This document shows positions 1 through 64,000 of a stretch of DNA of 64,000 bases, one piece after another; the first letter of the stretch is position 1; each line of letters begins with the position of its first letter. The notes under the pieces are model-generated. The model ran no database searches. It worked only from the letters and a program-made list of their open reading frames with translations, and was not told where the DNA came from. This stretch comes from a virus (lineage: Duplodnaviria > Heunggongvirae > Uroviricota > Caudoviricetes), in the IMG/VR virus record IMGVR_UViG_2693429668_000006. One strand, 5' to 3'. The position numbers and the translations under genes are program-made.

Positions 1-1594
1 CGATGGTATATGCACTTGCAAGAGCTAGTTTTATCGTTTCGCCACTCATTGAACCCGATAAATCAATCACTTGTTGAACACAGGCGTTAACGGCTTTAGA
101 TTCTTCTTTTTTACGAAACACGCGATCATCATTCATTGTTAATCTGTAGATACTTGAACCATGAATGCGCCCCCGACGCTGGCCAGGTATAAACTGAACT
201 CTGTTTCTGCTTGCTATTGCACGTTCCAGGTCTTTTGCCAGCGTCGACGAAACACCTGACGAAAGGTGCTTTTCAATATATTTGTCGAAGAGCTGGTTGC
301 CTTCAGGAACGATGCGATAACGGCTGATTGGATATCCACCTAAATCAATATCGGAGAATGTTTTAATAAGCCGTTTGATATGGGCTTCTGCCTGATCAAT
401 CGAGCCGATGAAGTCGTATGAGCGATTGTATGGCCTGTATTCGCTTTTCGAGCTTTCTGTTAACTCGCTTTTAATCGTTTCGGATAGCGCATCTTCTGTC
501 ATGCCTCCGACTTCATCTTCCATGCTATCCAACTCCTCTAAAGCCTCTTCCAGACTCATTTTTGACGGAGTTGGAATGTCTGAAGAGCCGTCTTCTGTCG
601 ATTTTCTTTTTTCGTGGTCAGTGGTAAATGATTCTGACGCCGCGTTATCAGAAGCACCAGAATCTGATACCTCTTTATCATTTTCTGTATCATCGAATAT
701 TGTTTCTGATGATTCAGAATTATCTGAATCATCACTGTCGTTATTATCATGTTTGTACTTACTGTGTGATTCTGATTTGATAGATTTGTGATTATCTAAC
801 GCTGAGGGTGTCTCATGATCTTCGTTGTCTTCATTGTTTTCTCCAGAGGCATCCGTCTGGTCAGCGTCTGAAGGATCGGAAGTTTTTCCCGGAGCTGACT
901 CCTTACCTTTGCTTTCACTTTCAGTGTCTTTGAGGATCTTAGCTATGGTCGCAGCCACCTTTACACAATCCTCGGTGCAAGACATGTTACGCACGGCCAC
1001 ATCGATACCATGTTCTTTTAATAATGAAATTGGTTTCTCAATGACAGGCCAATATTCATCCATGAAATCTACGAACGGTGCTTGGCCATCCCAGGCTCTT
1101 ACAACCGGACAGAGAAAGAAGTTTAGAAAAAGCGCGCGCTGATCTTTGCCACAATAAGCAATAGCCTCTGAAGCCTTTGTTTTAAAGACTTTTTCGATTA
1201 TAAGGCGCTGAGTTGCCATCAGATTACGTCTTGTTCCGTTAAAGACCTGACCCATTTTTCGCTCGATGAACACGTCTTCTAAGGCATTCCATAGCGACCA
1301 GGAAGGAACGCGTCCTTTTTCTCTCATTTTGTTGGACACACGAATATCGGTAAACAAAATGTGAGCAACCTCATGATCGAGAAATCCGCGCACAGCATTC
1401 ATCAATGCCGGTGTTGCGTTATCCGGGATTGATGGGATGTTTACGAGAATTGGCTCTCCATCATCGTTATAGCGTACATAAGCGTCGTCCCCTCGTTCTG
1501 CAACAGGGATGTTTTTACCTGAAAGGAGAGCGACTACTCGTTTTACACTGTCACGGAAGTCCTGAACCTCTTTGATGGAACGTTTTTTAGACAT
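1..1594 (-). CDS. CobT-like protein with acidic Ser/Asp/Glu-rich linker and C-terminal vWA-type region; partial, 3' end beyond window start
   Basis: Minus-strand ORF open from ATG at 1594..1592 (N-terminus MSKKRSIKEVQDFRDS..., SD AAAGGA upstream) to position 1; not in ORF track because stop lies outside window; family call from memory. Confidence 0.45.
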   Translation of the reverse strand, partial: MSKKRSIKEVQDFRDSVKRVVALLSGKNIPVAERGDDAYVRYNDDGEPILVNIPSIPDNATPALMNAVRGFLDHEVAHILFTDIRVSNKMREKGRVPSWSLWNALEDVFIERKMGQVFNGTRRNLMATQRLIIEKVFKTKASEAIAYCGKDQRALFLNFFLCPVVRAWDGQAPFVDFMDEYWPVIEKPISLLKEHGIDVAVRNMSCTEDCVKVAATIAKILKDTESESKGKESAPGKTSDPSDADQTDASGENNEDNEDHETPSALDNHKSIKSESHSKYKHDNNDSDDSDNSESSETIFDDTENDKEVSDSGASDNAASESFTTDHEKRKSTEDGSSDIPTPSKMSLEEALEELDSMEDEVGGMTEDALSETIKSELTESSKSEYRPYNRSYDFIGSIDQAEAHIKRLIKTFSDIDLGGYPISRYRIVPEGNQLFDKYIEKHLSSGVSSTLAKDLERAIASRNRVQFIPGQRRGRIHGSSIYRLTMNDDRVFRKKEESKAVNACVQQVIDLSGSMSGETIKLALASAYTI

Positions 1595-1692
1595 GGCTAA
1601 TCCTTTGTTATGAAAACAAATTATTTACTAGTGTGTTTAATGTAGCACTGCGCGAACAGGGAACTAAGCCATTCGCGCAGGGAGAAGAGGGG

Positions 1693-1905
1693 TTAACAGA
1701 TTCTGACGGCTAAAGACCCGGAGCCGGTATTGAGAAGCGTGAAGCGTTTGTTGTTAAGTTCGAATATAAAGCCAGTTGTGTCATTCACACCAACCTGAAT
1801 CTGCTCATTCGGTAGATCGGTGAGGATGTCAGCTACACACTCATCAGCTAATTTCTGTACGTGTCCGATCTCAAGAGCGATTAGGCTGGAAATAGTGGTG
1901 TTCAT
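1693..1905 (-). CDS. hypothetical small protein (70 aa)
   Basis: ORF track only; no recognisable motif. Confidence 0.3.
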   Translation of the reverse strand: MNTTISSLIALEIGHVQKLADECVADILTDLPNEQIQVGVNDTTGFIFELNNKRFTLLNTGSGSLAVRIC

Positions 1906-2156
1906 TCAATCAATCCATTCTAACTTATACTATGGTAAGGAATACTACTAAAATCTATATCAATACTGAATACATTCATATCATATGCAAGTTGATTTTC
2001 TTACCTGTTTTGGGCTAATTTTTCTCCGTGCAATGGCCTTTAACCGGTCTTTTAAGTGCCTATCGAAAAAAATGATAATAGCTTTACAACCCTAACCTTT
2101 GATGTAATATCGGTAAGCACTTACCAGAGAGAATTGAACGCGCAAAGGTTGTAACC

Positions 2157-2543
2157 ATGTCTGATAACAAGATTGAATTTATAGAAAGTCGCTACGCTGC
2201 TTTTATCGCAGGGTTGATTGAATCCTCACCTATGAGCCAGGCCCAGATAGCCAAAACAATTGGGTATAAAAACGCCAACAACCTTTCTTTAATTAAAAGC
2301 GGCAAAATTCCTTTGCCTATCGATAAGGTTCGTCCGCTGGCGCTGGCACTGGGCATTGAGCCAAGTCGTCTTATGATGATGGTGCTGGAAGAACGCCAAC
2401 CCGAACTCGCAGCATTTTTATACAAAGAAGGCACTGCTCCTCTTAACGAGGACGAAAAACAGGTTCTTGCTGCATATAACGAGCGATTCGGTAAAGAGAA
2501 AGGCGCATCACAAAAGGTTGTTGAGGCCATAAAGTCTCTATGA
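2157..2543 (+). CDS. HTH XRE-family transcriptional regulator
   Basis: Helix-turn-helix-like segment SQAQIAKTIGYKNANNLSLIKSG; divergent from integrase. Confidence 0.55.
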   Translation: MSDNKIEFIESRYAAFIAGLIESSPMSQAQIAKTIGYKNANNLSLIKSGKIPLPIDKVRPLALALGIEPSRLMMMVLEERQPELAAFLYKEGTAPLNEDEKQVLAAYNERFGKEKGASQKVVEAIKSL

Positions 2544-3641
2544 AAAATTTACACGAATAAGCTCTGTTGATAGACGATCTCCCTTAAATTTGTGGTCAAT
2601 TTCGTCTAAATCCGGTTGCTCTACGATTGATGCGATGTACGTCGAGAAACTTTCTAAGGCGTCTCGCATCTCGTCCATATAATCGTGCCGGTCGTAGACC
2701 CGATCTATCCCCTCAAGACTGTGGTTCATGATTTTACGTGATACCTCCTGGCTTATGCCTAATGCTGGGAAGTAACTACGCGCAGTACGGCGCAAATCTC
2801 GGGGTGTAAATGGCTCAAGCTCCATCAGTTCTGGTCGTTCCAGAATACGACGTAATGCCTGGGCTATTGCCACTTTAGACATAGGAAGGTCTTTCCCGAT
2901 TTTTTTATTCGAAGGCACGAGCCACTGGCTGTCTTTACCATATTCGAACAACTCTTCAATACAAGTGCGCATTAATGAGCTTAAAGGCAGAGAATGCTCA
3001 CGGGCAGATTTGTTCCTCTTGCCTTGATTCCAAACCCCACGCTTAAGATTGAACTCACTTTTTTTAGCCCGCAGTACTTCGTCAGGTCGTCTTGCGGATA
3101 CAAGACATAGCCTGGCCGCCCATTTTGTACCAGCGCACACATTGAAGTAGTCCCATATATTCCAGAACACCCATACCTCTGCGTCGGTCAGCTTCCGCTC
3201 GCGAGGTGTGGGCTTTGCGCCACCGGCAACTTTGTTAAGTGACATATCGTTTAACGGTGACACGTCTATCATCCCCTGGAAGGCGCACCAGCTAAGGAAC
3301 TGCTTCATCAGAGAGAAAACGCGGCGGCCCATAACAATTTTGCCATCCAGTATTAGTGGGTTGACCAGTTGGTTCACCATGAACCTATTAATGTCACTTA
3401 CTTTTACATCGGCAATGTGCGGCAAAACATGTATCAAAATACAATGAACAGCGATCTCTGGCCGACGTCTGGTTATCAGCAGAGATAAGCGAGTGAATAA
3501 CATGAATGCGTCCGAGAATCTCATGTCATTGCTGACCTGGGAGATCATAACGGCCTGCATTTGAGATGCTCTTTCGAGATACTCTATCGCCTCTTTTGAG
3601 GTGTTCTCCGCAGCGCGTGCTCTGTCAAAGCTATTTTTCAT
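2538..3641 (-). CDS. tyrosine recombinase / phage integrase
   Basis: C-terminal region RDLRRTARSY...HSLEGIDRVYDRHDY resembles tyrosine recombinase catalytic region; true start may be an internal Met. Confidence 0.7.
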   Translation of the reverse strand: MKNSFDRARAAENTSKEAIEYLERASQMQAVMISQVSNDMRFSDAFMLFTRLSLLITRRRPEIAVHCILIHVLPHIADVKVSDINRFMVNQLVNPLILDGKIVMGRRVFSLMKQFLSWCAFQGMIDVSPLNDMSLNKVAGGAKPTPRERKLTDAEVWVFWNIWDYFNVCAGTKWAARLCLVSARRPDEVLRAKKSEFNLKRGVWNQGKRNKSAREHSLPLSSLMRTCIEELFEYGKDSQWLVPSNKKIGKDLPMSKVAIAQALRRILERPELMELEPFTPRDLRRTARSYFPALGISQEVSRKIMNHSLEGIDRVYDRHDYMDEMRDALESFSTYIASIVEQPDLDEIDHKFKGDRLSTELIRVNFS

Positions 3642-3851
3642 ATGACAATCACCGAGTTACGCCGATGCACTGTATAAGTAAACAGTATATTAGGCATAGA
3701 TTCTTATAGGATCAAGAGTAAAAGTAACTCATTTTCAGCAATGATTCCATACATAGTAGGTATGGAATCATTTAGCCGTTGTTTTTTGAATTTTAAGGGA
3801 ACCAAGCGTGAGTTTGGTGGGAACAAAAACGGCTCCTGTGAGCCGTTAAAA

Positions 3852-4097
3852 TTAGAGAGTGGTGACGTATGCAGCCAGTTCTGTGTATCCGCCAATCGGT
3901 TGGCCATCGATCAGTACCTGGGGGATAGTCTCTACCGGTTTGCCAACAATTTCGCTAAGTTTTTCCTTATCGATACCGGCAGTGGTGATGTCGATGTACT
4001 CATAATCACCATAGCCGTGTCCCTTTAGTTGTTTCGCCAGCTCGACCGCACGTTTGCAATATGAGCAGTTATCTCGTCCGTAGATAACGATAGTCAT
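3852..4097 (-). CDS. glutaredoxin
   Basis: 81 aa, CSYC active-site motif near N-terminus, overall similarity to Grx1-type sequence; SD GAGGT before ATG. Confidence 0.7.
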   Translation of the reverse strand: MTIVIYGRDNCSYCKRAVELAKQLKGHGYGDYEYIDITTAGIDKEKLSEIVGKPVETIPQVLIDGQPIGGYTELAAYVTTL

Positions 4098-4236
4098 GTT
4101 TACCTCATAATAATTATGTGTTACTTAACCAGAAAATAAATATTACTATAAAAGATAGGTAAGTAAAAACCTATTTAATGTCTGCAATACATCGTAAACT
4201 TGCCTGTTAATCACAACTTAATTTAGTTAATATTTA

Positions 4237-5565
4237 ATGCAACTAACAATGGTAAGTACGAGAGCATACATGCCTGTTTTTATTTCTGTTGCAATTCTAA
4301 TGTTTTCCATAATAATTTTGTTTTTAGGTTTACTACTTGAGCCATTTCAAGATTGGAAGGTTACAGACCAAATTGCTGTATTGAGTAGTTTTATAACGAC
4401 AGCGGCTTTTTGTGCAACAGCGTGGAACGCCTATGAAGCAAGAAAAAGTGCAAAGGCAGCACTGGAGGCCGTTAGGATAACTACCGATTCATTGATTGAG
4501 ATGAGAAAAAATTCTTTCAAAGAATGGTTTGACACTTTATTAAATCAGCATGATGAGTTGTACAATAATGTCATACCAATCATTGAACAGACAAAAAAAC
4601 AATTTAATAAAAATGAAATGCATTCGTTTTTTTATCCATTGGTAAGAAAGCATGAGGTTATTCAGTACATAAAACATATTACCAATATATTAGTCTATGT
4701 AGATAACCGATTTTACATAGATGGAAATTGTTTTGATGAAAAAATGGAATATATTATTCAATTGAGTGGAAAAATACCACCGCAAATGAAGTTGGTTATT
4801 GCAGTTTTTGGATTGGACATCGATTCTCGTGAACCGCTGGATTCAAAAAAACTGTATGCTTTATTAAATAAATATGATTTTTTCAAAGATGAAATATTCT
4901 TTGATGATGCTTATTCAAGCATGCCTGAAGTAGAGCTATTTATAAAGGATAGATTTGATAAAATATTTAAAACCAAGATGTTAAAATACTTTTGGAACGT
5001 GATTAAGGAATATTATTCTCAAGTTGAAGTCAAAGAAATCTGGGTGGTTCGTCGTCCGCAAGTTGCTTCATCGGTATTAATGAACTACCAAACACCATTA
5101 TCTGGTTTAATTGATGATTATTTTAAAAATTTGCCAAATGAGGTAAAGAGCATTTTTGATGAAGCACTAAAAAAAGCTAATGATAGTGTTACGTCTATTG
5201 ATGACTATATTCATCGTTTGATCGGTTGCAGAGTCGCGTCGATTTCAGAGCATGTCCATTTCGAAAGTGAAATACTGAGTAGTGAAAAGGATGTGAAGGA
5301 TATGATTAAAAATTACATAGAGCAAAGAAAAACTGGAAAAAATGCGGTAAATCTTGGGCAGTTATATTTCTCGAGTGAGTCAGATGTAATTACAGGTGAT
5401 CAGTTGAGTGATGCGATCGATGAATATGAGAAAAAGTTGGCACTTATGGCAATAAACGATAATGATGATAGTGATAACCTATTGTGCCATATCTATATTA
5501 AATCATGTGAGATAGTTGATGAATATAAGCGTGAAACATTAAAATTGGGCGAGTACGCACAATAG
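4237..5565 (+). CDS. hypothetical membrane protein (two N-terminal TM helices, about 380 aa cytoplasmic domain), AT-rich
   Basis: Long ORF in strongly AT-rich DNA; hydrophobic segments PVFISVAILMFSIIILFLGLLL and IAVLSSFITTAAFCATAW. Confidence 0.55.
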   Translation: MQLTMVSTRAYMPVFISVAILMFSIIILFLGLLLEPFQDWKVTDQIAVLSSFITTAAFCATAWNAYEARKSAKAALEAVRITTDSLIEMRKNSFKEWFDTLLNQHDELYNNVIPIIEQTKKQFNKNEMHSFFYPLVRKHEVIQYIKHITNILVYVDNRFYIDGNCFDEKMEYIIQLSGKIPPQMKLVIAVFGLDIDSREPLDSKKLYALLNKYDFFKDEIFFDDAYSSMPEVELFIKDRFDKIFKTKMLKYFWNVIKEYYSQVEVKEIWVVRRPQVASSVLMNYQTPLSGLIDDYFKNLPNEVKSIFDEALKKANDSVTSIDDYIHRLIGCRVASISEHVHFESEILSSEKDVKDMIKNYIEQRKTGKNAVNLGQLYFSSESDVITGDQLSDAIDEYEKKLALMAINDNDDSDNLLCHIYIKSCEIVDEYKRETLKLGEYAQ

Positions 5566-5816
5566 GTTGTGCAGATTCGAAGCCTCTTTAAATTTTGCGC
5601 TGAAAATTGTTATTTTACGGTAAGTAACGCTGTTTTCAGCGCATAAATGTCAGTGAATAATTTGATGCTTGCTGTAACGATGGTACGCTACGTAAAATCC
5701 GATATTTATGAGACTGATTGCAGGTAAGGACTTACATAGCGCACAAAAATTGCTGATACCAGATGCAATATATGTTTAATGTCAAATTTTAGATAGGGGC
5801 GTATACGCCCCTGTCA

Positions 5817-6371
5817 TTATTTTATTTTATCTTCTTCTAAACGAGAAAATTTAAATTGTTTATCGGTGATGGTGAGTAGTGTTACACCTTCCTTTTCGTG
5901 TAAAAGACCGGCACCGTTTGACACCATAATCAATCTATCCTTCCCTCGAAAGATTTCATAATATTTACCAGCTCCACAAGTTTTAGTTTCAATACAGTCC
6001 ATGCCAGATACTGCTTCTCTGTTAAAAACACGATCTTTTGTAGCAACGGGTTTTCCGTACTCCTTTGTCAGCATTTCACTTATCTGGATGAATGTATACT
6101 TACCAACATTACTGGTTAATGACATTTCGACTTTTCCGTCGATCAGGTTGCCATTCGTATGCGGTTCTTTTTCAGTCGGACTATTTTTATCTTGAAGAAT
6201 AAACACTTCAACATTTTGTGTTAGCTTCTTGAATTGGGCTTTATAATTTTGTTCAAGTTCACTTTTATCTTTGCCTATTAACGTTAATTCATCTATTTCA
6301 GATTCGTTACACCCTGTTAGTGTTAACGCAATTATTAGAGATGCGAAAATATTGAGATGGCACTTCTTCAT
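5817..6371 (-). CDS. lipoprotein (signal peptide with lipobox LTGC)
   Basis: N-terminus MKKCHLNIFASLIIALTLTGC; AT-rich; hairpin 5795..5812 just past stop. Confidence 0.55.
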   Translation of the reverse strand: MKKCHLNIFASLIIALTLTGCNESEIDELTLIGKDKSELEQNYKAQFKKLTQNVEVFILQDKNSPTEKEPHTNGNLIDGKVEMSLTSNVGKYTFIQISEMLTKEYGKPVATKDRVFNREAVSGMDCIETKTCGAGKYYEIFRGKDRLIMVSNGAGLLHEKEGVTLLTITDKQFKFSRLEEDKIK

Positions 6372-6490
6372 TAATTTGTCTCCATGTTTAACTGCTGCGA
6401 TCTAATCAGGAACATGAAGGCAGTCTAACGCTGCCTCGGATCAAAGCGATAAAACGATACGTGAATATAACTAAGTGTCAACAAATCAAA

Positions 6491-6515
6491 AAAGGGGCCG
6501 AAGCCCCTTTGAATT
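6491..6515 (-). terminator. rho-independent terminator downstream of tRNA cluster
   Basis: Hairpin GGGGCCGAAGCCCC (6494..6507) followed on minus strand by TTTTTTGATTT. Confidence 0.5.
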
Positions 6516-6584
6516 TTGCGCTGAAAAAAGTGTTGCTAGGATGTTAGCAAGCTATGGTTAAGAACGTCTGCCGTAATTGTCTAT

Positions 6585-6662
6585 CACAGCGTTGAGCGGT
6601 CTGGTTTATGTTAGCGGAGTCTTAATCTGGTTGATTAAAAGGCCAAACCGCTCAACGCTGTG
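6585..6662. repeat. long inverted repeat (16 bp perfect arms, 46 nt loop) flanking tRNA cluster
   Basis: Arms CACAGCGTTGAGCGGT (6585..6600) and ACCGCTCAACGCTGTG (6647..6662). Confidence 0.6.
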
Positions 6663-6664
6663 TC

Positions 6665-6751
6665 TGGCGGAGAGTAATGGAATCGAACCATCATCGTTTG
6701 CACAATGGGACGGTTTTCAAGACCGCTTGAGCACCATGCTCCCTACTCTCC
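6665..6751 (-). tRNA. tRNA-Ser-like (anticodon UGA), type II, 87 nt
   Basis: Acceptor GGAGAGT/ACTCTCC, anticodon loop CTTGAAA, T-loop TTCGATT, 3' GCCA; hand-folded, D-arm not fully resolved. Confidence 0.5.
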
Positions 6752-7045
6752 AATTGTGTTGTGTGCTCCGTTTCGTGGAGCTAACGGCGGGTGATCAGAC
6801 CGCACCAGGTTGGACGTATTTCAGCGTTATGCTGTTGCAAGAGAGCCAAATTGTGATGGCCGGTGCTGATCTCCGGCATTGCCTACGTTAGCGGCCTTCA
6901 GGCAGTTCATCCGCTTGCTTCTACGTCGCACATCAGCCTGTGCATTCACCACAATGTTGAGAACACTGGTTGTCACGCTGCAACGCAACATTATATTCAT
7001 AAATTGGGATATGAACCCGTTACGCCAATGTTCTCAATATTATGT

Positions 7046-7121
7046 TGGTGCCGGTTAACGGACTTGAACCGCTGGCCATTTGCTTACAAAGCGACTGCTC
7101 TACCAACTGAGCTAAACCGGC
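7046..7121 (-). tRNA. tRNA-like, possibly tRNA-Thr (UGU), with imperfect anticodon stem (possible pseudo-tRNA)
   Basis: Good acceptor (GCCGGTT/AACCGGC), D-arm and T-arm, 3' ACCA, but anticodon stem GTCGC/GCAAA pairs at only 3 of 5 positions. Confidence 0.4.
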
Positions 7122-7125
7122 AATT

Positions 7126-7212
7126 TGGTGGGGAGTGATGGAGTCGAACCACCCGAGTCGCAATGACAGTAGATTTACAGTCTACACCGCTACCTCTACG
7201 GACTAACTCCCC
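7126..7212 (-). tRNA. tRNA-Tyr (anticodon GUA), type II, 87 nt
   Basis: Acceptor GGGGAGT/ACTCCCC, anticodon stem-loop GTAGA-CTGTAAA-TCTAC, long variable arm, T-loop TTCGACT, 3' ACCA; differs from host tyrT. Confidence 0.6.
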
Positions 7213-7217
7213 TAAAT

Positions 7218-7292
7218 TGGCGATGGTGGGTGGATTCGAACCACCGATCAGTTGGTTAACAGCCAACTGCTCTACCGCTGAGCTACACCATC
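7218..7292 (-). tRNA. tRNA-Asn (anticodon GUU), 75 nt
   Basis: Canonical cloverleaf: acceptor GATGGTG/CACCATC, D-arm GCTC-AGCGGTA-GAGC, anticodon stem-loop GTTGG-CTGTTAA-CCAAC, T-arm GGTGG-TTCGAAT-CCACC, 3' GCCA; sequence differs from host tRNA-Asn. Confidence 0.75.
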
Positions 7293-7556
7293 AATTCAGC
7301 ACTGCCAGTATTTATTACTCAGCAGTGCCAATCGCGGCGGTGTTAGTTTTTGCCAATAAACGCACCGCTACTTGCACTTTTCGTTAGTGCCAGACGTTTT
7401 CGACTTCGCTCAATAGAAGGCAAAATCTTTAAGTAGATGATGTTTCTGAGGACAGCACCTACTTTGTAATTTACATAATGCGGTGTATGGAATCATTTGT
7501 TGTGAAAACAGGCACCAATGGCAACAGTGGTTAAACCTACACAACAATCCTGTCTT

Positions 7557-7678
7557 CACAACGTTGAGGCCACTACCCCGATTGAATGTTTGCCCAACAT
7601 GTTACATATCAACGTTCGCCAGTATCTCTGTGAATAGAACCTTAGAATTGATAAAAATGTAATGGCCTCAACGTTGTG
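7557..7678. repeat. long inverted repeat (15 bp perfect arms, 92 nt loop) on other side of tRNA cluster
   Basis: Arms CACAACGTTGAGGCC (7557..7571) and GGCCTCAACGTTGTG (7664..7678); arm sequence related to element at 6585..6662. Confidence 0.6.
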
Positions 7679-8081
7679 TGCTGGCTAACCATACCAGCCG
7701 GGCTACGTCGCCGCTTTTTAACCCAGTATAAACGACATAATTGAACAAAATGACGTAACAGGATGGGCGGTCAGTGGCTAAGAATCCGGGAGTGATATGG
7801 AGTTGGAAATATACCGACCGCCCATTCTGTTACTTCATCGGAGAGGGCATGGGTGGTGCCGTATCATGCCCTCTCCTGCGTTCTGCAATCACACTCGCTC
7901 AGTGTGTCCCATTTCGGTAACGAGGCTGGAAACTGACCTCGCTGGTGTTTGGCTTATTAGGCTACTGCCAGATAGACTTCTTCGTTTGCACTTGTATTTA
8001 AGTTCAAACAGTCGCGTCTCAACGAAAACAAAGCCATCTTATACATAAAAGATAAGTAAGTAAATACTTATCGTGATGTTT

Positions 8082-8372
8082 TTATTCGGTTGTGACTTTT
8101 TTGATCATGGCCACTCTACGATCAGGTGTTCTTGTGATGGTTGCAGTGAATCGTTTCGCTTGGATAGTAATGGTTTCGTTCTCCTTAAGTTGCCCGTAGC
8201 GAGTTTCCACCAGGGTGCCAAGACGCCACAGGCAATCATCGATACGTTTATGACTGGCAAATTTAATCAGCAGCAGTTTTACGACTAACTGACCTACGTA
8301 AAAGGCGAATCCGACTCCAGTCGCGATGAAATAGTGTACCAACCACCAGTCCCAAGAAGTTAAATTGCTCAT
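8082..8372 (-). CDS. hypothetical membrane protein
   Basis: ORF track; hydrophobic segment WDWWLVHYFIATGVGFAFYVG; start ATG overlaps stop of upstream small ORF (ATGA). Confidence 0.45.
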   Translation of the reverse strand: MSNLTSWDWWLVHYFIATGVGFAFYVGQLVVKLLLIKFASHKRIDDCLWRLGTLVETRYGQLKENETITIQAKRFTATITRTPDRRVAMIKKVTTE

Positions 8373-8521
8373 TTTCTCACCTTTGTTTCATGAATTACCC
8401 GATACACACGCTTTCCGATGCACAGTGTTTTGGTTTTAAGTTCCTGCTTAATTAAGTCACGACAGATGCCGAAGCCGATAAGGAAACCAGCCATAAAAGC
8501 TAATGAGATGTATGGAATCAT
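8369..8521 (-). CDS. small membrane peptide (50 aa), translationally coupled
   Basis: Hand-translated MIPYISLAFMAGFLIGFGICRDLIKQ...; ATGA overlaps with both neighbours; below ORF-track size cutoff. Confidence 0.35.
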   Translation of the reverse strand: MIPYISLAFMAGFLIGFGICRDLIKQELKTKTLCIGKRVYRVIHETKVRK

Positions 8522-8733
8522 TCTAACGCTCCTGATTCTACTAATTGCTGTAGCAATACTTTCCCTTTATCAGTTAACTGGTAGTTGGCCGAGCACCACG
8601 TTTCAGAAACGTTTGCAACCAACCCTAACCGCTCTAACTTAGCCCGCGTTTTAGGCTTCCAGTACTCAGGGAACTCCGGCCACTTACTGATTTCATGAAG
8701 CGTTTCCTTCTCCCGCTTACTTAATACGATCAT
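8518..8733 (-). CDS. hypothetical small protein (71 aa)
   Basis: ORF track; coupled to neighbouring small ORFs. Confidence 0.4.
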   Translation of the reverse strand: MIVLSKREKETLHEISKWPEFPEYWKPKTRAKLERLGLVANVSETWCSANYQLTDKGKVLLQQLVESGALE

Positions 8734-8896
8734 CCTTAATCTCCTTCACTGTGTGGGTTATTTCTACAATGCGATAAATACGACCGCGTCGTTCTATAAC
8801 ACCGCTTTTAATGTAGTCATTGATGCAACTGGACATCACCACAATACCGATTAAAAAACCAACCGCTAAAAATGCAATCATCCAGCCGAGCATCAT
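8717..8896 (-). CDS. small membrane peptide (59 aa), translationally coupled to ligase gene
   Basis: Hand-translated MMLGWMIAFLAVGFLIGIVVMSSCINDY...; start overlaps ligase stop (ATGA); below ORF-track cutoff. Confidence 0.35.
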   Translation of the reverse strand: MMLGWMIAFLAVGFLIGIVVMSSCINDYIKSGVIERRGRIYRIVEITHTVKEIKDDRIK

Positions 8897-10215
8897 TCTT
8901 TATCTCCGATTCGATCTTCTGTATCGCGTAAGCAACGCGGCCATTTCAGTCGTGGGTGGCGTAAGCTGCCGTCCGGTGTTTTCTCGTGACAATGAACCTC
9001 AACAATACGACCACGGTACTTCTCTTTGTTGTTCCAGATCTCGTCCAGATATTTATGCTTAATGCCGCTCGCACGAACAATCACACCGTTTTCAAGGCGA
9101 ATAACAATTTTTCCAAGCGTGTTGGCAAAACCAGAGTCCGGGTCGCCCGACTCAAAGTCGATAATTTCACCATCTTCTGAATCTTCGTCTTTTAACTTCC
9201 ACCAGCTGCGGGTACGTTTAAACTCGTAAACAGAGTTCGGATCTTTGCCCATCTCCCCTTCTTCGTTATCGTCAAGGCGTTTCATGAAGCGTTCGATGAA
9301 GTCTTCGTGGCTATGGATGATATAGAACGGATGCAGGTGAATGTCTTGTGTGTAGCCTTCACTGCGATCGTTTTTGAACAACGCCACGAGAATAGCCAGG
9401 CGCTCTTTCAGCTTCATACCTGTCTTTGCATACTCTTTGGATTTAGCCTGTGCCCGCCATTCCGGTAGGAAGAAGTCGAAAACATGATAAATAGCGCCAA
9501 TTGCCTGCACGTTCTTTTTGCGCAATGCAGATACGGACTGGTTAAATGAACCGGCTGTTCCTTCACCATCGAAGAAGATGTGTTTGTGGCCTGAAAGTTT
9601 GCCTAATTCGAGCATTGCTGGCTTTAGGTGATCGAGAGACGTGATTGGATTACCAGTACGAGAAAGGAAGTTAACCTCTTCCTCGTCAACAATAACCTCG
9701 CAAATTACTCGCAAACCATCGAGCTTAAGACTGCCAATCATCGGCCATTTTGCTTTAGGGTTTGGCTTGAAGGGGTATTTGTCGCCTTTTTCTTTATACG
9801 GTGACGCCAGCTGCACCTCGAATTTCGGAATGGGATTTTCAAAAACCTTGTTGCATAGGCTAATCCCAACACCCGCTTTCGGGTCTTTTAAGAGGAAACG
9901 ACGGAACACGTCCTGCCCATCGGCGCACATTGACGCCACGATAGACTCAACAGCAGCTATTGCTGCGTTCCCCGTCAGCTCGCGAGAGGCCAGCTTATTC
10001 AGTACATCAATGGCTTTTTCGTCACTTGGGACGGACTCACTAAGCGGCTCTGCCACTTTGTATTTCTTTACCCCAAAACGGATGAAAGGGTTGAGCATCA
10101 ATGAAACCATGCTTTGTTCAAAGTCATCCATGTTGGCCAATGCCTCTTTTTTTGCATTGGTTCCCATAGCTTTCATTTCGTCCAGCTTATGCTTAAGTGC
10201 GATCAACTTTTTCAT
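8893..10215 (-). CDS. ATP-dependent DNA ligase
   Basis: Adenylation motif I KLDG in ...GSLKLDGLRVICE...; 440 aa. Confidence 0.75.
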   Translation of the reverse strand: MKKLIALKHKLDEMKAMGTNAKKEALANMDDFEQSMVSLMLNPFIRFGVKKYKVAEPLSESVPSDEKAIDVLNKLASRELTGNAAIAAVESIVASMCADGQDVFRRFLLKDPKAGVGISLCNKVFENPIPKFEVQLASPYKEKGDKYPFKPNPKAKWPMIGSLKLDGLRVICEVIVDEEEVNFLSRTGNPITSLDHLKPAMLELGKLSGHKHIFFDGEGTAGSFNQSVSALRKKNVQAIGAIYHVFDFFLPEWRAQAKSKEYAKTGMKLKERLAILVALFKNDRSEGYTQDIHLHPFYIIHSHEDFIERFMKRLDDNEEGEMGKDPNSVYEFKRTRSWWKLKDEDSEDGEIIDFESGDPDSGFANTLGKIVIRLENGVIVRASGIKHKYLDEIWNNKEKYRGRIVEVHCHEKTPDGSLRHPRLKWPRCLRDTEDRIGDKE

Positions 10216-10682
10216 TGTTGTTTTGCCTCCATATGTTGATCGATTTGCTCATGTGTTTCTTTTGTTGTTTCTTCAATCAACGCCGCATACACGTCAGTGA
10301 TCGCTGTTTGTGATGTGGCGCTCTTCTTAACCATGCTATTAATCATTACACTGTCACGTTTTCGTTTTATAGTTCTGGCTTGTTTATTCCGTTCTTCAAC
10401 CTCCTTAATGAGTGCGGTCATATCTTCGAAATACAGAGATTCTCCTTTACGAATCTCTTCAACCATCATTTTTAACGCCTTGCATTTGCCTGCTTTAATA
10501 GCGGTTGCGCACGACTGGAAAGACGTTCGAGGAAGACGGTTTTCTTTGAAGGCAAGAATGGTGTGCTGGCAAACGGAGTAGCTGCAATATGCCGACTCAC
10601 CGTTTATCTTTACTTCCTCACAACGAAGTGAATAACCGTTATTTCCTGAAATAGAAGGGACTTTTGACAAATCAGCTTTCAC
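10212..10682 (-). CDS. hypothetical protein, Cys-rich N-terminus
   Basis: ORF track; overlaps ligase start by 4 nt. Confidence 0.4.
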   Translation of the reverse strand: MKADLSKVPSISGNNGYSLRCEEVKINGESAYCSYSVCQHTILAFKENRLPRTSFQSCATAIKAGKCKALKMMVEEIRKGESLYFEDMTALIKEVEERNKQARTIKRKRDSVMINSMVKKSATSQTAITDVYAALIEETTKETHEQIDQHMEAKQQ

Positions 10683-10749
10683 AATTACCGCCAGAAATAA
10701 TCTTGTGCTTACCTATCATTATTTGCGTAAAAAACGACACACAGAGAGC

Positions 10750-11532
10750 TTACCAACTTCCCCAGCTAATCATCTTGCGCTGATCGCTTTCTAAGCGATA
10801 GGGGGCAAGAAGCTCTGTGACATGATTGGTGGCGTATGATTTGGCCTCTTGCTCTATCATCGGTAATTCGTTAGCAATCCTGACCATCTTCCCAGCAAAT
10901 TCCGCCATTACGCCATCACACGCCTTACCCGCATCAACAATGATATGCACAAGATCCAACTGGCTTTTGCACATGTCCCAAAGAGTCGAATATTCGCTCT
11001 CCCTGATTAGGTTTACAGCATCATTAGCCCCTTTATTAATCAAAACCTCCAACAGATTTGTCGGGGTGACGAAATCGGCTTTCAGAGACAATGTTGGTTC
11101 AGCTTTTACCGACAGCAAGTAATCTTCAAAGTTTTGCTTGTCTTCCAGCAAAGCTAAACTACGCATAGCTCGAATTGATTCTCGAATAACGGCTTCAATA
11201 TGTTCGTCACCTGGAGGACAGATAATGGTATCTGTATAGATGACTCTGCCATCAAACCACGCCCCAACCTGCACTTTTAGAGTTCGTAAGTTTTCTTTGC
11301 GTACAAAAACAACTAATGCAGAACGTCGTGCATGTGCAGGTTCGCCCCATACGCACAACTTAACCTTCAGATAAGGTAGCCCCGGTAGAGGGATCTCGAC
11401 CAAACGAGTGGCGATATGATCCATTGCCGTATTGACGGCTTTTTCAATGATGTCTAGCCGATTGCTCTCGCTGATTTCTAAACCAGTTTTATCAATGATG
11501 TTGCAGGCTAATCTCTTAATTTCTTCTTTCAT
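10750..11532 (-). CDS. hypothetical protein
   Basis: ORF track, 260 aa, no recognised motif. Confidence 0.45.
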   Translation of the reverse strand: MKEEIKRLACNIIDKTGLEISESNRLDIIEKAVNTAMDHIATRLVEIPLPGLPYLKVKLCVWGEPAHARRSALVVFVRKENLRTLKVQVGAWFDGRVIYTDTIICPPGDEHIEAVIRESIRAMRSLALLEDKQNFEDYLLSVKAEPTLSLKADFVTPTNLLEVLINKGANDAVNLIRESEYSTLWDMCKSQLDLVHIIVDAGKACDGVMAEFAGKMVRIANELPMIEQEAKSYATNHVTELLAPYRLESDQRKMISWGSW

Positions 11533-11657
11533 ACCAACTCCTAGCTAACGGATGAAAGTATTCTTACAAAAACTTAAGTATGTATCTACTTATCATTTTA
11601 GGTGCAATAGTTCTTTATACTAAGATGCCGGGCATATCCTCAGCCCAGCATTCACCT

Positions 11658-12071
11658 TTAATGAGCTACAGCCTCACTGTTGCACATCTTTCTGTAGACC
11701 TGCTTATAACGCTGTAAATCATGAGGATCATTAGGTGCCAACGACTTCGATAGGATTTTGTATACCACCCCTTTTGAAAACATGCCCTTTGGCTTCATTT
11801 CGAGTTCAACAACATATGAGTGATAGCCCACGTATGCACCAAAGCCATTTTTGGCGTTTAATTCACCACACACAAAGCCTGTCACACTCCCATCATCATG
11901 ATCAGTCCTGACAAACTTATCTTTCCTAAACATCACCGACGTGGGATCTTTCATATCATCCGCAATTGCCTGTTGGCCCAGAGTAATAGCCTTCTCGTCT
12001 GTAGGCTTACACCCAACTAATGCAAACAACGACAATAAAGCACCTGTTAAAATCAACTTCTTTTTGCGCAT
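11658..12071 (-). CDS. lipoprotein
   Basis: N-terminus MRKKKLILTGALLSLFALVGC (lipobox LVGC). Confidence 0.55.
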   Translation of the reverse strand: MRKKKLILTGALLSLFALVGCKPTDEKAITLGQQAIADDMKDPTSVMFRKDKFVRTDHDDGSVTGFVCGELNAKNGFGAYVGYHSYVVELEMKPKGMFSKGVVYKILSKSLAPNDPHDLQRYKQVYRKMCNSEAVAH

Positions 12072-12298
12072 TTTGACTTCCCTTTATTTATATTTATCGT
12101 AGGTATTAGTTAACCAAAACACGAGCCGTGTCACAATAATTCCATAGCTCATTATTTCCATCAGTGATTAATATCACATCAACTTTACAGTTCATAAATT
12201 ATCAAAGCTGACAGATTAACTAAATTTAAGTACCCTTTTCGCACACTTGACGCTTGCCGCGTCTAAACTGTTCATCCTATATCAACAGAACATAAAAT

Positions 12299-13552
12299 AT
12301 GAAACTCATAAAACCTTCATCGTTGCTGGCATTAGCTTTGCTTTTCGGCCCTGGATACGTTAACGCAGATAATAAACAAACGCTGATCGACGCCGCCACC
12401 GCAGGAGATACCACAGCACAAAGTGCGTTAGGGACAAATTATTTGGATGGGGCTAATGGCTTTGATGAGGATTTAGTAGAGGCCAAGAAGTGGATCGATC
12501 TCGCCGCAGAAAAGGGAGATAAAGTAGCATATTATGCGCTTGGGGTTATGTACACAATTGGGAAGGGAGTAGATAAAGATCTAAATAAGGCCGTTGAGTA
12601 CTACAAACTAGCAGGAAATGCTCGCAACGGCAGTGCTTACCATAATCTTGCCGTTATATACGAACGAGGTTGGACTGGAAAGGAGGACCCAGAAGCTGCT
12701 TTAAAATATCACAAACTAGCAGTAGAAGCTGGTGATATACCTTCGCTTGCCTATATGGGATATTTATATCAATACGGTAAGGGAGTTCCGAAAGATTACA
12801 AGAAAGCATTTAAATCTTATAAAAAGGCTGCGGATAGTGGAAATGCCGCAGGAATGTATGGGCTAGGCTCTATGTACGACGATGGTGTTGCTGTTAAGCG
12901 CAACAATAAAGAGGCAATTAAGTGGTACTTGAAAGCAGCTGAATTAGGAAATAATAACGCCATGAGCGCGCTTGGATACAAGTTGATGCATGGAGAAGGT
13001 ATAAAAAAAGACTATTCGAAGGCCAGAAGTCTTTTAGAACAAGCAATCAGCTTAGGAAATGATTATGCCATGAACCACCTTGGTTACATGTATCTTAAGG
13101 GATTGGGCGTCAAACAGGATTATCGGAAAGCATCAGAGCTTTACCAAGCTGCTTGCGATAAAGATGACGAAACGGGCTGCGAAAACGTTGCTGCAATGAA
13201 AGCAAAAGGTACGTTCCGTTCGCCTTCAAAACAGCAAAATGCCAAATCTGACACTCAGCGACTTATTGCTAAATCCATTGATAAAGGCGTTAACGCAACA
13301 TTTACCTGGCAGGGTGATGATGCCGTCTTCACCGCTAATGATGGCAAAGTTGACTGCACCTTCTTGAAGGATTTTTCAGAGAAAGGAGGCAATCTGGCTA
13401 CCTCGTTTGTTTGCACCGATAACGTTCAAATCATCCTGAAGCAATTCAGAGATACCAAGAATGCCTACCTCGCGGTAATGACTGACAACTTCAACACAGA
13501 AGTTAAATCATTTTCGGTCAATGTTTACGTGACTAATACTGGTTCAAACTAA
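12299..13552 (+). CDS. secreted Sel1-repeat (TPR-like) protein
   Basis: Signal peptide MKLIKPSSLLALALLFGPGYVNA; repeated A-x-Y-x-L-G-x-M-Y-x-x-G-x-G-V-x-x-D/K units typical of Sel1 repeats; plus-strand island among minus-strand genes. Confidence 0.6.
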   Translation: MKLIKPSSLLALALLFGPGYVNADNKQTLIDAATAGDTTAQSALGTNYLDGANGFDEDLVEAKKWIDLAAEKGDKVAYYALGVMYTIGKGVDKDLNKAVEYYKLAGNARNGSAYHNLAVIYERGWTGKEDPEAALKYHKLAVEAGDIPSLAYMGYLYQYGKGVPKDYKKAFKSYKKAADSGNAAGMYGLGSMYDDGVAVKRNNKEAIKWYLKAAELGNNNAMSALGYKLMHGEGIKKDYSKARSLLEQAISLGNDYAMNHLGYMYLKGLGVKQDYRKASELYQAACDKDDETGCENVAAMKAKGTFRSPSKQQNAKSDTQRLIAKSIDKGVNATFTWQGDDAVFTANDGKVDCTFLKDFSEKGGNLATSFVCTDNVQIILKQFRDTKNAYLAVMTDNFNTEVKSFSVNVYVTNTGSN

Positions 13553-14797
13553 TGCTGCTATACCTTTTACCTTGCTTAAAAGTTCAAGCTGTCGTGAGTA
13601 AGGTTTTGCGCAATAGTAGGCTTTGATAATCTGCCCCGGTGTCGCATCGCCGGGGTCGAGTCCTTCCTCGCCCAAACACGCAACTTTGACATTAAGACCA
13701 ATACTGGTCAGTCGCCTGGCTGCGGCCATCGTGTTTCGTATAGCTTGCTTTTCACTATCCCACATCATGATCACATTACGTAATCCACGCGCCTTGAGCG
13801 TCAGGAACGCGCCCAACTGATCTTCTGCATCCTGAGTGGTGTTGCCAGATAGATGCATCCCGAACGTTCCTATTGGCTCCACGTAATCACGTAATGTTTC
13901 TTCGTCGAAAATAGCTCGTTTGACCCCCATAACATCGAACGCACCCTCACAGACAACTACAGTCTGTTTGCCGACTGCATTATGGCCGTTGTAGAGAAAT
14001 TTACCTGAAGCTGGAAGCTGCATAGGAAAGAGGTAGCGGCGTTCTGCTGTACCGGTAATGTCTCGTCCCTGAAATGTCTTCATTACCCCATCCAGATCGT
14101 AAACCGGTATCAGTATTCGCATATCGAATATCTGCCCTTTTACCTGATCTGTATACGGATCTACATAAGCGTGCTTGCCTTCGACGCAGTATCGTAGGTC
14201 AAAATACTTTGCCATTTCAGGTGATATGTTTCGTTCAACCAGATAGTCTGGAAGACGGCCATCTATAGGAAGCTCGTAATGACGAGGGAGTGCAACTGGC
14301 CCCTCTAACTCGACTGTGCTTGCAAGCACTAGCTCTTCTTTCTTTGGTGTCCACCCCTGGGAAAGAAGAGCGTTCTGCACATATTCCTCGAACTGTCGTC
14401 GTGATTTACCGCTGTAGTGCTTGAGGAAGACCAGCTTATTGAACTGAATCTCTTCGGGATGATCACCAGCGAAGCATTTGCCGACGCCACTGGTCAGATT
14501 GAAATATACCTTCCAGTTGGAGCTGCCGCATACCGGACACTCTTTGATATTCACTTCACGACCGCGAGCACTCACGCCTCCACGTCGATAAACGATACCT
14601 TCAGTATCCAACCATTGTTCAAAATCTAATTCGGCAATTAGCTCTTTCAGCTCGCTCACGATAATTCCACTTTTAACAGGCAATATTGTGACCAACCTAA
14701 ATGTTGATATAACATAAAGGCTCATGTGTTTTTCTTTTGTGGTTTGGCAAAAGAAAAGTTGTTTCACCAATGAATCAAGCGTGGAGGTGTTCTCCAC
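13544..14797 (-). CDS. DnaG-like DNA primase (zinc ribbon + TOPRIM)
   Basis: CPVCGSS...GKCFAG zinc-binding motif and TOPRIM-like VVVCEGAFDVMG; start position uncertain. Confidence 0.6.
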   Translation of the reverse strand: MENTSTLDSLVKQLFFCQTTKEKHMSLYVISTFRLVTILPVKSGIIVSELKELIAELDFEQWLDTEGIVYRRGGVSARGREVNIKECPVCGSSNWKVYFNLTSGVGKCFAGDHPEEIQFNKLVFLKHYSGKSRRQFEEYVQNALLSQGWTPKKEELVLASTVELEGPVALPRHYELPIDGRLPDYLVERNISPEMAKYFDLRYCVEGKHAYVDPYTDQVKGQIFDMRILIPVYDLDGVMKTFQGRDITGTAERRYLFPMQLPASGKFLYNGHNAVGKQTVVVCEGAFDVMGVKRAIFDEETLRDYVEPIGTFGMHLSGNTTQDAEDQLGAFLTLKARGLRNVIMMWDSEKQAIRNTMAAARRLTSIGLNVKVACLGEEGLDPGDATPGQIIKAYYCAKPYSRQLELLSKVKGIAALV

Positions 14798-14806
14798 GCT
14801 TATTTT

Positions 14807-16147
14807 TTAGGTAACGTCTAAGATTCGCTCAATGAAGCGCATTTGTTCGAGGTTTTGTTTAACGCGAATGCTGATCCCTCCCTGCTGGTTACGTGAACCG
14901 GCAAAGTAGAGACGAGCCTCTCCTTTCGCTTCTTCTTCTTCGGTTTTGTTGATCGTTATTACCAGGTCAGCAATACGTACTTTTTCGATGTTGTCGGCAG
15001 CGTGCATCATTGTGGCAACTTCTGACGCGCCACCTTCACGGTTTGTCTGCGATGCCGTGATCCCAGCAACGTTATGCTTGTCATAAAGAGCACGTAAATC
15101 GGTGTAGATACTACGAATGTTGGCGCGATCATCACGAAGGTCATAACTGGCACGCATCAAATCTGCGTAGTCGACAACAACCATGTCAGGCACCATGCCG
15201 TTGGCTTTCATGCTGTTAAGCATACGGTCCAGATCTGCCGGTGACATACTTCCTGACGGACGCTCAACAACCCACAAACTACCAATCCCCTTAGAGGCTC
15301 CCAACTCTGCCAACTTACGATGAACTTCATCGCGCCGTTCCACCAACTTGGACATTTCCGTCTCCGACAATCTTGCATCAAAACGGTCGGACAAAATGTT
15401 GGTGTGAACCTCCAGCGAGAGATACAGAACATTGTAGCCAGCAAGCGTTGCGTTTATGGAAAACTCGCCCATTGCGGTCGATTTACCGGATTTAGCGAAC
15501 CCCATGAAGAGCACCATTTCGCGCTTTGCCCAGCCTTTTTGGTACAGCAACCTATCGAGAAGAGGGAGTCCAGTTGTAATACTGTTTGGTACATACTCCT
15601 CTGAAGCCTCATATTCACGCGCTTTCAATCGCTCACTTGCGGAGGTGTAGTAGTCATAGATTCCGGTCGCTTCGTTCGATCCAATCTGCTGAACCTTGGC
15701 CATGATTGCCATCGCCCCCTGAAAGTCGCCCTTCTCTTTCAGTTCAGCAGCCTTAATCAGAGCATCATCAAACGCTACGCTTTTTGCGAAGGTTGATACC
15801 TGGTCAACCATGTACGAGGTATCGGACAATTTTTCTGCAAGGATGCGCTTAAACGCAACAACAACATCGGCGAATAGTTCCTCACGGATAGTCTTATCGC
15901 GTTTCGCACGCTTAAGCATATCCAGAATTGCAGATGAAGAGGGCGCGCTCTTGTACATACGGTAATAGCCCGAAACCATATTAACCAATATGGCATTGGC
16001 CGCATTGGCAAATTGGCTAGGCACAACCAGATCTCCCGCACGAGTAAGAAACTCGTGATCACGACAAAAATATGCCGTCAGTCTGTTCTGGAAATCTTCA
16101 TCAAACTCTTCGGACAGCCCGCGTCCTGTATGGCAAAGTTCGGTCAT
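14807..16147 (-). CDS. DnaB-family replicative helicase
   Basis: Walker A GFAKSGKST, Walker B VVVDYADLM, RecA-like C-terminal domain. Confidence 0.7.
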   Translation of the reverse strand: MTELCHTGRGLSEEFDEDFQNRLTAYFCRDHEFLTRAGDLVVPSQFANAANAILVNMVSGYYRMYKSAPSSSAILDMLKRAKRDKTIREELFADVVVAFKRILAEKLSDTSYMVDQVSTFAKSVAFDDALIKAAELKEKGDFQGAMAIMAKVQQIGSNEATGIYDYYTSASERLKAREYEASEEYVPNSITTGLPLLDRLLYQKGWAKREMVLFMGFAKSGKSTAMGEFSINATLAGYNVLYLSLEVHTNILSDRFDARLSETEMSKLVERRDEVHRKLAELGASKGIGSLWVVERPSGSMSPADLDRMLNSMKANGMVPDMVVVDYADLMRASYDLRDDRANIRSIYTDLRALYDKHNVAGITASQTNREGGASEVATMMHAADNIEKVRIADLVITINKTEEEEAKGEARLYFAGSRNQQGGISIRVKQNLEQMRFIERILDVT

Positions 16148-16166
16148 GTGCTTTCCTTTGTTTTTT

Positions 16167-16182
16167 AAACAAATTGTTTTCT
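16167..16182. promoter_or_regulatory. operator-like palindrome AAACAAATTGTTTTCT upstream of helicase gene
   Basis: Member of recurring AACAAnTTGTT motif family. Confidence 0.4.
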
Positions 16183-16190
16183 AGTATTAG

Positions 16191-16940
16191 TTAATTAGAT
16201 AGGGGATCAATAAACCGCCGTGCTTCTTCCAGTTCTTCTGGAAAGTGGGCGGAAATAAGGCGCTCTGGAACGATTTCCATTAGCCAGATAGCGGAGAAAA
16301 TTGCGCGTATGCGCTTACTGCGAGGGATGGTGCGCAAACGCTCCAGAATCCACTCAAAATAGCTTTCCTGAATCGGGTTGAACTGCATGTCTCCCATATG
16401 CTTAAAGCTAACCAGAGAGTCATCCAGACGGGTTGTTGCGCGTCTGGCTAATTTCTCTTCAAATATCTCAATCAGTTCTGGCTGCCACAAATGCTGTGGG
16501 CGAGGCAGCTTGTCCCACAGACGTCGTGCAGCTGCGGAAAGAACAGTGGAGATAAAGTAGTCGTATGAGCAGCAATAGCGATCCGCAAACTGGCGTGCTT
16601 TCCATAGCGACGTTTTATTAGCAGTCGACAACTCCTGATAAGGCAAGCGTTTTAACCCGGTGGTGAACGGAGCTGTTTCAAAGTGTTCACGACCGTGCGT
16701 CAGCATGATATTTGAGTACTGACGTTTGTATGCCTCCGTAAACAGACAGGTGGCCATGAGAGGATGCATATCGCGGTAATCAAACCACTTCGTCTCAAAC
16801 AGTTCAGCCTCGTCTTTGCAGCGCGACAAACCAATGTTTTCAGCAACCCACTTGTCCATAACAGCGGTATTCCACTCTGTCATGAAGTCGTACTGGTCGT
16901 TGTCGATGGTATCGAAAAAGATTTGGCTCATGTGGCTCAC
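16191..16940 (-). CDS. hypothetical protein (replication region)
   Basis: ORF track, 249 aa. Confidence 0.45.
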   Translation of the reverse strand: MSHMSQIFFDTIDNDQYDFMTEWNTAVMDKWVAENIGLSRCKDEAELFETKWFDYRDMHPLMATCLFTEAYKRQYSNIMLTHGREHFETAPFTTGLKRLPYQELSTANKTSLWKARQFADRYCCSYDYFISTVLSAAARRLWDKLPRPQHLWQPELIEIFEEKLARRATTRLDDSLVSFKHMGDMQFNPIQESYFEWILERLRTIPRSKRIRAIFSAIWLMEIVPERLISAHFPEELEEARRFIDPLSN

Positions 16941-17045
16941 CTGGTAGGTAGTTACTTACTTATCACAATGAGCGGATGATAGCGACTGGTGGCAGTTTTT
17001 GGAAGTGGAAACGGAAGGGACTTGTTCTGGTGGGTGTCTTTAAAA

Positions 17046-17104
17046 GACCTGCTTCTGTATATACAAATAATAAGTAACTTATTAAATACATACGGAAGCA
17101 GGTC
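17046..17104. repeat. 59 bp imperfect palindrome with AT-rich core TAATAAGTAACTTATTA
   Basis: Arms GACCTGCTTCTGTAT / ATACGGAAGCAGGTC; related copy at 49164..49218. Confidence 0.55.
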
Positions 17105-17112
17105 ATAATCTA

Positions 17113-18819
17113 TTAATGATTGAGTATTTTATTAACACGCAGCTTATTAAGTGTTGATTTTGAAGCAACTTCCTCCAAAGCTTCTATTGCTTTATCAGTG
17201 ATGCTCTTCTGTTCGTCTGTCGGGTGTTGCATACCCTTGAACTTGAGCATAGTCTCTTCTACTAAATTCAAAGCATCCTGATCACAGGATAATATCCAGT
17301 TTACGTAATCATCTTTAGAAAAACTGTTAAGAATATTCACATCACTATGGTTAAATCTTCCACCAGCTATTTTTTTTATAATTTTATCTAAGTTATAGTC
17401 ATCTGGATTTCTATCTTTCAATTTTTTTTCAATTCTGAAACCTAATTCTTCATTTCCGAAGATCTCTACTCGCAAAGAATTAAATGTAGCATACGCATTG
17501 TCTTTATTAACAAAAGCATCTGCATATGCCTCTATAATATTATTACAATCTCTATCCAATTTGATTAGGACATTTATTAAACCTACGAACTGTCCAATTG
17601 GTATACGCAACAGACTATCGTTAATTACGCGCTCAATTTGAAAAATAAACTCTGATTCATTATCTTTAAAAGAGTTTCTAAAAACATCCCAAATTTTATA
17701 AACCTCACATAAAACCCTATTATCTCTATATTGTTCATTTTTTTCTTTTATTATATTTAGAATATTGCTTTCAGAAGACACATAACCGTTCTTAAGGTAA
17801 AAATCTATATCATCATCGAAAGCACTTTCTGCTCGTTCATAAATAATATCAAGGCTATTAACAAATGAATATACAGAGTTAACTTCTTCCTTTTCATCTT
17901 TATCATCTAACATATAGTCGAATGCATGTATATTTTTGATTGACTCCTTAAATGAAGCATAATCAACGCTAGGAACACCAAAATAGTAAACCACTGAAAA
18001 TAAGACCAATCTATTAATAAAACTTTCTCTAACCTTATCCTCTGCTAACTTTAGCACATCTCTAAATATAACTAGAGATGATTTTATTTTATTTAATATT
18101 CTAATGTTTTTGATGTTTAAATCATTTGCTAGGTTTTTTAACAAAAGAAAATCAGGGTCAGTCTCATAAAAAACTTTTCTTAAGTTTTTCTCAGGCGTGG
18201 GATCGTATTTTATTTCCACATCAATTATTTTTTCTCTATACTCTAAAAACTGTTGTTGTGCAGTTTCTTCATGTAAGTTATCTTCATTTAATATTAGAAC
18301 AACCTTGCAATTTTTTCTTCTTGCCAACTCATCAATTACCCCCATAATCTCTTTAATTTCTAGCGCACTACCTTTTCGTTCAATATCATCAATGCAAACC
18401 AAATAATTATTAACAAATTTATACTCAAGAGATGACAGCAGATTATCAGTTTTGAACCCAAAAAAATCGTTCTTTCCAAAATGTATTAAAAATTTTGACA
18501 AGGAGTTGTATTTCAACCATCCCCAAAACCCATTTCTATAACGAATCATAGTTCGATCCGTTTCAGATAAAATCAGTTCTTTATATTTCTTTTCATTAAT
18601 TGGTGTGGCACAATGATAAAGAGCTTTTTTAATGTCTCCAATAGAATTTATTCCAAACAAAGAAACATATGAATATGCATTAAAATCTAATTTTTTAGAA
18701 TGTTTAGTATAAAAGCTATTCCAATAATGCGTTTTACCTACTCCCCAATTTCCTTTTATGACAGCAACCCGATGATCTGAGTCCAAAAAATTTTTTAAAA
18801 ATACTTCTATCGATTCCAT
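17113..18819 (-). CDS. KAP-family P-loop NTPase (candidate defence or abortive-infection protein)
   Basis: N-terminal Walker A KGNWGVGKTHYW matches KAP signature GxWGxGK[ST]; 568 aa; strongly AT-rich relative to neighbours. Confidence 0.55.
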   Translation of the reverse strand: MESIEVFLKNFLDSDHRVAVIKGNWGVGKTHYWNSFYTKHSKKLDFNAYSYVSLFGINSIGDIKKALYHCATPINEKKYKELILSETDRTMIRYRNGFWGWLKYNSLSKFLIHFGKNDFFGFKTDNLLSSLEYKFVNNYLVCIDDIERKGSALEIKEIMGVIDELARRKNCKVVLILNEDNLHEETAQQQFLEYREKIIDVEIKYDPTPEKNLRKVFYETDPDFLLLKNLANDLNIKNIRILNKIKSSLVIFRDVLKLAEDKVRESFINRLVLFSVVYYFGVPSVDYASFKESIKNIHAFDYMLDDKDEKEEVNSVYSFVNSLDIIYERAESAFDDDIDFYLKNGYVSSESNILNIIKEKNEQYRDNRVLCEVYKIWDVFRNSFKDNESEFIFQIERVINDSLLRIPIGQFVGLINVLIKLDRDCNNIIEAYADAFVNKDNAYATFNSLRVEIFGNEELGFRIEKKLKDRNPDDYNLDKIIKKIAGGRFNHSDVNILNSFSKDDYVNWILSCDQDALNLVEETMLKFKGMQHPTDEQKSITDKAIEALEEVASKSTLNKLRVNKILNH

Positions 18820-18870
18820 TGGTGTCTATCCTTCAACTCATATATTGGGCGTAACAAACGCCCAATATAA

Positions 18871-19230
18871 TCACCCTTTCTTCATCAACTCGCGTTTAAT
18901 TTCATCGGTACGCATCGTGACATCGGCAGCTGTGATCGCCTCGTTAAGTTTCACGATGTCCTCGATTTCCTGCGGTGTCTTCTCCGCAAGATGGAAAATA
19001 GCAGCACGAATCACGTCAGAACGAGTGAACTTCTCGAAGCGAGGGATGAACTTCATCATCTCCAGCAGTTCGAAGTATTCGTCCTCCAGTGACATTGTGC
19101 GGCTTTTAATTTTCTCTTTGCCACGAGTCGGGCGTCCCTGTGGTCTGACTGGTTGGCGCAAAGGAGTTGTGTTCTTAGCCGGTGCATCAGGCTCTTTGCG
19201 CTTTGCTAGGTCACCCATTTTCATGGACAT
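18871..19230 (-). CDS. small partition protein (ParG-like ribbon-helix-helix centromere-binding protein)
   Basis: 119 aa, immediately downstream of ParA with overlapping start/stop; RHH-like C-terminal segment. Confidence 0.45.
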   Translation of the reverse strand: MSMKMGDLAKRKEPDAPAKNTTPLRQPVRPQGRPTRGKEKIKSRTMSLEDEYFELLEMMKFIPRFEKFTRSDVIRAAIFHLAEKTPQEIEDIVKLNEAITAADVTMRTDEIKRELMKKG

Positions 19231-19898
19231 TATTCTTCTTCCTCCAGACTCAACAGATAATCTACAAATTCTTCAAACTCGGCTTCCGCCTTTTTGTCGC
19301 GCTCGCTACCGGTCATTTCAAAGATAGAACGACCAGACTCTTCCGCATCATCATAGACGTTGCGGTTATATAGATTGACTGGCGCAGACTCGATGCCAAA
19401 CGTCTCAACAATCTCTTTAGCCGCCAGAATGCGAGACACTTGTGATGGCAAAGCCGGGCACTGGTTCATGACCGCGCGGACCTTCACTTTATCGTTTACA
19501 TTACGAACATTGTCGATAATAGGATCGATGTCACGCAGAGATTTCAAATCACGACGCTTAGGACGAAGCGGGATAATGATAACGTCGGCCATCAGCATCG
19601 CTTGTCGCTGAATTTCGGAGTCAAAGCCACCAGCATCTACCACTACAAACTCAGCTCTACCCTGAAGCGATTTTAGGTGCTTAATGATGTCATCCTGAAC
19701 GTATGCAAAAGGAATCAGCTCAAGGTCTTCGTTCTGTCGACGGTCTTCACACCAGCTTGTTGTCGTGCGCTGAATATCTATATCAGTGATATAAACCTTC
19801 TTCTTCTTTTTGACTTTCAGGCAAACGGCAATTTGCTGGGCAACGGTGGATTTGCCAGGCCCGCCCTTTGTGCCGCCAACCACAAAGATCTTGGTCAT
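19230..19898 (-). CDS. ParA-family partition ATPase
   Basis: Deviant Walker A VVGGTKGGPGKST at N-terminus; 222 aa. Confidence 0.75.
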   Translation of the reverse strand: MTKIFVVGGTKGGPGKSTVAQQIAVCLKVKKKKKVYITDIDIQRTTTSWCEDRRQNEDLELIPFAYVQDDIIKHLKSLQGRAEFVVVDAGGFDSEIQRQAMLMADVIIIPLRPKRRDLKSLRDIDPIIDNVRNVNDKVKVRAVMNQCPALPSQVSRILAAKEIVETFGIESAPVNLYNRNVYDDAEESGRSIFEMTGSERDKKAEAEFEEFVDYLLSLEEEE

Positions 19899-19933
19899 TG
19901 GAGAGTTCCCTTTGCGTCTATTATTATCGTCTG

Positions 19934-19950
19934 AAACAACTTGTTTTCTT
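19934..19950. promoter_or_regulatory. operator-like palindrome AAACAACTTGTTTTCTT upstream of parA
   Basis: Recurring AACAAnTTGTT motif; adjacent palindromes GTACGGTGATATGCCGTAC and GGCTATAGCC in the 19898..20178 intergenic region. Confidence 0.4.
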
Positions 19951-20216
19951 ATATGTGATATAGCCTAAATGCCTACGGCTACGGTGTAAAGGTTAAATGG
20001 TAGGTTGTGGTTAACAATTGGCAATCATAGCTTGTATTTGTCTGTTGAAAAAAGTAACAATGACCTCTATATTACAAGTACGGTGATATGCCGTACACAA
20101 TTTGATAATGCACACGTAATGGGCTATAGCCTTTTAAAGTAATTTTTGAGTCGAAAACTCAGTTTGAACAGAGGAGATTGATGGCCTTCCTACATCACGG
20201 CCATCAGGAGGAATAC

Positions 20217-20486
20217 ATGTCAGCACTAAAAAAGCAGCGCATCGATTTGAGATTAACCGATGACGATAAAAGCATCATCGAGGAAGCTGCCGCAATGTCT
20301 AACCAGAGCATTACTCAGTTTATGGTTAGCAGTGCATCTGAACGTGCCGTGAAAGTTATAGAGCAACACCGTAGACTAGTTCTGAATGAAGAATCCTGGA
20401 ATCTGGTTATGGACGCTATAAGCAATCCTCCGGCACCGAACGACAAGCTGAAACGAGCTGCTGATCGTCTGAAAAGCATGGAGTAG
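20217..20486 (+). CDS. DUF1778 / TacA-like antitoxin
   Basis: 89 aa, MSALKKQRIDLRLTDDDKSIIEEAAAM...NPPAPNDKL; SD AGGAGG before ATG at 20217; immediately upstream of GNAT gene. Confidence 0.65.
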   Translation: MSALKKQRIDLRLTDDDKSIIEEAAAMSNQSITQFMVSSASERAVKVIEQHRRLVLNEESWNLVMDAISNPPAPNDKLKRAADRLKSME

Positions 20487-20493
20487 TTTACTC

Positions 20494-21015
20494 GTGAGCA
20501 ATACAACGATAGAGATTTTCTCTGGAGAGAAAGATTATGATCTAAACGGTTTTGATTGCGGCGAAGAGTCACTAAACGCCTTTTTAGCCAACCACTTAAA
20601 AAGGCAGCATGAGGGAAAAATTCTTCGTGCTTATGTGCTTTGCACTCAAGAAGAAAGGCCAAAAGTGTTAGGATATTACACTTTGTCAGGTAGTTGTTTT
20701 GAAAAGGAGTCCTTACCTTCAAGAAGCAAACAAAAGAAGGTTCCTTATCGGAATGTTCCAAGTGTTACTTTGGGTAGGCTGGCTTTGGACAAGTCCCTTC
20801 AAGGTCAAGGATTTGGCTCAATGCTTGTAACACATGCAATGCGCGTTGTGTACAATGCATCTCTTGCTGTAGGCATTCATGGACTTTTCGTTGAGGCGTT
20901 AAATGACAAAGCCAAGGCGTTTTATAAAAGTTTAGGCTTTATCCAGCTGGTTGGTAACAACGAGCGTTCTTTGTTCTATCCTACAAAATCTATCGAAAAA
21001 TTGTTCGAAGAATAA
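20494..21015 (+). CDS. GNAT-family acetyltransferase toxin (TacT/AtaT-like)
   Basis: 173 aa GNAT fold with ...LQGQGFGSMLV... acetyl-CoA motif; paired with DUF1778 gene; GTG start. Confidence 0.65.
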   Translation: MSNTTIEIFSGEKDYDLNGFDCGEESLNAFLANHLKRQHEGKILRAYVLCTQEERPKVLGYYTLSGSCFEKESLPSRSKQKKVPYRNVPSVTLGRLALDKSLQGQGFGSMLVTHAMRVVYNASLAVGIHGLFVEALNDKAKAFYKSLGFIQLVGNNERSLFYPTKSIEKLFEE

Positions 21016-21047
21016 TGTGTTCCCCTCATTTGAGGGGAACTTCGACA

Positions 21048-21233
21048 TCACCAACCACAAACCCTCTCTCCCATCGTATTGTGAAAAAGGATTTGGCGTT
21101 CGGTTTCTTCAGTCATTACATCATTATTGCTGATATAGATAGGCTCAGCCCCATCGCAGAACAACACGCTGGCTGTTTGTGGTTTAATGACGCACCCACT
21201 TATCATACAACTCACGATGAACGGCAGAAGCAT
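21048..21233 (-). CDS. possible o-spanin (Rz1-like lipoprotein) overlapping 3' end of i-spanin-like gene
   Basis: Lipobox-like CMISGC; out-of-frame overlap with 21184..21435; weak, not proline-rich. Confidence 0.3.
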   Translation of the reverse strand: MLLPFIVSCMISGCVIKPQTASVLFCDGAEPIYISNNDVMTEETERQILFHNTMGERVCGW

Positions 21234-21435
21234 CTTTCTGACGTATTTTACTGCTCGTCTCATTCACCACTTTCACTGTGTTTTGAAGTCGTTTTCTGTC
21301 TTCCTGTTTTGCCTTCTCTTCCATTGCTCGTCGCGCCGCATTCCCGCCCATCGTGTAAGCGCCGACAAGAACGAAAAGAACGGCAGCCAGCGTAATCAAA
21401 GCAACTTTTAGCTTTGTCATCAGGCTGCCTAGCAT
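21184..21435 (-). CDS. possible i-spanin (Rz-like)
   Basis: N-terminal TM anchor LKVALITLAAVLFVLVGAY followed by charged coiled-coil-like region. Confidence 0.35.
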   Translation of the reverse strand: MLGSLMTKLKVALITLAAVLFVLVGAYTMGGNAARRAMEEKAKQEDRKRLQNTVKVVNETSSKIRQKDASAVHRELYDKWVRH

Positions 21436-21436
21436 A

Positions 21437-22156
21437 TTAGACCATCCCTTTCTGGTGTTTTCTTACCTGCGACCAGGCAATGAATCCTGCCACAACAATA
21501 GTGGCAATACCGAAGATGATGCGTACTGTATCCCCGCTAGAGATATGACCTTGTGCTTTATCCATAGCAGCGGAAACCTGCGGCATAACATCGGCCAGCT
21601 GCGCCAGACCAATACCTGCTGTAACAGTTGCGCCTGCGGTTTCTTTAGTTACAGGAACAGCCTTCACGGTTTTCACCGGCTTAACAACGCCAGCTCGACG
21701 CAGACCTTCCTCAATAACTTCTGCCGCATACCAGGTGTTCAGCGTTTTTAGCGGGCCTCGGCCATTCTCGTGGCGAATGATTGCCTCAACCAAAGGTCGA
21801 AGGATGTCGTAATCATGCAGATCGATGATCATGTCTGCGGTTACACCAACGGCTTTAGACACCTCATTAATGTAGGCGTCAGTATTGTTTTCATTCGGCG
21901 GTGCCCAGCGTTCAATAACTTCACGAATGGTATCGATACTTGTGCCGTCTTTTGCGCGACGTTTATCGTGGTAGGTAATTAGAGTCACCGCCAGCGCACG
22001 AATCCCCCAAACAGGGTCTTTAAACGTGCAAAAGCGCGGTTCGTCTGGATTCGCAACCAGACCTTGCCACGGTGATCCTTTATCAAGATTACCGGGGTTA
22101 TTATTACGAATGCCTCTCGGAGTCTTCATCCTTGATCTCCTGTTATTGCAGTCCAT
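21437..22156 (-). CDS. putative peptidoglycan hydrolase / endolysin with C-terminal TM segment
   Basis: Position in lysis-like cassette; conserved-looking GIRNNNPGNL motif; C-terminal hydrophobic stretch; assignment uncertain. Confidence 0.35.
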   Translation of the reverse strand: MDCNNRRSRMKTPRGIRNNNPGNLDKGSPWQGLVANPDEPRFCTFKDPVWGIRALAVTLITYHDKRRAKDGTSIDTIREVIERWAPPNENNTDAYINEVSKAVGVTADMIIDLHDYDILRPLVEAIIRHENGRGPLKTLNTWYAAEVIEEGLRRAGVVKPVKTVKAVPVTKETAGATVTAGIGLAQLADVMPQVSAAMDKAQGHISSGDTVRIIFGIATIVVAGFIAWSQVRKHQKGMV

Positions 22157-22466
22157 TTTTTACGCCATACGCGGCTAACCCCAAAAGCAGTGCAGTAATA
22201 ATGAACGACGTTATTTTAGAAACAATGCCGCCAAAGAACCCACTGGAGATGGAATCTAACCGGTTAAGGAGCTTGTCCAGGTTGGAGTGTTGAATACTAT
22301 GTTGCGCCGGGGTCATATCACCAAAGTAGGTTTTCAGCTGATCATTGACCTCCTGGCCAATTTCTTCACGTAGCTCTTTGCCTAATTTGCCAACAACCTC
22401 CCGAGCAACGATCGCGGCAATACGCTCAACTTGCTCTGTTGTAACGCCCGCCATCTCGTTCGACAT
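22143..22466 (-). CDS. hypothetical membrane-anchored protein (holin candidate)
   Basis: 107 aa with single C-terminal TM; first gene after side-fibre gene. Confidence 0.3.
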   Translation of the reverse strand: MSNEMAGVTTEQVERIAAIVAREVVGKLGKELREEIGQEVNDQLKTYFGDMTPAQHSIQHSNLDKLLNRLDSISSGFFGGIVSKITSFIITALLLGLAAYGVKNGLQ

Positions 22467-22669
22467 GTTTTCCTCCGTGAAAAGTCAAATCGGGATGGCG
22501 GATTTATATCACACTTCTCCTTTTAATTGTAGGTATATACTTACCTACCTATACATATACCGTTTAACGGTTGTTCATATTCGCATCTAGTAACTCACTA
22601 ATATATCCCTATGATTGCGGCTGTGAAATCGCATTTTTAAACCACACAGCCATATAAATAATGTCTAAA

Positions 22670-25600
22670 TCAGTTACTTGTTGCCCCAACAGTACCTGCA
22701 AATTTCAGCCATTGACCTGACGGACTTCTATTACTACGGTAGTGATAAACGAGGATTGCGTTTGTAATCCCACCATAGTCAGCTTTGTGTGACGTCGTTA
22801 AACGAATTGTATAATCACCGTTAGGTAGATTAAAAACTTCGATTATAGATTCTGCTAATTCTACAGCACCAAATCCCGTTATATTGTTGATACTGCCAGC
22901 ATTGAATCCCATAGCATCGCCAAAGCCAATCCAATAACTTTTGCTAAACGCCCCATTTGATTTTAGGTGGCTAATGAATGCGGACAAGCTCATGCCCATA
23001 TCCCCACCTGAAACAGAGGAAGTTCGCACAGTCATACTTGGAAGAGCACTGCTCTTCACATAGGAACTTAGAAGGTTTGTTACCTCTGTTTTCGTGTAAG
23101 CATTAAGGTTAGCCGCAGTCAAAGTTATATCGGCAGAGCCATCAAACGCCACACCAGCAATTTTCCTTGCTGTCTGCAATTTTGTGGCGGTTGCGGCATT
23201 ACCAGTAGTGTTCTGGTTCCCATCTGCATTCACACCTGGAATGCTGTCTTTTTTAGTATATATCTGAGTCCAGTCCTCTTCGAACCCATAGCCATCACGT
23301 GATGAACGGTAATACAATCCACCATTTTTATAATGCGCTCGGATTTGGAGAGTCCGACAACTACCTACGCCTATATAAAAATTTGCAACGATATAAGAAT
23401 CCCCGGAGCGTGTAACATTATACGCACCTGATTCGGCATTCCACGGGACCGCACCACTAGCATCGGCATAAGTTCCAGTAGCGCGTCGAGCAAAAGCAGA
23501 TACATTTGCAGCTGTTAGTGTTATATCAGCAGAACCATCAAAAGACACGCCGCTTATTTTTCTAGCAGTTTGCAACTTCGTAGCTGTTGAAGCATTACCG
23601 TTCAAACTACCATTTACGCCACCAGTAACATTTAGTCCATTACCAATGGACACAGCACCGCTGGTATTATTAATTGTAATAGGTCGCAAACCGTTCCATG
23701 AACCTAATGTGTCTCCTGATGCTGTTAGCATGAAATATGTGTTCGATCCATCATTACGGATAAAGAACCCAAAGCTACCGTAAGCAATGCGGAAACCATT
23801 TGCATATTTTGAAACGATCTCACCAGAAGACGTTAATCCGCCAGTTAACGCTCCTCCAGATAGTGGTAAAGCTCCGACATCAGCCGCAGTAGGCTTGTTT
23901 TTAGTGTTATACGCTCTGCGCCATCCTGGTGAATAGCTCGTCCCGTTAAATACATAGATAAACTCCGCATTAGTGAGAGCACCAGAGACACTCGCCGTTG
24001 TGGCCGTTGTTATACGGATCGTATAATTGTTTGAGCTACTACCGTTATTAAATACCTCTATAACAGCTCCTGCTAATGGAATAACGCCACAACCAGTTTC
24101 ACTATTTGGTATGGTTGCACTATTGGCATAGGCCCACGCACATCGAGCAATCCATGACTTTGTGTTAAATGCTCCATTATTTTGCAATAACGTCACTAAC
24201 TGTGCTGTTGTTATTGCTCCGCCATTACTTCCTGTAGTTAACCAACCAGTAGGAGATGCCGGGCAACCTATATTTGCTGGCGACAAGGAAATATTTGCCG
24301 AGCCGTCAAACGACACCCCATTGATAGTACGCGCAGTCTGCAACTTCGTAGCAGTAGCCGCGTTGCCCGTTGTATTCTGATTACCAGTCGTATTAACACC
24401 TGGCAAATTAATATTCGCAGTACCATCAAAGCTCACGCCGCCGATAGTTCTTGCCGTCTGAAGTTTTGTAGCAGTTGCAGCATTACCAGTGGTGTTCTGA
24501 TTACCCGTAGTGTTTACACCTGGAAGGTTAATATTTGCAGAACCGTCGAAAACAACTCCACCGATAGATCTTGCCGTCTGCAATTTCGTGGCTGTACTTG
24601 CATTACCATTCAATGAACCAGTTAATCCACCTGTAACAGACAACGGACCTGAAACTGTTCCTCCGGTTGTTGGCAGTGCTCCAATATCTGATGGTGTAGG
24701 TTTCTGATGTGAGCTATACATCGTATAAACAACACCATCGGTAACGCTGGAAGGCTTACTCGCTGAATATGTTGGCGAGGTATAAATAGAAACTGTCGCA
24801 TTTGCAGTACAATCCCAATGGATATTTACACGAGTCGCATAATTGCCAATCTCAACGTAAATATCATATGTATCGCCGGATGTGTTGATCCAGGCGAAAT
24901 TCGTTAATCCGACAGCTGTACGCTTCCACAAAGCACCTGTAATCCCTTTGGGGTTTCCATTGCCTGCTCGTAGAACCAGTTCTGAAATGCCTGCCTGATG
25001 TGGGGAGCCGACGTTGTAACCAGCGCCACCAATCAATGCGATGTAAACGATGGAACTCGCTTGTGGCATGGTAACCGTAGCCAGTTTGAACCACCCTGCC
25101 CCGCCAGAGAAAGACATCGTTACTGAATTTAAAGTACCAATATCTTTCGGCGTTAATGTGATATCCGCAGTCAGTGCTTTACCGTTAACTTTTCGGTTAG
25201 ATGGCACCCTGCTATTCGCATTGTCATTGGCTGCTTTAACTGCTTTTGGCGTTGCGGCCAGCGATTCACTGGTGCTGTCGACAGCACTGCTAAGTTTCAC
25301 AACACCTTTAGTTGTAAGGCTTGCGTCTTCCATCGCAACTGCACCGGCAATCTCTTCAGCACGATCAGCAGCAGCTTCCGCACGGGTCGCAGCGGATTCA
25401 GCAGCAGTTTTGCTCTGAGATGCTGCCGTCGCACTGCCTGCCGCCTCTGTTGCTTTCGTGGATGCCGTCGTGGCACTGCCCTTCGCTGCTGACGCCTGTC
25501 TGGTCGCCTCATCTTTTGAAGCAGACGCAGATGATGCCGATGACGCCGCCGAACTGGCGGACGATGCGGCAGCCGTTTTTGAGGATTCTGCGCTGGTTTC

Positions 25601-26695
25601 CGACGCTTTCGCGTTCGTTTCGGATGTCTTCGCTGCGGAAGCAGACCTCGCTGCTGCGCTAGCCTGTTCAGTGGCTTCGCCAGCCTTCGTTGTGGCTGTT
25701 GAAGCAGACGATGCGGCACTTTCTGCCGATTTTCCGGCGGCGGTGGCACTGGCTGAGGCCTGCCCGGCACTTGTTGACGCGGCACTGGCAGACGACGCAG
25801 CCGCTGTTTTTGAGCCTGCCGCAGCTGAGGCACTCTGTGCTGCTGCCGTCTCAGAAGACTTAGCGTTCGTCTCGGACGTTTTTGCCGCCTTCGCGGAATT
25901 GCCTGCCGCTGTTGCCGAGGAGGCTGCACTACTGGCGCTCAAGGATGCGTTCGTTTCTGATGATTTCGCTGCCTCTTTTGAGGCCGCCGCATCCCGGGCT
26001 GAGGTGGCAGCTTCTGACGCTTTCGTGGTCGCGGTGGATGCAGAAGTGGCTGCTGATTGTTGTGACGCTGCGGCATTCGTTTCAGATTTTTTCGCAGCAG
26101 TTGCACTCGCACTTGCGGCACTTTGTGAGGATGCCGCAGCGGATGCACTTTGAGACGCTTGAGAGGCTTTTTCTCCAGCGGTATTGGCGCTTTCTGCTGC
26201 TGCGGCAGCACTGGCCGCTGCCTCACGAGCTTTGTCGCCAGCAGCATCAATCGCGTCAGTGTTATTTTTATACCACTCAACGTTTTCGTTGTGCTCGTTG
26301 ACGATCTGCATTAGCGGCTTAACGGTTACTTCTGTACCGTCTTCACGCTCGATTGTCACCTCATCCAGAGCAGTCAACCAACTGCGCATAGACTTGGAAT
26401 CAGCCGACATACGCGACATTAGTGCTGTAAAGCGCGCGCTAAACTGTGTTAAGTCGCCTTCATAGGTCGTAATGATTCGGCACGGAACCTCAGACTGAGT
26501 TTCGCCGGTATAAGGTTCTGAGAGAACAATATTCGTATCGCTTATTACGCGCTTGATCTCATACAGCTTATTGTCGGGGCCAATGACGATCATCCCCGGC
26601 AACACACCATTAGCTGTTACGTTCCAGGCTGTCCCTGCCCCAACCAGAGTATTGCTACCCTGTGTAAATGTGATAGTACCTTCCCTGTACCACAT
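22670..26695 (-). CDS. side tail fibre protein (lambda Stf-like) with Ala/Ser-rich region and five tail-fibre repeats
   Basis: Ala/Ser-rich segment ...AKKSETNAAASQQSAATSAST...KTSETNAKSSETAA... closely resembles lambda Stf; five copies of GNA(S/A)TATKLQTAR-x-I-x-GV-x-FDG-x-A-x-I-x-L. Confidence 0.8.
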   Translation of the reverse strand: MWYREGTITFTQGSNTLVGAGTAWNVTANGVLPGMIVIGPDNKLYEIKRVISDTNIVLSEPYTGETQSEVPCRIITTYEGDLTQFSARFTALMSRMSADSKSMRSWLTALDEVTIEREDGTEVTVKPLMQIVNEHNENVEWYKNNTDAIDAAGDKAREAAASAAAAAESANTAGEKASQASQSASAAASSQSAASASATAAKKSETNAAASQQSAATSASTATTKASEAATSARDAAASKEAAKSSETNASLSASSAASSATAAGNSAKAAKTSETNAKSSETAAAQSASAAAGSKTAAASSASAASTSAGQASASATAAGKSAESAASSASTATTKAGEATEQASAAARSASAAKTSETNAKASETSAESSKTAAASSASSAASSASSASASKDEATRQASAAKGSATTASTKATEAAGSATAASQSKTAAESAATRAEAAADRAEEIAGAVAMEDASLTTKGVVKLSSAVDSTSESLAATPKAVKAANDNANSRVPSNRKVNGKALTADITLTPKDIGTLNSVTMSFSGGAGWFKLATVTMPQASSIVYIALIGGAGYNVGSPHQAGISELVLRAGNGNPKGITGALWKRTAVGLTNFAWINTSGDTYDIYVEIGNYATRVNIHWDCTANATVSIYTSPTYSASKPSSVTDGVVYTMYSSHQKPTPSDIGALPTTGGTVSGPLSVTGGLTGSLNGNASTATKLQTARSIGGVVFDGSANINLPGVNTTGNQNTTGNAATATKLQTARTIGGVSFDGTANINLPGVNTTGNQNTTGNAATATKLQTARTINGVSFDGSANISLSPANIGCPASPTGWLTTGSNGGAITTAQLVTLLQNNGAFNTKSWIARCAWAYANSATIPNSETGCGVIPLAGAVIEVFNNGSSSNNYTIRITTATTASVSGALTNAEFIYVFNGTSYSPGWRRAYNTKNKPTAADVGALPLSGGALTGGLTSSGEIVSKYANGFRIAYGSFGFFIRNDGSNTYFMLTASGDTLGSWNGLRPITINNTSGAVSIGNGLNVTGGVNGSLNGNASTATKLQTARKISGVSFDGSADITLTAANVSAFARRATGTYADASGAVPWNAESGAYNVTRSGDSYIVANFYIGVGSCRTLQIRAHYKNGGLYYRSSRDGYGFEEDWTQIYTKKDSIPGVNADGNQNTTGNAATATKLQTARKIAGVAFDGSADITLTAANLNAYTKTEVTNLLSSYVKSSALPSMTVRTSSVSGGDMGMSLSAFISHLKSNGAFSKSYWIGFGDAMGFNAGSINNITGFGAVELAESIIEVFNLPNGDYTIRLTTSHKADYGGITNAILVYHYRSNRSPSGQWLKFAGTVGATSN

Positions 26696-26788
26696 GTTGA
26701 ATATGCTCCTTGATTTGGCGGGTTATCCTTGCCCGCCATTAAGTAAATACTTACCTATTTTTACCGATATAAAATTTTTTTTCCACCA

Positions 26789-29700
26789 TCACAGACGGCC
26801 AATTCTTACTCGTAGGACGTTGTTATCGTCATAAACGTCAATCCGCTGACCATTTATAACCAATCTCCCATTGCCGCCGCTATTACCGTTGATCTCAAGC
26901 GTTCCATTTTTGCCGAACCGCCATCCAGATCTACCGCTAACAAAATTGGTAGATTGCAGATCGCCTACTTTTGCATTGGTGATTGTGCCATCCTTGATAT
27001 ACGCTCCATTCATATAGGCGATACTGTTTTCGATAACAAATGGCGTTGTGATCTTCCCGTTAACAGAGTTGACCAAACCAAACCTGTCCGCCTGAACCAA
27101 AAACTGAGATAGCCCAGTGGTGTCAATACCAAGCGCAATACCGGCAACATACTTCTGCCCTCCGCTCGTTGAAGTCTCCATTTTCAACGTCCACGCGGTT
27201 GATACTTTTTTGTTGGTATCAGCAATAGCTGTTGCCTGCTGTTGAATTGTCGCGGTATTTCCATCCACCTCTGCTTTCAGAGTATCGATTCGCCCACTCA
27301 GAGCATTATCTGCCTGCGTTCTCGCTGTCGTTTCAGTTGTGACCGCCGCAGAAATGTTGGCTGCTGTTTGAGACTCTAAGTTTGTGATTTGAGTCGCCAA
27401 TGCAGCATCTTGCTCTGTACGCGTTTTCGTTTCGGTTGCTACAGCCGCTTTAATATCCTCTTTGTATTGAGAGGTCAGCTTGGTGATCTGAGACGACAAC
27501 GCCGAGTCAGCATCAGTTCGAGCCTGCGTTTCAACTGCAACGGCCGCACTAATATCTTTCGCTGTCTGTGCTTTTAAACTTGAAACCTCTTTTGTTAAAG
27601 CGGTATCACCATCTGCACGAGCCGTTGTTTCTCTGGCAAGAGACGCCTCGAGATCATTAGCTTTTGCTGTAAGAGACGTAATCTGGGTAGACAATGCACT
27701 ATCGGCATCAGTCCTTGCTTTTGTCTCTACAGCAACCGCTGCGGCAATATCAGTTCCGGTTTGTGCTCGCAGGCTGTTAATTTCTCGTGAGAGCGCCTGG
27801 TCAGCACTTGCTCTGGCCTCCTGCTCCTGAGTGATGGCCGCGGATATATCACCGTCAACCTTTGACTGAAGCTGGTTTATTTGTTTGGCTAACGCAGAGT
27901 CCCCGCTTGCTCGGGCCTCCTGCTCACTACGTATTGCAGCAGAAATATCATCATCAACCTTTGCCTGAAGTTGGGTGATCTGGCTTGCCAGAGCCGAATC
28001 TTCCGTTGCTCGGGCTTCTTGCTCTTCCTTAATGGCTGCGACGATATCGTTGCTTACTTTCGACTCAAGCTGAGTGATCTGTGTCGTCAGAGCTTCATCG
28101 GCAGATGTACGAGCCTCCTGCTCTGTACTAATCGCCGCGCTGATATCTCCTTCAAACTTAGATTGCAGCTGAGTGACACGCTTTGCCAACGCTTCATCGC
28201 CATCGGCACGAGCGGTGGACTCTTCCAGAATACTGGCCTTAATGTCTTCGCCAATTTCTACGCGAATTTCCTCAACCTTCGTGGCCATTGCAGACATATC
28301 ATCAGCAAAGGTTTTCTGTGTTGTTGCGATCTTCGCGTTATTGACCATCTGCTTGTGCTGGTCTTCATCTTGACGAAGAGCCAGGTCAATATTTGTTTTG
28401 GCTAACGCCTCAATGTTCGTAGTCAGTTCTGCACTGGCACGATCGACCTCTGCAACCGTCTTTTTCATTTCTTCAACGGCAGCGGAGCTTTCCTCTACCG
28501 TTGACTGCAACACTTCCAGTTGTTTAGCGTTTGCAGCATCGCCTTCAACACGAGCCTCGCTTTCCTTAGCAATAAGAGCCGCCGCTTCATCTCTTGCAGC
28601 CTTTATTGCCTCGACTGTATTAGCGAGAGCTTTATCGTGTTCAGATACGGTGTTTTCGATTTCAACAATTGCAGCATCAGTAGCATCAATTTTTTCAAAC
28701 GCTTCATTGACCTTGTCGATCGTTGCCGAAACCTCACCTTTAAGCTCGGTTTGTGCGTTCTCCAAAGCATCGCTACGCTCGTTGAATTTTATTTCAAAAT
28801 CCGCGAGGTTATCGCTGAACTGCTTATCTAATTCAGCTATATCTTCCTTAACGTCGTTTACCGCCCCCTCCAAAGATTCGACGCTCTGGTTGATATGCTC
28901 ATTTAACTCGTCAACTGCTTCTTGAGAGGCTTTGCTGTTGATGTCCTCAAGCAGAGCCTGACCAAGCTCGGAAGATGTAATTTTGCCAGTCAGGAACGAC
29001 AGTACATCGCGAGTTGTCGCCTCTGTACCCAAGTTTGAGTTCGGAGGACTTAACATACCTCGCTTGTTCGATGCTCGAACCCAGTAATACCACGTTTCGC
29101 TATCCCCAAGACCAGCATGTGTAAAGGTGGTGCTTGCAGACTCTGCGATCAGTTTCGCCGTATCCAGATTGTTGGTCTGGGATGCGTAAACATTAATGTG
29201 ATCAAGGTCTACCGAATCTGGATTAACCCAATTCAGTATCACATTACGATAGTCTCCAACGGCCGTTAATGACGTTGGGGCATCCGGCGGTGTCATTGTG
29301 CCCAACACCTGATAAACGGTACTGATAATCTCTGTTTTTTTACCGTTGAATGAAACCGCATACAGCTGGAAGTCGTAGCGTCCATTCTCCGCGACATTAA
29401 CGATTTCGTATTGCTCTTCGGTTACACGCGCCGATTGCCAGTTCGATACATTGTTTTCATCAGAACGTCGCCAACTGATCCAATACTCTGGAGATTTCCC
29501 TTCCCATGTTGCAGTCAGTTTTACTGACAGGTTGCCCGGGCTTGAGAGATAAGTCCCTTCAGTGATTTGCAGATTAGATGGCTTGGAGTAAGTTGGGTCC
29601 AATACCGTCGTATTCTGCGGGATCAGCGTTGCACCATTGTCGATTGCCTCATATTTAGACGGATTGTTCTCAACAGCGGTGATGTCAAAGCTACCCGGCG

Positions 29701-31522
29701 TTTCCCCCTGCGCGATGTTAACGATGCGAACGCGCATAGGTTCGAGGTCTGGTTCTGTAATAGTCCAGACGCCGTTCAAAACAGGCGTTTCAGCCGAAGA
29801 CAGGGCTTTTGAAAACGTAACTTTTGTTATATTTTCGCCAGTTTCAAGAACATCGCGTTCAACGATTTTGCCTTCCTGATTCAGTATTCGAATAAAGCAG
29901 CCGCCTTTGGCTAACGACACAGGCGCATCGAGTGTGACGCTGTTTTTGGTAAACGCCACAATTCGACCTGAGTTACGTTTGCCTGCGCGATATTTGTTCT
30001 GAATCAGAACGGTTTCACCAGGCATCAGAAATGACGCGTCTAAGCCGGCAGTAAATGTAATTACATCCGACTCCATTCTGGCGGTATATAAAAGCCACAA
30101 ACCAACTCGGTGAGCCTGCCCTCGGCTTGTACAGCCAAATGCTACGACTTCTGTTTTACGCTCACCATAACGGCGCATTGCGTCCTGATCTTCGACGTAC
30201 TCGATGTTTTGCTTATAACCGTCCTCCTTGTTGTTGTAGGTTACGAGCGCAACGGATGGGCGATCTTTACGCGCAGAACCTTTATAGGTAAACAATCCAT
30301 CTTTGACGTTAGAGTTGGTAAACATCATTACCGGATCTGATGGGCTATCCTGCATGATGTTAACCATCCCACCAGCCCAAAACACCATGCCGCGGAATGC
30401 TCCGGCAATATCCTGAATTAGCCGGTATGCGTCCTGTCGACTGGTGATCTGCGTATTGATTGCAAAGCGTTTCTCTTTGCCACCAAAGCCATCATCGACC
30501 TCTTCGTCACAATATCGACCAATCTGGTACAACTGGCCAAGGTCAATCATAGATTCCGACACATACTGACCAAGGCCATATCGAGCATTGGTCAGCAAAT
30601 CAAAGAGAATCCACGCGGGGTTCGAAGAAGACAACAGCTTAAAAGTGCCATCCCATACCCCAGCGTAAGTGTTACTGGACTCGTTATAGTTTGAAGGTAC
30701 TCGAATTTTTAGGCCACGCACCAGATAAGAGCGAGATGGCATGGTGCTGCCGAATTGCTCAGAGTTTACCTTCAATCCAACCAAAACAGAGTTTGGATAG
30801 TTCATCGGTGTATCGACAATTTCCCCGATTGAATCCACCCATGTATCGTTATAGAGATACTGGCTACTGTTATCATCGGTAATACGGACCACACGAACCT
30901 TGTATGCTCGTCCAGGCTTAGGCAGCTTCAGCTCATAGCTACGGTAATAAACGCCGGTCTTCTTTGCTGTTAGCTTAATGCCAACGCTTTTTTCACCTTC
31001 AGCGACCACATCTACAAATGTTGAGTCGCCATTTGCTATCTGGAACTTGTACTCAACAGTCGTACCGTTCGTGTCACCAGTTTTTTTATCTATGCTTCGC
31101 AAAGAAGGAAACTTCATGATGACACGAACCCGATCAGCTTCATCGTTATCGATTGAAACCGTTACATAATGTGTTTTTTTTAACTGGATATTGACGGATT
31201 TAGGCGTTTCAACGAAATCAAAGCCAGACATTGGAGTCTGGTCTTGTGAACCGTCGCGAAAATCCCATGTGATTCCGCTGAAGTTGGAGGAACCGTCTTC
31301 ATTTACAATCGGCAGATCGTCGATAAAAATAGATCTTGCGCCATTTACTAAGCCGCCAATTACCCCTTCCCCAAGAAGATCGAGGATAGCGGCCATTGCA
31401 CGAGAATTTACGGTATCGTCGGCTTCAACCGGTGTACGGCTGGAGCTTTTGCTGCTTTTTTTACCACCCGCACCGGCAATAAACAGCGGTAGCTTTTTCT
31501 TCTTGAACTGTTCCATGTTCAA
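26789..31522 (-). CDS. tail tip / host specificity protein (lambda J-like) with expanded coiled-coil stalk
   Basis: N-terminal and C-terminal regions align by eye with lambda J (e.g. VGLKVNSEQFGS..., GQKYVAGIALGID...); about 370 aa of 28-residue-type repeats inserted. Confidence 0.8.
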   Translation of the reverse strand: MNMEQFKKKKLPLFIAGAGGKKSSKSSSRTPVEADDTVNSRAMAAILDLLGEGVIGGLVNGARSIFIDDLPIVNEDGSSNFSGITWDFRDGSQDQTPMSGFDFVETPKSVNIQLKKTHYVTVSIDNDEADRVRVIMKFPSLRSIDKKTGDTNGTTVEYKFQIANGDSTFVDVVAEGEKSVGIKLTAKKTGVYYRSYELKLPKPGRAYKVRVVRITDDNSSQYLYNDTWVDSIGEIVDTPMNYPNSVLVGLKVNSEQFGSTMPSRSYLVRGLKIRVPSNYNESSNTYAGVWDGTFKLLSSSNPAWILFDLLTNARYGLGQYVSESMIDLGQLYQIGRYCDEEVDDGFGGKEKRFAINTQITSRQDAYRLIQDIAGAFRGMVFWAGGMVNIMQDSPSDPVMMFTNSNVKDGLFTYKGSARKDRPSVALVTYNNKEDGYKQNIEYVEDQDAMRRYGERKTEVVAFGCTSRGQAHRVGLWLLYTARMESDVITFTAGLDASFLMPGETVLIQNKYRAGKRNSGRIVAFTKNSVTLDAPVSLAKGGCFIRILNQEGKIVERDVLETGENITKVTFSKALSSAETPVLNGVWTITEPDLEPMRVRIVNIAQGETPGSFDITAVENNPSKYEAIDNGATLIPQNTTVLDPTYSKPSNLQITEGTYLSSPGNLSVKLTATWEGKSPEYWISWRRSDENNVSNWQSARVTEEQYEIVNVAENGRYDFQLYAVSFNGKKTEIISTVYQVLGTMTPPDAPTSLTAVGDYRNVILNWVNPDSVDLDHINVYASQTNNLDTAKLIAESASTTFTHAGLGDSETWYYWVRASNKRGMLSPPNSNLGTEATTRDVLSFLTGKITSSELGQALLEDINSKASQEAVDELNEHINQSVESLEGAVNDVKEDIAELDKQFSDNLADFEIKFNERSDALENAQTELKGEVSATIDKVNEAFEKIDATDAAIVEIENTVSEHDKALANTVEAIKAARDEAAALIAKESEARVEGDAANAKQLEVLQSTVEESSAAVEEMKKTVAEVDRASAELTTNIEALAKTNIDLALRQDEDQHKQMVNNAKIATTQKTFADDMSAMATKVEEIRVEIGEDIKASILEESTARADGDEALAKRVTQLQSKFEGDISAAISTEQEARTSADEALTTQITQLESKVSNDIVAAIKEEQEARATEDSALASQITQLQAKVDDDISAAIRSEQEARASGDSALAKQINQLQSKVDGDISAAITQEQEARASADQALSREINSLRAQTGTDIAAAVAVETKARTDADSALSTQITSLTAKANDLEASLARETTARADGDTALTKEVSSLKAQTAKDISAAVAVETQARTDADSALSSQITKLTSQYKEDIKAAVATETKTRTEQDAALATQITNLESQTAANISAAVTTETTARTQADNALSGRIDTLKAEVDGNTATIQQQATAIADTNKKVSTAWTLKMETSTSGGQKYVAGIALGIDTTGLSQFLVQADRFGLVNSVNGKITTPFVIENSIAYMNGAYIKDGTITNAKVGDLQSTNFVSGRSGWRFGKNGTLEINGNSGGNGRLVINGQRIDVYDDNNVLRVRIGRL

Positions 31523-31533
31523 AAAATCCTTGT

Positions 31534-32127
31534 TTACATTAGCTGGTCAATCGTGATTGAAGAACTCACAACCTGTGAGCCAACCAGAATTTCCTCGCCA
31601 TAGATAAGTTGTACTGGGTTGCCCTGGTTTTCTGTATTTTGAGGGCCGTCGAAATAATAAGAGTTCGAGTTATCTGCCTGTCTCACACTTTCGTTAGTGG
31701 CTTGCGGCGATATGATTTGTGATATGCCGCCCATCATCAGTGACAAACCGAGAGGTGCTAAAGCAGGCATCACTACCGCCGATACAACCAACAAAGCGGC
31801 CCCTACTACCGTCTGAAACCACCCAAAAGCAGATCCACCGCTTCCTCGCGGAACAGGTGTAATGCGGATTTTGGCAATGTTGTCAGACTGCCCCATCATC
31901 TGATATTCACTTTCGTCAACAGACCACTTGTGGCCCTGTTTATTGGTGATCTGGATGTGGTAACGGTCATAGGTTTTGATATTGCGCTTCATCCATGCTT
32001 TAAACCCAGGCTTGTTGGCCTCAATTAAATCCAGAGCCTGTTTTGTATTGCGCACCTTTAGATGCCAGTGGCGGCCAAAATGTTTGGCCATAGGGCCGCC
32101 AAGCTGCACATGAACTAACTCAGACAC
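31534..32127 (-). CDS. tail assembly protein (lambda I-like)
   Basis: Gene order after K; segments VPRGSGGSAFG and LIYGEEILVGSQVVSSSI parallel lambda gpI. Confidence 0.6.
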   Translation of the reverse strand: MSELVHVQLGGPMAKHFGRHWHLKVRNTKQALDLIEANKPGFKAWMKRNIKTYDRYHIQITNKQGHKWSVDESEYQMMGQSDNIAKIRITPVPRGSGGSAFGWFQTVVGAALLVVSAVVMPALAPLGLSLMMGGISQIISPQATNESVRQADNSNSYYFDGPQNTENQGNPVQLIYGEEILVGSQVVSSSITIDQLM

Positions 32128-32939
32128 GTCTCATCTCCCTTGAGCAAGTCTCTGTGACGCAAGTGATGCGTCGTATGTTTCTGATACATTCCGCCGTAAT
32201 AAGCACGACAACTAAGACGGTCGATCTGGTGATGAAGAATCATTCCATCGCCGATATAAACCGCGCAGTGATCTGGCATTTTCCCGTATTGAATAAAGAA
32301 GACGTCCCCACGTTGAGGCTCTGTTCTAGGTGCAAGCCGTACCAATCCCTCGTTTCGGTAGTTCTGGTCGAGAATGTCGTTATCGCCGGTGTACCACGAT
32401 GGAATATGCAGGTGTGCGTTCGGGTTAAGCTCGACGTTAAACTCACGCTTCAAATAGTCCCGACACAACATCCAGCAATCGAATACGCCAAATACATACG
32501 GTCTACCCAGGTATGGCATTTCGAAACCATCAGGTGTGATCACATTCATCTCGCTAAAATGGAAAGGGGCATCTCCCTCAACATTCTTGCGAATAGCCAG
32601 AATCATCCACGGAACTTCCGTCGCTTCACAGCCTGCACGATCGGCATCAGATGCTTCTGCTGATTCATCAGTATGTGAATGCCAGATTGCGATTACGTCA
32701 CCTGCATCCTCTGCCGCCATAATGTCGTCAACGTGCATTACAAAAGTGTTCTGCGGGTTCTCCGAAACATTTCGCGCTTCCATAAAGCGATATTTGTCGC
32801 CATTAGTTCTCACCAGAAAGCCACACGCTTCATTAGGGTAGCGATTTATGGCGCAGAGATAGATTTGCTGCATAACATCAGAGCCAAGCTCAGGGATTGC
32901 TTTATTACCCATATCGCGTAGCTCCAATAAACCCGCCAA
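32115..32939 (-). CDS. tail assembly protein (lambda K-like; MPN/JAMM + NlpC/P60 domains)
   Basis: JAMM-like IWHSHTDESAEASDAD and Cys/His NlpC-P60-like C-terminus (DCWMLCRDY). Confidence 0.65.
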   Translation of the reverse strand: MAGLLELRDMGNKAIPELGSDVMQQIYLCAINRYPNEACGFLVRTNGDKYRFMEARNVSENPQNTFVMHVDDIMAAEDAGDVIAIWHSHTDESAEASDADRAGCEATEVPWMILAIRKNVEGDAPFHFSEMNVITPDGFEMPYLGRPYVFGVFDCWMLCRDYLKREFNVELNPNAHLHIPSWYTGDNDILDQNYRNEGLVRLAPRTEPQRGDVFFIQYGKMPDHCAVYIGDGMILHHQIDRLSCRAYYGGMYQKHTTHHLRHRDLLKGDETCLS

Positions 32940-33603
32940 AATGGATCACTCCGTTGGCAAAATAATTCCGACGCGCATTACAGGCGTCATAACGTTTTGT
33001 GCAGTAATCAGCACCAGACATAGACGTCTGCTGGTTATTTTTGTCGAAATATGGACCGGTATAGCCGCATTCTGGCCCTCGGTATTTCCACGGGCAGGTG
33101 TTTTTAATGATCTGACGATACGGCAGTTGCACCCCCATCAAATCGAACACACTGGACAATTCAAACTCGACAACCTGATGAGTTTCGAGAGTTTTCTGTT
33201 CGATAAACCACATTTCATCCGGGAAATGTTGGTTTGGATCTGCTGTTGGGTTGCCGTCTTTAAAATTAACGGCATCGAGGAAGCGAGCCAGCGTCATCTT
33301 GCGAATAATGCGGCAGCCAACAAGATCGTCGTTCGCCTGAACTTCCGCAGAGACGGTTCCGGCAAAGTTCGATACCTGAATTTTTGGACGTGGCAACGTT
33401 CCCTGGCCAGTTTTGTCAAAGCCTGATGCTTTGATTGGCCACGGCTCGTATGTCACTCCTTGCCAGACGACCGGTTGCATCAGTTCGTTTGTTCCGGCGT
33501 GGAAGAATAACTTCCCCCCTGAAGTTGTGTTCGACATATCCAGTACGAACAACTCAATGAGTGCAGAGGGAGATAAGCTCTGAATATCAGCTTTAATTCC
33601 CAT
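32905..33603 (-). CDS. minor tail protein (lambda L-like)
   Basis: Shared segments with lambda gpL (e.g. RFLDAVNF, CPWKYRGPECGY, GGF); start set at ATG 33603 with SD AAGGATGA. Confidence 0.7.
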   Translation of the reverse strand: MGIKADIQSLSPSALIELFVLDMSNTTSGGKLFFHAGTNELMQPVVWQGVTYEPWPIKASGFDKTGQGTLPRPKIQVSNFAGTVSAEVQANDDLVGCRIIRKMTLARFLDAVNFKDGNPTADPNQHFPDEMWFIEQKTLETHQVVEFELSSVFDLMGVQLPYRQIIKNTCPWKYRGPECGYTGPYFDKNNQQTSMSGADYCTKRYDACNARRNYFANGVIHFGGFIGATRYG

Positions 33604-33685
33604 TGTTTCATCCTTGAAATAAGTAGGCGCTAACATCCTGTCAGCGCCACAATGATAGTAAATTAGTACTTACTTATCCAGATAC

Positions 33686-34021
33686 TTAAGCCTCAAATAC
33701 TTGTCTGAATGTAGCAGTTAAGACACAGTACCCCTGATATCGCTTGACCGTATGACTGTCACATACAACTACAATCCGTTTTCCTCTTGGATTAACCCAA
33801 TAGAACGACTCAACGCCTGCTCGCTCAGTCAGGAAGTCATCGATTGCATTAATTTCGTTGTATGATCTGGTAAAGGTTAACGACCATTCTTCTTTAATAC
33901 GATTAAGACCTTGAGCCTGTCGCTGCTCGTAGTCATCACCAAAATTAAGTACCGTTACATTCGGTTTTACGCTTTTTTCAGATTCGTAATCTGGATACCA
34001 ATTAAACGTTTGTCTTTCCAT
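33686..34021 (-). CDS. minor tail protein (lambda M-like)
   Basis: 111 aa; pattern FGDDYEQRQAQGLN resembles lambda gpM FGDGYSQRAPAGLN; gene order. Confidence 0.6.
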   Translation of the reverse strand: MERQTFNWYPDYESEKSVKPNVTVLNFGDDYEQRQAQGLNRIKEEWSLTFTRSYNEINAIDDFLTERAGVESFYWVNPRGKRIVVVCDSHTVKRYQGYCVLTATFRQVFEA

Positions 34022-34063
34022 CTCACATCCTTGTGAGACTGCCCCGGTCGGGGCAGTCGATAG

Positions 34064-37000
34064 TTAGTTACGTTGAGTGTTTGGGTTGAGTGATCCGCCA
34101 GGGCGTTTCTCTTGAGCGATAGTCTCAAGCGCGATTGCTTTCATCCGTTGAGCGGCATTGTTCCATATGCTTTCTGTATCGCCGGATTCAGTTGTGCTAC
34201 CGTCACTATGGACGTTGATCTCAATTGATACAGGAGAAAGAACATTTCCTCCTCCACTCATACCATCGGTACTGAGCGTTACAGGGATTGTTCGACCATC
34301 AGGCAATGGAACATACGCCTCATTCATAGAACCTTCCCCAAACAACGCTAATTGAGGTGAGTTAGCAATACCGCCTTTCTGGTATGCCCGGAGCGGGATC
34401 ACGCCGTCTTTTCCGAATATTCCGCCATTTGCAAACTTCGGGATTGCAGGAATGCCTTTAGTTCCGTCAGCCACACTGCTGGTTGCGGTTTTAGCAGAGC
34501 TTGATGTCACGCTGTCGAAACCACCGCCAGCCCATACTGAAACCAAACCAGATGCAACTGTCGCGCCGAAATTCAACCACTTATTACCAGAGCCGGAAGC
34601 ATTAGCTCCAAGCATTGCAAACGCGGCAGACAGAGCGCCGGTAACAGAGCTGAGGTTCTGCATCGAGAAGATGGAGTCCTTCACTGCTTTTGTCTCAGCA
34701 TCTTTGGCTTCGGTGCTATTAAATAGCCCTGATACCCAGCTACCAATCGCATTTGTTGCTGTGCCAATTGCGCTGGTGGTCTGCTGTGTCGTTTGCCCCA
34801 ATCCAGTTACCGAACTGGACGTCTCCTTCGTGGCTTCTCCTACCGACTTGTCGCCATTAACAGTGTTGCTTATGCGCACACCTTGATTGGCAACTGCGGA
34901 AGCAACCCCGGTGAGCAAATTACCACTCTGTGAACTACCAGCTGCGGTGGTTCCCATTCCCAACATGTTCATTAGAGGCAGCGTGATCTGCGACTTCACG
35001 ACCATATTGGTGATATCTTTCAAAATGGACTGAGATAGGCTGGAGAAGCTCATCTTCCCGTTAATAACGAAATCAGTCAGGACATCAGTTAAGCCACTAA
35101 ACAAATCAGTCCAGGTGCTTTCGATCTGCTCTGCCAGATTTTCGTATTCCAGTGCCAACTTCTGCGTCGCAGTCCCCGTCTCTTTAATAAGCGCGGTATT
35201 GCCAGCAGCAATCAGTTGATTGATTTTCTTTGTATAAAGCGCCACAACTTTAGGATCAGACGCCTTATCACGAAGTTCTATCAACGCTTTGAGATTGCGG
35301 TTGTAGGTGTCTTCGAAATCAGCAACTTTCTCTTCGCGAGACGGCGTATAGCCAGCACTAATAATGGAATCCGCCTCCGGTGCCCAAGTGGAGATCATCT
35401 GCTCAACATTGCGGCGATTAAACATCTCACGATATTCAGGTGTCGCATTTTTGAGGTCTTCAAGACGTTTTTTCGCCTTGTCGATCATCTCTTGAGTGAT
35501 GAACTCGTTAGGAACCGCATTAGCCAAATCTGTCAGCGATTTCGTTGTATCGCGAAGAGACTGATCAAACGATACCGTAGCCTTAGAGCTTTCACCCATT
35601 TGCCCCATAAGCTGATCGGCTTTGTCCAGAGCCTTCTGGTATCCGGCTGCCAGTTTCTGTTGCGCTGCCTGTTCCTTCTTGGCCGCACGCTGCGAGGCGT
35701 TAGCTGATCGTTGGGCTGCTTTCTCGGCAGCTGCTGCATCCTGTTCACGAGCTTTAGTAAGTGCGGCAATGGCTGCGGCACGCTCTTCATCGCTCATTTT
35801 CTCCAGAGAGCTGGCACTGGATGCTTTCTGCAAATTAAGCTGCGTCTTGAGTTGTTTAGGCCCAATAATCGGCTTACCTTCGAAGTCCATCATCGGAGTG
35901 CCGTCAGGCAAAGTACGCTGATAAGTCGCAGAATCCATCTGGTTTCGCATATATTGCGCCAACGCCTTCTGAGCAGCTTTATCAGTTGTACCTAACCCAA
36001 GAACAGTCCCCTGGTTTGACATTACGCCCTTACCAGTTTTGGCCGCGTTATCTCTCTCGAACTCTGCCTGAGTAAGTTCCTGAGCAACGGCTTCCAAATG
36101 CTCCTGATAACCACGAATACTGCCTTGCAGTTTCTGGATTTGCTCGGTATTGCCATCCTTTTTGGCTTTTTCAAGCTGATCATTAAGAGTCGCGATTTGC
36201 TTCTCGGTCGCATTCTTACGAGAAGAAAGTGAATCAACCAGTTTTTGCGCAGGCTCCAGATAGCTTTTGTTTACCGTTTCACGTAACGGTGCCAATAGCT
36301 TGTTCTTTTCGTCATCTGAAAGTGAACCGTCATCATTGATTTTCTGGATCTTATCCAGAGCCTCCTGCCGGGCTTTCACGAATGTTGCCGCGAAAATCTG
36401 GTTTTCCGCTCGAATTTTCTCAATCTGAGATTCGGCAGCCTCTTTAGCCAAACGCTTTGCTACAGCGCCGTCACCAAGAGCTATCGTGCCGGTTATCTTT
36501 TGATACTCTTCCTGATTTTTTTTCAGGCGTGCTTCGATGTCAGCCTTCGACTCTTTGTGAGTAATAACACCGGCAGAGTTAGATACGTAATTAACACCCT
36601 CACCAGTTTTTAATGCTCGTTGATCAGCAAGAATCTGCTTTTCGAGCTTTTCTGCGCGGTCGGCCATTTGTGCACGTTTGGCCGCCGTCATCGCCTCTGG
36701 TATTTTCCTAATCTCGTCAACGACCTTTGAAGTTTCGCTGCGGAGCATGGTCATGTACGTGATTAGGCCAGCAACAGCTACAGTGGCAACTGTAAATGCT
36801 GCCCCTATAGGGTTTGCTGCAATGAACGCCGTTAATCCAGCAAAAGCGCCTTTAAGCCCCGTAATCGCCCCACGGATGGCGAAAATAAGAGAGGGGATCG
36901 GAGCCAGCCCCATACGTGCCGCACGATTGAATCGGGTTACTGCTGTAGCGCCGAGGTTAAATGGAGTCTGTATGGCGGTCGCCATCGTGGCAAAGGTGCT

Positions 37001-38638
37001 AACCATCTGGCTGCCTGCGCCAACTACCCCCATGATCCCTGCTCGCATCAGTTTGAACGCAACCATCGCGGCCACGACCTTACCGAGATTAATTACCAGC
37101 TCTTGGTTCTTTGCTAACCATTGAGCAAGCTGACGCAACCCATCGATTGCCGTCGTTAACCCCGAGCCTAAAGAATTGGCAAACGAAATCCCTTCGGCGC
37201 TATTCATGATTGAAGCCAGTTCTTTCATCCCCTTCGATAGAGAATCCAGATATCCGGCCTGACCAACCCGATCAGCAAATAACGTGAATGACGTCTGAAG
37301 TTGCGCCAGCGCACCTGTGTAGGTTTGCATCATGTCTTTCGCTGCGTTCTCATTCTCCGCACGCAGACCAACAAACATCAGAGACAACGCCTGTTTTGCC
37401 TCAACCGTACCGCTGGCAACGGCTTTAGTCAGTTCCCCCATAGTGATGCCTGCGGCGTCTGCCATTGCCTGCATCGCGTTAGGAACGGCTTCACCTAATT
37501 GCTGACGTAGCTCTTCCATTGACACAACGCCCTTACCGGACATCTGCTGAACGGCCACAGCCGCACGTTTCAACAGCTCACTATCACCACCAAAACGAGC
37601 AACGGAGTCCACCAGCGCCTTCAGAGAACCATCGGTTGGATCTAAGCCAGCAGAACGAAACTTCACGAAGGAATCTGTTAACGCCTGCATCGCGAACGGC
37701 GCATTTTGCGCCATGTCTACGATGTACTTCATATCATCAGCGGCAGCCTGGCCCGGGTTGGACTTCTCCTTATTCAACCCTCGAAGCATCACCCGCATAC
37801 GTTCCATTTCGGCCGCAGCTTCAACAATAGGCTTCTGCCACCCAAACATGATGTCAGTAACCGTTCTGGCTGCATCTCCGATCTCGCCAAGCAGGAAAAT
37901 GTTGCCACGAAGGCCAGAGAATATACCTCCTTCGTTACTTTTACCGCTATGGCCAGAAGCGCCGCTACGCCGCCCGCTACCACCATCGCCACTTCCAGAT
38001 GTACGAACGCGTACCGGCTTGCTAATCAGTTGCTGACGTCCGATAACTTCGTCCATCTGCTCACGAACCTTTTTCAGTCCCTCGGCAGCCTGACTCGTTG
38101 TGACACCCCAATTACTGAGTCGCTTCGTCGTGGTATTAAGGCGCGTATTCATGCCACTCACGGACGCAGAGGCTTCTTTGGCCTCCGTACCAAAGCGGCT
38201 TGCGCTTTTGCTTGCATAGGTCGCCCAATCAGAGAAATCATTTAGCTCTGATTGCACTTTACGTAATGACGCGGTGAGTTTATCTACTGAAGAAGTTGTC
38301 GTATCGACGCGCTCAATCAGGGCTTTAAGACCAGAATTGAGGCTGGTGATGTTGCCACGCATTTTACGCGTAGCATCTGAAGCAAGCTCAAAACCGGCAG
38401 CTACATCCTGTAGTTTATCTGCCGTAGAATCGAGCTTGCTTTCCAGAACGCCAATGATACGGGCGACCGAACCCAAAGAGCGTTCAAAGGTTTGGATTTT
38501 TTGAGCAGGCTTTGTTACCTGCTCACCAAATCGAGTAAGCAGTTTCCCCGCACGATCGATTGACGCTGTAAACTGTTTGTCTTCCAGCGACAGGATAAAC
38601 TCTACGTTTTGTGACATTCCCTTGTCATCCTCTGCCAA
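34064..38638 (-). CDS. tail tape measure protein
   Basis: 1524 aa, coiled-coil and Gly/Ala-rich hydrophobic segments, position between G-T chaperones and M. Confidence 0.75.
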   Translation of the reverse strand: MAEDDKGMSQNVEFILSLEDKQFTASIDRAGKLLTRFGEQVTKPAQKIQTFERSLGSVARIIGVLESKLDSTADKLQDVAAGFELASDATRKMRGNITSLNSGLKALIERVDTTTSSVDKLTASLRKVQSELNDFSDWATYASKSASRFGTEAKEASASVSGMNTRLNTTTKRLSNWGVTTSQAAEGLKKVREQMDEVIGRQQLISKPVRVRTSGSGDGGSGRRSGASGHSGKSNEGGIFSGLRGNIFLLGEIGDAARTVTDIMFGWQKPIVEAAAEMERMRVMLRGLNKEKSNPGQAAADDMKYIVDMAQNAPFAMQALTDSFVKFRSAGLDPTDGSLKALVDSVARFGGDSELLKRAAVAVQQMSGKGVVSMEELRQQLGEAVPNAMQAMADAAGITMGELTKAVASGTVEAKQALSLMFVGLRAENENAAKDMMQTYTGALAQLQTSFTLFADRVGQAGYLDSLSKGMKELASIMNSAEGISFANSLGSGLTTAIDGLRQLAQWLAKNQELVINLGKVVAAMVAFKLMRAGIMGVVGAGSQMVSTFATMATAIQTPFNLGATAVTRFNRAARMGLAPIPSLIFAIRGAITGLKGAFAGLTAFIAANPIGAAFTVATVAVAGLITYMTMLRSETSKVVDEIRKIPEAMTAAKRAQMADRAEKLEKQILADQRALKTGEGVNYVSNSAGVITHKESKADIEARLKKNQEEYQKITGTIALGDGAVAKRLAKEAAESQIEKIRAENQIFAATFVKARQEALDKIQKINDDGSLSDDEKNKLLAPLRETVNKSYLEPAQKLVDSLSSRKNATEKQIATLNDQLEKAKKDGNTEQIQKLQGSIRGYQEHLEAVAQELTQAEFERDNAAKTGKGVMSNQGTVLGLGTTDKAAQKALAQYMRNQMDSATYQRTLPDGTPMMDFEGKPIIGPKQLKTQLNLQKASSASSLEKMSDEERAAAIAALTKAREQDAAAAEKAAQRSANASQRAAKKEQAAQQKLAAGYQKALDKADQLMGQMGESSKATVSFDQSLRDTTKSLTDLANAVPNEFITQEMIDKAKKRLEDLKNATPEYREMFNRRNVEQMISTWAPEADSIISAGYTPSREEKVADFEDTYNRNLKALIELRDKASDPKVVALYTKKINQLIAAGNTALIKETGTATQKLALEYENLAEQIESTWTDLFSGLTDVLTDFVINGKMSFSSLSQSILKDITNMVVKSQITLPLMNMLGMGTTAAGSSQSGNLLTGVASAVANQGVRISNTVNGDKSVGEATKETSSSVTGLGQTTQQTTSAIGTATNAIGSWVSGLFNSTEAKDAETKAVKDSIFSMQNLSSVTGALSAAFAMLGANASGSGNKWLNFGATVASGLVSVWAGGGFDSVTSSSAKTATSSVADGTKGIPAIPKFANGGIFGKDGVIPLRAYQKGGIANSPQLALFGEGSMNEAYVPLPDGRTIPVTLSTDGMSGGGNVLSPVSIEINVHSDGSTTESGDTESIWNNAAQRMKAIALETIAQEKRPGGSLNPNTQRN

Positions 38639-39292
38639 ATATTTGCATCAGTTGCTCTTTGGCGTCAGGGTCTGCCTTATCCTGGCTTGGATCGTAGACT
38701 TTATCTGTTACGACTGGTCTTCCAATCCTGAGTTGCAAACCCTCCATGAACGCCTTCACAGCCTCGCCATCCGCCTGGGACGCACGAGCGACTTGTAAGT
38801 TGCGGACATCCTCTTCCGCACGCAGACGGTCTATATTGCGACTGAGCATCCAGAACATCGTGAGAGGAACGTTCAGTAGCTCTAATGGCGACACGGCGTA
38901 GTGAGCAACTACACGACTGAAATAGAATCCGAGATCTATTGAGACGGTCCTTGTCCCGGATTCATCGCGGGAAATTACTTTGCCCCTTCGCCAGCCGCTT
39001 TTTCGTTTTCTTCATCAATCACTTCCATAGCGAAGGTGAAGATCTGCTGGAGTTGCGGAACAGTCAGTTTTTCAAGAACTTCGTCAGGTACTGAAGGGAT
39101 AACCTTACGAACCAGATCTGCATAAGCTGTCACTTGCTCAACAGGAGACATATTCATGAGATCTTTGCCTTCCATCTGCTTGATGGAAACGAACAGACCT
39201 ACCGTCATTTCAACGATGGGATATTCCTGACCGCCAAATTTGATGCTTTTCTTCGGAGGCAGAATGGAATCTAGATCGAGTAATTTGGTCAT
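38625..39292 (-). CDS. tail assembly chaperone G-T fusion produced by programmed -1 frameshift
   Basis: -1 frame stays open across the G stop into ORF 38625..38894; candidate slip site GCA-AAG-TAA at 38975..38983. Confidence 0.5.
38975..39292 (-). CDS. tail assembly chaperone (lambda G-like)
   Basis: 105 aa ending ...EENEKAAGEGAK; upstream of tape measure. Confidence 0.6.
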   Translation of the reverse strand: MTKLLDLDSILPPKKSIKFGGQEYPIVEMTVGLFVSIKQMEGKDLMNMSPVEQVTAYADLVRKVIPSVPDEVLEKLTVPQLQQIFTFAMEVIDEENEKAAGEGAK

Positions 39293-39347
39293 TGGTTAAA
39301 ATCCTTTTAAAAGAGAGGCCCATCCTGAGCCTCTGCTTAATTACTGA

Positions 39348-40094
39348 TTAATCTGCGGGGTTAATCGTTACTGACTTAGTTGCCTTCTTACCACCGCTAT
39401 TGCTGGTGAAGGAGATATTTGTAGAACCCTGCGCCACACCACGTACCAGACCCGTTTGATCTACCGTGGCCTTTTCCTGGTCTTCGGATTCCCAAACACC
39501 GGTTTTGTCTGCGGCATCAGCTGGAGTGATTTCGGCTGTCAGTTGCACAGTTTCTCCAGCTTTTACGGTTGGAGATTCCGGTGAGATCGACACAGTTTTT
39601 ACCGGTTTAGGACCGCTCATTTTGCCCAGAACGCCTTCATCATCCGGGTATGCGCTGAACTGAACAGAGAACACACGAACATCATCAGACTGGTAGGTCA
39701 TAGTGAAGTTGCCCGCGGTTGCCGCTTTCGGGATGGTCAACACATAGTCGGTGGTGTCCTGCGGAGTCAGAACCAGCTCCTTCGCCACATCAATCAGGTT
39801 AACGCCCTGTGCAGATGTGATCGTGACAGAGTTGTCATCTTCGCTCAGAGTAGAACCAGGCATCAGGTCAACCATGTTTTGGAGTACAGACTCAGCCAGA
39901 GGCGCGGTGATGGTAATGTTGCGCCCCTGAACTAATTCGGAAATTACGGTCTGCCCCAACTGATCGACGGTGACTTTCAGCGTTTCAGTGGCTACTTCAA
40001 CCTGAACACCACCTTTGGTGTAACCCAAATCCACACCACCAAACGACACCTTACAGGCACCAAGTTTGATGTTTTTTACATGGGTATTAGACAT
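39348..40094 (-). CDS. major tail protein (lambda V-like) with C-terminal Ig-like (Big_2-type) domain
   Basis: Position before G/T; C-terminal Ig-like segment; start set at ATG 40094 with SD AAGGAG. Confidence 0.6.
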   Translation of the reverse strand: MSNTHVKNIKLGACKVSFGGVDLGYTKGGVQVEVATETLKVTVDQLGQTVISELVQGRNITITAPLAESVLQNMVDLMPGSTLSEDDNSVTITSAQGVNLIDVAKELVLTPQDTTDYVLTIPKAATAGNFTMTYQSDDVRVFSVQFSAYPDDEGVLGKMSGPKPVKTVSISPESPTVKAGETVQLTAEITPADAADKTGVWESEDQEKATVDQTGLVRGVAQGSTNISFTSNSGGKKATKSVTINPAD

Positions 40095-40168
40095 TGATGG
40101 AAAACTCCTTTTTCCGTTAATTCTACGCATTCATTGCGCTAATAGTAAGTATATACTTACCAATTGAG

Positions 40169-40675
40169 TTAATTCAATAAATAGCCAGCAAATTCAACAG
40201 GAATGCCTGCTTCTATTAATGCCCCATCATTTTTGGGATAAATGATTGGCATCGCCATCGGTCGTACAAGTCGAAAATAAACACCACCAGATTCCGTTTC
40301 CTCTACTGGAAACATCTCAATGATTTTATTGGCTTTCTCAACCGTCGTAGTAATTGACGAACCACGCACAATGATTGTGAATGATTCGTGATAAAAGCCC
40401 TGTAGCTCATGATCGATGCTGATACCGGTATTTGGGTTAATAAGCAGGACGCCAGATTTCACATTGGCAGGCAAGTAGTGACAGAAAATATCAGTCCCGA
40501 CCGTGCCAATCTTTGCCTTCTGCATCAAACTTGCAAACGCTTCAATAAACACATTAACCTCTCGTAAAACCGGCTTTTCTGGCAGCCTCCAGAATCGCTT
40601 CTGAGAACTGCTTCTCGCTAATTTCCACCGCTCTTTCCAGAAAGTGTGGCCCAACACGAGGTTTAACACCGGCAA
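40169..40675 (-). CDS. tail terminator-like protein (lambda U position); start uncertain
   Basis: Gene order; ORF track start overlaps upstream gene by about 120 nt, internal ATG at 40525 possible. Confidence 0.4.
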   Translation of the reverse strand: MPVLNLVLGHTFWKERWKLARSSSQKRFWRLPEKPVLREVNVFIEAFASLMQKAKIGTVGTDIFCHYLPANVKSGVLLINPNTGISIDHELQGFYHESFTIIVRGSSITTTVEKANKIIEMFPVEETESGGVYFRLVRPMAMPIIYPKNDGALIEAGIPVEFAGYLLN

Positions 40676-41027
40676 TTGGTGGGTTTGTCACGTTCTTCAT
40701 TCGAGAAAGATAACCGAGTCGGTATTTACCCAGCTCCATGTACTTAGCATAGTCACCTACTTCTACGCCCGGATGCCCCTGACGTGGTTTTGCTCCAGAC
40801 ACAGAAAGCTCAATGCGCAGCCCTGAATAACCTTCTTTAATCACCCTGGCAAAGATAGCTGTCTCCAGAGATCCGGTTTCCAGCGGAGCCATTGCACGGC
40901 TGAGACGCTCAACCAAACGCGCCAGCTTTTCCATGTCCCGGATAAGATATCGCTTAAATGCTTTCTGGCTGTTGTTGAGTCGATTCCCCGCACGTTTGAA
41001 CTGATGCGCATCGTATTTCAGACCCAT
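40554..41027 (-). CDS. tail completion / HK97 gp10-like protein
   Basis: Gene order in head-tail joining block; tentative. Confidence 0.4.
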   Translation of the reverse strand: MGLKYDAHQFKRAGNRLNNSQKAFKRYLIRDMEKLARLVERLSRAMAPLETGSLETAIFARVIKEGYSGLRIELSVSGAKPRQGHPGVEVGDYAKYMELGKYRLGYLSRMKNVTNPPIAGVKPRVGPHFLERAVEISEKQFSEAILEAARKAGFTRG

Positions 41028-41458
41028 ATATTCGCCCCTACTTCAAGATGCCCAGGTCTTCCTCGTAGCCCCCAGCGGCGATGAACACTGGACACCTTTA
41101 ATTTTTGACCTTCAAGGATCAGCACATCATCAAGTTGTACAGCCGCTTCTAAAGGGACAACTAACACAGCATCAAACAGCTCCAGACTCGCCTTACCACG
41201 ACTACCAGAGCTATCAGCACGAACTGACGATTTCTCATTACTCTGTTCGAACTTAACCACGCCGACATTCGTCTTCCTGACGAATTGTAATTGCGCCTCG
41301 CCGTAAACGTTCTTTGCGCCAAAGCGGTAGATCGCAATTTCTGTTTGCCACGAAATATTCATGCTCTCTCTCTGTTGTTGTCGGTCGCTCTCATTACTGG
41401 CCAAAAACCCTTTCGACCAAAAGTAAATAATGCGACTGGCGTTACGCACGGCGAACAA
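41018..41458 (-). CDS. head-tail adaptor-like protein
   Basis: Gene order; start probably at internal Met. Confidence 0.35.
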   Translation of the reverse strand: MFAVRNASRIIYFWSKGFLASNESDRQQQRESMNISWQTEIAIYRFGAKNVYGEAQLQFVRKTNVGVVKFEQSNEKSSVRADSSGSRGKASLELFDAVLVVPLEAAVQLDDVLILEGQKLKVSSVHRRWGLRGRPGHLEVGANIWV

Positions 41459-42275
41459 TCATACGGTTGTTGATGTAACTGACCAGCAAGCGCCAGGTAC
41501 TGCGAGCCACATGAACGTTTGCAGCTTTACCGGTACGGTACATGTTGGTTGTTTCACCGATTGACTCTGACAAAATGCCATCCTCTCGTGCTGCGGCAAC
41601 ATCATTGCCATTTGCGATCTCACACGCTTCGTTGACAACGGCAAGCATCAACGCTTCTTTGAAGTAGTCAGGGAACTCTTCAAACTGCTCCTGCGTCATC
41701 TTTTCCCAATCGACTAAATCATGCCGGTACGCTCCATCTGCTCCCCACGGAATGTCATACACATTCAGCATATTTTGAGGGCGATCGTATCGGTCAAAGT
41801 CGATACGTAGAATTTTGCGGATTGAGAACGGTAAAGTTTTAATTCGTCTGGTAGCCTCAATGAGACGCTTGCGCATTAAGCCTTCACCATCCGACAGCAA
41901 AGTGTCCCCATTCAGCATATCGATCGCCTGCATTTGAGCATCAGCGACAGTTGCAAACGACTGTTCTGGTATCGACAGTTCAAAACTATTCAGCAGAACA
42001 TACATTTGCCGCTCTTCATGCGTCAGACCCGATGCAACAGCCTTCACAATGACGTACCGCAGATCGCGTTCTTTCTCAGAGAGCTGGTTATATTCAGCCG
42101 ACACGACAACCGGAATCGACATTTGACCGCTGGTAATTTCTAGCGGCTCGCCATCAACGAGAATAGCCCCGGTGCTGTCCTTTACTGTGTAGGTAGCAGA
42201 TTCGATATCCAGCACGTTGAAGGCAAATGAAAGGGAAACAGCTTCACCGCTACGATACGAGTCGATCTGCGCCAT
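41442..42275 (-). CDS. hypothetical head-tail region protein
   Basis: ORF track, 277 aa. Confidence 0.4.
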   Translation of the reverse strand: MAQIDSYRSGEAVSLSFAFNVLDIESATYTVKDSTGAILVDGEPLEITSGQMSIPVVVSAEYNQLSEKERDLRYVIVKAVASGLTHEERQMYVLLNSFELSIPEQSFATVADAQMQAIDMLNGDTLLSDGEGLMRKRLIEATRRIKTLPFSIRKILRIDFDRYDRPQNMLNVYDIPWGADGAYRHDLVDWEKMTQEQFEEFPDYFKEALMLAVVNEACEIANGNDVAAAREDGILSESIGETTNMYRTGKAANVHVARSTWRLLVSYINNRMIVRRA

Positions 42276-42709
42276 TACTCACCGCCTTGTGCTTTCAGGA
42301 TGCCTTCAATCATCTCGACAATTCCTTTCGCTTTGACACCAACCTGATTACCAATCACACGTAGACCGGCAATGCCTTCATTGTCTGCAATTGACTCCAA
42401 CTCTTCTCGTGTGAAAGTCTGGATCTGTTTGGCCGGTTCATCTGGTGTCCCACGTTTCATTGGCACAATGTCAGGTGCTGCTGGCTCGGTAATCAGGTCT
42501 GCGGTCAACTCGCCACGATCACTGTATGCGGCAGACGGAGAAACATTTTTGCCCTCGACTGTTGATGCTCGCATTGAGGCACAAATCCTTTGCTGATCGA
42601 TAAAAGGCAACTCCGCTACGGACACCCCGTTCTCGAACTGAACGCCGCACAACATTCCCGAATAACCGGAAAATTGCGGTTCTAATAAAACAATTTTTGC
42701 TGGTTTCAT
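42275..42709 (-). CDS. hypothetical structural-region protein
   Basis: ORF track, 144 aa. Confidence 0.4.
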   Translation of the reverse strand: MKPAKIVLLEPQFSGYSGMLCGVQFENGVSVAELPFIDQQRICASMRASTVEGKNVSPSAAYSDRGELTADLITEPAAPDIVPMKRGTPDEPAKQIQTFTREELESIADNEGIAGLRVIGNQVGVKAKGIVEMIEGILKAQGGE

Positions 42710-42753
42710 AACGCATTCTCTCTACTTGGGCGGCTTTCGCCGCCCAATATTGA

Positions 42754-43674
42754 TTATTCCTGTGCAGCAGTGACTTCTACGGTCGCTGTCGCTTTGTGGC
42801 TACCATCTTGGGTAGTAACCTCGATTGTGGCAGTACCAGCCGCAACGCCAGTTACAACACCGGTTTCGCTATCCACCGTTGCAAACTCGGTATTTTTGGA
42901 TTCCCAAGTAACGGTTTTATTTGTTGCTCCTGCCGGCTCGACATTTGCGGTCAGCTGAACAGTTTTGTTTGCCTCAACGGTTGTGCTATTTGGGTCGATT
43001 TCGACGCCGGTAACAGCCACAACAGGCGCAGTTACTTCCACCGTTGCAGTTCCCTTTTTGCTGCCATCTTGGGAAACGATCTCAATCGTCGCAGTGCCAA
43101 CTTCTACACCAGTAACGTTCCCGCTCTGGTCTACCGTTGCCTTGTCTTCATTTTTGGAAGACCAAGTAACTGCCTTATTCGTCGCATTTGACGGCTGAAC
43201 ATTCGCTTTCAGACTGACTGATTTCCCTTTCTCAACAGAGGTTGAGTCTGGCGTTACCGTTACGGATTGAACGGCTACCGGATTTACGGTGACTTCCACT
43301 GACGCGGAAAGCTGGGTTTCCTGATCAGTTGCGGTAATTTTCACTTTGCCTGGTGCTACGCCAGTTACTAATCCAGTGCCGTTGACGGTTGCAATTTGAT
43401 CATTGGCTGACTTCCAGGTGAATGAACTGGCACTCTTACCCATAGTAATACCTGCACTAAGTTGAACAGTTTTCCCAACCAAAACTGACGGTGAAGCCGG
43501 GGTTATGTTTACGGATTGGGAGAAGGGAACCGCCTGCAAACAAGCAGATAGCTGACTTTGTTGTCGCTCGGTTAAAGGTTCATCGGAGATAGAATTGGTA
43601 AATCCGGCACGGCACATATGCCCCGTAAAATCCGAAAATGCCTCTTCCGTAATCTTCATCTTTTGTTCTGGCAT
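42754..43674 (-). CDS. Ig-like (Big_2-type) triple-repeat protein, probable capsid decoration protein
   Basis: Three repeats of about 90 aa with pattern VT..V.V.P...TV..G.T.QL.A.V.P..AT.K.VTW.S.N...ATVD..G.VTGV..G.ATI; immediately after major capsid gene. Confidence 0.55.
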   Translation of the reverse strand: MPEQKMKITEEAFSDFTGHMCRAGFTNSISDEPLTERQQSQLSACLQAVPFSQSVNITPASPSVLVGKTVQLSAGITMGKSASSFTWKSANDQIATVNGTGLVTGVAPGKVKITATDQETQLSASVEVTVNPVAVQSVTVTPDSTSVEKGKSVSLKANVQPSNATNKAVTWSSKNEDKATVDQSGNVTGVEVGTATIEIVSQDGSKKGTATVEVTAPVVAVTGVEIDPNSTTVEANKTVQLTANVEPAGATNKTVTWESKNTEFATVDSETGVVTGVAAGTATIEVTTQDGSHKATATVEVTAAQE

Positions 43675-43685
43675 TTCTCGCTCCT

Positions 43686-43711
43686 ACAAAAAGGGTGGGC
43701 GTATAGCCCAC
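43686..43711 (-). terminator. rho-independent terminator after major capsid gene
   Basis: Hairpin GGGTGGGC-GTATA-GCCCACCC followed on minus strand by TTTTTGT. Confidence 0.5.
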
Positions 43712-43747
43712 CCTTTAACATAGATAATTACTTATCTACTTCACTGA

Positions 43748-44623
43748 TTAAATTTTTACATTGGTCAGTGCAGCGATAGCCTTATCGTGCTTATTCGCCA
43801 GAGAGCAGTACCACTTCACACGGGTACGTACTGCGTCTTTGTTCTGTACAGTACCAATGTTTTCAACAACGATACCTGCGTTGTCGCCGCCATACAGACC
43901 AGTAACGCCGTTCTCTTCTGACAGATGCAGGCAGTAGATGCTTGCTTTGCCAGAATCGGTCGGGATGAAGTCGTTGATGATGAACGGAACGCCGTTATGA
44001 CACAGCATCGGACGACCGAAGTTCTCCATCATGATTTCAGACGGACCTACGTTTACTGTACGCAGCAGCGCACGGTAAGCACGCAGGTGCTCTGAACGCA
44101 TCATGATGCAGTCAGCACCAAGATCTTTCACCGCATCGACCAGTTCGTCGAACATAGAGAAAGTCATAGATGCACCGGCGATATCGATCTTCTGATCTGC
44201 GTGCATCAGGCGTGGAATGCCGTCAAACGCCTTGTTGTTGGAGCTGGAGTCACCCAAAATCAGGTTGCGACGGAACGCACGAGCCAGACCTTTAACTTTC
44301 TGACGAACCTGAATAGCCAACTGGTTGTTGGTGTCGGCCATAGTGGTCGCCAGGAATTTATCAACGTCTACGTCACCAGCCAGAATACGCAGTTTCGCAA
44401 CGCATTCTTCGAAGGTTGCTGCACCTTCAGGGATGGTGTCGTTAACGTCGATGAAGGTAGCTTCACTCAGCGTTTTTTCACGGTTGTACAGATATGCCTT
44501 TGAATTAATTTTCATAAAAGGCAGGATGGCAAACAGGTCATCGCGATCGATGATAGTTTCGATCACACCCTGTTCAAGTTCGTTGTTAGACAGCTTTTCA
44601 GCTTCTTCACGCAGTAATGGCAT
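43748..44623 (-). CDS. major capsid protein (putative)
   Basis: 291 aa; position after scaffold and portal genes; followed by strong terminator. Confidence 0.55.
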   Translation of the reverse strand: MPLLREEAEKLSNNELEQGVIETIIDRDDLFAILPFMKINSKAYLYNREKTLSEATFIDVNDTIPEGAATFEECVAKLRILAGDVDVDKFLATTMADTNNQLAIQVRQKVKGLARAFRRNLILGDSSSNNKAFDGIPRLMHADQKIDIAGASMTFSMFDELVDAVKDLGADCIMMRSEHLRAYRALLRTVNVGPSEIMMENFGRPMLCHNGVPFIINDFIPTDSGKASIYCLHLSEENGVTGLYGGDNAGIVVENIGTVQNKDAVRTRVKWYCSLANKHDKAIAALTNVKI

Positions 44624-44648
44624 CTATCAATTCCCTTTGATTTAGATG

Positions 44649-45536
44649 TTACTTAAGTCCAATTTTCCCCAGACCGGAGGCCAACTTATCCATAGTCGAC
44701 TTGTTCTTCGGTTGGGATATTGTGTAGGTCGATTTGGAATGTGAGCCTACACCCTGCTTGGCTTCGCTACGCATCAATGCGTCAGCTTCCGGATCTGCCC
44801 GCACAATGCGTTCAATCGCGGATTCAAACGGCAACGGCTTACCTTCACCGTCAACCAGAACAGCTCGTTCTTTGTGACCTGCCGGTTTGTCATAACCCAC
44901 TACGCTACCGTCTTCACCCACTTCAAAATGAGAACCGTAGATCACGCGGGCTTTTGCCGGGGTCATCAGAACTTTGTCACGTAGGAAGAGAGAGTTACTG
45001 AAGGAAGCGCCCACGGTCATCTCGACTAATTGAGATTTCAGTGATGCGTTTTCACTTTCCAGTGCTGCATAACGTTCGTCACGCTGTGCCAGCTCTGCCT
45101 GGTGTGCTTCGATCATCTGTTTTTTAACAGCATCGAACTCACCACGACGCTCCAGTTCAGCTTGCTCCGCCTCACGACGTGCGTTTTCTGCGGCCTGTTC
45201 AGCTTCTAAAAGCTGGCGAGCACGAGCCGGATCGATATCACCGTACTGAGCAAGCTGATCGGCCAATGTGCGCTCTTTCTCTTTGCGCTTCATGTTCTCC
45301 TTCAGCAGTTCAGCACCAGCTTTCTTGGTTTTACGAAGTTCGGCCAGTAACTCTTCCTGAGTCATGCCAGCGTATTCGTCATCGCCCTTCGGCTGCTCTT
45401 TTTGTTCACCCTGTTTGTCAGGATCTTGTGTACTCTGCTCATTATCAGCAGCTACACCGCCAGCGCCTCCACGCTCATGCGCTTCAGCGACATCCATCAG
45501 ACCACGACGGGCCAAAAGCATTTGCCACAGATTCAT
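44649..45536 (-). CDS. head scaffolding protein (putative)
   Basis: Glu/Ala/Arg-rich predicted coiled coil; between portal and capsid genes. Confidence 0.5.
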   Translation of the reverse strand: MNLWQMLLARRGLMDVAEAHERGGAGGVAADNEQSTQDPDKQGEQKEQPKGDDEYAGMTQEELLAELRKTKKAGAELLKENMKRKEKERTLADQLAQYGDIDPARARQLLEAEQAAENARREAEQAELERRGEFDAVKKQMIEAHQAELAQRDERYAALESENASLKSQLVEMTVGASFSNSLFLRDKVLMTPAKARVIYGSHFEVGEDGSVVGYDKPAGHKERAVLVDGEGKPLPFESAIERIVRADPEADALMRSEAKQGVGSHSKSTYTISQPKNKSTMDKLASGLGKIGLK

Positions 45537-45557
45537 AAAAATTCCTTTTGTTACTTA

Positions 45558-47132
45558 TCACTCGTTCTCTTGAGTAGATGAGTCCCCATTCCCTCGGGGT
45601 TGATCTTGCCCGCTTTCTTGGGCTGCACCACGATCATAGGTAAGTACTGACTTATTTTCAAGGGTATTTAGATCATTTTTTGGAGGAAAATTCAAGAGAT
45701 CTTTATCAAATTCCTTTTTCATCGCCTCAGTAATGTTCGGGAAAATCTTCTCAATAAGCATTTCCATCTGGTGACGACGTACAGAGTCCGGTGCCTGAAG
45801 TAATGACAGTTTCTCGGCAACAGAAAATTCATCAGTAAGGCCACGAATATCGAAACTTTCTGGATATGCAATTAAAGAGTGGTCTTCGTCCAGATCTACC
45901 CCCATCCATTTCGCAACCAGTAGCATGATTTGGCGTTCAGCCCTTTCCAGACGCTCTGCTTTTGTGACAAGCAAGCTATTTACACGCTGGAAGTCATACA
46001 TTTTTGCGGCACCAGATGAATTATCGATTCCCTGTGCGTTGTCCTGCTTCGTTCGCTCACCAGCTACACCAACTGAATGGTAGATTTCGTTAATCACCGT
46101 CTTAATCGTAGTGATGATCATCTGAGCTTGTTTCGGGTCTGGTGACAGATAAAACGGCTGGTTTCCACCTTCAGAATCGTAGGTGAAGACTCGCTTTGTG
46201 CCCATTTCAAGCACTTTAGTGTGGTTTTCATCACCAGGTAAAAGCGACTGTACCGGTATAGCCAACTGGCTAAATGTCTGATCCTGAATAATGGCATCAA
46301 GGTTTGACAGATAGTTTGCAACCGCACGATCAAGATAAGCGATATCATCGATCAACGATGGGCTGAAATACGGTGATTCACTTTCTCCAATACAATCAAC
46401 AGGAAACACAGGAACTACGCCGAGATTATGCTCACCGCTATCCTCTAAAATAACTTTTGCCTGACGGCGACCTGCTCCACCAGCGCCCTTCTTCACTTCC
46501 TCACGGAACAGATACCACTCGTTTTGTGTCCACAGACGATAACGTTGGTATTCCTGACCTGTAGAAGTAAAAGGATCTGCGTCATCACGAGCGACTTCCA
46601 CAATTAACGCCCACAACATATTCCCGTCGTCGTCCCATGCCACATCCAGCATTTGCTGAGGTGAAATCCAGTAGGCGTAGGCGCGAGCATCTTTCTTTTT
46701 CTCGTCAGCTACTGACTCAACATCACCACTCATCGTGCTATCGACAACAACCCATATGCGACCGTAAATAGACGACTGCAAATCAATAGCGGCCATAAAT
46801 GAGTCAATAGAGGCATTCTGGCGAGTCGCACGTTTCCAGAAATTGCGGATCTGCTCTGGTGCCTCTTCGATATTTCTATGAATGTCTTCTTTAAAGAGAT
46901 ATTTGTTGATGAGGTTTACCACCTCACGAGTGTGGTTGAAGCGATAAGCACGTTCAACTCGCTCCTTAAACTCCTGATCTCCCTCTTTAAAGTAACGAAA
47001 GATATTGTCTGTAAACCAACCACGCCCGCCAGCGTAAGTGCTGGCGAGGAAGTCCCAATGTTCTTTTTTCTTTTCGTATTCCGGGTGGCGTCGCGCCACC
47101 AGATCCTTAATTTGTTTGTCGTTCAATTCCAT
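45558..47132 (-). CDS. portal protein (putative)
   Basis: 524 aa, immediately downstream of large terminase. Confidence 0.55.
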   Translation of the reverse strand: MELNDKQIKDLVARRHPEYEKKKEHWDFLASTYAGGRGWFTDNIFRYFKEGDQEFKERVERAYRFNHTREVVNLINKYLFKEDIHRNIEEAPEQIRNFWKRATRQNASIDSFMAAIDLQSSIYGRIWVVVDSTMSGDVESVADEKKKDARAYAYWISPQQMLDVAWDDDGNMLWALIVEVARDDADPFTSTGQEYQRYRLWTQNEWYLFREEVKKGAGGAGRRQAKVILEDSGEHNLGVVPVFPVDCIGESESPYFSPSLIDDIAYLDRAVANYLSNLDAIIQDQTFSQLAIPVQSLLPGDENHTKVLEMGTKRVFTYDSEGGNQPFYLSPDPKQAQMIITTIKTVINEIYHSVGVAGERTKQDNAQGIDNSSGAAKMYDFQRVNSLLVTKAERLERAERQIMLLVAKWMGVDLDEDHSLIAYPESFDIRGLTDEFSVAEKLSLLQAPDSVRRHQMEMLIEKIFPNITEAMKKEFDKDLLNFPPKNDLNTLENKSVLTYDRGAAQESGQDQPRGNGDSSTQENE

Positions 47133-47158
47133 TTGAATAACCTTAGATAATTACTTAC

Positions 47159-48415
47159 CTATCGAGAACCACCAAGAATAACACGGTTTTTGACTGGATA
47201 CCTACGATGTACTGGATAGCCCAATGCGTCTGCACTATGCTCAATGCCACCTGTCTTATCCATATCTCGTGTTCCAGGCTTGTAGATGACTTTTTCCAGT
47301 GAATCAATCAAATGCTTGCACTTCGGATCGATATACAGCCGGATATCTCCAGATGCGGTCATCAGCATTCGGTTAACAGCATTAACACGATCCGCAATTG
47401 GCGGGTGCTTTTTCGAATAATCGACACGTAAGAATCCCTTCTCTTTGAATATGTCGACGTCAGACTCCCCGCGAGCATGTTGGCGATAAGCACCTGCCGG
47501 ATCTGGAAATACCGTTATCTGTGATTTCCAGCGCCAGAAGCGTCTCTCAAGCTCATCACAAACCTCTGCCGTGTTAGAGGAAAAGAGCACCAATTCATCA
47601 ATTGCCCATAGCTCACCATTTGGCTGAGGTTGCAAAATTACTGAAGACATCGGGTCAATGTTGAAGTCCTGCCCTACCCATATAGGCAACCGAGGGTTGA
47701 ACTGAAGCGGTTTTACATGCACGTTACGATCGAACGGGTAGTAAACGCGCCCGGACATGTTCTCAAAGCTCGCCAGGTACTCCTGAGCGAACGATTTCGG
47801 GTCCATATCGTTCTTAGCAGCTTCAATTTCCGCCGTAGGTACAAACGGAGAATCGGCAGTTACAAACTGCCAGCTCTTCCACTGTCCCTTTCTTTGCAGC
47901 TCTACGTTCTGGCCTATAGTCCACAGTTTGTGAAATTCCGAGAAGCCTTTTGGCGTACCAATGATCAGTGCACCGCCGCGTGTCGATGAAAGAGTAGGTC
48001 GTAACACCTTGTACCAGGTGTCAGCCTTCATATCCTGAAATTCATCAAGCACTACAAAATGCAACGCTACGCCGCGCAGAGTGTCAGGCTTATCAGCACC
48101 TTTGAGGGCGATCTCCGAACCGTTCTTCAACACGATTGTCATCGTGGTGTCGTTCTTTTTCCTAACCCACTTACGAGGCAGAACTTCCTGTAGATCGTCC
48201 CACAAAATCTGGCGAGCCATCTGGTAAGTAGGAGCGACATACCAGACTCTTTGCTTTTTTTCCTTTGCCGCCGCACGAATAATAGTGGAGATCGACAACC
48301 GGGATTTTCCCCAGCGTCGACCAGCACAAACAACTTTAAATCGATGCGGAGACTGGAAGACTTTCATCTGTCCAGAATGCAGTTGCACAAGACTGAGCGA
48401 GGACGGGATTGCCAT
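47159..48415 (-). CDS. terminase large subunit
   Basis: Walker A VVCAGRRWGKS, Walker B-like HFVVLDEF, C-terminal nuclease-like region. Confidence 0.75.
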   Translation of the reverse strand: MAIPSSLSLVQLHSGQMKVFQSPHRFKVVCAGRRWGKSRLSISTIIRAAAKEKKQRVWYVAPTYQMARQILWDDLQEVLPRKWVRKKNDTTMTIVLKNGSEIALKGADKPDTLRGVALHFVVLDEFQDMKADTWYKVLRPTLSSTRGGALIIGTPKGFSEFHKLWTIGQNVELQRKGQWKSWQFVTADSPFVPTAEIEAAKNDMDPKSFAQEYLASFENMSGRVYYPFDRNVHVKPLQFNPRLPIWVGQDFNIDPMSSVILQPQPNGELWAIDELVLFSSNTAEVCDELERRFWRWKSQITVFPDPAGAYRQHARGESDVDIFKEKGFLRVDYSKKHPPIADRVNAVNRMLMTASGDIRLYIDPKCKHLIDSLEKVIYKPGTRDMDKTGGIEHSADALGYPVHRRYPVKNRVILGGSR

Positions 48416-49047
48416 TATTCGTCCTCCCCTTCACTTCCATCATCTGTCGCATCAAATTCGCTTAGAGCTTCTTCTTCCAACGTCTCAAGCAATTCGTCAT
48501 CGATGATTTCAGGCTCGTCGTCTTCCTGACGTAATTTCGCCACCTGGGAAGGCGTAAGCTCACCAAATACCAGGTTCGGAATTTCTTCCTCGTCATTTTC
48601 CGCATGATCCATGCCCAATGCTTTGGACGAAACTTCAAAGCATTTTGCAAGGGTATTACTGGCTCTCTGTAAGCTCTTGAGAGAATCCTCAATCGCCCCT
48701 AAAGGCTTACCCTCACGTTTGGCCGTAGTGACTTCGACCATCACCATCTGCCCCAACGCATACGCCCAGCCGTCATAACGTGTACGACGTTCTTCTATCT
48801 TTTCCGCACGGGCTTTAGCGCGAAGCTCTGCGTCAGATTTAAGAGACTCACGAACCATCTTCCCAACAGAGTCCGCGCCTTTCTCTAATCCTCGCTTTTT
48901 GAAATGTCTGGAGAGTGTTTCACGACGAATGCCGTACTCTTCCTCCAGCTTTGAGAGTGTATATTCGCCTGACGTCCATTTGGCTTCAGCTTCGGCCCAC
49001 TCCGCTGGTGTCAGGCGAGTTTTTACCTCGTCTTTTTCGACCGTCAT
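48415..49047 (-). CDS. terminase small subunit (putative)
   Basis: 210 aa, N-terminal HTH-like region, acidic C-terminus; start/stop overlap with large terminase. Confidence 0.5.
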   Translation of the reverse strand: MTVEKDEVKTRLTPAEWAEAEAKWTSGEYTLSKLEEEYGIRRETLSRHFKKRGLEKGADSVGKMVRESLKSDAELRAKARAEKIEERRTRYDGWAYALGQMVMVEVTTAKREGKPLGAIEDSLKSLQRASNTLAKCFEVSSKALGMDHAENDEEEIPNLVFGELTPSQVAKLRQEDDEPEIIDDELLETLEEEALSEFDATDDGSEGEDE

Positions 49048-49086
49048 AGATCCCTCTAAAACACACAGAGCGCGTCCATGCGCTCT

Positions 49087-49127
49087 AAAACAACTTGTTT
49101 ACTGCATCTGCTAACCAACTTGTTTTC
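49087..49127. promoter_or_regulatory. two operator-like palindromes (AAAACAACTTGTTT and AACCAACTTGTTTT) upstream of terminase genes
   Basis: Recurring AACAAnTTGTT motif. Confidence 0.4.
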
Positions 49128-49163
49128 TGGGGTGTTTAATTAGGTCTGGCATGTCTTACGAAG

Positions 49164-49218
49164 CCTGCTTCCGTATATATTTAATAAGTTACTTATTATT
49201 TATATATACAGATGCAGG
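49164..49218. repeat. 55 bp imperfect palindrome, related to 17046..17104 element
   Basis: Arms CCTGCTTCCGTATATAT / ATATATACAGATGCAGG around core TAATAAGTTACTTATTA. Confidence 0.5.
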
Positions 49219-49242
49219 TCTTTAAATAAGCTCCCAGACCGA

Positions 49243-49509
49243 TTACATCACCAGTAACTTCGCTTTGGCTCGACCTAAAGTGGTTAACCCAAGAGTCCGG
49301 CGGTGATAGCGATTGTCACTGCGTTGGCGCGTATGCCCTTTCTCCACCAGCCCCTTTTTTATCAGAGCGCGAATTGAGAACTGGATACTTTGCTTGGTTG
49401 TCTTGTACGGCAAAACTTCAAGCAATTCGTCCAGGTCAAGTAGATGACCTCGCTCATAACCGAGATTGAGCGTTTTGATGATGTCCTTTTGTTTGTCGGT
49501 TAACGTCAT
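49243..49509 (-). CDS. small winged-helix-like DNA-binding protein (putative)
   Basis: 88 aa, basic; tentative. Confidence 0.35.
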   Translation of the reverse strand: MTLTDKQKDIIKTLNLGYERGHLLDLDELLEVLPYKTTKQSIQFSIRALIKKGLVEKGHTRQRSDNRYHRRTLGLTTLGRAKAKLLVM

Positions 49510-49518
49510 GGCAAATCC

Positions 49519-50409
49519 TTATGCCGGTAAAGCAATTTCTAACGGTTTATCCAAAGGTTGTTTGTCGAATGCCAGCAGTGGCAGCGTGTCAGGCAGTCGA
49601 CGGCCAAAGTCAGGGTTTCGGTACACACCATACAACGGAGACGTAAAGCTCAGGTTGTGAATGTCCTTGAGCAGCTTCACAATGCTGGCCTCGTCCACCA
49701 GACTGTCGGCAATGTCCTGAATCGTCGTGCCACGATTCCGCCCAGCTTTTGCCAGGGAACTGTTCTTATGGTAGTCCGCCACCAAATCGCGCAGCGCACG
49801 GCGACGACGAGACTCGCTCATAGCGAACAACTCTTTGACGATCGCCTCGTTATCACCCGGGTCGGAGCGGAAATGGCGCTGGAACACACGCAGTGCACTT
49901 TCATAGCTCTTCGGTCGCTCAGGGCGGATGAACTTAAACCCTGCTTTCATGGCGAAGGGATTGTATTTGCTCATCGAGGACTGGATCTCAATGATTGGCC
50001 GGTCATGCATCCTGCTAACCAGGTTAATCATTCTATAAGAGACGCCTACGCCACGATACTGAGTATCCACAACTGAGCGACTGATCACCGCAAAGTTGTT
50101 ATTCACGTACCGACCCCAGTACTGGTTAGCCACGGTGGTATTAGTGGTTGGTTTCAACTTAGGAAACATGCGGTGGCGAGGTGCCAACAGTAGTTTCGGG
50201 TAAGCCATAACCACGACGCCCACCAGACGGTCATCAAGTTCGCAGCGATAGTAAGTTGGCGCGAAAGGTTTGCCGTCTGTTTTGTAGTGAAGCGACTTAA
50301 GAGCGTGCCAGTCCTCTACAGTTCCCTTTGTAACAGTCATTCGCTCCAGAAAGTCCAGATGACGCGGAAACTCTTCAGGGCGGTAGCGTTTAATGATGAT
50401 GTCCGTCAT
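49519..50409 (-). CDS. GNAT-fold acetyltransferase-like protein
   Basis: Motif A-like VVDTQYRGVGVSYRMINL (Q-x-x-G-x-G); 296 aa; start overlaps stop of ABC ATPase gene. Confidence 0.5.
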   Translation of the reverse strand: MTDIIIKRYRPEEFPRHLDFLERMTVTKGTVEDWHALKSLHYKTDGKPFAPTYYRCELDDRLVGVVVMAYPKLLLAPRHRMFPKLKPTTNTTVANQYWGRYVNNNFAVISRSVVDTQYRGVGVSYRMINLVSRMHDRPIIEIQSSMSKYNPFAMKAGFKFIRPERPKSYESALRVFQRHFRSDPGDNEAIVKELFAMSESRRRRALRDLVADYHKNSSLAKAGRNRGTTIQDIADSLVDEASIVKLLKDIHNLSFTSPLYGVYRNPDFGRRLPDTLPLLAFDKQPLDKPLEIALPA

Positions 50410-51071
50410 GAATGGACCTCATCATGACTACCATTGTGATATTCCACCTTCACGCGTTCTTTGTAGTGCTTGGTGATCTGCATATCAGGGCGCAGCGCGT
50501 TCTTCAGGTCTTCGTGAGTCGTCGCCACCATTACCGTCGCACCAACCTTTCGAGCGGCACGCTGGAGGTTAGACGCCACAACCTGAGCGGTTACACGGTC
50601 GAGAACAGCGCCGAACTCGTCAGCAGCCCATACTTTAGCGCCTGACTCAATCAGTTTGGCAATCTTGAGACGATATTTCTGGCCGTCTGACATTTCAGAA
50701 GGCTTGCGAACAAACAGATATGCATCGTTCAGACCAGCCATAGATAACAACCCAAGCGCATCACTGGTCGTTTTGCCCAACTGATCGATGACGTTAACCT
50801 CATTATCGAAGGTAAAATCATCGATGGAGGCTACAGACAGCCCTTCATCCTTCATCTGTCGTTGCAACTCGCGCAGCACAACGGATTTGCCGGAACCGGA
50901 TTGGCCGGTGATGTACACCACATCGCCCTGCTTCACTTCCAGCTCCAGATTGTCGTAAAGCGTCCACTCTTTTTCGTCCAGGCCAAGCCCGAACGACTCA
51001 GCGATTTCCAACGTGCGCGTGGTTTTATTTACGCGTGTCTGAAACGATACGTTGATGATGTATTTGCTCAT
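50406..51071 (-). CDS. ABC-type ATPase (soluble, single nucleotide-binding domain)
   Basis: Walker A GQSGSGKS, signature MSDGQKYRL, Walker B KVWAADEF, H-loop VATTHE. Confidence 0.65.
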   Translation of the reverse strand: MSKYIINVSFQTRVNKTTRTLEIAESFGLGLDEKEWTLYDNLELEVKQGDVVYITGQSGSGKSVVLRELQRQMKDEGLSVASIDDFTFDNEVNVIDQLGKTTSDALGLLSMAGLNDAYLFVRKPSEMSDGQKYRLKIAKLIESGAKVWAADEFGAVLDRVTAQVVASNLQRAARKVGATVMVATTHEDLKNALRPDMQITKHYKERVKVEYHNGSHDEVHS

Positions 51072-51736
51072 GCAGCCATCTCCCCGGAAGAGATCTTCTC
51101 CGCATATGCCACAAATGCGTCTACCCCGCTTTCTCCCGTCATTTCTTCCATATGGGCAAGCAAATCACCAACAACAATGGCAGAGCCAGCAGGGAGCGTT
51201 TTAAAGCCCAATACGTCGACAACACGTACTTCTTCCGCTGCAACTTCACGACTGATCTCGGTGTGTTCATCCTTCTGTCGTTTAGTTTCTTCGCCAAGAT
51301 CGATAACTAGCGAGTCGGTGTCCATTTCTTCTGTCATACTGCCAACGAGAACATTCAACTCACGCTCTTCAAAGCCGAAAACCTCGATATCGTCCAGAAC
51401 AAGCGACTCAAGCTCTTTCTGTAGCTTAATTGCATCGTAATCAATGCTGGCAAGTCGGTTATCTTCAAGGCGCTTCGCACGAACCTCGTCATCACTGAGA
51501 TCATCGCGAACAATAACCGGTACGCGCTCAAGTCCAGCAAAAATTGCAGCCTCACGGCGGCCGTGGCCAGTAATAATTACGTCGTTCTTATCGACCGTAA
51601 TTGGCTGGTCAAATCCGCGCTTTTTAATGGCTGCGGCTAGATCTCGGATCTGCTGTTCATCATGCTTTTTGGCATTCATCTCATAGGGAATAAGATCTGC
51701 CGGGTCGCGATATACGATTTCAAACTTTTTGGTCAT
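51068..51736 (-). CDS. ParB-like nuclease domain protein
   Basis: ParB/Srx motif ITGHGRREAA; acidic C-terminus; start set at ATG 51736 overlapping upstream stop. Confidence 0.55.
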   Translation of the reverse strand: MTKKFEIVYRDPADLIPYEMNAKKHDEQQIRDLAAAIKKRGFDQPITVDKNDVIITGHGRREAAIFAGLERVPVIVRDDLSDDEVRAKRLEDNRLASIDYDAIKLQKELESLVLDDIEVFGFEERELNVLVGSMTEEMDTDSLVIDLGEETKRQKDEHTEISREVAAEEVRVVDVLGFKTLPAGSAIVVGDLLAHMEEMTGESGVDAFVAYAEKISSGEMAA

Positions 51737-52434
51737 TACATACGCTCCTTGTAGTAGTCGACCAGCCACACCAGAGCCTCACCAGCGTTCTCCATTTCAT
51801 TACCGGTGTTAATAGCCTGCTCTTTGATGATGTTTTTTATGGTTTCTGCAACACGATCTGACGCATCGAAAGTTACTTTGAAGCGCATGGTCTGATGTTC
51901 CGCACCCACACGTTCGGTTTTCTCTCGTTTGTCGGTATCGACAGGCTCATCACTACCACGAGACAACGCCTCCAGTGCTTCAAGGTCGATTGCCGCCTCT
52001 TTTGCTAAAACCATCGAGATTTCGTCGTCATACGGAGCGATTTCAGACAGTTGATAGTCAAGTTCTGACTGAATTTCTTCAATGAAGCGTTGCAATGCGA
52101 TTTGGTCGTCTTCACCGTATCGCTCGTTGTCCACCAGTGACATCTGTTTAGCTACGACATCGCTAATTTTGCCCACAGAAAGCACCGGAACCGTTGAAAT
52201 TCCTTGCTCAATAGCAGCACGCCAGCGATGTTCGCCGCCGAGGATTTCAAAAAATCCATCTTCAAGTTCACGAGCCAAAATTGGCTTAAAAAAGCCCAAT
52301 TTTTCGATAGAACCTTTCAGTTTTTCAAAATTCTGCGCACCAACCGAATTGGTGTTCCAGGTATTCGGGCGAAGGTTGGCAACATCAACCTGCAAAATCG
52401 TGATTTTTACATCCATTTTATTGCTACAATCCAC
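51736..52434 (-). CDS. ParB-like nuclease domain protein (second copy)
   Basis: ParB/Srx motif ILGGEHRWRAA. Confidence 0.55.
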   Translation of the reverse strand: MDCSNKMDVKITILQVDVANLRPNTWNTNSVGAQNFEKLKGSIEKLGFFKPILARELEDGFFEILGGEHRWRAAIEQGISTVPVLSVGKISDVVAKQMSLVDNERYGEDDQIALQRFIEEIQSELDYQLSEIAPYDDEISMVLAKEAAIDLEALEALSRGSDEPVDTDKREKTERVGAEHQTMRFKVTFDASDRVAETIKNIIKEQAINTGNEMENAGEALVWLVDYYKERM

Positions 52435-52498
52435 TAAGTAATCACTTACTTATTATAATAGCCAAATAACATACAAAAGGCACTAAGGAAAGAGGTTT

Positions 52499-54058
52499 AT
52501 GACTGTTCGGATTGTATCTAACGCAGTAAATGCGCTTATTTCTGGCGCAGATGACAAGGTAAAGCAACTGGTGCAGCAAATGTTGAGCTACGAAGTCGAG
52601 ACTGGCGACTGGAAGGGCACAAGCACGATGTTCAACTGGAGTAAAAACTCGTTCCCTGCTGGCTTTGCCAAGCCTGTAGCGGCGAACTTGAACAAGGCGG
52701 GCATCAAATGTGTTCATATCCGCAAAGACAAAGCCCCGGCGCTTGGTAAACCAAATCCTGCGGTTAACCCATTCCCATACAATCCTGATTATGCGTATCA
52801 GGATCAGACTGTGGAAACACTGGTTCGAGAGGGAATGATGATTGCGCAGATCGCTACTGGTGGCGGGAAATCTAACGTTGCCTGCAAAGCAGCTGCACGT
52901 ATCGGTCGAATGACATTATTTTTAACAACCCGCTCTGTTCTGATGTTTCAAATGGCCGAAAACTTCCAGAGATCCATCGACTACCGCGCCGAAAATGGCG
53001 AACCGTGGTTAAAAGACCAAAAGGTTGGAGTCATTGGCTCGGGTGAGTTCCAGGTATCACGACATATCAACGTCGCTACAGTTCAAACTCTTGCAAGTTT
53101 CCTCGAAGAACCACCACGCGATGCAACACCAGATAAGAAAAGCTACCACCTCAAACGTCGGGAGTTGGTGAAACGCTTCCTTTCAAGTGTCTCTCTTCTT
53201 ATTCTGGAAGAGGCGCATGAGTCTTCAGGCTCAAATTTCTATGACATCGCCAGATTATGTGTGAACGCAGACTATCGTCTGGCGCTTACAGCCACGCCGT
53301 TCATGAAGGATTCGACGGAAGCCAACATGCGCCTGATGGCGGTGGCCGGGCGAATTGAAATTAAAGTCACAGAAAAGTACCTGATTGATCGAGGCATTCT
53401 GGCAAAGCCGTACTTCCTTTATCATAAAGTTGCCTACAAGCCAGACGAGGCCAGAATCAAGGCCGAACTTGCCAACAAACACCTCAATTTTAGAGTTGGT
53501 ATGAGCACCGCCTACCAAAAGGCTTATCAGTTGGGGATCGTGTATAATTTGGGACGTAACGAGGCCATAGTGCGCGAGGCATTGCTTTATAAGCAACATT
53601 CACTCAACTGCATGACTCTGGTTCGTCTTAAACGCCACGGGCAAATCCTGATGGAGATGATGAAGGAGTCAGGTCTTAAAGTTGATTTCATCTATGGGGA
53701 ATCTAACCAGACGACAAGGCAAGCAAAGCTGAATAGTTTAGCGTCTGGTGAAATAGATGTTTTAATAGGCTCGACTATTCTGGATGTTGGTGTTGATGTG
53801 CCAAGCGTTGGTGCGGTCATTCTTGCTGGTGGTGGGAAAGCAGAAGTTGAAATGAGACAGCGTGTCGGTCGTGGCTTACGAGCCAAAAAAAATCAGGCAA
53901 ACGTGTGTTTTATCACCGATTTCATTGACATTAGCAACAAATACCTGTTGTCTCACTCTTATGAGCGAAAACACATCATCGACACCACACCTGGCTTTGC
54001 AGAAGGTGTATTGCCTATTGATGGAGCATTCGATTTTGGAGTTCTGAAACGAGATTAG
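52499..54058 (+). CDS. SF2 (DEAH-type) DNA/RNA helicase
   Basis: Walker A ATGGGKS, DEAH-like LILEEAHE, motif III TATPF, motif VI QRVGRGLR. Confidence 0.7.
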   Translation: MTVRIVSNAVNALISGADDKVKQLVQQMLSYEVETGDWKGTSTMFNWSKNSFPAGFAKPVAANLNKAGIKCVHIRKDKAPALGKPNPAVNPFPYNPDYAYQDQTVETLVREGMMIAQIATGGGKSNVACKAAARIGRMTLFLTTRSVLMFQMAENFQRSIDYRAENGEPWLKDQKVGVIGSGEFQVSRHINVATVQTLASFLEEPPRDATPDKKSYHLKRRELVKRFLSSVSLLILEEAHESSGSNFYDIARLCVNADYRLALTATPFMKDSTEANMRLMAVAGRIEIKVTEKYLIDRGILAKPYFLYHKVAYKPDEARIKAELANKHLNFRVGMSTAYQKAYQLGIVYNLGRNEAIVREALLYKQHSLNCMTLVRLKRHGQILMEMMKESGLKVDFIYGESNQTTRQAKLNSLASGEIDVLIGSTILDVGVDVPSVGAVILAGGGKAEVEMRQRVGRGLRAKKNQANVCFITDFIDISNKYLLSHSYERKHIIDTTPGFAEGVLPIDGAFDFGVLKRD

Positions 54059-54060
54059 TT

Positions 54061-54339
54061 ATGAGTGAAAAGAAAACAACTTACTGTCAGGTAGCATTGT
54101 CTGATAAGGCCAATGACAAACTTGGAAAGTTTCAAGTGAAACTAAAAGAAAAAAATATCAAAATGTCTAAGGCTGAAGTCATAAATACCATTCTGGAACA
54201 ATTGACAATGGCCGACTTTGACAAGGTTATATCTTCTGTCGGGGCTTCCGCTAAGACTCGTGAGAAAATCATGCGTATCTATGAGAACTCTAATATGACA
54301 AAGGAAGATCTCGAAACGCTATTAAGCAGATTAAAATAA
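54061..54339 (+). CDS. hypothetical small protein
   Basis: ORF track, 92 aa. Confidence 0.4.
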   Translation: MSEKKTTYCQVALSDKANDKLGKFQVKLKEKNIKMSKAEVINTILEQLTMADFDKVISSVGASAKTREKIMRIYENSNMTKEDLETLLSRLK

Positions 54340-54365
54340 TCACGCTATCAATTAGGGAGACAAAG

Positions 54366-54830
54366 ATGAAGTCTCCCATACTGTTCACTTTCTGTTCTAA
54401 AACTATCATGAAATACTCGCTTCTCCCTCTACTAACGTTACCAGTGTTGATGCTTGCCGCGTGCCAATCACACCCAATATCAATCCATGACGCCAAACCA
54501 GCACCGCAGGCCAAAGTGTTAAAGTATCAAAGCGCAGCGCCAGCTACGTTGGTGGTAATGAGAGACACAGGTTTTGTAGGAGCTGGATGTGATGCTTCCA
54601 TTTTCATCAACGGCGAAACTGTCGCAAAACTGGCTACAGGCGAAAAAGCGACTTTCCATTTAAATGCCGGAGAATTAATTGTGGGTGCATCTCTTGAAGG
54701 TGCAGGTTTATGTGCTCTAAACCCCGCTCGTCAAGAGCGAGAAACGACTCTGAAGAATGGAGACACAAAAGCGTTCAGGGTGTTTACCAGCAATTCTGGT
54801 GACATCGACATTCTGCCAACAACTCTGTGA
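54366..54830 (+). CDS. lipoprotein
   Basis: Signal peptide with lipobox LMLAAC. Confidence 0.5.
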   Translation: MKSPILFTFCSKTIMKYSLLPLLTLPVLMLAACQSHPISIHDAKPAPQAKVLKYQSAAPATLVVMRDTGFVGAGCDASIFINGETVAKLATGEKATFHLNAGELIVGASLEGAGLCALNPARQERETTLKNGDTKAFRVFTSNSGDIDILPTTL

Positions 54831-54834
54831 TGAC

Positions 54835-55359
54835 ATGACAACCAAAGATATTACCTACGGTATCCAAGCTGAACTCTGGCCGCGAGATTACACTAACGTT
54901 GAAAAACTACTGATGTTCTGGCGCAGAGAACAAATTCCTGTAAGGGTCACTCTCGAAGATGGCCAGGCGTTTTGCATGTACGTTTATGGCCTCATGCCAT
55001 CTCGTAACAAAGTTGACCTTTGCCCAGCCCCTTTTGACAAAGAAAATCGTATAAGGCTCCCACTTGAACGCATTAGTACAATTGAATCAGGTGTGGTTGA
55101 CAGTATCGCTCACGATTTCAAAGGTCGACTAACAGTTCACCCTGATTATGTCGATAATCGGCCATCACGCCGCGATTTTTTTGCAATTTGCAACCAAGCC
55201 TACAAAGCAAACAAATCTATAAGGGTGTACATGGCGGATGGCCGTGAAATTGAGGGGGTGTCAGCAGGCGCAGATGCTTGTCAGGTTACACTACGTGTCG
55301 AGAACGGTAGAAAAATAGTTGTTTTGTTCGATTGGGTTGAACGAATTTTGCCTTTTTGA
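54835..55359 (+). CDS. hypothetical protein; start uncertain
   Basis: ORF track (54757 start overlaps previous gene); internal ATG at 54835. Confidence 0.4.
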   Translation: MTTKDITYGIQAELWPRDYTNVEKLLMFWRREQIPVRVTLEDGQAFCMYVYGLMPSRNKVDLCPAPFDKENRIRLPLERISTIESGVVDSIAHDFKGRLTVHPDYVDNRPSRRDFFAICNQAYKANKSIRVYMADGREIEGVSAGADACQVTLRVENGRKIVVLFDWVERILPF

Positions 55360-55362
55360 GTT

Positions 55363-55671
55363 ATGAAATCGATATTGTTACCACCATTATTTTTACTTTG
55401 CTCAGTTGCGGCAAATGCAATGGACTATAAGCCTGTCATTCAGTCGCTGATGAATGACGTGTGCTCAACGTCTCAGAATGTATCAGTTTGCATGTATCAA
55501 TTTTCGGCAGCCGTAAAAGCAGGAAAAGCGATAGGCGAGAATGTGGAACTGTGTAAGAAAGTGGCAAATGAAGAACGGGCAATGTTGGATTGCGAATCTA
55601 GCGAGTCATCGGCACAGTTCGTTGATGCGCTATTTGACACCAATCGTAAGGCTGTAGAGTCTGTTCAATAA
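55363..55671 (+). CDS. small secreted protein
   Basis: N-terminal signal peptide MKSILLPPLFLLCSVAANA. Confidence 0.45.
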   Translation: MKSILLPPLFLLCSVAANAMDYKPVIQSLMNDVCSTSQNVSVCMYQFSAAVKAGKAIGENVELCKKVANEERAMLDCESSESSAQFVDALFDTNRKAVESVQ

Positions 55672-55954
55672 ATCTATAAGGTTAATAACCGGCTAAGTCC
55701 GGTTATTATTTTTCACATCACTTCTTTATATCTACAAATCAAATAACCTAAATATATATAAGGTCTAAAGCCGCAATCAATTATTTATTTAGGGAACACC
55801 TTCGACGATCTCGCTTTTATTTCTAGGACTTTCATCCCTGCAAAAAATTTAAAAAAAACACTTGCAATCTTTTTTCGCATATCGATAATTGAACTCGTCG
55901 AAAGCGAAGACGCTAACGACAATAAATTTTAAATTTACATAAGGAAAAATTATC

Positions 55955-56605
55955 ATGGCTAACATTATCATTTCTAAAAAATCCATCATTGAAGCTGCTT
56001 CCATTGTATCCGATGAACTGCGCGAAAAAGCAGATCTGGCAACTCAAACATATAACGAACATTATAAAAATGGTACGCACACTAAAGCAGACAAAGCAAA
56101 TATGCAAGCTGCGACCACTAAACTTGCTTACTTCATCAACAACGTCGTAAACGCAGTAGAAGACGAAAAATTATGCTCTGTTTTCTACTATGCGATTAAA
56201 GCAAGCAAACAAGCGCCAGAAGTATTTTTCCGTGATGCAATGACTAATAGTTATTCTCTGGAAAAACTGGTTTATCTGGTTAAATCAATTAAATCTGGTA
56301 AATGCGTTTATTCCATCGCTGATATGTCTGGATCTCGTGTATTCGCTTTAATCGATATGATTAACGACGAGATCGACACGTTCACTAATGGCGCTGTTTT
56401 CGATTTAATGAATGAAGCTAAAAAAGCGTGTGAAATTAAATTGGACGCTGGTTATACTCAAGCCAACCAGTTGATCAATCTTTGCGAACGTCTTGGACTT
56501 GTTGAAAAAGTCAAAGGAGCTGGGAGCGCGAAAGCTGGTACTCAGCAATATCGCTTCATTAAAAATGATTTCTACAATTATTTAGCTGATGCTTTCAAAG
56601 CGTAA
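55955..56605 (+). CDS. hypothetical protein (AT-rich early-type gene)
   Basis: ORF track, 216 aa; AT-rich upstream region; hairpin 56618..56636 downstream. Confidence 0.5.
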   Translation: MANIIISKKSIIEAASIVSDELREKADLATQTYNEHYKNGTHTKADKANMQAATTKLAYFINNVVNAVEDEKLCSVFYYAIKASKQAPEVFFRDAMTNSYSLEKLVYLVKSIKSGKCVYSIADMSGSRVFALIDMINDEIDTFTNGAVFDLMNEAKKACEIKLDAGYTQANQLINLCERLGLVEKVKGAGSAKAGTQQYRFIKNDFYNYLADAFKA

Positions 56606-56653
56606 TTAATGGAATCAAGCGCCCACTATGGGCGCTTTAAAGGAGCTTTGAAA

Positions 56654-56857
56654 ATGGTCAGCTATGACAAGATCCGCGCGGAATATCGCGCAAAGTATCG
56701 CGCTTATAAACTAGAATTAATCGATGATTTAATCGCGCAACGCGACCAATTAAATTTTACGTTTTCTGATTTGCTTAACAGCAAGCGAGATTGCAAGCGC
56801 AAACGTGAATACTTACGTTTAAGCGCATTAATCGGAAAACTTCAAAATTCTATTTAA
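56654..56857 (+). CDS. hypothetical small protein
   Basis: ATG at 56654 preceded by SD AAAGGAG; the ORF-track start at 56609 would include the hairpin. Confidence 0.4.
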   Translation: MVSYDKIRAEYRAKYRAYKLELIDDLIAQRDQLNFTFSDLLNSKRDCKRKREYLRLSALIGKLQNSI

Positions 56858-56877
56858 TTTTTTTAAGGAGCTTAATC

Positions 56878-57108
56878 ATGTTTGTTCTTATCGCTGGCGT
56901 TAACGTCCATAACGAATATTATGTTAATCGCATCGCTGGGATCGCTGGTTACGCTGGGCGCGCAGTCGAGTTTATCGATGAAACAACGCGTAAAATTGAT
57001 TTATTGAGCGACCAGGAGCGAAAAAAAGCAGACGTGAACGACGCTGATATATTTTTAATGTTAAAAGCGTTTGTAGAAATGGGATTTAAAATCAGTTTAC
57101 ACAAATAA
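56878..57108 (+). CDS. hypothetical small protein
   Basis: ORF track, 76 aa; followed by two terminators. Confidence 0.4.
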   Translation: MFVLIAGVNVHNEYYVNRIAGIAGYAGRAVEFIDETTRKIDLLSDQERKKADVNDADIFLMLKAFVEMGFKISLHK

Positions 57109-57113
57109 AATCG

Positions 57114-57139
57114 AGCGCCCACTATGGGCGCTTTTTTCG
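57114..57139 (+). terminator. rho-independent terminator
   Basis: Hairpin AGCGCCCACTATGGGCGCT followed by TTTTTCG; identical hairpin at 56618..56636. Confidence 0.55.
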
Positions 57140-57159
57140 TTTCCAATACTTCCACAATA

Positions 57160-57186
57160 ACGCGCCATTGATGGCGCGTTTTTTAT
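57160..57186 (+). terminator. rho-independent terminator (second, tandem)
   Basis: Hairpin ACGCGCCATTGATGGCGCGT followed by TTTTTTA. Confidence 0.5.
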
Positions 57187-57600
57187 TGTCTTTAACTCAC
57201 TCCAACAACATAAAAATAAGCGCCAAAATAACGCCATAAACGCGCTTTTATATCCTTACCAGTACATACCCATTACTTAACACATTAACGCGCTTAAAAC
57301 GCGTTATATTGCGCTATAGCGTATGGTTAATCATTGGCTTTTAGTCTTGCTATGTGATCCGCGTTTATTTGTCGGCGCGGATCGGCATTTTGTTTTGTTC
57401 CGTATCCGCTCGCGTATTATGTGCGCGTGATTTTTCACATAATCACACCACTTAATCACGTATGTGATTATGCTACGAAAGAAATCTGGATGTCTCAGGC
57501 GACGAAAGTCATCATAATTTTCCCCGCTCGCCTGTCCGACAACCGCTGGTTGGATTCCACCAGCTTCCCGATGTTTTTTTCTACATAAAGGCGAATGCAG

Positions 57601-57710
57601 CCGTTTCCCGAAAAAATCCTGGCCGTTTCCCGTCGGCTCATGAATACGTTCCTCGCCGTTTCTGAAAATTTCCCTGCGGCAGCTGGTGGCTATAGAGAAA
57701 GGGCCGTTTC
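57601..57710. repeat. iteron cluster 1 (four GCCGTTTC(C/T) repeats)
   Basis: CCGTTTC at 57601, 57623, 57656, 57704. Confidence 0.55.
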
Positions 57711-57722
57711 TGGCCCTCTTCT
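57697..57722 (-). terminator. rho-independent terminator after gene 57726..58208
   Basis: Minus-strand hairpin GGGCCAGAAACGGCCC followed by TTTCTCT. Confidence 0.45.
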
Positions 57723-57725
57723 CAG

Positions 57726-58208
57726 TTACACGCCATCAAGGATGTGGATGCGGTTGCTTGCGTATACATTCAGCATAAAGTTAGCGCAAAACAGTTTCCA
57801 TGTATCAACGCCAGCGGTATACGTAATGTTTTTGCATTTAATCGCATTGTTGGCGATCCGCATCCCCTGCGATACTGCTTCATCGTCGGAAAATTTGAAC
57901 GACGATTGAGTTTTAATCCAGACAGAAATCTGCGTAGCGAACTCAATCAGCTTGGACTGGCAGAATCGCCCGGAGCGCACCGGAAAGACGAACGTTCCGA
58001 ATCCAGAATTTACCACATATGCTTTCTCAAATACCCGCGAGTAACGACGATTGCCAATGATGTCGCGTGCAATAATGCATTTTTCTTGTGCTGACAGTTC
58101 TACCGTCTCATTGTCGCGCCATGCACCAAGTACTCGTTTTTCAATGTCAGAGAACGTTACAGCGATATTGCCATGTGCGGGTGCGTTTACAGTAGCGATA
58201 AAATTCAT
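57726..58208 (-). CDS. hypothetical protein (accessory array)
   Basis: ORF track, 160 aa; own promoter/operator motif at 58227..58260. Confidence 0.5.
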   Translation of the reverse strand: MNFIATVNAPAHGNIAVTFSDIEKRVLGAWRDNETVELSAQEKCIIARDIIGNRRYSRVFEKAYVVNSGFGTFVFPVRSGRFCQSKLIEFATQISVWIKTQSSFKFSDDEAVSQGMRIANNAIKCKNITYTAGVDTWKLFCANFMLNVYASNRIHILDGV

Positions 58209-58226
58209 GATTAATTCCTTATCGTA

Positions 58227-58260
58227 AATAACAAATTGTTTTCTTGTTGGTGTTAATTAT
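58227..58260 (-). promoter_or_regulatory. conserved promoter-operator element (extended -10 TGCGATAAT plus AACAAATTGTT palindrome)
   Basis: Near-identical element repeated at 58714..58750 and 60851..60890. Confidence 0.5.
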
Positions 58261-58412
58261 CGTTGTACGAATAAGGCGTCAAAGTGGAAAGTTGCGGTAG
58301 CCGGACGGGAACAGGTGGGTTTGTCGGTTGCCTGGAGGTAAGAGGTTGGTGTTTTTAGCCTGCGGGAAACAGGATGGTCATTTAAGGCCACCAGCATTGG
58401 TGGCCTTAATCT

Positions 58413-58700
58413 TTAGTGGAGCAGACCGATGTCGATGGTATCCCCTGAATCATCCACACGGATCATCAGCATGGCAAAGGCGTTTAGTGGATAGCTTGCG
58501 TGCCATTCAGGGAAGCGGTCATCTCGCATGAAGTCGGCAATGTCGTAAACGCATCCCTCAAAGTGGAAGAATCGCGTGCTTACCTGCTCGTCATAATCCA
58601 CATGATCCATTTCTTGCTGTTCTGTTTCCGGCAAGTCCAGCCATGATTCAAGAAATACATTTTGTGCTTTAGGGGTAATGGTGAAATCAGTCATGAGCAT
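58413..58700 (-). CDS. hypothetical small acidic protein (accessory array)
   Basis: ATG at 58700 with SD GAGG; ORF track start at 58826 would overlap the promoter element. Confidence 0.4.
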   Translation of the reverse strand: MLMTDFTITPKAQNVFLESWLDLPETEQQEMDHVDYDEQVSTRFFHFEGCVYDIADFMRDDRFPEWHASYPLNAFAMLMIRVDDSGDTIDIGLLH

Positions 58701-58883
58701 ATCCTCACTGCGTAAACATGTTGTTTTCTTGTTGGTGTAATTATCGCAGTGTAGATAAGGCATAAAAGAAGTTAATACAGGCTGAATACACAAGAAAGGT
58801 TCTGGAAGTTGATAGCCAGGTTTCAAACTAACCTTCGGTTATTAAAAGTCATTTAAGACCACCAATGCTGGTGGCCTTAATAA

Positions 58884-59027
58884 TTATCGCCCGATTACGC
58901 TAAGGATCTTTTCCTCAACTGATTTGTTGTTGCGACTAAACTGCCTTGCGTATCTGATGACAGAAGAGGCGTTTTGCTTTCTGACCATCTCGGCTCTTTC
59001 CTTCAGGCGTTTCTTGAAATCGCCCAT
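58884..59027 (-). CDS. possible small basic protein (47 aa)
   Basis: Hand-translated MGDFKKRLKERAEMVRKQNASS...; below ORF-track cutoff; hairpin 58855..58878 downstream. Confidence 0.25.
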   Translation of the reverse strand: MGDFKKRLKERAEMVRKQNASSVIRYARQFSRNNKSVEEKILSVIGR

Positions 59028-59029
59028 AT

Positions 59030-59404
59030 TTACCACCAGGCGCAGAAGGTCAGTCTGTTATTGTGAAAGTCGTGGTTCTTAATCAGATCTTCCACAAGCT
59101 CTTTCAACTCCCCCACATCATGCCAGTAACCTTCATCGTACTCCTGACTGCCGAAGAAAAAACCTTCCCGGGTAGGCAAGTACTCTTCGCAATTACTTTC
59201 GTTTATGTGCATCAAATGAGCCTTCAGAAAACAAATGTCATTCATCGTTAATTCTAAAAGCTCACAATTTTCGACTTCACCTACGTTGCGCTCCATCCAC
59301 CCAACGAGCGCATTGAACTTACGGAAGTAAGCAACCTGCTTTCTGGATGCCTCGTTATTCAGATCGTTTTTAGGCTGTGTCTCGATATAGATATCAAGTC
59401 CCAT
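59030..59404 (-). CDS. hypothetical protein (accessory array)
   Basis: ATG at 59404 with SD AAGGAA. Confidence 0.4.
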   Translation of the reverse strand: MGLDIYIETQPKNDLNNEASRKQVAYFRKFNALVGWMERNVGEVENCELLELTMNDICFLKAHLMHINESNCEEYLPTREGFFFGSQEYDEGYWHDVGELKELVEDLIKNHDFHNNRLTFCAWW

Positions 59405-59490
59405 GATGGTTTCCTTATTAAGTTGCTTCAGTGAAATCATTTTCACAAATCAGATAAGGCAGAAAACAAATTGTTATCGGGCTTAATAAA

Positions 59491-59517
59491 ATGGCGCGGT
59501 TTACGCGCCATTTAAAG
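59491..59517 (-). terminator. rho-independent terminator after gene 59522..59917
   Basis: Hairpin ATGGCGCG-GTTTA-CGCGCCAT followed on minus strand by TTTATT. Confidence 0.5.
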
Positions 59518-59521
59518 AGGA

Positions 59522-59917
59522 TTAAGCGAATACGCTTTCAGGGATTAAGGTGTCGGCAGGAATGCCAGAGGTAATGCGCAGGCCGTACTGACCAATCCAG
59601 GTAGTGTTGGTATTCAGGTTGGAGGCGAATACGGTGTTAACCATATTCATCATGGTTTCAAACACCTCTTCATCAACCTGGCGGAAGTAGCTCTCGATTT
59701 TCAGCAGCAGCGGGTCAGTTGCATCGAGAATGGACTGGTATTGAGTCGCGTACTCGCCGTCGGAGTCATCACCTTTACGCACGATCGTACTGGCCTGTAC
59801 TTCGGCGCCAGTTTCGGTGTTGTACGTAACAACGGTGATTTTTGCCACATTCTTACCTTCGGCGGTTTCAGAGGCATAGTAAACATCAACTGTCAGTTTT
59901 TCGCGTTTAATGGTCAT
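59522..59917 (-). CDS. hypothetical protein (accessory array)
   Basis: ATG at 59917 with SD GGAGAG. Confidence 0.45.
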   Translation of the reverse strand: MTIKREKLTVDVYYASETAEGKNVAKITVVTYNTETGAEVQASTIVRKGDDSDGEYATQYQSILDATDPLLLKIESYFRQVDEEVFETMMNMVNTVFASNLNTNTTWIGQYGLRITSGIPADTLIPESVFA

Positions 59918-60043
59918 TTCACTCTCCGTAGTGTATTGGTTATTTTTATATTCTATGATCGTAAGTATGTACTTACAATACAAAAAAGCCCCGTAAGGAT
60001 GGCGGGGCTGTCGTACTGTCGACTAATTACCACTTGCACATTA

Positions 60044-60355
60044 TCAGGCTATTGCCATCACTGATGCTCTCTGAATCTCTTGCTGGGCCACGCGGTTAAC
60101 TTCCATCAAGGCCAGTTCGAGCTGATGTTCCGGCCACATTCTTTGAAATGCCACCCAGCCTTTTCCACGCTGGCGACGAACATTCATTACATAACGAGTA
60201 AAGGTGTTTTTATCGAAAGACACCGCTGTTTCACGGAACAGACGAATAGAGGTTCCATTGGCAACGATGTCCAGCAAAGTTAATTGAGCAACCAGCGCAG
60301 GCTTCTCTTTTCTCTTCTGGTCTTTGTCCAGACCAAGAACCAATGATTTTTTCAT
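60044..60355 (-). CDS. hypothetical basic protein, possible DNA-binding (accessory array)
   Basis: ATG at 60355 with SD GGAG; 103 aa. Confidence 0.4.
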   Translation of the reverse strand: MKKSLVLGLDKDQKRKEKPALVAQLTLLDIVANGTSIRLFRETAVSFDKNTFTRYVMNVRRQRGKGWVAFQRMWPEHQLELALMEVNRVAQQEIQRASVMAIA

Positions 60356-60508
60356 CACAACTCCGTAAACAACTTGTTTTCTCAATGGCGTAAATAATAC
60401 CAGTAAGAAAACGGCTACAAAGCATAATGATCAGGTGCATGATCGATATGCAGGTTCTTCCCTGCGGCTATAGAGAAATTAAGCCAGCAATGCTGGCTTT
60501 GGTTGGGA

Positions 60509-60838
60509 TTACGCGAATACCTCAAGAAACTCCTGAACGTCCCAATGCTGGACGAGGTGAAGATAGACCTTAGAAATCACGTCATTTTCGCTATCGCATG
60601 TGAAGTAGTACTTCTGGCTGCGGTTGTATGTGTCCACACAAAATTCGCTCATATCCATAAAGTCAGCATCTTCACCCATGTCGCAAATCATCAAAGCAGG
60701 TGCATCATCACGAGTCATCAGCTCAAGCACCCACCGCGAATTGATCAGAGTGGAAGACCAACCTTCCAGCTCATAGAACTGGTCAAACTCTTTTTGAGTC
60801 AATTTCTTGATTTGGTTGATGTCGATATGTGCAAACAT
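60509..60838 (-). CDS. hypothetical acidic protein (accessory array)
   Basis: ATG at 60838 with SD AAGGA; the first ATG in the ORF lies inside the conserved operator motif. Confidence 0.4.
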   Translation of the reverse strand: MFAHIDINQIKKLTQKEFDQFYELEGWSSTLINSRWVLELMTRDDAPALMICDMGEDADFMDMSEFCVDTYNRSQKYYFTCDSENDVISKVYLHLVQHWDVQEFLEVFA

Positions 60839-61202
60839 AAAGCAATCCTTAAACAACATGTTTTCTTGATGGTGTTATTATCGCAATAACGCACAGGCGA
60901 AAAAGGATTTTATTCCGGTGAATGTGGTTTTGGCAGTGAGTTTTCAGGTTCAGTACCGAGAACACTTTTTACATTATTCTGATTTAGTGGCCGAAGGTGG
61001 CTGGTGGGCAGAATAATCATCTCCCCGAAAACCTACTGAAATCGATTGTGACCCGTTGGCTGTCTGGCACAATTACGCTGTAGCTGGGCATTCAGAGGGA
61101 ATCCAGCGGTAAGTAAGTTCGCCTGCACGTGAGCGCCTCTCTTCTTCCCGCACATTACAGGTGGGTAGCCGCAACTCTCCCTCACGCTATACCGGTACGC
61201 CG

Positions 61203-61337
61203 CCGTTCCTGAACCGGCATCGAGCCTTTTCCCGAAACCCACACAGGCAACTCGACCGTTTCCCTGAAAACCTCCAGCCGTTCCCCGAAGGCAACCCAGC
61301 CGTTTCTGTAGCGGGATGCAACCTTTTCCCTGTATGG
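61203..61337. repeat. iteron cluster 2 (six CCGTTTCCC-type repeats phased about 21-22 bp)
   Basis: Repeats start at 61203, 61225, 61257, 61278, 61299, 61322. Confidence 0.6.
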
Positions 61338-62400
61338 ACCGAAGGCTGACCGTAGGGGTGTTACGGGGGATAAAATCAGGAGTTGAATAAATACGAAAAA
61401 GGAGGCGACACCCCTCCTTCCCTCCCCACTTATACATACCTGGCTTCTTCGCTATACATGTTGTGTTTTATCTGTCTCAACCTCTCTATAGGCGTTAATG
61501 CTCACTCCTTCCAGAATGTTCTATACGGCGACTATTTCTGTTGGTGAATTGGGCGTGTTGTTCTCTCTGTCGGTGTAAATGGTTTCGTTCGTTTTGCGGT
61601 GGTTCTTCTATGGGGTGTTCTCGTCGTTTTGGTGATTGTTCTTCTCCGTGTATGGAGTAATGGCAGGTGGGCGATTGCTTTCGTTATTGTGTTTGAGTTG
61701 TTTGTCTGGAGTGTGTGAAAGGCTTTTGTAGTTATTCGTGTATTGGGTAATGGCGTTTCCCGTGATTGTTATGTTTCGTGTCTTTTGGGATTGAGAGAAA
61801 CCTTGCGGTTACAGGCTTCGTTGGGGTTTCAGCGGTTCAGGTGTTTCTTCGCTGTTTGGGTAATGGCGTGTCGTGGGTATCGCGCGTATGAATGTTTTCG
61901 GATTGCCTGTGAAAGTTAGGTTGGTTGTCCGGTAGCCTGGGGAGAAGAGGTGGGTCTTTTCGGTAGCCTGCCATAAAGAGGTTGGTTGTTTTGGGGAATG
62001 GCATGTGTGTTATTTAGTTGTTTTGTTATGCCTGAAAATAAGTTGTTTATATGGTTGTGTAACGCAACGGGAACGATTTTGAGCGTGTGTTTTTGTTGGT
62101 AGTGTGTTGGGTCGTCTGTGGTGAAAATTGGACGCTGTGGCGCTGTCTGCTGCGTAGAATTACGGGTATAAGCAGTGATGTGTGAAAACGTCAATTTTTT
62201 AGACCAAATCGGATGAAAGCGTTGATGTTTCGTTGATCTGTTATTCAGTTGTTTTCTTGATTGTATAAACAACTATAACTTATTGATATTTAAGGATGTG
62301 ATTGCGGGTATGGAAGGGGAGTAGTGGCGATCAACGGATTCTTATAGAAAAGAATCAAATTGTGACCGCCATTATCAACGGTTTGAATCTGTTTGCAGAT

Positions 62401-62700
62401 TTACCAGTTCCAGCACTCAAGCCCTTCAACGACCGGCGCACCACAATCAAAATGTACAGAGTCAAAGCCTACATCAAGTACTTTCTGAATGTTAGCAATC
62501 GCGCCTTCGGATATACCATATCGACGCAAGTCGTCTTTCCAGACATCATCCTGTAACCCGGCGTGGACAATACAACCGCCGTCAATTTGCGAAACCCAAT
62601 CCAGCTCATTGCTTGCGATCATGAATCGGCGAGCATCTTCCTCTGATGTATGAGATGAGCTGATCAATGCCACCTGGTAGGCTTGGGTAATGTTCAACAT
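62401..62700 (-). CDS. hypothetical protein (last gene of element before host junction)
   Basis: ATG at 62700 with SD GGAG; operator-type motifs at 62713..62779 upstream. Confidence 0.4.
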   Translation of the reverse strand: MLNITQAYQVALISSSHTSEEDARRFMIASNELDWVSQIDGGCIVHAGLQDDVWKDDLRRYGISEGAIANIQKVLDVGFDSVHFDCGAPVVEGLECWNW

Positions 62701-62815
62701 TTCAACCACTCCAAAACAAGTTGTTTTCTTATGTGGTTTATTATCTCCATCAACAAAAGGCAGAAAACAAATTGTTTTAGGTACTGTGTAAATCAGAAGG
62801 GATTGTGTCTATATG

Positions 62816-62848
62816 AAAATGCCCGGCGTGTTGCCGGGCATTGCGAAG
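62816..62848 (-). terminator. metG transcription terminator
   Basis: Hairpin GCCCGGCAACACGCCGGGC directly after metG stop on minus strand. Confidence 0.5.
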
Positions 62849-62861
62849 AGAGGTTGTTTAA

Positions 62862-64000
62862 TTACTTAACCTGGTGGCCAGGTTTAGCACCAGCATCCGG
62901 GCTTAACAGGAAGATATCTTTCCCACCGGGGCCAGCAGCCATCACCATACCTTCGGAGATACCGAAGCGCATTTTACGCGGAGCCAGGTTAGCCACCATA
63001 ATGGTGTGACGACCAATCAGTGCCTGTGGGTCTGGATAAGCAGAACGGATGCCTGAGAAGACATTGCGTTTTTCACCACCTAGATCCAGCGTCAGACGCA
63101 GCAGTTTGTCAGAGCCTTCAACAAACTCCGCGTTTTCAATCAGCGCCACGCGCAGGTCAACTTTGGCGAAGTCATCAAAGGTGATGGTTTCCTGAATCGG
63201 ATCGTCTGCCAGCGGGCCAGTAACTGGCGCGGCAGTGGCTTTCACTTCTTCTTTAGAGGCTTCCACCAGTGCTTCAACCTGCTTCATGTCGATGCGGTTA
63301 TACAGTGCTTTGAACGGATTAACTTTGTGCGCCAGCAGCGGTTGCTGGATACCATCCCAGGTCAGTTCTGTATTCAGGAATGCTTCTGCACGTTCAGTCA
63401 GTTTCGGCAGTACCGGCTTCAGGTACGTCATCAGCACGCGGAACAGGTTAATGCCCATAGAGCAAATCGCCTGCAGATCGGCATCGCGTCCTTCCTGCTT
63501 CGCCACCACCCACGGAGCCTGTTCATCGACATAGCGGTTAGCCAGGTCAGCCAATGCCATGATTTCACGGATAGCTTTACCAAATTCGCGGCTTTCCCAT
63601 GCTTCGCCAATCACTTCAGCGGCATCAGTAAAGGTTTTGTACAGTTGCGGGTCAGCCAGTTCGCTTGCCAGCACGCCGTCAAAACGCTTGTTGATAAAGC
63701 CTGCATTACGGGAGGCCAGGTTAACCACTTTGTTCACGATATCGGCATTCACGCGCTGAACGAAATCCTCCAGGTTGAGATCGATATCATCAATGCGCGA
63801 AGAGAGTTTCGCAGTGTAGTAGTAACGCAGGCTGTCAGCGTCAAAATGATTCAGCCAGGTGCTGGCTTTAATAAAGGTGCCGCGAGACTTGGACATCTTT
63901 GCGCCGTTCACCGTCACATAGCCATGAACAAACAGGTTGGTCGGCTTGCGGAAGTTGCTGCCTTCCAGCATGGCAGGCCAGAACAGGCTGTGGAAGTAAA
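62862..64000 (-). CDS. metG: methionyl-tRNA synthetase, C-terminal part (5' end beyond window)
   Basis: Translation ends ...[23 protein letters not shown] and matches the enterobacterial MetG anticodon-binding and C-terminal tRNA-binding domains. Confidence 0.9.

Follow-up and report, generated by a model that had tools for sequence, protein, structure and literature searches.

Among the closest known systems to the protein treated here are the AbiC and AbiP abortive infection proteins. AbiC (Prf), encoded on plasmid pTN20 of Lactococcus lactis and with a homologue on p275A (L017:19554-20570), is a protein of 338-344 aa from a Gram-positive host. Its two membrane helices are N-terminal and precede a helical domain, and its gene is single-gene, plasmid-borne, AT-rich cargo. 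AbiC reduces production of the major capsid protein, and its structure has no informative neighbours (PMC13064643). AbiP is a membrane-anchored single-gene Abi protein that is placed with AbiC in the AbiC/P group; it provides the working model of a sensor that a structural protein of the phage activates, the trigger being a major tail protein, and its predicted extramembrane fold superposes on that of AbiC over 93 residues at 0.91 Å (PMC13064643). AbiP binds RNA and single-stranded DNA non-specifically.

A second group consists of Enterobacterales proteins of about 430 aa that match the Pfam model PF16872 (putAbiC), among them P0008 from Citrobacter and P0021 from Pectobacterium. These proteins have an N-terminal hairpin, a core region and a common juxtamembrane signature, W-x-A-x-EA(R/K)KSAKAA, and they too are encoded as single-gene cargo on mobile elements. 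The P2 and P4 hotspots provide a comparison at the level of the locus: conserved backbone genes flank a slot that stays in place, unrelated cargo within it is swapped rapidly, and sequence identity ends at sharp boundaries; the general behaviour of such moron and defence hotspots, found in temperate phages and satellites, is described in PMC13586616. For phage-plasmids of the SSU5-type group, a large DefenseFinder survey reported few recognisable defence systems (10.1101/2025.09.12.675607).

The window analysed here, a stretch of 64,000 nt, is an SSU5/pHCM2-type phage-plasmid of E. coli; the host element is thus a phage-plasmid and not an integrating temperate phage. A plus-strand gene for an Abi-like protein lies close to the integrase gene, is divergent from a glutaredoxin gene and is near a tRNA cluster, as the preliminary description of this DNA had noted. 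The features discussed below are as follows; residue numbers count from Met12 of the longest open reading frame unless indicated otherwise.

2538-3641, minus strand: integrase gene, a neighbour of the Abi-like gene.
3852..4097, minus strand: grxA-family glutaredoxin gene (PF00462, 42.7 bits), divergent from the Abi-like gene.
4098..4269, no strand: AT-rich divergent intergenic region 5' of the Abi-like gene, from direct reading of the sequence.
4260-4264: Shine-Dalgarno-like GAGAG just before the ATG at 4270.
4270..5565, plus strand: gene for the AbiC/AbiP-like (putAbiC superfamily) membrane-anchored protein, 431 aa; the longest open reading frame starts at 4237.
4273..4338, plus strand: TM1, residues 2-23, from Kyte-Doolittle and Hessa sums.
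4369..4554, plus strand: second hydrophobic helix (residues 34-55) and juxtamembrane helix (56-95), with the signature ATAWNAYEARKSAKAA.
4645..4899, plus strand: putAbiC core, residues 126-210, the region matched by PF16872 and the PADLOC AbiC/AbiP models in relatives.
4900..5562, plus strand: hypervariable all-alpha C-terminal half, residues 211-431, from identity and dN/dS values.
5578..5606, no strand: left copy of a 29-nt direct repeat, 27/29 identical to 6499-6527 at a spacing of 921 nt.
5792..5815, no strand: bidirectional intrinsic terminator, a 10-bp stem with 7 GC pairs followed by a T-run.
5817..6371, minus strand: gene for a 184-aa lipoprotein (lipobox LTGC; phrog_15156, of unknown function).
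6491..6527: right edge of the cassette, comprising the tRNA-operon terminator (6510-6491, minus strand) and the right repeat copy (6499-6527), from a terminator scan and a repeat search.
6665-7292, minus strand: four tRNAs, neighbours of the Abi-like gene.

The open reading frame at 4237..5565 (plus strand, 442 aa) was confirmed exactly, and it is a real gene and not a chance open reading frame. At its base composition the chance of 442 codons without a stop is about 8.5e-18, and the longest stop-free run in 500 shuffles of positions 4101-5800 was 149 codons, compared to the 444 observed. Homologues of equal length are known at 31-55% identity, with intact frames of constant length. The true start is probably Met12, the ATG at 4270, which gives a protein of 431 aa; this placement follows from the GAGAG at 4260-4264 and from the RefSeq annotation of a near-identical (99.5%) copy, WP_229436823, whose annotated start corresponds to Met12. 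No sigma-70 site scoring at least 9/12 was detected in a simple scan of the plus strand of 4098..4269, which gave no convincing promoter 5' of the gene. An Rfam search returned tRNAs and nothing else. The gene's surroundings are an early/replication region with a recombinase, a repressor-like HTH protein, a ligase and tRNAs.

The GC content of the open reading frame is 32.6% (GC3 29.6%), compared to 45.6% for the whole window and 47-48% (GC3 about 51%) for the integrase, grxA and ligase genes. The AT-richness described earlier is therefore real. It had been called the most extreme in the window; about 2% of segments of equal size have a lower GC content, all of them at about 17.4-18.7 kb (28% GC), which makes this stretch the second most AT-rich. 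The low GC content of the gene points to foreign accessory cargo.

Direct scans of Pfam, NCBIfam and PADLOC with the Abi-like protein gave nothing significant. The best direct matches, to DUF1796 (E 0.07) and MG319/MPN454 (E 0.005, far under the cutoff), were taken as noise, and the only strong PHROG match was to phrog_18168 (E 2.5e-204), a family without annotation. PF16872 itself did not match the protein even at E<=1, nor did the PADLOC AbiC and AbiP models. The preliminary description had seen no recognisable motifs in the large domain, which is true of these direct scans; profile searches, in contrast, revealed a remote putAbiC core. A single-sequence query already found the PF16872-positive protein P0008 at E 1.6e-21, and a profile search recovered 22 proteins, seven of which are PF16872-positive. 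Against a PF16872 gathering threshold of 22 bits, the relatives P0008, P0007 and P0006 score 28, 22.0 (equal to the cutoff) and 18 bits, and the match covers the residues equivalent to 128-212. When the slot alleles were compared with six PF16872-positive proteins in hhalign, the alignment spanned 387 columns (residues 26-431) at 99.95% and E 4.5e-38. An exhaustive search returned 696 representatives at E<=1e-3. Of 83 Enterobacterales clusters, nearly all are PF16872-positive and labelled 'putative phage abortive infection protein'. On this sequence evidence the window protein is a full-length homologue of the Enterobacterales PF16872 proteins, with the same length, N-terminal hairpin, juxtamembrane signature and core, though it is just 17-28% identical to them. 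It and its closest alleles fall under the PF16872 and PADLOC thresholds, which accounts for their RefSeq label 'hypothetical protein'.

The connection to AbiC and AbiP is more distant. Among 49 relatives, the PADLOC AbiC model matched 14 and the AbiP model seven, both over the putAbiC core region; the AbiP model also matched several short relatives, over about 170 positions. In hhalign, the profile of the 49-member family aligned with the lactococcal AbiC over 60 columns (130-189 to AbiC 192-251, 70.5%, E 3.9e-5), whereas the narrow profile of slot alleles did not detect AbiC (0.2%). The lactococcal reference was itself confirmed by the PADLOC AbiC model (E 4.3e-133), and, as a measure of scale, it matches the PADLOC AbiP model at just 3.4e-5. 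Beyond this core of about 60 residues there is no detectable similarity between AbiC and the window protein, and the juxtamembrane signature is not visible in the lactococcal AbiC. The kinship of the family to AbiC and AbiP appears to be weak and to run through the core and intermediate sequences. AbiC is considerably smaller than the 431-aa window protein and comes from a Gram-positive host rather than from an E. coli phage-plasmid; AbiP is shorter still (the PADLOC model has 223 positions). We regard the window protein as a probable distant, so far unrecognised relative of AbiC and AbiP, and as a good candidate for an anti-phage factor of a known kind. A lead from the name 'Abi_C' (PMC13590631) was discarded; it denotes an unrelated HEPN domain, that of AbiJ and SadR, and is a collision of names. 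No Pfam match to this Abi_C/HEPN RNase domain (R-x(4-6)-H) was found in the window protein.

A membrane anchor of one or two N-terminal helices, as in the AbiC/P group, is predicted from hydrophobicity and the AlphaFold2 model. The model has an N-terminal helical hairpin, in agreement with the two transmembrane helices proposed earlier, but the hydrophobicity sums support the two helices unequally. For TM1 the simple Hessa sum is -4.8 kcal/mol, a strongly hydrophobic value (AlphaFold2 helix 2-21), and its sequence is poorly conserved, with 4-40% identity across the family. The second helix (TM2) is of marginal hydrophobicity (Hessa sum +3.3), yet it is highly conserved; in the model it forms a continuous helix (31-109) with the juxtamembrane helix. 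Some relatives lack TM1, among them P0018, in which a stop codon lies upstream. One- and two-helix variants thus both occur in the present family, paralleling AbiP, with its single transmembrane helix, and AbiC (PMC13064643), with P0018 as the counterpart of AbiP. The hairpin loop contains one K/R and three D/E residues, and the residues following TM2 (67-100 in the numbering of the 442-aa frame) contain seven K/R. By the positive-inside rule the large domain is probably cytoplasmic, which would place about 375 of the 431 residues in the cytoplasm. The soluble part has a pI of 5.24, compared to 8.4-9.2 in several relatives, and the C-terminal half of the window allele is acidic (pI 4.85), with pLDDT values mostly between 70 and 95. 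No solved structural relative and no informative structural neighbours were found for the all-alpha domain; all phmmer matches to PDB sequences had E>0.02.

Conservation is distributed unevenly along the protein. Fifteen positions are invariant in 18 sequences (T43, A46, F47, A49, W52, A54, E56, A57, S60, A61, A67, L75, E77, F83 and L90). The juxtamembrane helix (56-95) is 50-75% identical to relatives that are 8-20% identical elsewhere, and the loop and TM2 block (26-55) is 30-70% identical to the same relatives. For the juxtamembrane helix dN is approximately 0 and dS is 0.09-0.25. We propose that the TM2/juxtamembrane stretch (4369..4554), the most conserved part of the family, is an effector or oligomerisation module. 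The C-terminal half is 45-57% identical to the closest alleles and 8-24% identical to distant relatives, and we propose that residues 211-431 are a specificity or sensor region. Its dN/dS values in diverged pairs (0.36-0.44) do not support region-wide positive selection. Among the sister 420-aa alleles dN/dS for the whole gene is 0.28-0.34; the gene is under purifying selection. A recombinant mosaic, in which a shared N-terminal module was joined to swapped C-termini, was also considered. DNA-level identity between alleles peaks at 4392-4481, where it coincides with the invariant motif, and no clean breakpoint was found; the mosaic was dropped on both grounds.

The gene is part of an AT-rich cassette with sharp bounds, grxA on the left and the tRNA-operon terminator on the right. 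The grxA DNA is 93-96% identical in other SSU5-type plasmids, and identity collapses at about 4100-4130; the region 4098..4269, within the variable cassette, is 55-65% identical to that of other alleles. On the right, backbone identity of 96-100% returns at about 6487. On near-identical backbones, the slot holds Abi-like alleles of 31-55% identity, a nuclease-like gene that is a candidate for defence, or other genes. At least five divergent Abi-like alleles were found in this slot. The alternative nuclease-like occupant matches the PADLOC PDC-M68A, CBASS endonuclease effector and SduA models; another occupant of 302 aa (L022) has an R-x4-H motif and no PADLOC match. Many SSU5-type plasmids whose flanks are 93-100% identical lack the Abi-like gene or carry unrelated genes in its place. 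Judged from these sequences, the slot between grxA and the tRNA operon appears to behave as a defence hotspot; it resembles the P2/P4 hotspots, with the difference that the platform is an SSU5-type phage-plasmid.

The terminator at 5792..5815 separates the convergent Abi-like and lipoprotein genes. The left repeat is a degenerate copy of the backbone junction beside the tRNA-operon terminator, and the same repeat element is also found 3' of the stop codon in other alleles. With 29-nt direct repeats on both sides and its own promoter-like site (6481-6454), the lipoprotein gene is a separate nested cargo insertion. It occurs without the Abi-like gene in L004 and L005 and is missing beside it in L003, L006 and L007; this independent distribution, together with the repeats, promoter and terminator, rules out the lipoprotein as a functional partner. 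No gene was found that co-varies with the Abi-like gene, nor any neighbour common to the contexts of its relatives, which fits a single-gene system.

A DNA-level match of any kind was found in 56 of 5426 complete E. coli genomes, this allele in five. The AbiC/AbiP-like family is carried by about 139 plasmid records in which current annotation pipelines miss it. A tblastn search against 50,697 phage records gave no match; deposited SSU5-like phages such as Cyrano therefore lack the gene. Together with its closest alleles, the window protein makes up a separate sub-clade, which is tied to the grxA slot in phage-plasmids of the SSU5 type. Relatives in other genera occupy cargo positions in mobile elements: one is in the moron slot of a P2 prophage (tail-fibre-assembly/sheath), one in the cargo gap of an ICE, one in an integrase-PIN island with HsdM, one beside a methyltransferase gene, and one on an IncF plasmid, where it adjoins a ParE toxin gene. 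The family is conserved in related elements, and no homology to a housekeeping membrane protein was found.

From its position and AT-richness alone, the gene had been read as superinfection-exclusion or abortive-infection cargo. Three independent lines now lend this reading support at the level of sequence: the PF16872 homology, the variable slot, and the mobile-element positions of the relatives. With moderate confidence, we take the gene to be accessory cargo of the SSU5-type phage-plasmid and to encode an AbiC/AbiP-type anti-phage factor that is anchored in the membrane and acts as a single protein. Such a factor would protect the plasmid-carrying cell population against other phages. The N-terminal hairpin would serve as the anchor at the inner membrane, and the large domain would lie in the cytoplasm. 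By analogy to AbiP, the hypervariable C-terminal half may recognise a phage-made protein, probably a late structural protein. Recognition would turn the invariant TM2/juxtamembrane helix and the putAbiC core active, probably through oligomerisation at the membrane, and the active state would halt phage development before progeny are released. The halt might come about through disturbance of the membrane, or through interference with transcripts of the phage or its production of late proteins, effects of the kind reported for AbiP and AbiC.

Several observations count against this explanation. The window protein is recognised neither by PF16872 and NCBIfam nor by any PADLOC model; the acidic soluble part disfavours non-specific nucleic-acid binding of the AbiP kind; the link to AbiC and AbiP runs over about 60 residues and through intermediates; TM2 is of marginal hydrophobicity; and no region-wide positive selection was seen in the C-terminal half. 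Also, a recent screen saw no resistance from a lactococcal protein that resembles AbiC at 38% identity (PMC11381338). A more far-reaching version, which we consider rather unlikely, is that the TM2/juxtamembrane helix is an undescribed Gram-negative membrane effector module coupled to a fast-evolving cytoplasmic sensor. In that case the many alleles would be the mark of an arms race over which competing phages, possibly rival phage-plasmids among them, each element excludes, and would amount to a hidden layer of defence.

Superinfection exclusion, the other half of the earlier reading, seems doubtful to us. Here the resident membrane protein would block DNA entry or an early membrane step of incoming phages, possibly of the SSU5 type, and the cell would survive. 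The membrane anchor, the moron-like position with its own terminator, and the concentration of conservation in the membrane-proximal helix all fit such a function, and many divergent alleles in near-identical competing elements fit discrimination among related phages. However, detectable homology is solely to Abi-type proteins, no exclusion-protein family in PHROGs, Pfam or PADLOC matched the window protein, and the large predicted cytoplasmic part is better suited to intracellular sensing than to a block at the envelope.

A function for the phage-plasmid itself, such as control over when lysis occurs, tethering of replication or partition to the membrane, or plasmid stabilisation by an addiction-type toxin, we judge improbable. 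The early/replication location described above would suit it, membrane proteins with long helical stalks are known in lysis and tethering systems, and the relative next to ParE could be read in this way. But the gene is dispensable, as the many SSU5-type plasmids with intact flanks and no copy demonstrate; its relatives reside in unrelated elements (P2 prophage, ICE, chromosomal islands), no conserved antitoxin-like partner was found, and the foreign GC content is a sign of accessory cargo. Equally improbable is a host-fitness membrane protein unrelated to phages (for example in envelope stress or niche adaptation) or a decaying, functionless hitchhiker: the gene is rare, E. coli often silences foreign genes that are AT-rich, and we found no published phenotype for any member of the enterobacterial clade, but the reading frames have stayed intact, and their length constant, over 31-55% identity, dN/dS is about 0.3 with an invariant helix, and the family has Abi homology and is repeatedly associated with defence-type neighbours and hotspots.

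In clinical E. coli, Shigella, Salmonella and Klebsiella, phage-plasmids of the SSU5/pHCM2 type are a common find, and DefenseFinder and PADLOC currently score this group as nearly free of defence systems. Should the AbiC/AbiP-like protein prove inactive, this would be a caution against inferring abortive infection from the name of PF16872 alone. If it is active, the poorly understood AbiC/AbiP group would extend from lactococci to Gram-negative bacteria, for which richer genetics and phage panels are available, and the alleles of 31-55% identity on isogenic backbones would provide a natural series for mapping the specificity of the sensor. Activity would also have a bearing on phage therapy cocktails and on the spread of phage-plasmids in these pathogens.

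The Abi-like gene occupies exactly the reading frame first assigned to it (4237-5565, + strand, 442 aa). At the local stop probability of 0.085 per codon, 442 open codons are expected with P ~8.5e-18. The longest stop-free run was 444 codons, compared to a maximum of 149 in 500 shuffles of 4101-5800; this length is well beyond chance for AT-rich DNA. The AT-richness was borne out (GC 32.6%, GC3 29.6%; window 45.6%), and the nearby integrase, grxA, and ligase genes have 47-48% GC and GC3 ~51%. However, the ORF is not, as claimed in the preliminary description, the most AT-rich stretch of the window, since ~17.4-18.7 kb is lower (28% GC). In a near-identical gene (99.5%), RefSeq places the start at the third ATG (Met12, window 4270), upstream of which lies GAGAG (4260-4264). 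Residues are numbered from Met12 (431 aa); adding 11 converts to the 442-aa ORF. The described neighborhood of integrase, divergent glutaredoxin, and tRNA genes was recovered, and the region contains:

2538-3641, - strand, tyrosine recombinase (integrase)
3852-4097, - strand, glutaredoxin gene (grxA), divergent from the Abi-like gene
5578-5606 and 6499-6527, 29-nt direct repeat (27/29 identical) bracketing the lipoprotein gene
5792-5815, strong bidirectional terminator at the end of the Abi-like gene
5817-6371, - strand, gene for a predicted outer-membrane lipoprotein (184 aa; lipobox LTGC; phrog_15156)
6510-6491, - strand, tRNA-operon terminator, right boundary of the slot
6665-7292, - strand, tRNA-Ser/Thr/Tyr/Asn

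Direct scans of Pfam, NCBIfam, and PADLOC returned no family for the window protein, whose sole strong direct match was the unannotated phrog_18168 (E 2.5e-204). The earlier statement that it lacks recognizable motifs thus holds for direct scans, but not for homology and profile searches, which reach PF16872-positive relatives. The closest homologues are 420-aa proteins (55% identity), followed by 432-438-aa proteins (31-34%) and the PF16872-bearing Citrobacter protein P0008 (28%, E 1.6e-21); PF16872 denotes putAbiC, 'putative phage abortive infection protein'. An iterated search with alignment added further PF16872-positive proteins. In a profile-profile comparison, eight alleles from the slot between grxA and the tRNA-operon terminator matched six PF16872-positive proteins with 99.95% probability (E 4.5e-38); the alignment spans residues 26-431 and therefore reflects full-length homology, not a common motif. 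Through this transitive homology, the window protein very probably belongs to the putAbiC superfamily. At least 83 clusters in Enterobacterales (Pectobacterium, Serratia, Yersinia, Klebsiella, Enterobacter, Salmonella, Pantoea, Erwinia, Providencia, and Proteus) make up the wider family, and an exhaustive library search gave 696 representatives at E<=1e-3.

The PF16872 model (80 positions) matches the relatives at residues ~128-212, and in the same core region the PADLOC AbiC and AbiP models match 14/49 and 7/49 family members, respectively. The reference lactococcal AbiC was taken from plasmid p275A (locus L017), named in the literature as an AbiC carrier; as a control, it matched the PADLOC AbiC model over its full length (4.3e-133). 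The 49-member family profile detected this AbiC at 70.5% (E 3.9e-5, 60 columns), pairing window residues 130-189 with AbiC 192-251, and the narrow slot-allele profile failed to detect it (0.2%). The kinship to the lactococcal founders is weaker and restricted to the core. AbiC itself matches the AbiP model at only 3.4e-5, so the distance between the enterobacterial clade and AbiC is about that between AbiC and AbiP, which are classed together as 'AbiC/P' (PMC13064643). AbiP has one TM helix whereas AbiC has two (PMC13064643), a difference mirrored by family variants with or without TM1.

The AlphaFold2 model (18 sequences; mean pLDDT 79.9, pTM 0.67) is nearly all alpha-helical, with short strands only near residues 321-375. 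Helix 2-21 is followed by a short loop, a 79-residue helix (31-109), and a helical domain. Of the two N-terminal TM helices described previously, both are present as hydrophobic helices; hydrophobicity is strong only in TM1 (simple Hessa sum -4.8 kcal/mol) and marginal in the small-residue-rich second (34-55; +3.3 kcal/mol). We infer that the large domain is cytoplasmic, because the loop between the helices is acidic and a K/R-rich sequence follows helix 2 (positive-inside rule). TM1 is missing from some relatives; P0018, from an IncFII plasmid, has a stop codon directly upstream. In relatives 8-20% identical elsewhere, identity reaches 50-75% in the juxtamembrane helix (56-95) and 30-70% in the loop and TM2 block (26-55); the signature of this membrane-proximal region is ATAWNAYEARKSAKAA. 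Conservation is intermediate in the putAbiC core (126-210); the remainder (211-431) is hypervariable. Among six 420-aa alleles (NG86, own script), dN/dS was 0.28-0.34 overall and 0.36-0.44 in the C-terminal half, with dN ~0 and dS 0.09-0.25 in the juxtamembrane helix; no region-wide positive selection was detected. The gene is therefore genuine and subject to purifying selection; one helix is almost frozen, and the C-terminus is loosely constrained.

The window is ~100% identical to non-mobilizable E. coli plasmids of ~108-113 kb (MF554642, NZ_AP025215, NZ_CP083480), and in the flanks it matches phages Cyrano and CMS-2020a. We take the element, whose genes include those for CobT, DNA polymerase III alpha, ligase, DnaB, and an AAA ATPase as well as tail genes, to belong to the SSU5/pHCM2 phage-plasmid group, in agreement with the literature. 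Of 5426 complete E. coli genomes, 56 carry the gene or a DNA-level relative, plasmid-borne in every case, and five carry the exact window allele. A tblastn search found family members in 139 plasmid records (Escherichia 72, Klebsiella 37, Enterobacter 18, Salmonella 6, Pantoea 3, Citrobacter 2, uncultured bacterium 1). SSU5-type phage-plasmids held few defense systems in a DefenseFinder survey (10.1101/2025.09.12.675607).

Other SSU5-type plasmids are 93-100% identical to the window through grxA and again from ~6487; identity collapses between. Judged by these comparisons, the locus is a cargo hotspot, with the following occupants:

window allele of the Abi-like gene
420-aa allele (locus L003)
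432-aa and 438-aa alleles (loci L006, L007)
further allele, E. fergusonii (locus L023)
L022:973-1881, + strand, 302-aa unrelated protein (NZ_CP124493)
L004:2236-3024, - strand, 262-aa protein, plus lipoprotein (NZ_CP024264 and roughly a dozen further plasmids)
small Gp49-family gene alone

The 302-aa protein is soluble and had no PADLOC match; its RHTIVH sequence conforms to the HEPN R-x4-H pattern. The N-terminal ~125 residues of the 262-aa protein match PADLOC PDC-M68A (5.9e-25), CBASS endonuclease effectors, and Shedu SduA, making it an unannotated nuclease-type defense candidate. IS insertions also occur in the region (ISKox3 in NZ_CP061531). In MF554642.1 (50321-54745), the matched 3.1-kb stretch from integrase end to tRNA-Ser contains an extra ~1.3 kb 'mobile element protein' and is otherwise 100% identical; IS elements therefore target the slot region too.

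A second variable position, empty in the window, lies between the recombinase gene and grxA:

L005:1716-2744, - strand, YafO toxin-antitoxin pair (also NZ_CP017847)
L001:4310-4864, + strand, 184-aa gene (phage Cyrano)

This interval holds a near-perfect 16+16-nt palindrome (3740-3772; AATGATTCCATACATA / TAGGTATGGAATCATT), kept in all related plasmids examined, which could be a recombinase/repressor binding site or a terminator. Directly downstream of tRNA-Ser (- strand), the conserved backbone has a 20-nt inverted repeat (6585-6662; 95% complementary, 38-nt spacer).

The lipoprotein gene comes with a promoter-like site and a terminator of its own and is distributed independently of the Abi-like gene; it is a separate nested insertion and looks like an independently inserted moron. 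A Cor/Llp-like exclusion role is possible but unsupported: the sole match was to Cor (E 0.04), at signal-peptide level. In the window's most AT-rich island (17113-18819, - strand, ~28% GC) lies the gene for a KAP-family P-loop NTPase of 568 aa (GNWGVGKTH; PF07693, 26 bits vs cutoff 20) that matches the PADLOC candidate defense system PDC-S49 (E 2.1e-21). This gene, which adjoins a ParA/MipZ-like partition ATPase (19230-19898), is probably a second defense cargo of the phage-plasmid.

P0008 belongs to a P2-like prophage, where it sits between the tail-fiber assembly gene and the sheath gene, in the Z/fun moron slot of P2. Hotspots of P2 are documented in general (PMC13586616). The same prophage carries a second moron, a TIR-domain gene (PF10137 CAP12-PCTIR_TIR; L009/L010:4653-5477, - strand), which is inserted between the gpS-like tail-completion gene and the gpV-like baseplate gene and runs opposite to them. 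Among the other relatives, P0021 (Pectobacterium) adjoins an N6-methyltransferase/Eco57I-like gene on a relaxase-bearing island; P0063 sits at mutS, immediately after an integrase gene and a PIN-domain gene and not far from HsdM; P0047 neighbors an FRG-domain gene in the cargo gap of an ICE; and P0018 adjoins ParE. No neighbor is shared across these settings and that of P0020 (the last uninformative), which fits a single-gene system.

The membrane-anchor architecture and the cargo-hotspot location are clear, and an Abi-type anti-phage function is the reading we favor, with some reserve. As an AbiC/AbiP-type defense factor, the protein would sense a phage protein through its variable cytoplasmic C-terminus; the trigger of AbiP is a major tail protein, and AbiC reduces capsid protein production (PMC13064643). 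The invariant TM2/juxtamembrane helix and core would carry out the block, probably via oligomerization at the membrane. This specific division into sensor and effector is tentative. Against an Abi-type function stand the lack of a direct model match for the window protein, an AbiC/AbiP link on the core only, an acidic soluble domain (pI 5.24), unlike several basic relatives, an AbiC-like lactococcal protein that was inactive in a screen (PMC11381338), and a literature search that found no phenotype for the enterobacterial clade. Exclusion of phages at the membrane without cell death would also suit an anchored protein, and we consider it improbable beside the full-length putAbiC homology. A role in the phage-plasmid's own biology has the gene's position near the recombinase, ligase, and tRNA genes on its side and the exchange of slot occupants against it, and is less probable still. 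Equally slight is the chance that the function is phage-unrelated or lost, given a gene kept under selection.

By homology, then, the window protein is a divergent, unannotated member of the known single-gene, membrane-anchored AbiC/AbiP-type proteins and not a new category. Its assignment would extend this poorly understood group to Gram-negative phage-plasmids, and defines the grxA-tRNA slot as a putative defense hotspot with a natural allele series.

Follow-up and report, generated by a model that had tools for sequence, protein, structure and literature searches.

Dispersed symmetric dyads between the genes of an SSU5-type phage-plasmid as possible operators of its lytic genes

The window is a 64,000-nt stretch of DNA (IMG/VR record IMGVR_UViG_2693429668_000006) and is an SSU5-type phage-plasmid of E. 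coli, with 98% identity to the phage-plasmid Cyrano (pLF82). Its intergenic regions carry a symmetric site of ~22 bp, (W-N-R-R)TARGTA-NN-TACYTA(Y-Y-N-W), built of TARG/CYTA units at strict 4n (4-bp) phasing, so that the spacing from TARGT to ACYTA is 4 or 8 only. Individual dyads are 14–22 bp long, and there are 13 strong loci in the window. The sites and their surroundings are as follows.

4154–4175 (core 4160–4173): dyad GATAGGTAAGTAAAAACCTATT, 63 nt upstream of a plus-strand cargo gene (4237–5565) that matches phrog_18168 and is window-specific, with no homolog in Cyrano or SSU5.
8051–8072 (core 8057–8070): dyad GATAAGTAAGTAAATACTTATC, downstream of the minus-strand gene 8082–8372; 15 nt further on along the minus strand lie TATAAGAT and a block kept in four genera, upstream of a tRNA cluster.
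11575–11592: dyad TAAGTATGTATCTACTTA, between the minus-strand genes 11658–12071 and 10750–11532, followed on the minus strand by the extended -10-like TGTAAGAAT.
16945–16962: dyad TAGGTAGTTACTTACTTA, abutting the Shine-Dalgarno sequence of the minus-strand gene 16191–16940, a CYRAN_31 homolog and the first of the helicase/primase genes.
22529–22548 (core 22530–22543): dyad TAGGTATATACTTA, upstream of the minus-strand holin gene 22143–22466; an Acinetobacter relative has an orthologous site upstream of its holin gene.
26740–26757: dyad TAAGTAAATACTTACCTA, between tail gene J (26789–31522, minus) and the tail fibre gene (22670–26695, minus).
33659–33676, minus strand: dyad TAAGTAAGTACTAATTTA, between tail genes M and L, within a promoter-like TGGATA-17-TATCAT (33680–33652, minus); a hairpin (33648–33626) follows the dyad.
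40145–40160: perfect 16-bp palindrome GTAAGTATATACTTAC, upstream of the minus-strand tail gene 39348–40130, overlapping a promoter-like match TTGAAT-18-TATACT.
43721–43738, minus strand: dyad TAGATAAGTAATTATCTA, directly after the major capsid gene and followed by an intrinsic-terminator-like hairpin (43713–43697, minus), an arrangement common to the Acinetobacter relative.
45637–45654: dyad TAGGTAAGTACTGACTTA, inside the 3' end of the portal gene, filling the spacer of TTGAAA-17-TATGAT (45661–45633, minus), the best sigma-70-like match in 40–60 kb; kept in SSU5.
47144–47161, minus strand: dyad TAGGTAAGTAATTATCTA, occupying the 26-nt gap that separates the large terminase gene from the portal gene, whose Shine-Dalgarno sequence it abuts; in IMG/VR relatives and Acinetobacter this gap holds each lineage's own motif variant.
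52435–52448: dyad TAAGTAATCACTTA, between the divergent genes for ParB_N (51736–52416, minus) and the UvsW helicase (52499–54058, plus), 5 nt upstream of a plus-strand TATAAT; orthologous site in Acinetobacter.
59961–59976: dyad GTAAGTATGTACTTAC, after a terminator and upstream of a CYRAN_107 homolog, inside TTGTAA-17-TAGAAT (59978–59950, minus), a geometry kept in SSU5.
2053–2123: two degenerate copies, TAAGTGCCTATCGA (2053–2066) and TCGGTAAGCACTTA (2110–2123), flanking the promoter-like TTTACA-16-TAATAT of the plus-strand XRE repressor gene (2157–2543); Klebsiella has GGTAAGTACTTACC at the matching position.

All sequences quoted in the preliminary description of this DNA were found at their coordinates. 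The site at 22529–22548 is not the perfect 20-mer it was taken for; it has 7-bp arms, GTAGGTA/TACCTAC, around TATACT, and the conserved dyad within it is TAGGTA-TA-TACTTA. Two positions listed as TAAGTA dyads, 17070 and 49181, are spaced differently (TAAGT-N1-ACTTA) and form the apex of a separate 59-bp palindrome present in two inverted copies (17046–17104 and 49164–49218). Nearly all sites do lie between genes, as stated, including that at 59961 once an over-long ORF call is corrected; the exception is the site at 45637 within the portal gene.

The intergenic TAAGTA..TACTTA dyads are clearly enriched. With up to one mismatch, TARGTANNTAYYTA has 40 strand-matches, where dinucleotide shuffles of the whole window predict 1.13 ± 1.18. 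In the comparison of intergenic with coding DNA by which the preliminary description proposed to judge its motif, composition-preserving shuffles of intergenic DNA only predict 5.8 ± 2.4 copies of TAAGTA/TACTTA where 25 are observed, and 0.10 loci of the 14-mer where 11 are observed, whereas coding DNA holds 15 copies against 18.8 expected and is unenriched. TAAGTA/TACTTA is also the top 6-mer for intergenic enrichment (28 intergenic versus 16 coding, p = 3e-17, the intergenic share of the window being 10.6%). Information content is restricted to the symmetric ~22 bp, with no repeat-element flanks. No -10 or -35 box occurs at a fixed offset from the dyad, and the orientation of its longer arm is independent of the direction of transcription. 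On the sense strand the dyads comprise 248 Watson-Crick, 44 G.U and 47 A.C pairs; since A.C is about as common as G.U, RNA pairing is not selected. Covariation was not seen at the R/Y pair of the dyad.

Cyrano has ~23 motif loci and SSU5 ~24, in both early and late regions and nearly all intergenic. Between these two genomes the dyad core is 89.7% identical compared with 69.8% for the flanks (p = 1e-12). The motif also occurs in two Klebsiella lineages and in Yersinia pMT1, Photorhabdus and Buttiauxella relatives. In the Acinetobacter relative, ~27 sites with an altered half-site, AGTCAGTACTGACT, occupy orthologous positions that include the terminase/portal gap, the post-capsid site with its terminator, holin, UvsW/ParB, cobS, SSB, SbcD, Nrd and ThyX. 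Further lineage variants are found in the terminase/portal gap, and Enterobacterales-range relatives include N6 spacing (one lineage has gone from N2 to N6) and TATGTA arms. Site positions stay orthologous across protein identities of 30–60%. The half-site has co-evolved with the lineage while positions are conserved from E. coli to Acinetobacter, and the equivalent positions in relatives, where a check had been suggested, do carry orthologous sites. The dyad is a symmetric double-stranded DNA site under purifying selection. Given this symmetry and selection, together with the lack of selection for RNA pairing, protein binding, as first proposed, is the best reading.

Four of the 13 strong sites lie inside sense-strand sigma-70-like matches, filling the spacer or the -10, where ~0.4 would be expected by chance. 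Around the site -10-like hexamers are equally frequent on both strands, and, relative to candidate -10 boxes, the site lies anywhere from about -42 to overlap with the start codon. At cobS (TAAGAT/TAGAAT) the site centre is near -42.5, an activator-like geometry. Published lysogen RNA-seq data (PMC9928086, S1 Table) show background levels for the genes that directly follow strong sites. Expression falls across the site orthologous to 16945–16962, from 54.6 for CYRAN_30 to 6.2 for CYRAN_31, and across another from 31.5 for CYRAN_64 to 7.5 for CYRAN_65. In the same data the XRE gene stands at 96 against a background of 9.8, the gene for a ParA partner at 89, and UvsW, with its TATAAT 5 nt from a site, at 46, and the ParB_N gene (CYRAN_119) has zero reads (PMC9928086).

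These features are tentatively explained by dyads acting as dispersed operators through which lytic units are silenced while the element is a plasmid, in the manner of phiC31 CIRs or L5 stoperators. The short gaps that precede or separate nearly all lytic transcription units, both early and late, hold about two dozen copies. However, dependence of the sites on a lytic-phase activator would predict lysogen silence just as well. Also counted against operators are the expression of UvsW at 46, the activator-like geometry at cobS, and the lack of a canonical site both in the divergent Cro-side part of the switch region and upstream of the ParA operon.

Three proteins encoded in the window are candidates for binding the dyad.

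2157–2543, plus strand: XRE-type helix-turn-helix repressor, CYRAN_45 homolog; the prime candidate.
18871–19230, minus strand: 119-aa ParA partner with a basic tail followed by a strand-helix-helix pattern; the second candidate.
51736–52416, minus strand: ParB_N protein, CYRAN_119 homolog; its C-terminal MRFKV segment, strand-helix-helix-like, is conserved.

The XRE gene adjoins an integrase gene and is divergent from a small gene in the Cro position (1693–1905, minus). It shares an immunity-like module with the integrase gene, and weak copies of the site occur on both sides of its own promoter. SSU5, described as virulent (PMC5427195), has no integrase-XRE module, which fits the expectation for a repressor-less derivative. 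Against XRE as the binder, full-strength sites are kept in SSU5 despite the missing gene, and the protein has diverged to 48–56% across Enterobacterales lineages in which the motif is invariant, putative recognition helix residues included (ANN versus PNI). In the same comparison the ParB_N protein shows 87% conservation, and the ParA partner has not changed at all in its strand-helix-helix-like part. Arrays of units in 4n phase and a change from N2 to N6 would also be unusual for a helix-turn-helix dimer. The ParA partner, judged from its sequence, looks ParG/omega-like.

It is also conceivable, if doubtful, that the dyads are ~25 parS-like loading sites for the ParB_N protein, which would be expressed in the lytic cycle only. 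Binding would possibly occur via a C-terminal ribbon-helix-helix-like module, and the role of the protein would be that of an anti-silencer or activator resembling VirB, or else a DNA-organising or packaging-related one. It has a ParB_N domain with a GGEHRWRAA box and resembles Spo0J and Noc, and its C-terminal MRFKV and two helices are conserved. Relatives as distant as Acinetobacter keep a canonical site 18 nt ahead of its start codon, and the sites persist in virulent SSU5. The 87% conservation in Klebsiella accompanies an unchanged motif there, and in the lineage that went from N2 to N6 the protein is down to 42–46% identity while its neighbour is still at 68%. Where the half-site is TARGTA, the putative DNA-facing strand residues read T-R-K-T/S, and where it is of the GTCA type, in three lineages, they read I/V-R-K-P; this covariation comprises three classes only and is confounded by phylogeny. 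The tolerance of variable promoter distance by ParB-type spreading proteins (VirB, KorB) counts in favour as well. However, the ribbon-helix-helix assignment comes from a sequence pattern with no Pfam or PDB profile match and an AF2 model of pLDDT 36. Sites that fill a spacer or overlap a -10 resemble repressor rather than activator positions, and a protein with zero lysogen reads cannot explain lysogenic silence.

The preliminary description had suggested a late-gene activator or a phage-specific polymerase, and sites of this kind, switching on downstream genes in the lytic phase, are improbable. Genes behind the sites are indeed silent in the lysogen, the sites are retained in virulent SSU5, and several are followed by a good -10 with no recognisable -35 (the UvsW TATAAT, cobS and TGTAAGAAT-type boxes). 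Yet DNA-metabolism and early genes are preceded by sites as often as structural genes, and one site shared by early and late genes cannot define a temporal class. The symmetric site with its orientation untied to transcription, the variable -10 offset and the equal -10-like hexamers on both strands argue in the same direction. Some sites sit in complete sigma-70-like promoters, where an activator should be unnecessary, and the annotations of Cyrano and SSU5 list neither an RNA polymerase gene nor a sigma gene.

Very improbable are sites for a host DNA-binding protein, the nucleoid-protein sites of the preliminary description among them, or selfish or neutral repeats such as recombination hot spots at module boundaries. 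A host factor could explain why the motif differs between host orders (Enterobacterales versus Acinetobacter), and the site before the strain-specific cargo gene is as expected at a recombination joint. Lineage-specific variants nevertheless exist within the Enterobacterales range (N6 spacing, TATGTA arms), half-sites differ between element lineages at orthologous positions, positions are still orthologous at 30–60% protein identity, and ~22 bp alone are conserved, with a core under purifying selection and no repeat-element flanks.

Hairpins in mRNA serving as processing, stability, translational-operator or terminator elements, suggested by palindromic dyads often directly 5' of a Shine-Dalgarno sequence, by one dyad that precedes a terminator and by an FljA-like putative mRNA-binding repressor encoded in the window, can hardly be entertained, being largely refuted by the sense-strand pair counts and absent R/Y covariation, with a 2-nt spacer that cannot form a loop, no T-runs, no Rfam match and several sites in divergent or non-transcribed contexts.

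A literature search found no description of a TARGTA-NN-TACYTA dyad; dispersed operators do have parallels elsewhere. The conserved inverted repeats (CIRs) of the Streptomyces phage phiC31 are reportedly bound by its repressor (Ingham et al. 1994; Smith et al. 1999). They are ~17-bp palindromic operators in many highly conserved intergenic copies genome-wide, one of them at the repressor gene promoter and not all on obvious promoters. The window dyads are likewise many-copy intergenic palindromes with a copy at a repressor promoter and some members lacking an obvious promoter. However, phage, host and repressor family are unrelated, and the window dyads are predicted sites with 4-bp-phased TARG units and degenerate copies at the repressor promoter. 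Mycobacteriophages L5 and Bxb1 reportedly have stoperators, about 25–30 repressor sites in short intergenic gaps of early and late operons that give genome-wide lysogen silencing, partly by blocking elongation (Brown et al. 1997). The window dyads are similar in number, gaps and early and late spread, and silencing is proposed here. Stoperators are said to be asymmetric 13-mers whose orientation matters, whereas the window dyads are symmetric and orientation-independent.

Phage P1 is likewise a phage-plasmid with many scattered operons, controlled by the C1 repressor through more than 17 operators; a single repressor is proposed for the window. The C1 operators are asymmetric 17-mers, and the Lpa inverted repeat of P1 lies next to the -10 at a fixed position of about -22, in late promoters only. 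The window dyads are neither asymmetric nor fixed in position and late-only. Among partition proteins, KorB of RK2 is a ParB-family protein with 12 palindromic OB sites, the ribbon-helix-helix proteins omega (pSM19035) and ParG (TP228) bind arrayed units of 7 bp or 4 bp that may point either way, and VirB of Shigella is a ParB-like anti-silencer. The window dyads share with these systems dispersed short palindromes or unit arrays, variable promoter distance and a large plasmid, their 4n phasing resembles ParG tetramer boxes, and the window has a ParB_N gene beside one site as well as a gene for a ParG-like ParA partner. Differences from these systems are that no helix-turn-helix was detected in the ParB_N protein, that its ribbon-helix-helix is putative and its gene is silent in the lysogen, that the motif was not found in a clustered centromere array, and that the ParA operon has no canonical site upstream.

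The dyad is most likely bound by an element-encoded multimeric regulator of nearly the whole lytic gene set. Acting at dispersed operators in the plasmid-prophage state, the bound protein would occlude sigma-70 promoter cores and would form a roadblock at sites immediately ahead of a ribosome-binding site. Lytic genes would thus be kept off, and the maintenance genes scattered among them (partition, toxin-antitoxin, RepA and the repressor itself) would remain on.

The motif consists of two short arms, TARGTA and TACYTA, placed symmetrically about two nucleotides (the dyad), and occurs at 13 strong loci in the window, in gaps between lytic genes. From 20 to 44 kb the window is 98% identical over 99% of the query (megablast) to Escherichia phage Cyrano (OV696614), which is the pLF82 phage-plasmid of E. 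coli LF82, and ~80% identical (megablast) to Salmonella phage SSU5. The Cyrano annotation, with genes numbered CYRAN_nn, gives the following layout.

Layout of the window, from the Cyrano annotation
2.1-3.6 kb, integrase and XRE-repressor module
8-20 kb, replication genes and ParA operon
~21.4-49 kb, minus strand, late structural and lysis genes
51-54 kb, UvsW / ParB_N region

Intergenic DNA makes up 10.6% of the window, and TAAGTA/TACTTA is its most intergenic-enriched hexamer (28 intergenic and 16 coding occurrences, p = 3e-17). The 14-mer TARGTANNTAYYTA, allowing at most one mismatch, has 40 strand-matches where 1.1 are expected. When the intergenic DNA alone was shuffled with dinucleotides preserved, 5.8 +/- 2.4 intergenic hexamers were expected and 25 observed, and 0.10 intergenic 14-mer loci were expected and 11 observed; in coding DNA the hexamer count (15) does not exceed the shuffled expectation (18.8). 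The enrichment is therefore real, and the intergenic excess on which the preliminary description had staked its palindromes survives correction for composition. All of the sequences quoted in that description were found where it placed them. However, the palindrome at 22529, called a perfect 20-mer, is imperfect, and the sites at 17070 and 49181, while palindromic, are not copies of this motif, being the apex of an inverted, duplicated 59-bp palindrome. The sites are nearly all between genes, as had been said, except that 45637 sits within the 3' end of the portal gene. TAAGTA is also the top intergenic hexamer in Cyrano (p = 1e-26) and SSU5 (p = 1e-25).

Two other words, GGCTATAGCC and CAAATTGT, are non-significant in the window as second motifs, and a T4-like late promoter, TATAAATA, is intergenic-enriched in Cyrano but gives an inconsistent signal in the window. 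Copies of CAAATTGT/ACAATTTG lie at 6847, 16170, 20097, 58232, 59467, 62356 and 62768. Six of these seven are intergenic, and Cyrano has 8 intergenic copies versus 1 coding; the total count is not above chance, and the word may be a second, weaker regulatory one.

An alignment of 41 intergenic sites from Cyrano and SSU5, oriented by the downstream gene, limits the information content to ~22 symmetric base pairs, W-N-R-R-TARGTA-NN-TACYTA-Y-Y-N-W. Neither a -10 nor a -35 is conserved there at a constant offset from the dyad. A frequent TATCAT 3' of the dyad, considered as a fixed promoter partner, recurs mirrored on the opposite side and so is part of the palindrome. In E. coli 4 and 8 are the sole spacings from TARGT to ACYTA, and the dyad therefore reads as TARG and CYTA units phased at 4 bp; elsewhere the phasing is 0/4/8 (Acinetobacter) or N2/N6/N10 (other relatives). 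The longer arm points both ways in Cyrano and SSU5, though nearly all genes share one strand. Sense-strand pairs across the dyad comprise 248 Watson-Crick, 44 G.U and 47 A.C, the R/Y pair does not covary, the spacer is 2 nt, and Rfam has no match at the dyads. Taken together, the symmetry, phasing, mixed arm direction, pairing data and Rfam result indicate a double-stranded DNA site, presumably bound by a symmetric multimer; they suit neither an RNA hairpin nor a directional promoter.

Approximately 23 loci with at most one mismatch occur in Cyrano and ~24 in SSU5, nearly all of them intergenic, and they span both the structural/lysis and the DNA-metabolism regions, i.e. early and late genes. 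Across 21 orthologous sites of Cyrano and SSU5, identity is 89.7% over the 12 specified core positions and 69.8% over the flanks (p = 1e-12), with R to R or Y to Y accounting for many of the core changes; the core is under selection. Enrichment of the motif extends to Yersinia pestis pMT1, two plasmid lineages of Klebsiella, and contigs from Photorhabdus and Buttiauxella. A relative from Acinetobacter baumannii (107 kb; 44 common proteins at ~24-60% identity) shows no enrichment of TAAGTA. It carries ~27 sites of the type (A)TCAGTCAGTACTGACTGA(T), with the dyad variant AGTCAGTACTGACT, and ACTGACT is found there 32 times in intergenic and 11 times in coding DNA (p = 3e-24). The positions are again orthologous: the sites occupy the terminase|portal gap, the position after the capsid gene (with a terminator following), the region upstream of the holin gene and the divergent UvsW|ParB region, as well as positions upstream of cobS, SSB, SbcD, Nrd and ThyX. 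Conservation at equivalent positions in related elements is seen in SSU5 and Cyrano and, with a changed half-site, in Acinetobacter. In portal-anchored IMG/VR loci, the terminase|portal gap holds the lineage variants TAGGTA-N6-TACCTA, TATGTA arms, TAAGTCA and TAGTCAATATTGACTA. The dyad positions are ancestral and the half-site co-evolves with the lineage, which points to a binder that would be encoded by the phage-plasmid itself.

The centre of the dyad lies at varied offsets from orthologue-conserved candidate -10 boxes: ~-42.5 (cobS), -34.5 (upstream of the tRNA genes), -31.5 (TGTAAGAAT type), -25.5, -24.5 and -17.5. One dyad overlaps a start codon. In a consensus scan, sense-strand sigma-70-like matches contain 4 of the 13 strong dyads.

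Sigma-70-like matches containing strong dyads
45661-45633, TTGAAA-17-TATGAT, dyad fills the spacer; top match in its 20 kb
59978-59950, TTGTAA-17-TAGAAT, contains a dyad
40177-40148, TTGAAT-18-TATACT, contains a dyad
33680-33652, TGGATA-17-TATCAT, contains a dyad

By our estimate ~0.4 such overlaps would arise by chance (74 matches in 60 kb); AT-rich intergenic DNA inflates promoter overlap, so the overlap is taken as modest support. Some dyads may suit a roadblock position, such as the one in the 26-nt terminase|portal gap and those that abut Shine-Dalgarno sequences. In the published LF82 lysogen RNA-seq, genes directly behind strong dyads are at background (5-11, median 9.8), with UvsW (46) as the exception (PMC9928086 S1 Table). 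Expression falls across a dyad from 54.6 at CYRAN_30 to 6.2 at CYRAN_31, and across another from 31.5 at CYRAN_64 to 7.5 at CYRAN_65; the first of these falls could instead be due to a terminator or to the 59-bp palindrome. None of the genes expressed in the lysogen (toxin-antitoxin pairs, the ParA operon, RepA, XRE and integrase) lies behind a strong dyad (PMC9928086 S1 Table).

The reading that we tentatively prefer, and hold at slightly below even confidence, is that the dyads are dispersed operators for lysogenic silencing, with the XRE repressor ahead of the ParA partner as binder. In the plasmid-prophage state, lytic transcription units would be silenced through the dyads: the bound protein would occlude promoter cores and, where dyads abut ribosome-binding sites, would act as a roadblock. 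What the data show is the site with its symmetry, selection and distribution, its promoter-like overlaps and the silence downstream; that a protein binds, that it represses and which protein it is, we infer. Early and late genes share the one site, as would be expected of a global lysogenic silencer more than of an activator confined to a single temporal class. In the literature covered, sequence-string and topic searches turned up no account of the motif or of SSU5-type regulation, and nothing on how the ~100 kb of lytic genes are silenced or switched on; in a preprint on SSU5-type heteroresistance, a term count finds neither repressor, operator nor palindrome.

The closest systems in behaviour are presumably the conserved inverted repeats (CIR) of phiC31, the stoperators of L5/Bxb1, the P1 C1 operators, and the global regulators KorB, omega and ParG. 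The phiC31 type is matched in its palindrome of ~14-20 bp and its numerous copies between genes in early as well as late regions; its copy at the repressor promoter is represented in the window only by degenerate copies at the XRE promoter. Stoperators of the L5 type are asymmetric and fixed in orientation relative to transcription, whereas this dyad is symmetric and its longer arm runs in either direction, so it is not of that kind. Stoperators also occupy short gaps within operons, behind active promoters, where they silence the genes beyond; some of the dyads would suit such a placement.

The XRE repressor gene (2157-2543, plus strand) adjoins the integrase gene, is divergent from a small gene in the Cro position, and is expressed at 96 in the lysogen (PMC9928086 S1 Table). 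The degenerate dyad copies at its E. coli promoter lie on both flanks; GGTAAGTACTTACC is found upstream of the gene in Klebsiella and TAAGTGTTTACTTA in Photorhabdus, and Acinetobacter has degenerate copies of TCAG type. Against XRE as the binder, the protein falls to 48-56% identity across lineages with an unchanged motif, and its putative recognition-helix residues differ too. Covariation of helix and motif is uninformative: both ANN (E. coli, Yersinia, Photorhabdus and Klebsiella lineage 2) and PNI (Klebsiella lineage 1) occur with TAAGTA, and PNV with an extra Arg pairs with the Acinetobacter variant. SSU5 has no XRE gene, yet its dyads are of full strength. The whole module of integrase, XRE repressor and Cro-position gene, which Cyrano, pMT1 and 865 PLSDB plasmids carry between their tRNA genes and cobT, is missing from SSU5 (NC_018843, ~41.8-42.8 kb). 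SSU5 is described as virulent in one report (PMC5427195), which speaks for XRE as the binder, and the missing module is a candidate for a simple explanation of that lifestyle.

The ParA partner (18871-19230, minus strand) is expressed at 89 in the lysogen (PMC9928086 S1 Table). It has a basic tail and a strand-helix-helix sequence pattern like that of ParG or omega, and Pfam gives no ribbon-helix-helix match. The strand-helix-helix segment is identical in Klebsiella, the Acinetobacter protein is unrelated, and the ParA relatives found include no contigs of the N6-spacing lineage. The window resembles omega/ParG arrays in its short units with fixed phasing, the ribbon-helix-helix fold being a sequence pattern only; unlike those systems, it has no canonical dyad in the stretch 19899-20177 ahead of its own ParA gene, where there is only a weak TAGGCATTTAGGCTA. 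A FljA-like protein was also considered as binder and set aside, as it is not common to the Acinetobacter relative and an RNA-level model fails.

A distinctly less probable reading is that the dyads are loading sites for the ParB_N protein (51736-52416, minus strand; the CYRAN_119 homolog). This protein matches PF02195 (E = 3e-13) and is similar to Spo0J, ParB and Noc. The Spo0J match reaches residue 154 and Pfam gives ParB_N only; an acidic, variable linker forms the middle, and the C-terminus is a conserved MRFKV-helix-helix segment. The putative DNA-facing residues differ between TARGTA-class and GTCA-class lineages, and the protein is sharply diverged in the lineage whose spacing changes from N2 to N6. 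It is 87% conserved in Klebsiella, and a canonical dyad preceding its start codon by 18 nt is kept as far as Acinetobacter. Against this, neither lysogen replicate lifts CYRAN_119 above the detection floor of 4.99 (PMC9928086 S1 Table), so the protein could act only in the lytic cycle. A ribbon-helix-helix fold at the C-terminus is likewise unconfirmed, with no Pfam match, an empty profile search against PDB sequences, and an AF2 model that is unusable (pLDDT 36; alignment too shallow). In the ParB/parS and KorB/OB kind, a central helix-turn-helix recognises a 13-16 bp palindrome. The window shares with this kind an element-encoded ParB N-terminal CTPase-type domain, and differs in that the gene is silent in the plasmid state.

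More doubtful still is the bolder version in which the dyads are the read-out of a hitherto unrecognised kind of ParB, with an N-terminal CTPase-type domain, a C-terminal ribbon-helix-helix module and ~25 position-conserved, 4-bp-phased loading sites that would switch the whole lytic programme. If true, ParB protein and site specificity would be co-evolving across Gammaproteobacteria. It is improbable that the dyads are activator sites or promoters, given that they are symmetric, are not co-oriented, precede early genes too, and range in offset from ~-42 to start-codon overlap. The late-activator role first proposed does not suit a motif that also stands ahead of early and DNA-metabolism genes at a varying distance from the -10, and neither the late restriction nor the fixed -10 distance of P1 Lpa, Mu C and P2 Ogr sites is found here. 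A phage polymerase, also proposed, fares no better: promoters of the T7/N4 type are asymmetric and co-oriented, and no RNA polymerase gene is among the products of Cyrano or SSU5 that have an annotated function. Host-factor sites or neutral repeats are less probable again, since the half-site varies by lineage at orthologous positions. An RNA element is the least credible of all, with G.U pairs no commoner than A.C, and neither the transcribed-strand pairing nor the loop of at least 3 nt of a structured RNA or intrinsic terminator, nor a terminator's T-run.

Several further features of the window lie beside the dyads. The 59-bp imperfect palindrome (GACCTGCTTCTGTATATA...AATAAGTAACTTATT...TACATACGGAAGCAGGTC) occurs in two inverted copies, at 17046-17104 and 49164-49218. 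One copy, which includes TATAAATA, precedes the small terminase gene by ~120 nt at the Cyrano linearisation point; the other separates the KAP-NTPase cargo gene from the CYRAN_31 homolog. The palindrome may serve as a packaging site, a replication site or a bidirectional stop signal. A non-coding block, GTTTTCGTTGAGACGCGACTGTTTGAACG (~7975-8030, minus strand), lies 3' of the dyad at 8051-8072, after a conserved TATAAGAT/TATGAT box and upstream of the tRNA cluster. It is almost identical across E. coli, Salmonella SSU5, Klebsiella and Yersinia pMT1, Rfam gives nothing for it, and it may be a small RNA or leader. The best terminator-like match in 20-40 kb is a hairpin at 33626-33648 (minus strand; GGCGCTGACAGGATGTTAGCGCC then TACTTATTTC), directly 3' of a dyad and promoter-like sequence and just ahead of tail gene L. 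This layout is kept in SSU5, and the hairpin could be a leader attenuator.

The minus-strand stretches 51068-52416 and 49519-51071, immediately ahead of the terminase genes, encode two consecutive ParB_N-domain proteins and, after them, two ABC-type ATPases and a small putative DNA-binding protein. One of the ATPases is fused to an acetyltransferase-like domain in the Cyrano annotation. The whole block is lysogen-silent and is kept as far as the Acinetobacter relative. The FljA-like protein (54757-55359, plus strand; 200 aa; also phrog_1444) is kept in SSU5 and Cyrano and has a weak Hfq-like match at its C-terminus. Because its match to Pfam PF03614, 'repressor of phase-1 flagellin', is full-length (E = 2.5e-84), the phage-plasmid may repress host flagellin. 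The tRNA cluster (6665-7292, minus strand) has four genes (Ser-TGA, Thr-TGT, Tyr-GTA and Asn-GTT), where Cyrano has three and SSU5 one. Four strain-specific cargo genes have no counterpart in Cyrano or SSU5; the KAP-family NTPase is possibly tied to defence.

Cargo genes of the window
4237-5565, plus strand, phrog_18168 protein, with a dyad ahead of the gene
5817-6371, minus strand, 184-aa protein at the place where Cyrano has CYRAN_43, a very highly expressed gene
12299-13552, plus strand, Sel1-repeat protein
17113-18819, minus strand, KAP-family P-loop NTPase

SSU5-type phage-plasmids are common elements of ~100-115 kb in clinical Enterobacterales and Acinetobacter, some of them with resistance genes, and the family includes Yersinia pestis pMT1 as well as relatives of Salmonella Typhi pHCM2. 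As a dispersed phage operator network, a role the motif would have on the evidence of its sequence and placement, it is notable for position conservation across orders, a 4-bp-phased architecture, and its presence on medically relevant plasmids including pMT1. One site marking almost every lytic transcription unit is a direct experimental handle. Transcription-unit boundaries and immunity or incompatibility groups would be predictable from sequence alone, and the dyad variants would offer a natural series of co-evolved protein/site specificities.

Follow-up and report, generated by a model that had tools for sequence, protein, structure and literature searches.

The two direct repeats that bracket a small lipoprotein gene in the 64,000-nt stretch of DNA analysed here (hereafter the window) are quite probably two copies of the border of a cargo locus, left behind as the scar of stacking two alternative cargo modules, and not recombination sites. 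One of the repeats (copy B) is embedded in an intact element, called E, which forms the terminator and structured tail of a tRNA operon. The other (copy A) is best read as a truncated relic of the same element. A preliminary description of this DNA had proposed instead that the arrangement arose by cassette-like acquisition of the gene through site-specific or illegitimate recombination, or from a duplicated terminator module.

Pairwise alignment of copy A (5578-5606, CGAAGCCTCTTTAAATTTTGCGCTGAAAA) and copy B (6499-6527, CGAAGCCCCTTTGAATTTTGCGCTGAAAA) gave 27 identities over 29 nt, the two copies lying 921 nt apart, start to start. The pair is thus real, but the length of about 33 bp given at first has to be reduced to 29 nt, since ends at 5610 and 6533 are reached only by introducing gaps. 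No homology was detected past the 29 nt on either side, where alignment scores of the flanks remained inside the range of shuffled sequences. When up to 3 mismatches were allowed, the 29-mer had two matches in the 64-kb window and none in any of 100 shuffled controls; no match is expected by chance. With just two copies in the window, the repeats are therefore not terminator sequences shared widely across the genome. The lipoprotein gene does lie between them on the minus strand, as described, and is the sole ORF of at least 60 aa on that strand between the repeats. Insertion of a transposon with target-site duplication was considered separately and rejected: the repeat is 29 nt long with 2 mismatches, and no inverted repeat pairs the sequence starting at 5607 with that ending at 6498.

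The replicon is, by sequence, an SSU5/pHCM2-like phage-plasmid of E. coli, and the region matches Escherichia phage Cyrano, CMS-2020a and ~800 PLSDB plasmids. The local order is integrase, grxA, a gene of 442 codons (the 442-aa gene), copy A, lipoprotein gene, copy B, 4 tRNAs, small genes and DNA ligase. The features on which the analysis relies are as follows.

2538-3641, minus strand: tyrosine integrase gene, ~2 kb from the repeats
3852..4097, minus strand: grxA (glutaredoxin, 81 aa), an ORF annotated GrxA in relatives, the conserved left flank of the variable locus
4237..5565, plus strand: 442-aa gene (phrog_18168), product with N-terminal hydrophobic helices
5578..5606, plus strand: copy A, read as a truncated relic of E comprising the loop and right arm of the terminator plus 20 nt beyond
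5593..5646, plus strand: copy-A hairpin, in which the right half of copy A pairs with an inverted partial copy of E
5607..5792, no strand assigned: orphan junction segment of 186 nt, with no convincing ORF and no coding remnant
5792..5815, plus strand: strong hairpin, GATAGGGGCG-TATA-CGCCCCTGTC, followed by a T-run (fold z = -5.7)
5817..6371, minus strand: lipoprotein gene (184 aa, phrog_15156), with a lipobox, LTGC, read from the sequence
6454..6481, minus strand: promoter-like TTGACA-16-TATCGT upstream of the lipoprotein gene, a consensus match only
6487..6584, minus strand: distal part of E, with the terminator hairpin (6491-6510) and a conserved upstream tail; contains copy B (6499-6527)
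6585..6664, minus strand: proximal part of E, a conserved 20-bp hairpin (6585-6604/6643-6662) right after tRNA-Ser
6665..7292, minus strand: tRNA cluster, Ser 6665-6751, Thr 7046-7121, Tyr 7126-7212 and Asn 7218-7292, its transcript presumably ended by E

Element E (~6487-6664, ~180 nt) combines a bidirectional terminator with the structured tail of the tRNA operon on the minus strand. In this tail, the 20-bp hairpin, whose loop varies, is followed by a conserved unpaired stretch and then by the terminator. The overlap of copy B with a terminator hairpin, noted earlier at 6494..6507, was borne out with slightly wider limits: the hairpin at 6491-6510 reads GGGGC-CGAA-GCCCC on the top strand and AAAGGGGC-TTCG-GCCCCTTTTTT on the minus strand (AAAGGGGC-UUCG-GCCCCUUUUUU as transcript). 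On the minus strand (6510-6491) it scored as an intrinsic terminator, with 8 pairs, a UUCG loop and TTTTTTGATTTG, and its fold is usable on both strands. E is thus predicted to end the transcript of the tRNA operon and, in relatives with a single cargo module, would also terminate the convergent 442-type gene.

Using a 100-nt query around copy B, E was found at 641 places in 640 plasmids, one per record and mostly at 87-100% identity, the hosts being plasmids of Escherichia, Klebsiella, Enterobacter, Salmonella and Citrobacter. Its tail is conserved in phage-plasmids of these genera and of Raoultella as well (among them L005/L006 at ~2440-2640, and L048-L053). Across genera the tail is ~87-95% identical, as against ~81-84% for the neighbouring backbone, and the 20-bp hairpin shows two compensatory pair changes and three loop versions. 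Searches against Rfam returned the tRNAs alone as passing hits, with weak matches to L20-leader and BSR0709 that fell far under the gathering scores. The E tail may itself be a small RNA or a product of RNA processing. Apart from the window lineage, no partial copy of E was present in the 40+ related loci. A second GGGGCTTCGGCCCC terminator hairpin occurs in pHCM2 and a Citrobacter relative (L005/L006 3089-3110), ~460 nt beyond E and ahead of a 243-aa gene; it was examined as a possible extra copy of E and discarded, since it has the hairpin alone in common with E, and it is probably an independent terminator.

The interval from grxA to the minus-strand tRNA cluster can be described as a hypervariable cargo locus, with the conserved integrase and grxA genes on one side, E and the tRNA cluster on the other, and unrelated cargo between them. 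Homology with relatives breaks at ~4108 on the grxA side. On the other side it ends past the T-run of the E terminator, at ~6487, and all cargo variation stops there. Comparison of 29 E. coli-type loci revealed at least 7 unrelated left flanks that meet E at the identical base, an A-run followed by the GGGGC arm. Each relative has one cargo module adjoining E, which is a 442-aa homologue, a lipoprotein homologue, AbiH or phoH, or has none: the cargo is absent from Cyrano-type genomes, and in other genera an AbiH gene, phoH or a lipoprotein homologue is next to E. Because at least 7 different cargo sequences abut E at one base, E is the right border of the hypervariable cargo locus, and copy B consequently belongs to the backbone and not to an insert.

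Two observations concern the contents of this locus in other plasmids. In the Klebsiella and Raoultella relatives K. pneumoniae pF138_1 (L049) and R. planticola p3_SCLZS62 (L052), the gene adjoining E is annotated as an AbiH-family abortive-infection protein, which suggests that the slot is a defence or accessory hotspot. In MF554642.1, positions 50321-55045 are equivalent to window 3600-7000 and are otherwise 100% identical, with ~1.3 kb more DNA, annotated as a mobile element protein, in the part that corresponds to window 3600 to 4237; the addition looks like an IS that has inserted left of the 442-aa gene.

The origin of copy A was approached through relatives of the 442-aa gene, whose homologues are 30-56% identical at the amino acid level. 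The loci L004 and L007, together with seven IMG/VR loci, carry a homologue of 55-56% identity and no lipoprotein gene. In these relatives the homologue stops 14 nt ahead of an intact E, the CGAA loop following 25 nt after the stop codon. In the window, copy A begins 12 nt past the stop codon of the 442-aa gene, and the alignment with L004/L007 is colinear from the gene through copy A, ending at 5606. Copy A matches E at 93% identity, compared with ~67% between the adjacent gene and its relatives, and no variant of E nearer to copy A than the E. coli consensus was found. What copy A lacks is the left arm of the terminator, AAAAAAGGGGC, in the place of which stands GCAGATT. As a result of this replacement no terminator hairpin forms, and copy A did not score as an intrinsic terminator. 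The notion of a duplicated terminator module thus holds for copy B, which lies in a real, family-wide terminator, but not for copy A, which retains only the loop, the right arm and the next 20 nt. The transcript of the 442-aa gene probably reads through copy A to end at the hairpin at 5792-5815, which we interpret as a convergent terminator for this gene and as the point where the lipoprotein module ends on its 3' side.

Copy A with its context is confined to the window lineage. It was recovered from 3 PLSDB plasmids, 5 IMG/VR contigs and 5 of 5426 complete E. coli genomes, in all five of the latter on plasmids that are at least 99.6% identical. Every context of the 100% identical 442-aa allele includes the lipoprotein gene, and these contexts are all identical. 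No allele between 100% and 56% identity was present in a search of 5.8 billion proteins, and neither closer alleles nor empty sites of the 442-aa gene were detected in IMG/VR, JGI metagenomes or GTDB genomes. The protein received no assignment from Pfam, PADLOC or NCBIfam and belongs to a PHROGs family of unknown function; its structure model (pLDDT 73.7) gave no significant fold match in the PDB.

These data also bear on the reverse polarity, in which the arrangement of the window would be ancestral and the common form, a gene followed directly by E, would have arisen by deletion between the direct repeats. In favour of this scenario, slippage or RecA can bring about deletion between direct repeats 29 nt in length. 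Such a deletion would however yield a junction between the 442-aa gene and E that lacks the left arm, and all relatives with a single E keep the arm intact. In addition, the predicted deletion junction, GCAGATTCGAAGCC...GCGCTGAAAAAAGTG, is absent from IMG/VR, JGI metagenomes lack copy A joined to its left flank, and the 442-aa alleles in single-E relatives do not exceed 56% identity, no intermediate having been found. An ancestral status of the window arrangement therefore appears very improbable indeed.

The lipoprotein gene, whose product starts with MKKCHLNIFASLIIALTLTGC, has a patchy distribution, being present in 108 of ~800 related plasmids. Searches of Pfam, PADLOC and NCBIfam returned nothing for the protein, PHROGs gave a family of unknown function only, and the structure model (pLDDT 48.7) was too poor to search with. 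The promoter-like site upstream of the gene lies just downstream of the E terminator, and its TTGAC box is retained by the L002-type allele in spite of divergence elsewhere; such promoter-like sites are no more numerous than chance predicts. In L002-type E. coli plasmids, in L046 and in Enterobacter (L051), the lipoprotein homologue and its upstream region abut a single E, colinear with window 5818-6761. In pHCM2 and a Citrobacter relative (L005, L006), the homologue is likewise accompanied by one E only, and a P1-like IncY plasmid (L008) carries a homologue together with the same hairpin as at 5792-5815, E being absent.

As the gene occurs elsewhere without a second repeat, its site-specific acquisition is not supported: homologues go with one copy of the element or none, a pattern that the preliminary description itself had named as counting against its proposal, and no presence/absence polymorphism was seen at the repeats. 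The idea of a mobile cassette, inserted for example by the integrase encoded at 2538-3641 with the 29-mers as att-like sites, draws on the tyrosine recombinase gene ~2 kb away and on the fact that direct repeats bracket one gene. The gene does not, however, travel with flanking sites, as homologues are found beside a single E or, in the P1-like plasmid, without E. No empty site or precise deletion was encountered in PLSDB, complete E. coli genomes, IMG/VR, JGI metagenomes or the protein-context index, and presence and absence do not alternate exactly at the repeats, all carriers of the 442-aa allele having the lipoprotein gene. Furthermore, the 29-mer, read by eye, is devoid of the inverted arms and spacer of a core site, and copy B belongs to a terminator that every relative has, cargo-free ones included. 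Taken with the single-E relatives, these observations make site-specific insertion of a cassette extremely unlikely. Illegitimate recombination, also put forward in the preliminary description, survives in a modified form, in which two alternative cargo modules were stacked and the repeats are retained pieces of the border.

Exchange at this border was observed directly in a sister lineage with the same two-gene stack (L042, Logan SRR29183797). Its sequence is identical to the window from 4000 to ~6080, carries an L002-like tract over ~6090-6498, and is identical again from the A-run of E, at ~6488. The swapped tract includes the N-terminal half of the lipoprotein (the protein is 85% identical overall at the amino acid level) and the promoter region, so that the gene is an intragenic mosaic. 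The end of the tract at E indicates homologous exchange bounded by E.

What E is and where it occurs, the colinearity of genes with E, its single copies elsewhere and this ongoing homologous exchange are direct observations; the order and mechanism of the stacking event are inferred. In other plasmids either gene can stand alone beside E. The most economical history requires a single illegitimate join, in which unequal recombination between a pair of family members, or within a heterodimer or concatemer, would have linked '442-gene-E...' to '...lipoprotein-gene-E-tRNA'. The window lineage would then carry both modules in tandem, each having kept 'its' E, truncated in the case of copy A and intact in the case of copy B, and truncation of the first E could have taken place during the join or later. 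No parental plasmid was found that combines this 442-aa allele with one intact E, nor any donor for the 186 nt at 5607-5792, and the event is for this reason reconstructed only from alleles that are 55-85% identical. For the 186-nt segment, the homologues that blastn returned from plasmids, phages and E. coli genomes were confined to the window lineage, exact scanning of species-representative genomes and self-comparison with the window and all loci gave no source, and no match was obtained with the proteins and flanks downstream of the lipoprotein gene in relatives.

The junction itself holds a further trace of E. The inverted repeat reported at copy A (10 bp, 5597..5606/5633..5642) was confirmed and proved slightly longer, pairing 5593-5606 with 5633-5646 at 13 of 14 positions and folding at -22.7 kcal/mol (z = -2.3). 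Its distal arm belongs to an inverted 24-nt fragment of E, located 16 nt from copy A: 5623-5646 matches the reverse complement of 6514-6537 at 20/24 positions, a score reached by 2 of 2000 shuffles. A single crossover does not explain this fragment, nor does it explain the missing left arm of copy A. Together the two features suggest a complex junction, possibly generated by template switching; otherwise, changes must have followed later.

A rival reading takes copy A and the inverted 24-nt fragment both to be templated filler, produced by template switching in replication (a complex MMBIR or fold-back junction) during insertion of the lipoprotein module, copy A being in that case not the E inherited with the 442-aa gene. 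The direct and inverted fragments do copy overlapping parts of E (6499-6527 and 6514-6537), 0.9 kb away, and both sit exactly at the junction. The 10-nt extension of the inverted fragment matches E at 7/10 positions and the flank of copy A at 3/10, and on its left side copy A begins inside the hairpin loop. On the other hand, copy A lies 12 nt past the stop codon, in keeping with the spacing between gene and E in relatives, and the alignment is colinear, which makes simple inheritance the easier explanation; moreover the fragments are just 93% and 83% identical to E. We consider an origin of copy A as templated filler unlikely, and retain the stacking of two modules, each with its border, as the preferred reading.

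A functional reason for keeping the 29-mer twice was also weighed. As a cis element, it could for instance give the 3' UTR of the 442-aa mRNA an antisense match (27/29) to the tail RNA transcribed from the tRNA operon. The stronger conservation of the E tail than of the backbone across genera, its covarying hairpin, and the preservation of copy A at 93% next to a gene at ~67% would fit such a role. However, the 29-mer is the least conserved stretch within E, pHCM2, Citrobacter and L046 differing there, and window-type sequences are all near-identical, so that they provide no measure of the conservation of copy A. Retention as a cis element thus seems quite improbable. More speculative still, with very little likelihood attached to it, is the proposal that the E tail might be a phage-plasmid small RNA to which the 3' UTR of the 442-aa mRNA would be coupled via the antisense 29 nt and the adjacent sense-like fragment, or that the repeats might act as a low-frequency switch for deletion of the lipoprotein gene.

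Other structured or repeated sequences were noticed around the tRNA region. Upstream of the tRNA cluster are two inverted repeats, 7557-7576/7659-7678 (20 nt, 95%) and 7750-7775/7813-7838 (26 nt, 88%). The first has the motif CACARCGTTGAG in common with the E hairpin and so may be a member of a family of structured elements in this region. The 15-mer ATGTATGGAATCATT occurs four times (3740-3754 on the minus strand; 3758-3772, 7483-7497 and 8508-8522 on the plus strand) against 0.2 expected, a number attained in 0 of 100 shuffles. Two of the four copies together make a palindrome in the interval from the integrase gene to grxA, and the 15-mer looks like an operator or another protein-binding site. 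Finally, the spacer between tRNA-Ser and tRNA-Thr (6763-7061) is ~82% identical to the upl/plp region beside the tRNA genes of phage P1, pointing to a non-coding or small-ORF segment common to two phage-plasmid families; P1 Plp is encoded at a different locus.

Direct repeats around one gene may thus be conserved border copies left by the stacking of modules and should be taken with caution as signs of a cassette mechanism. The analysis also places a cargo hotspot precisely, immediately downstream of the terminator of the tRNA operon, in the SSU5-like phage-plasmids that are very common among Enterobacteriaceae. Genes for membrane proteins, lipoproteins, AbiH and other accessory functions are swapped at this hotspot, knowledge of which aids annotation and tracking in these plasmids.

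Several known systems offer points of comparison. Phage morons are units of promoter, gene and terminator inserted between backbone genes, a concept that goes back to Hendrix and Juhala. The lipoprotein unit resembles a moron in combining its gene with a promoter-like site and a strong predicted hairpin terminator, and in its occurrence in the unrelated P1-like backbone; the flanking repeats lie outside the moron unit. For T4-type phages, Arbiol et al. are said to have described in 2010 'mobile regulatory cassettes' (PeSLs), repeated units of promoter and stem-loop that flank ORFs in hyperplastic regions. There too, a small accessory gene in a plastic region has repeated regulatory stem-loop sequence to either side. 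PeSLs nevertheless occur in many copies with their stem-loops kept, whereas the window has two copies in 64 kb and copy A is stemless, so that the likeness is superficial. Integron cassettes and att-flanked islands share with the window the placing of one gene between direct repeats near a tyrosine recombinase gene; in contrast to them, the window has no attC-like structure and no empty site, and its gene is found elsewhere without the repeats.

The case is one of ordinary mosaicism of temperate phages and phage-plasmids. For SSU5 and P1 phage-plasmids, variable 'plasmid-like' repertoires of accessory genes are documented (PMC7969092, PMC10879196), and a bioRxiv survey reports Tn3-like insertions 'near tRNA loci' in SSU5-like elements (10.1101/2025.09.12.675607). 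As in such mosaics, alternative cargo lies between conserved flanks, exchange ends at the border, as in the sister lineage, and defence-type cargo (AbiH) fills the same slot in relatives. What sets the window apart is that two alleles are stacked and a 29-nt piece of the border is duplicated, a one-off in a small clonal lineage that does not characterise the family as a whole.
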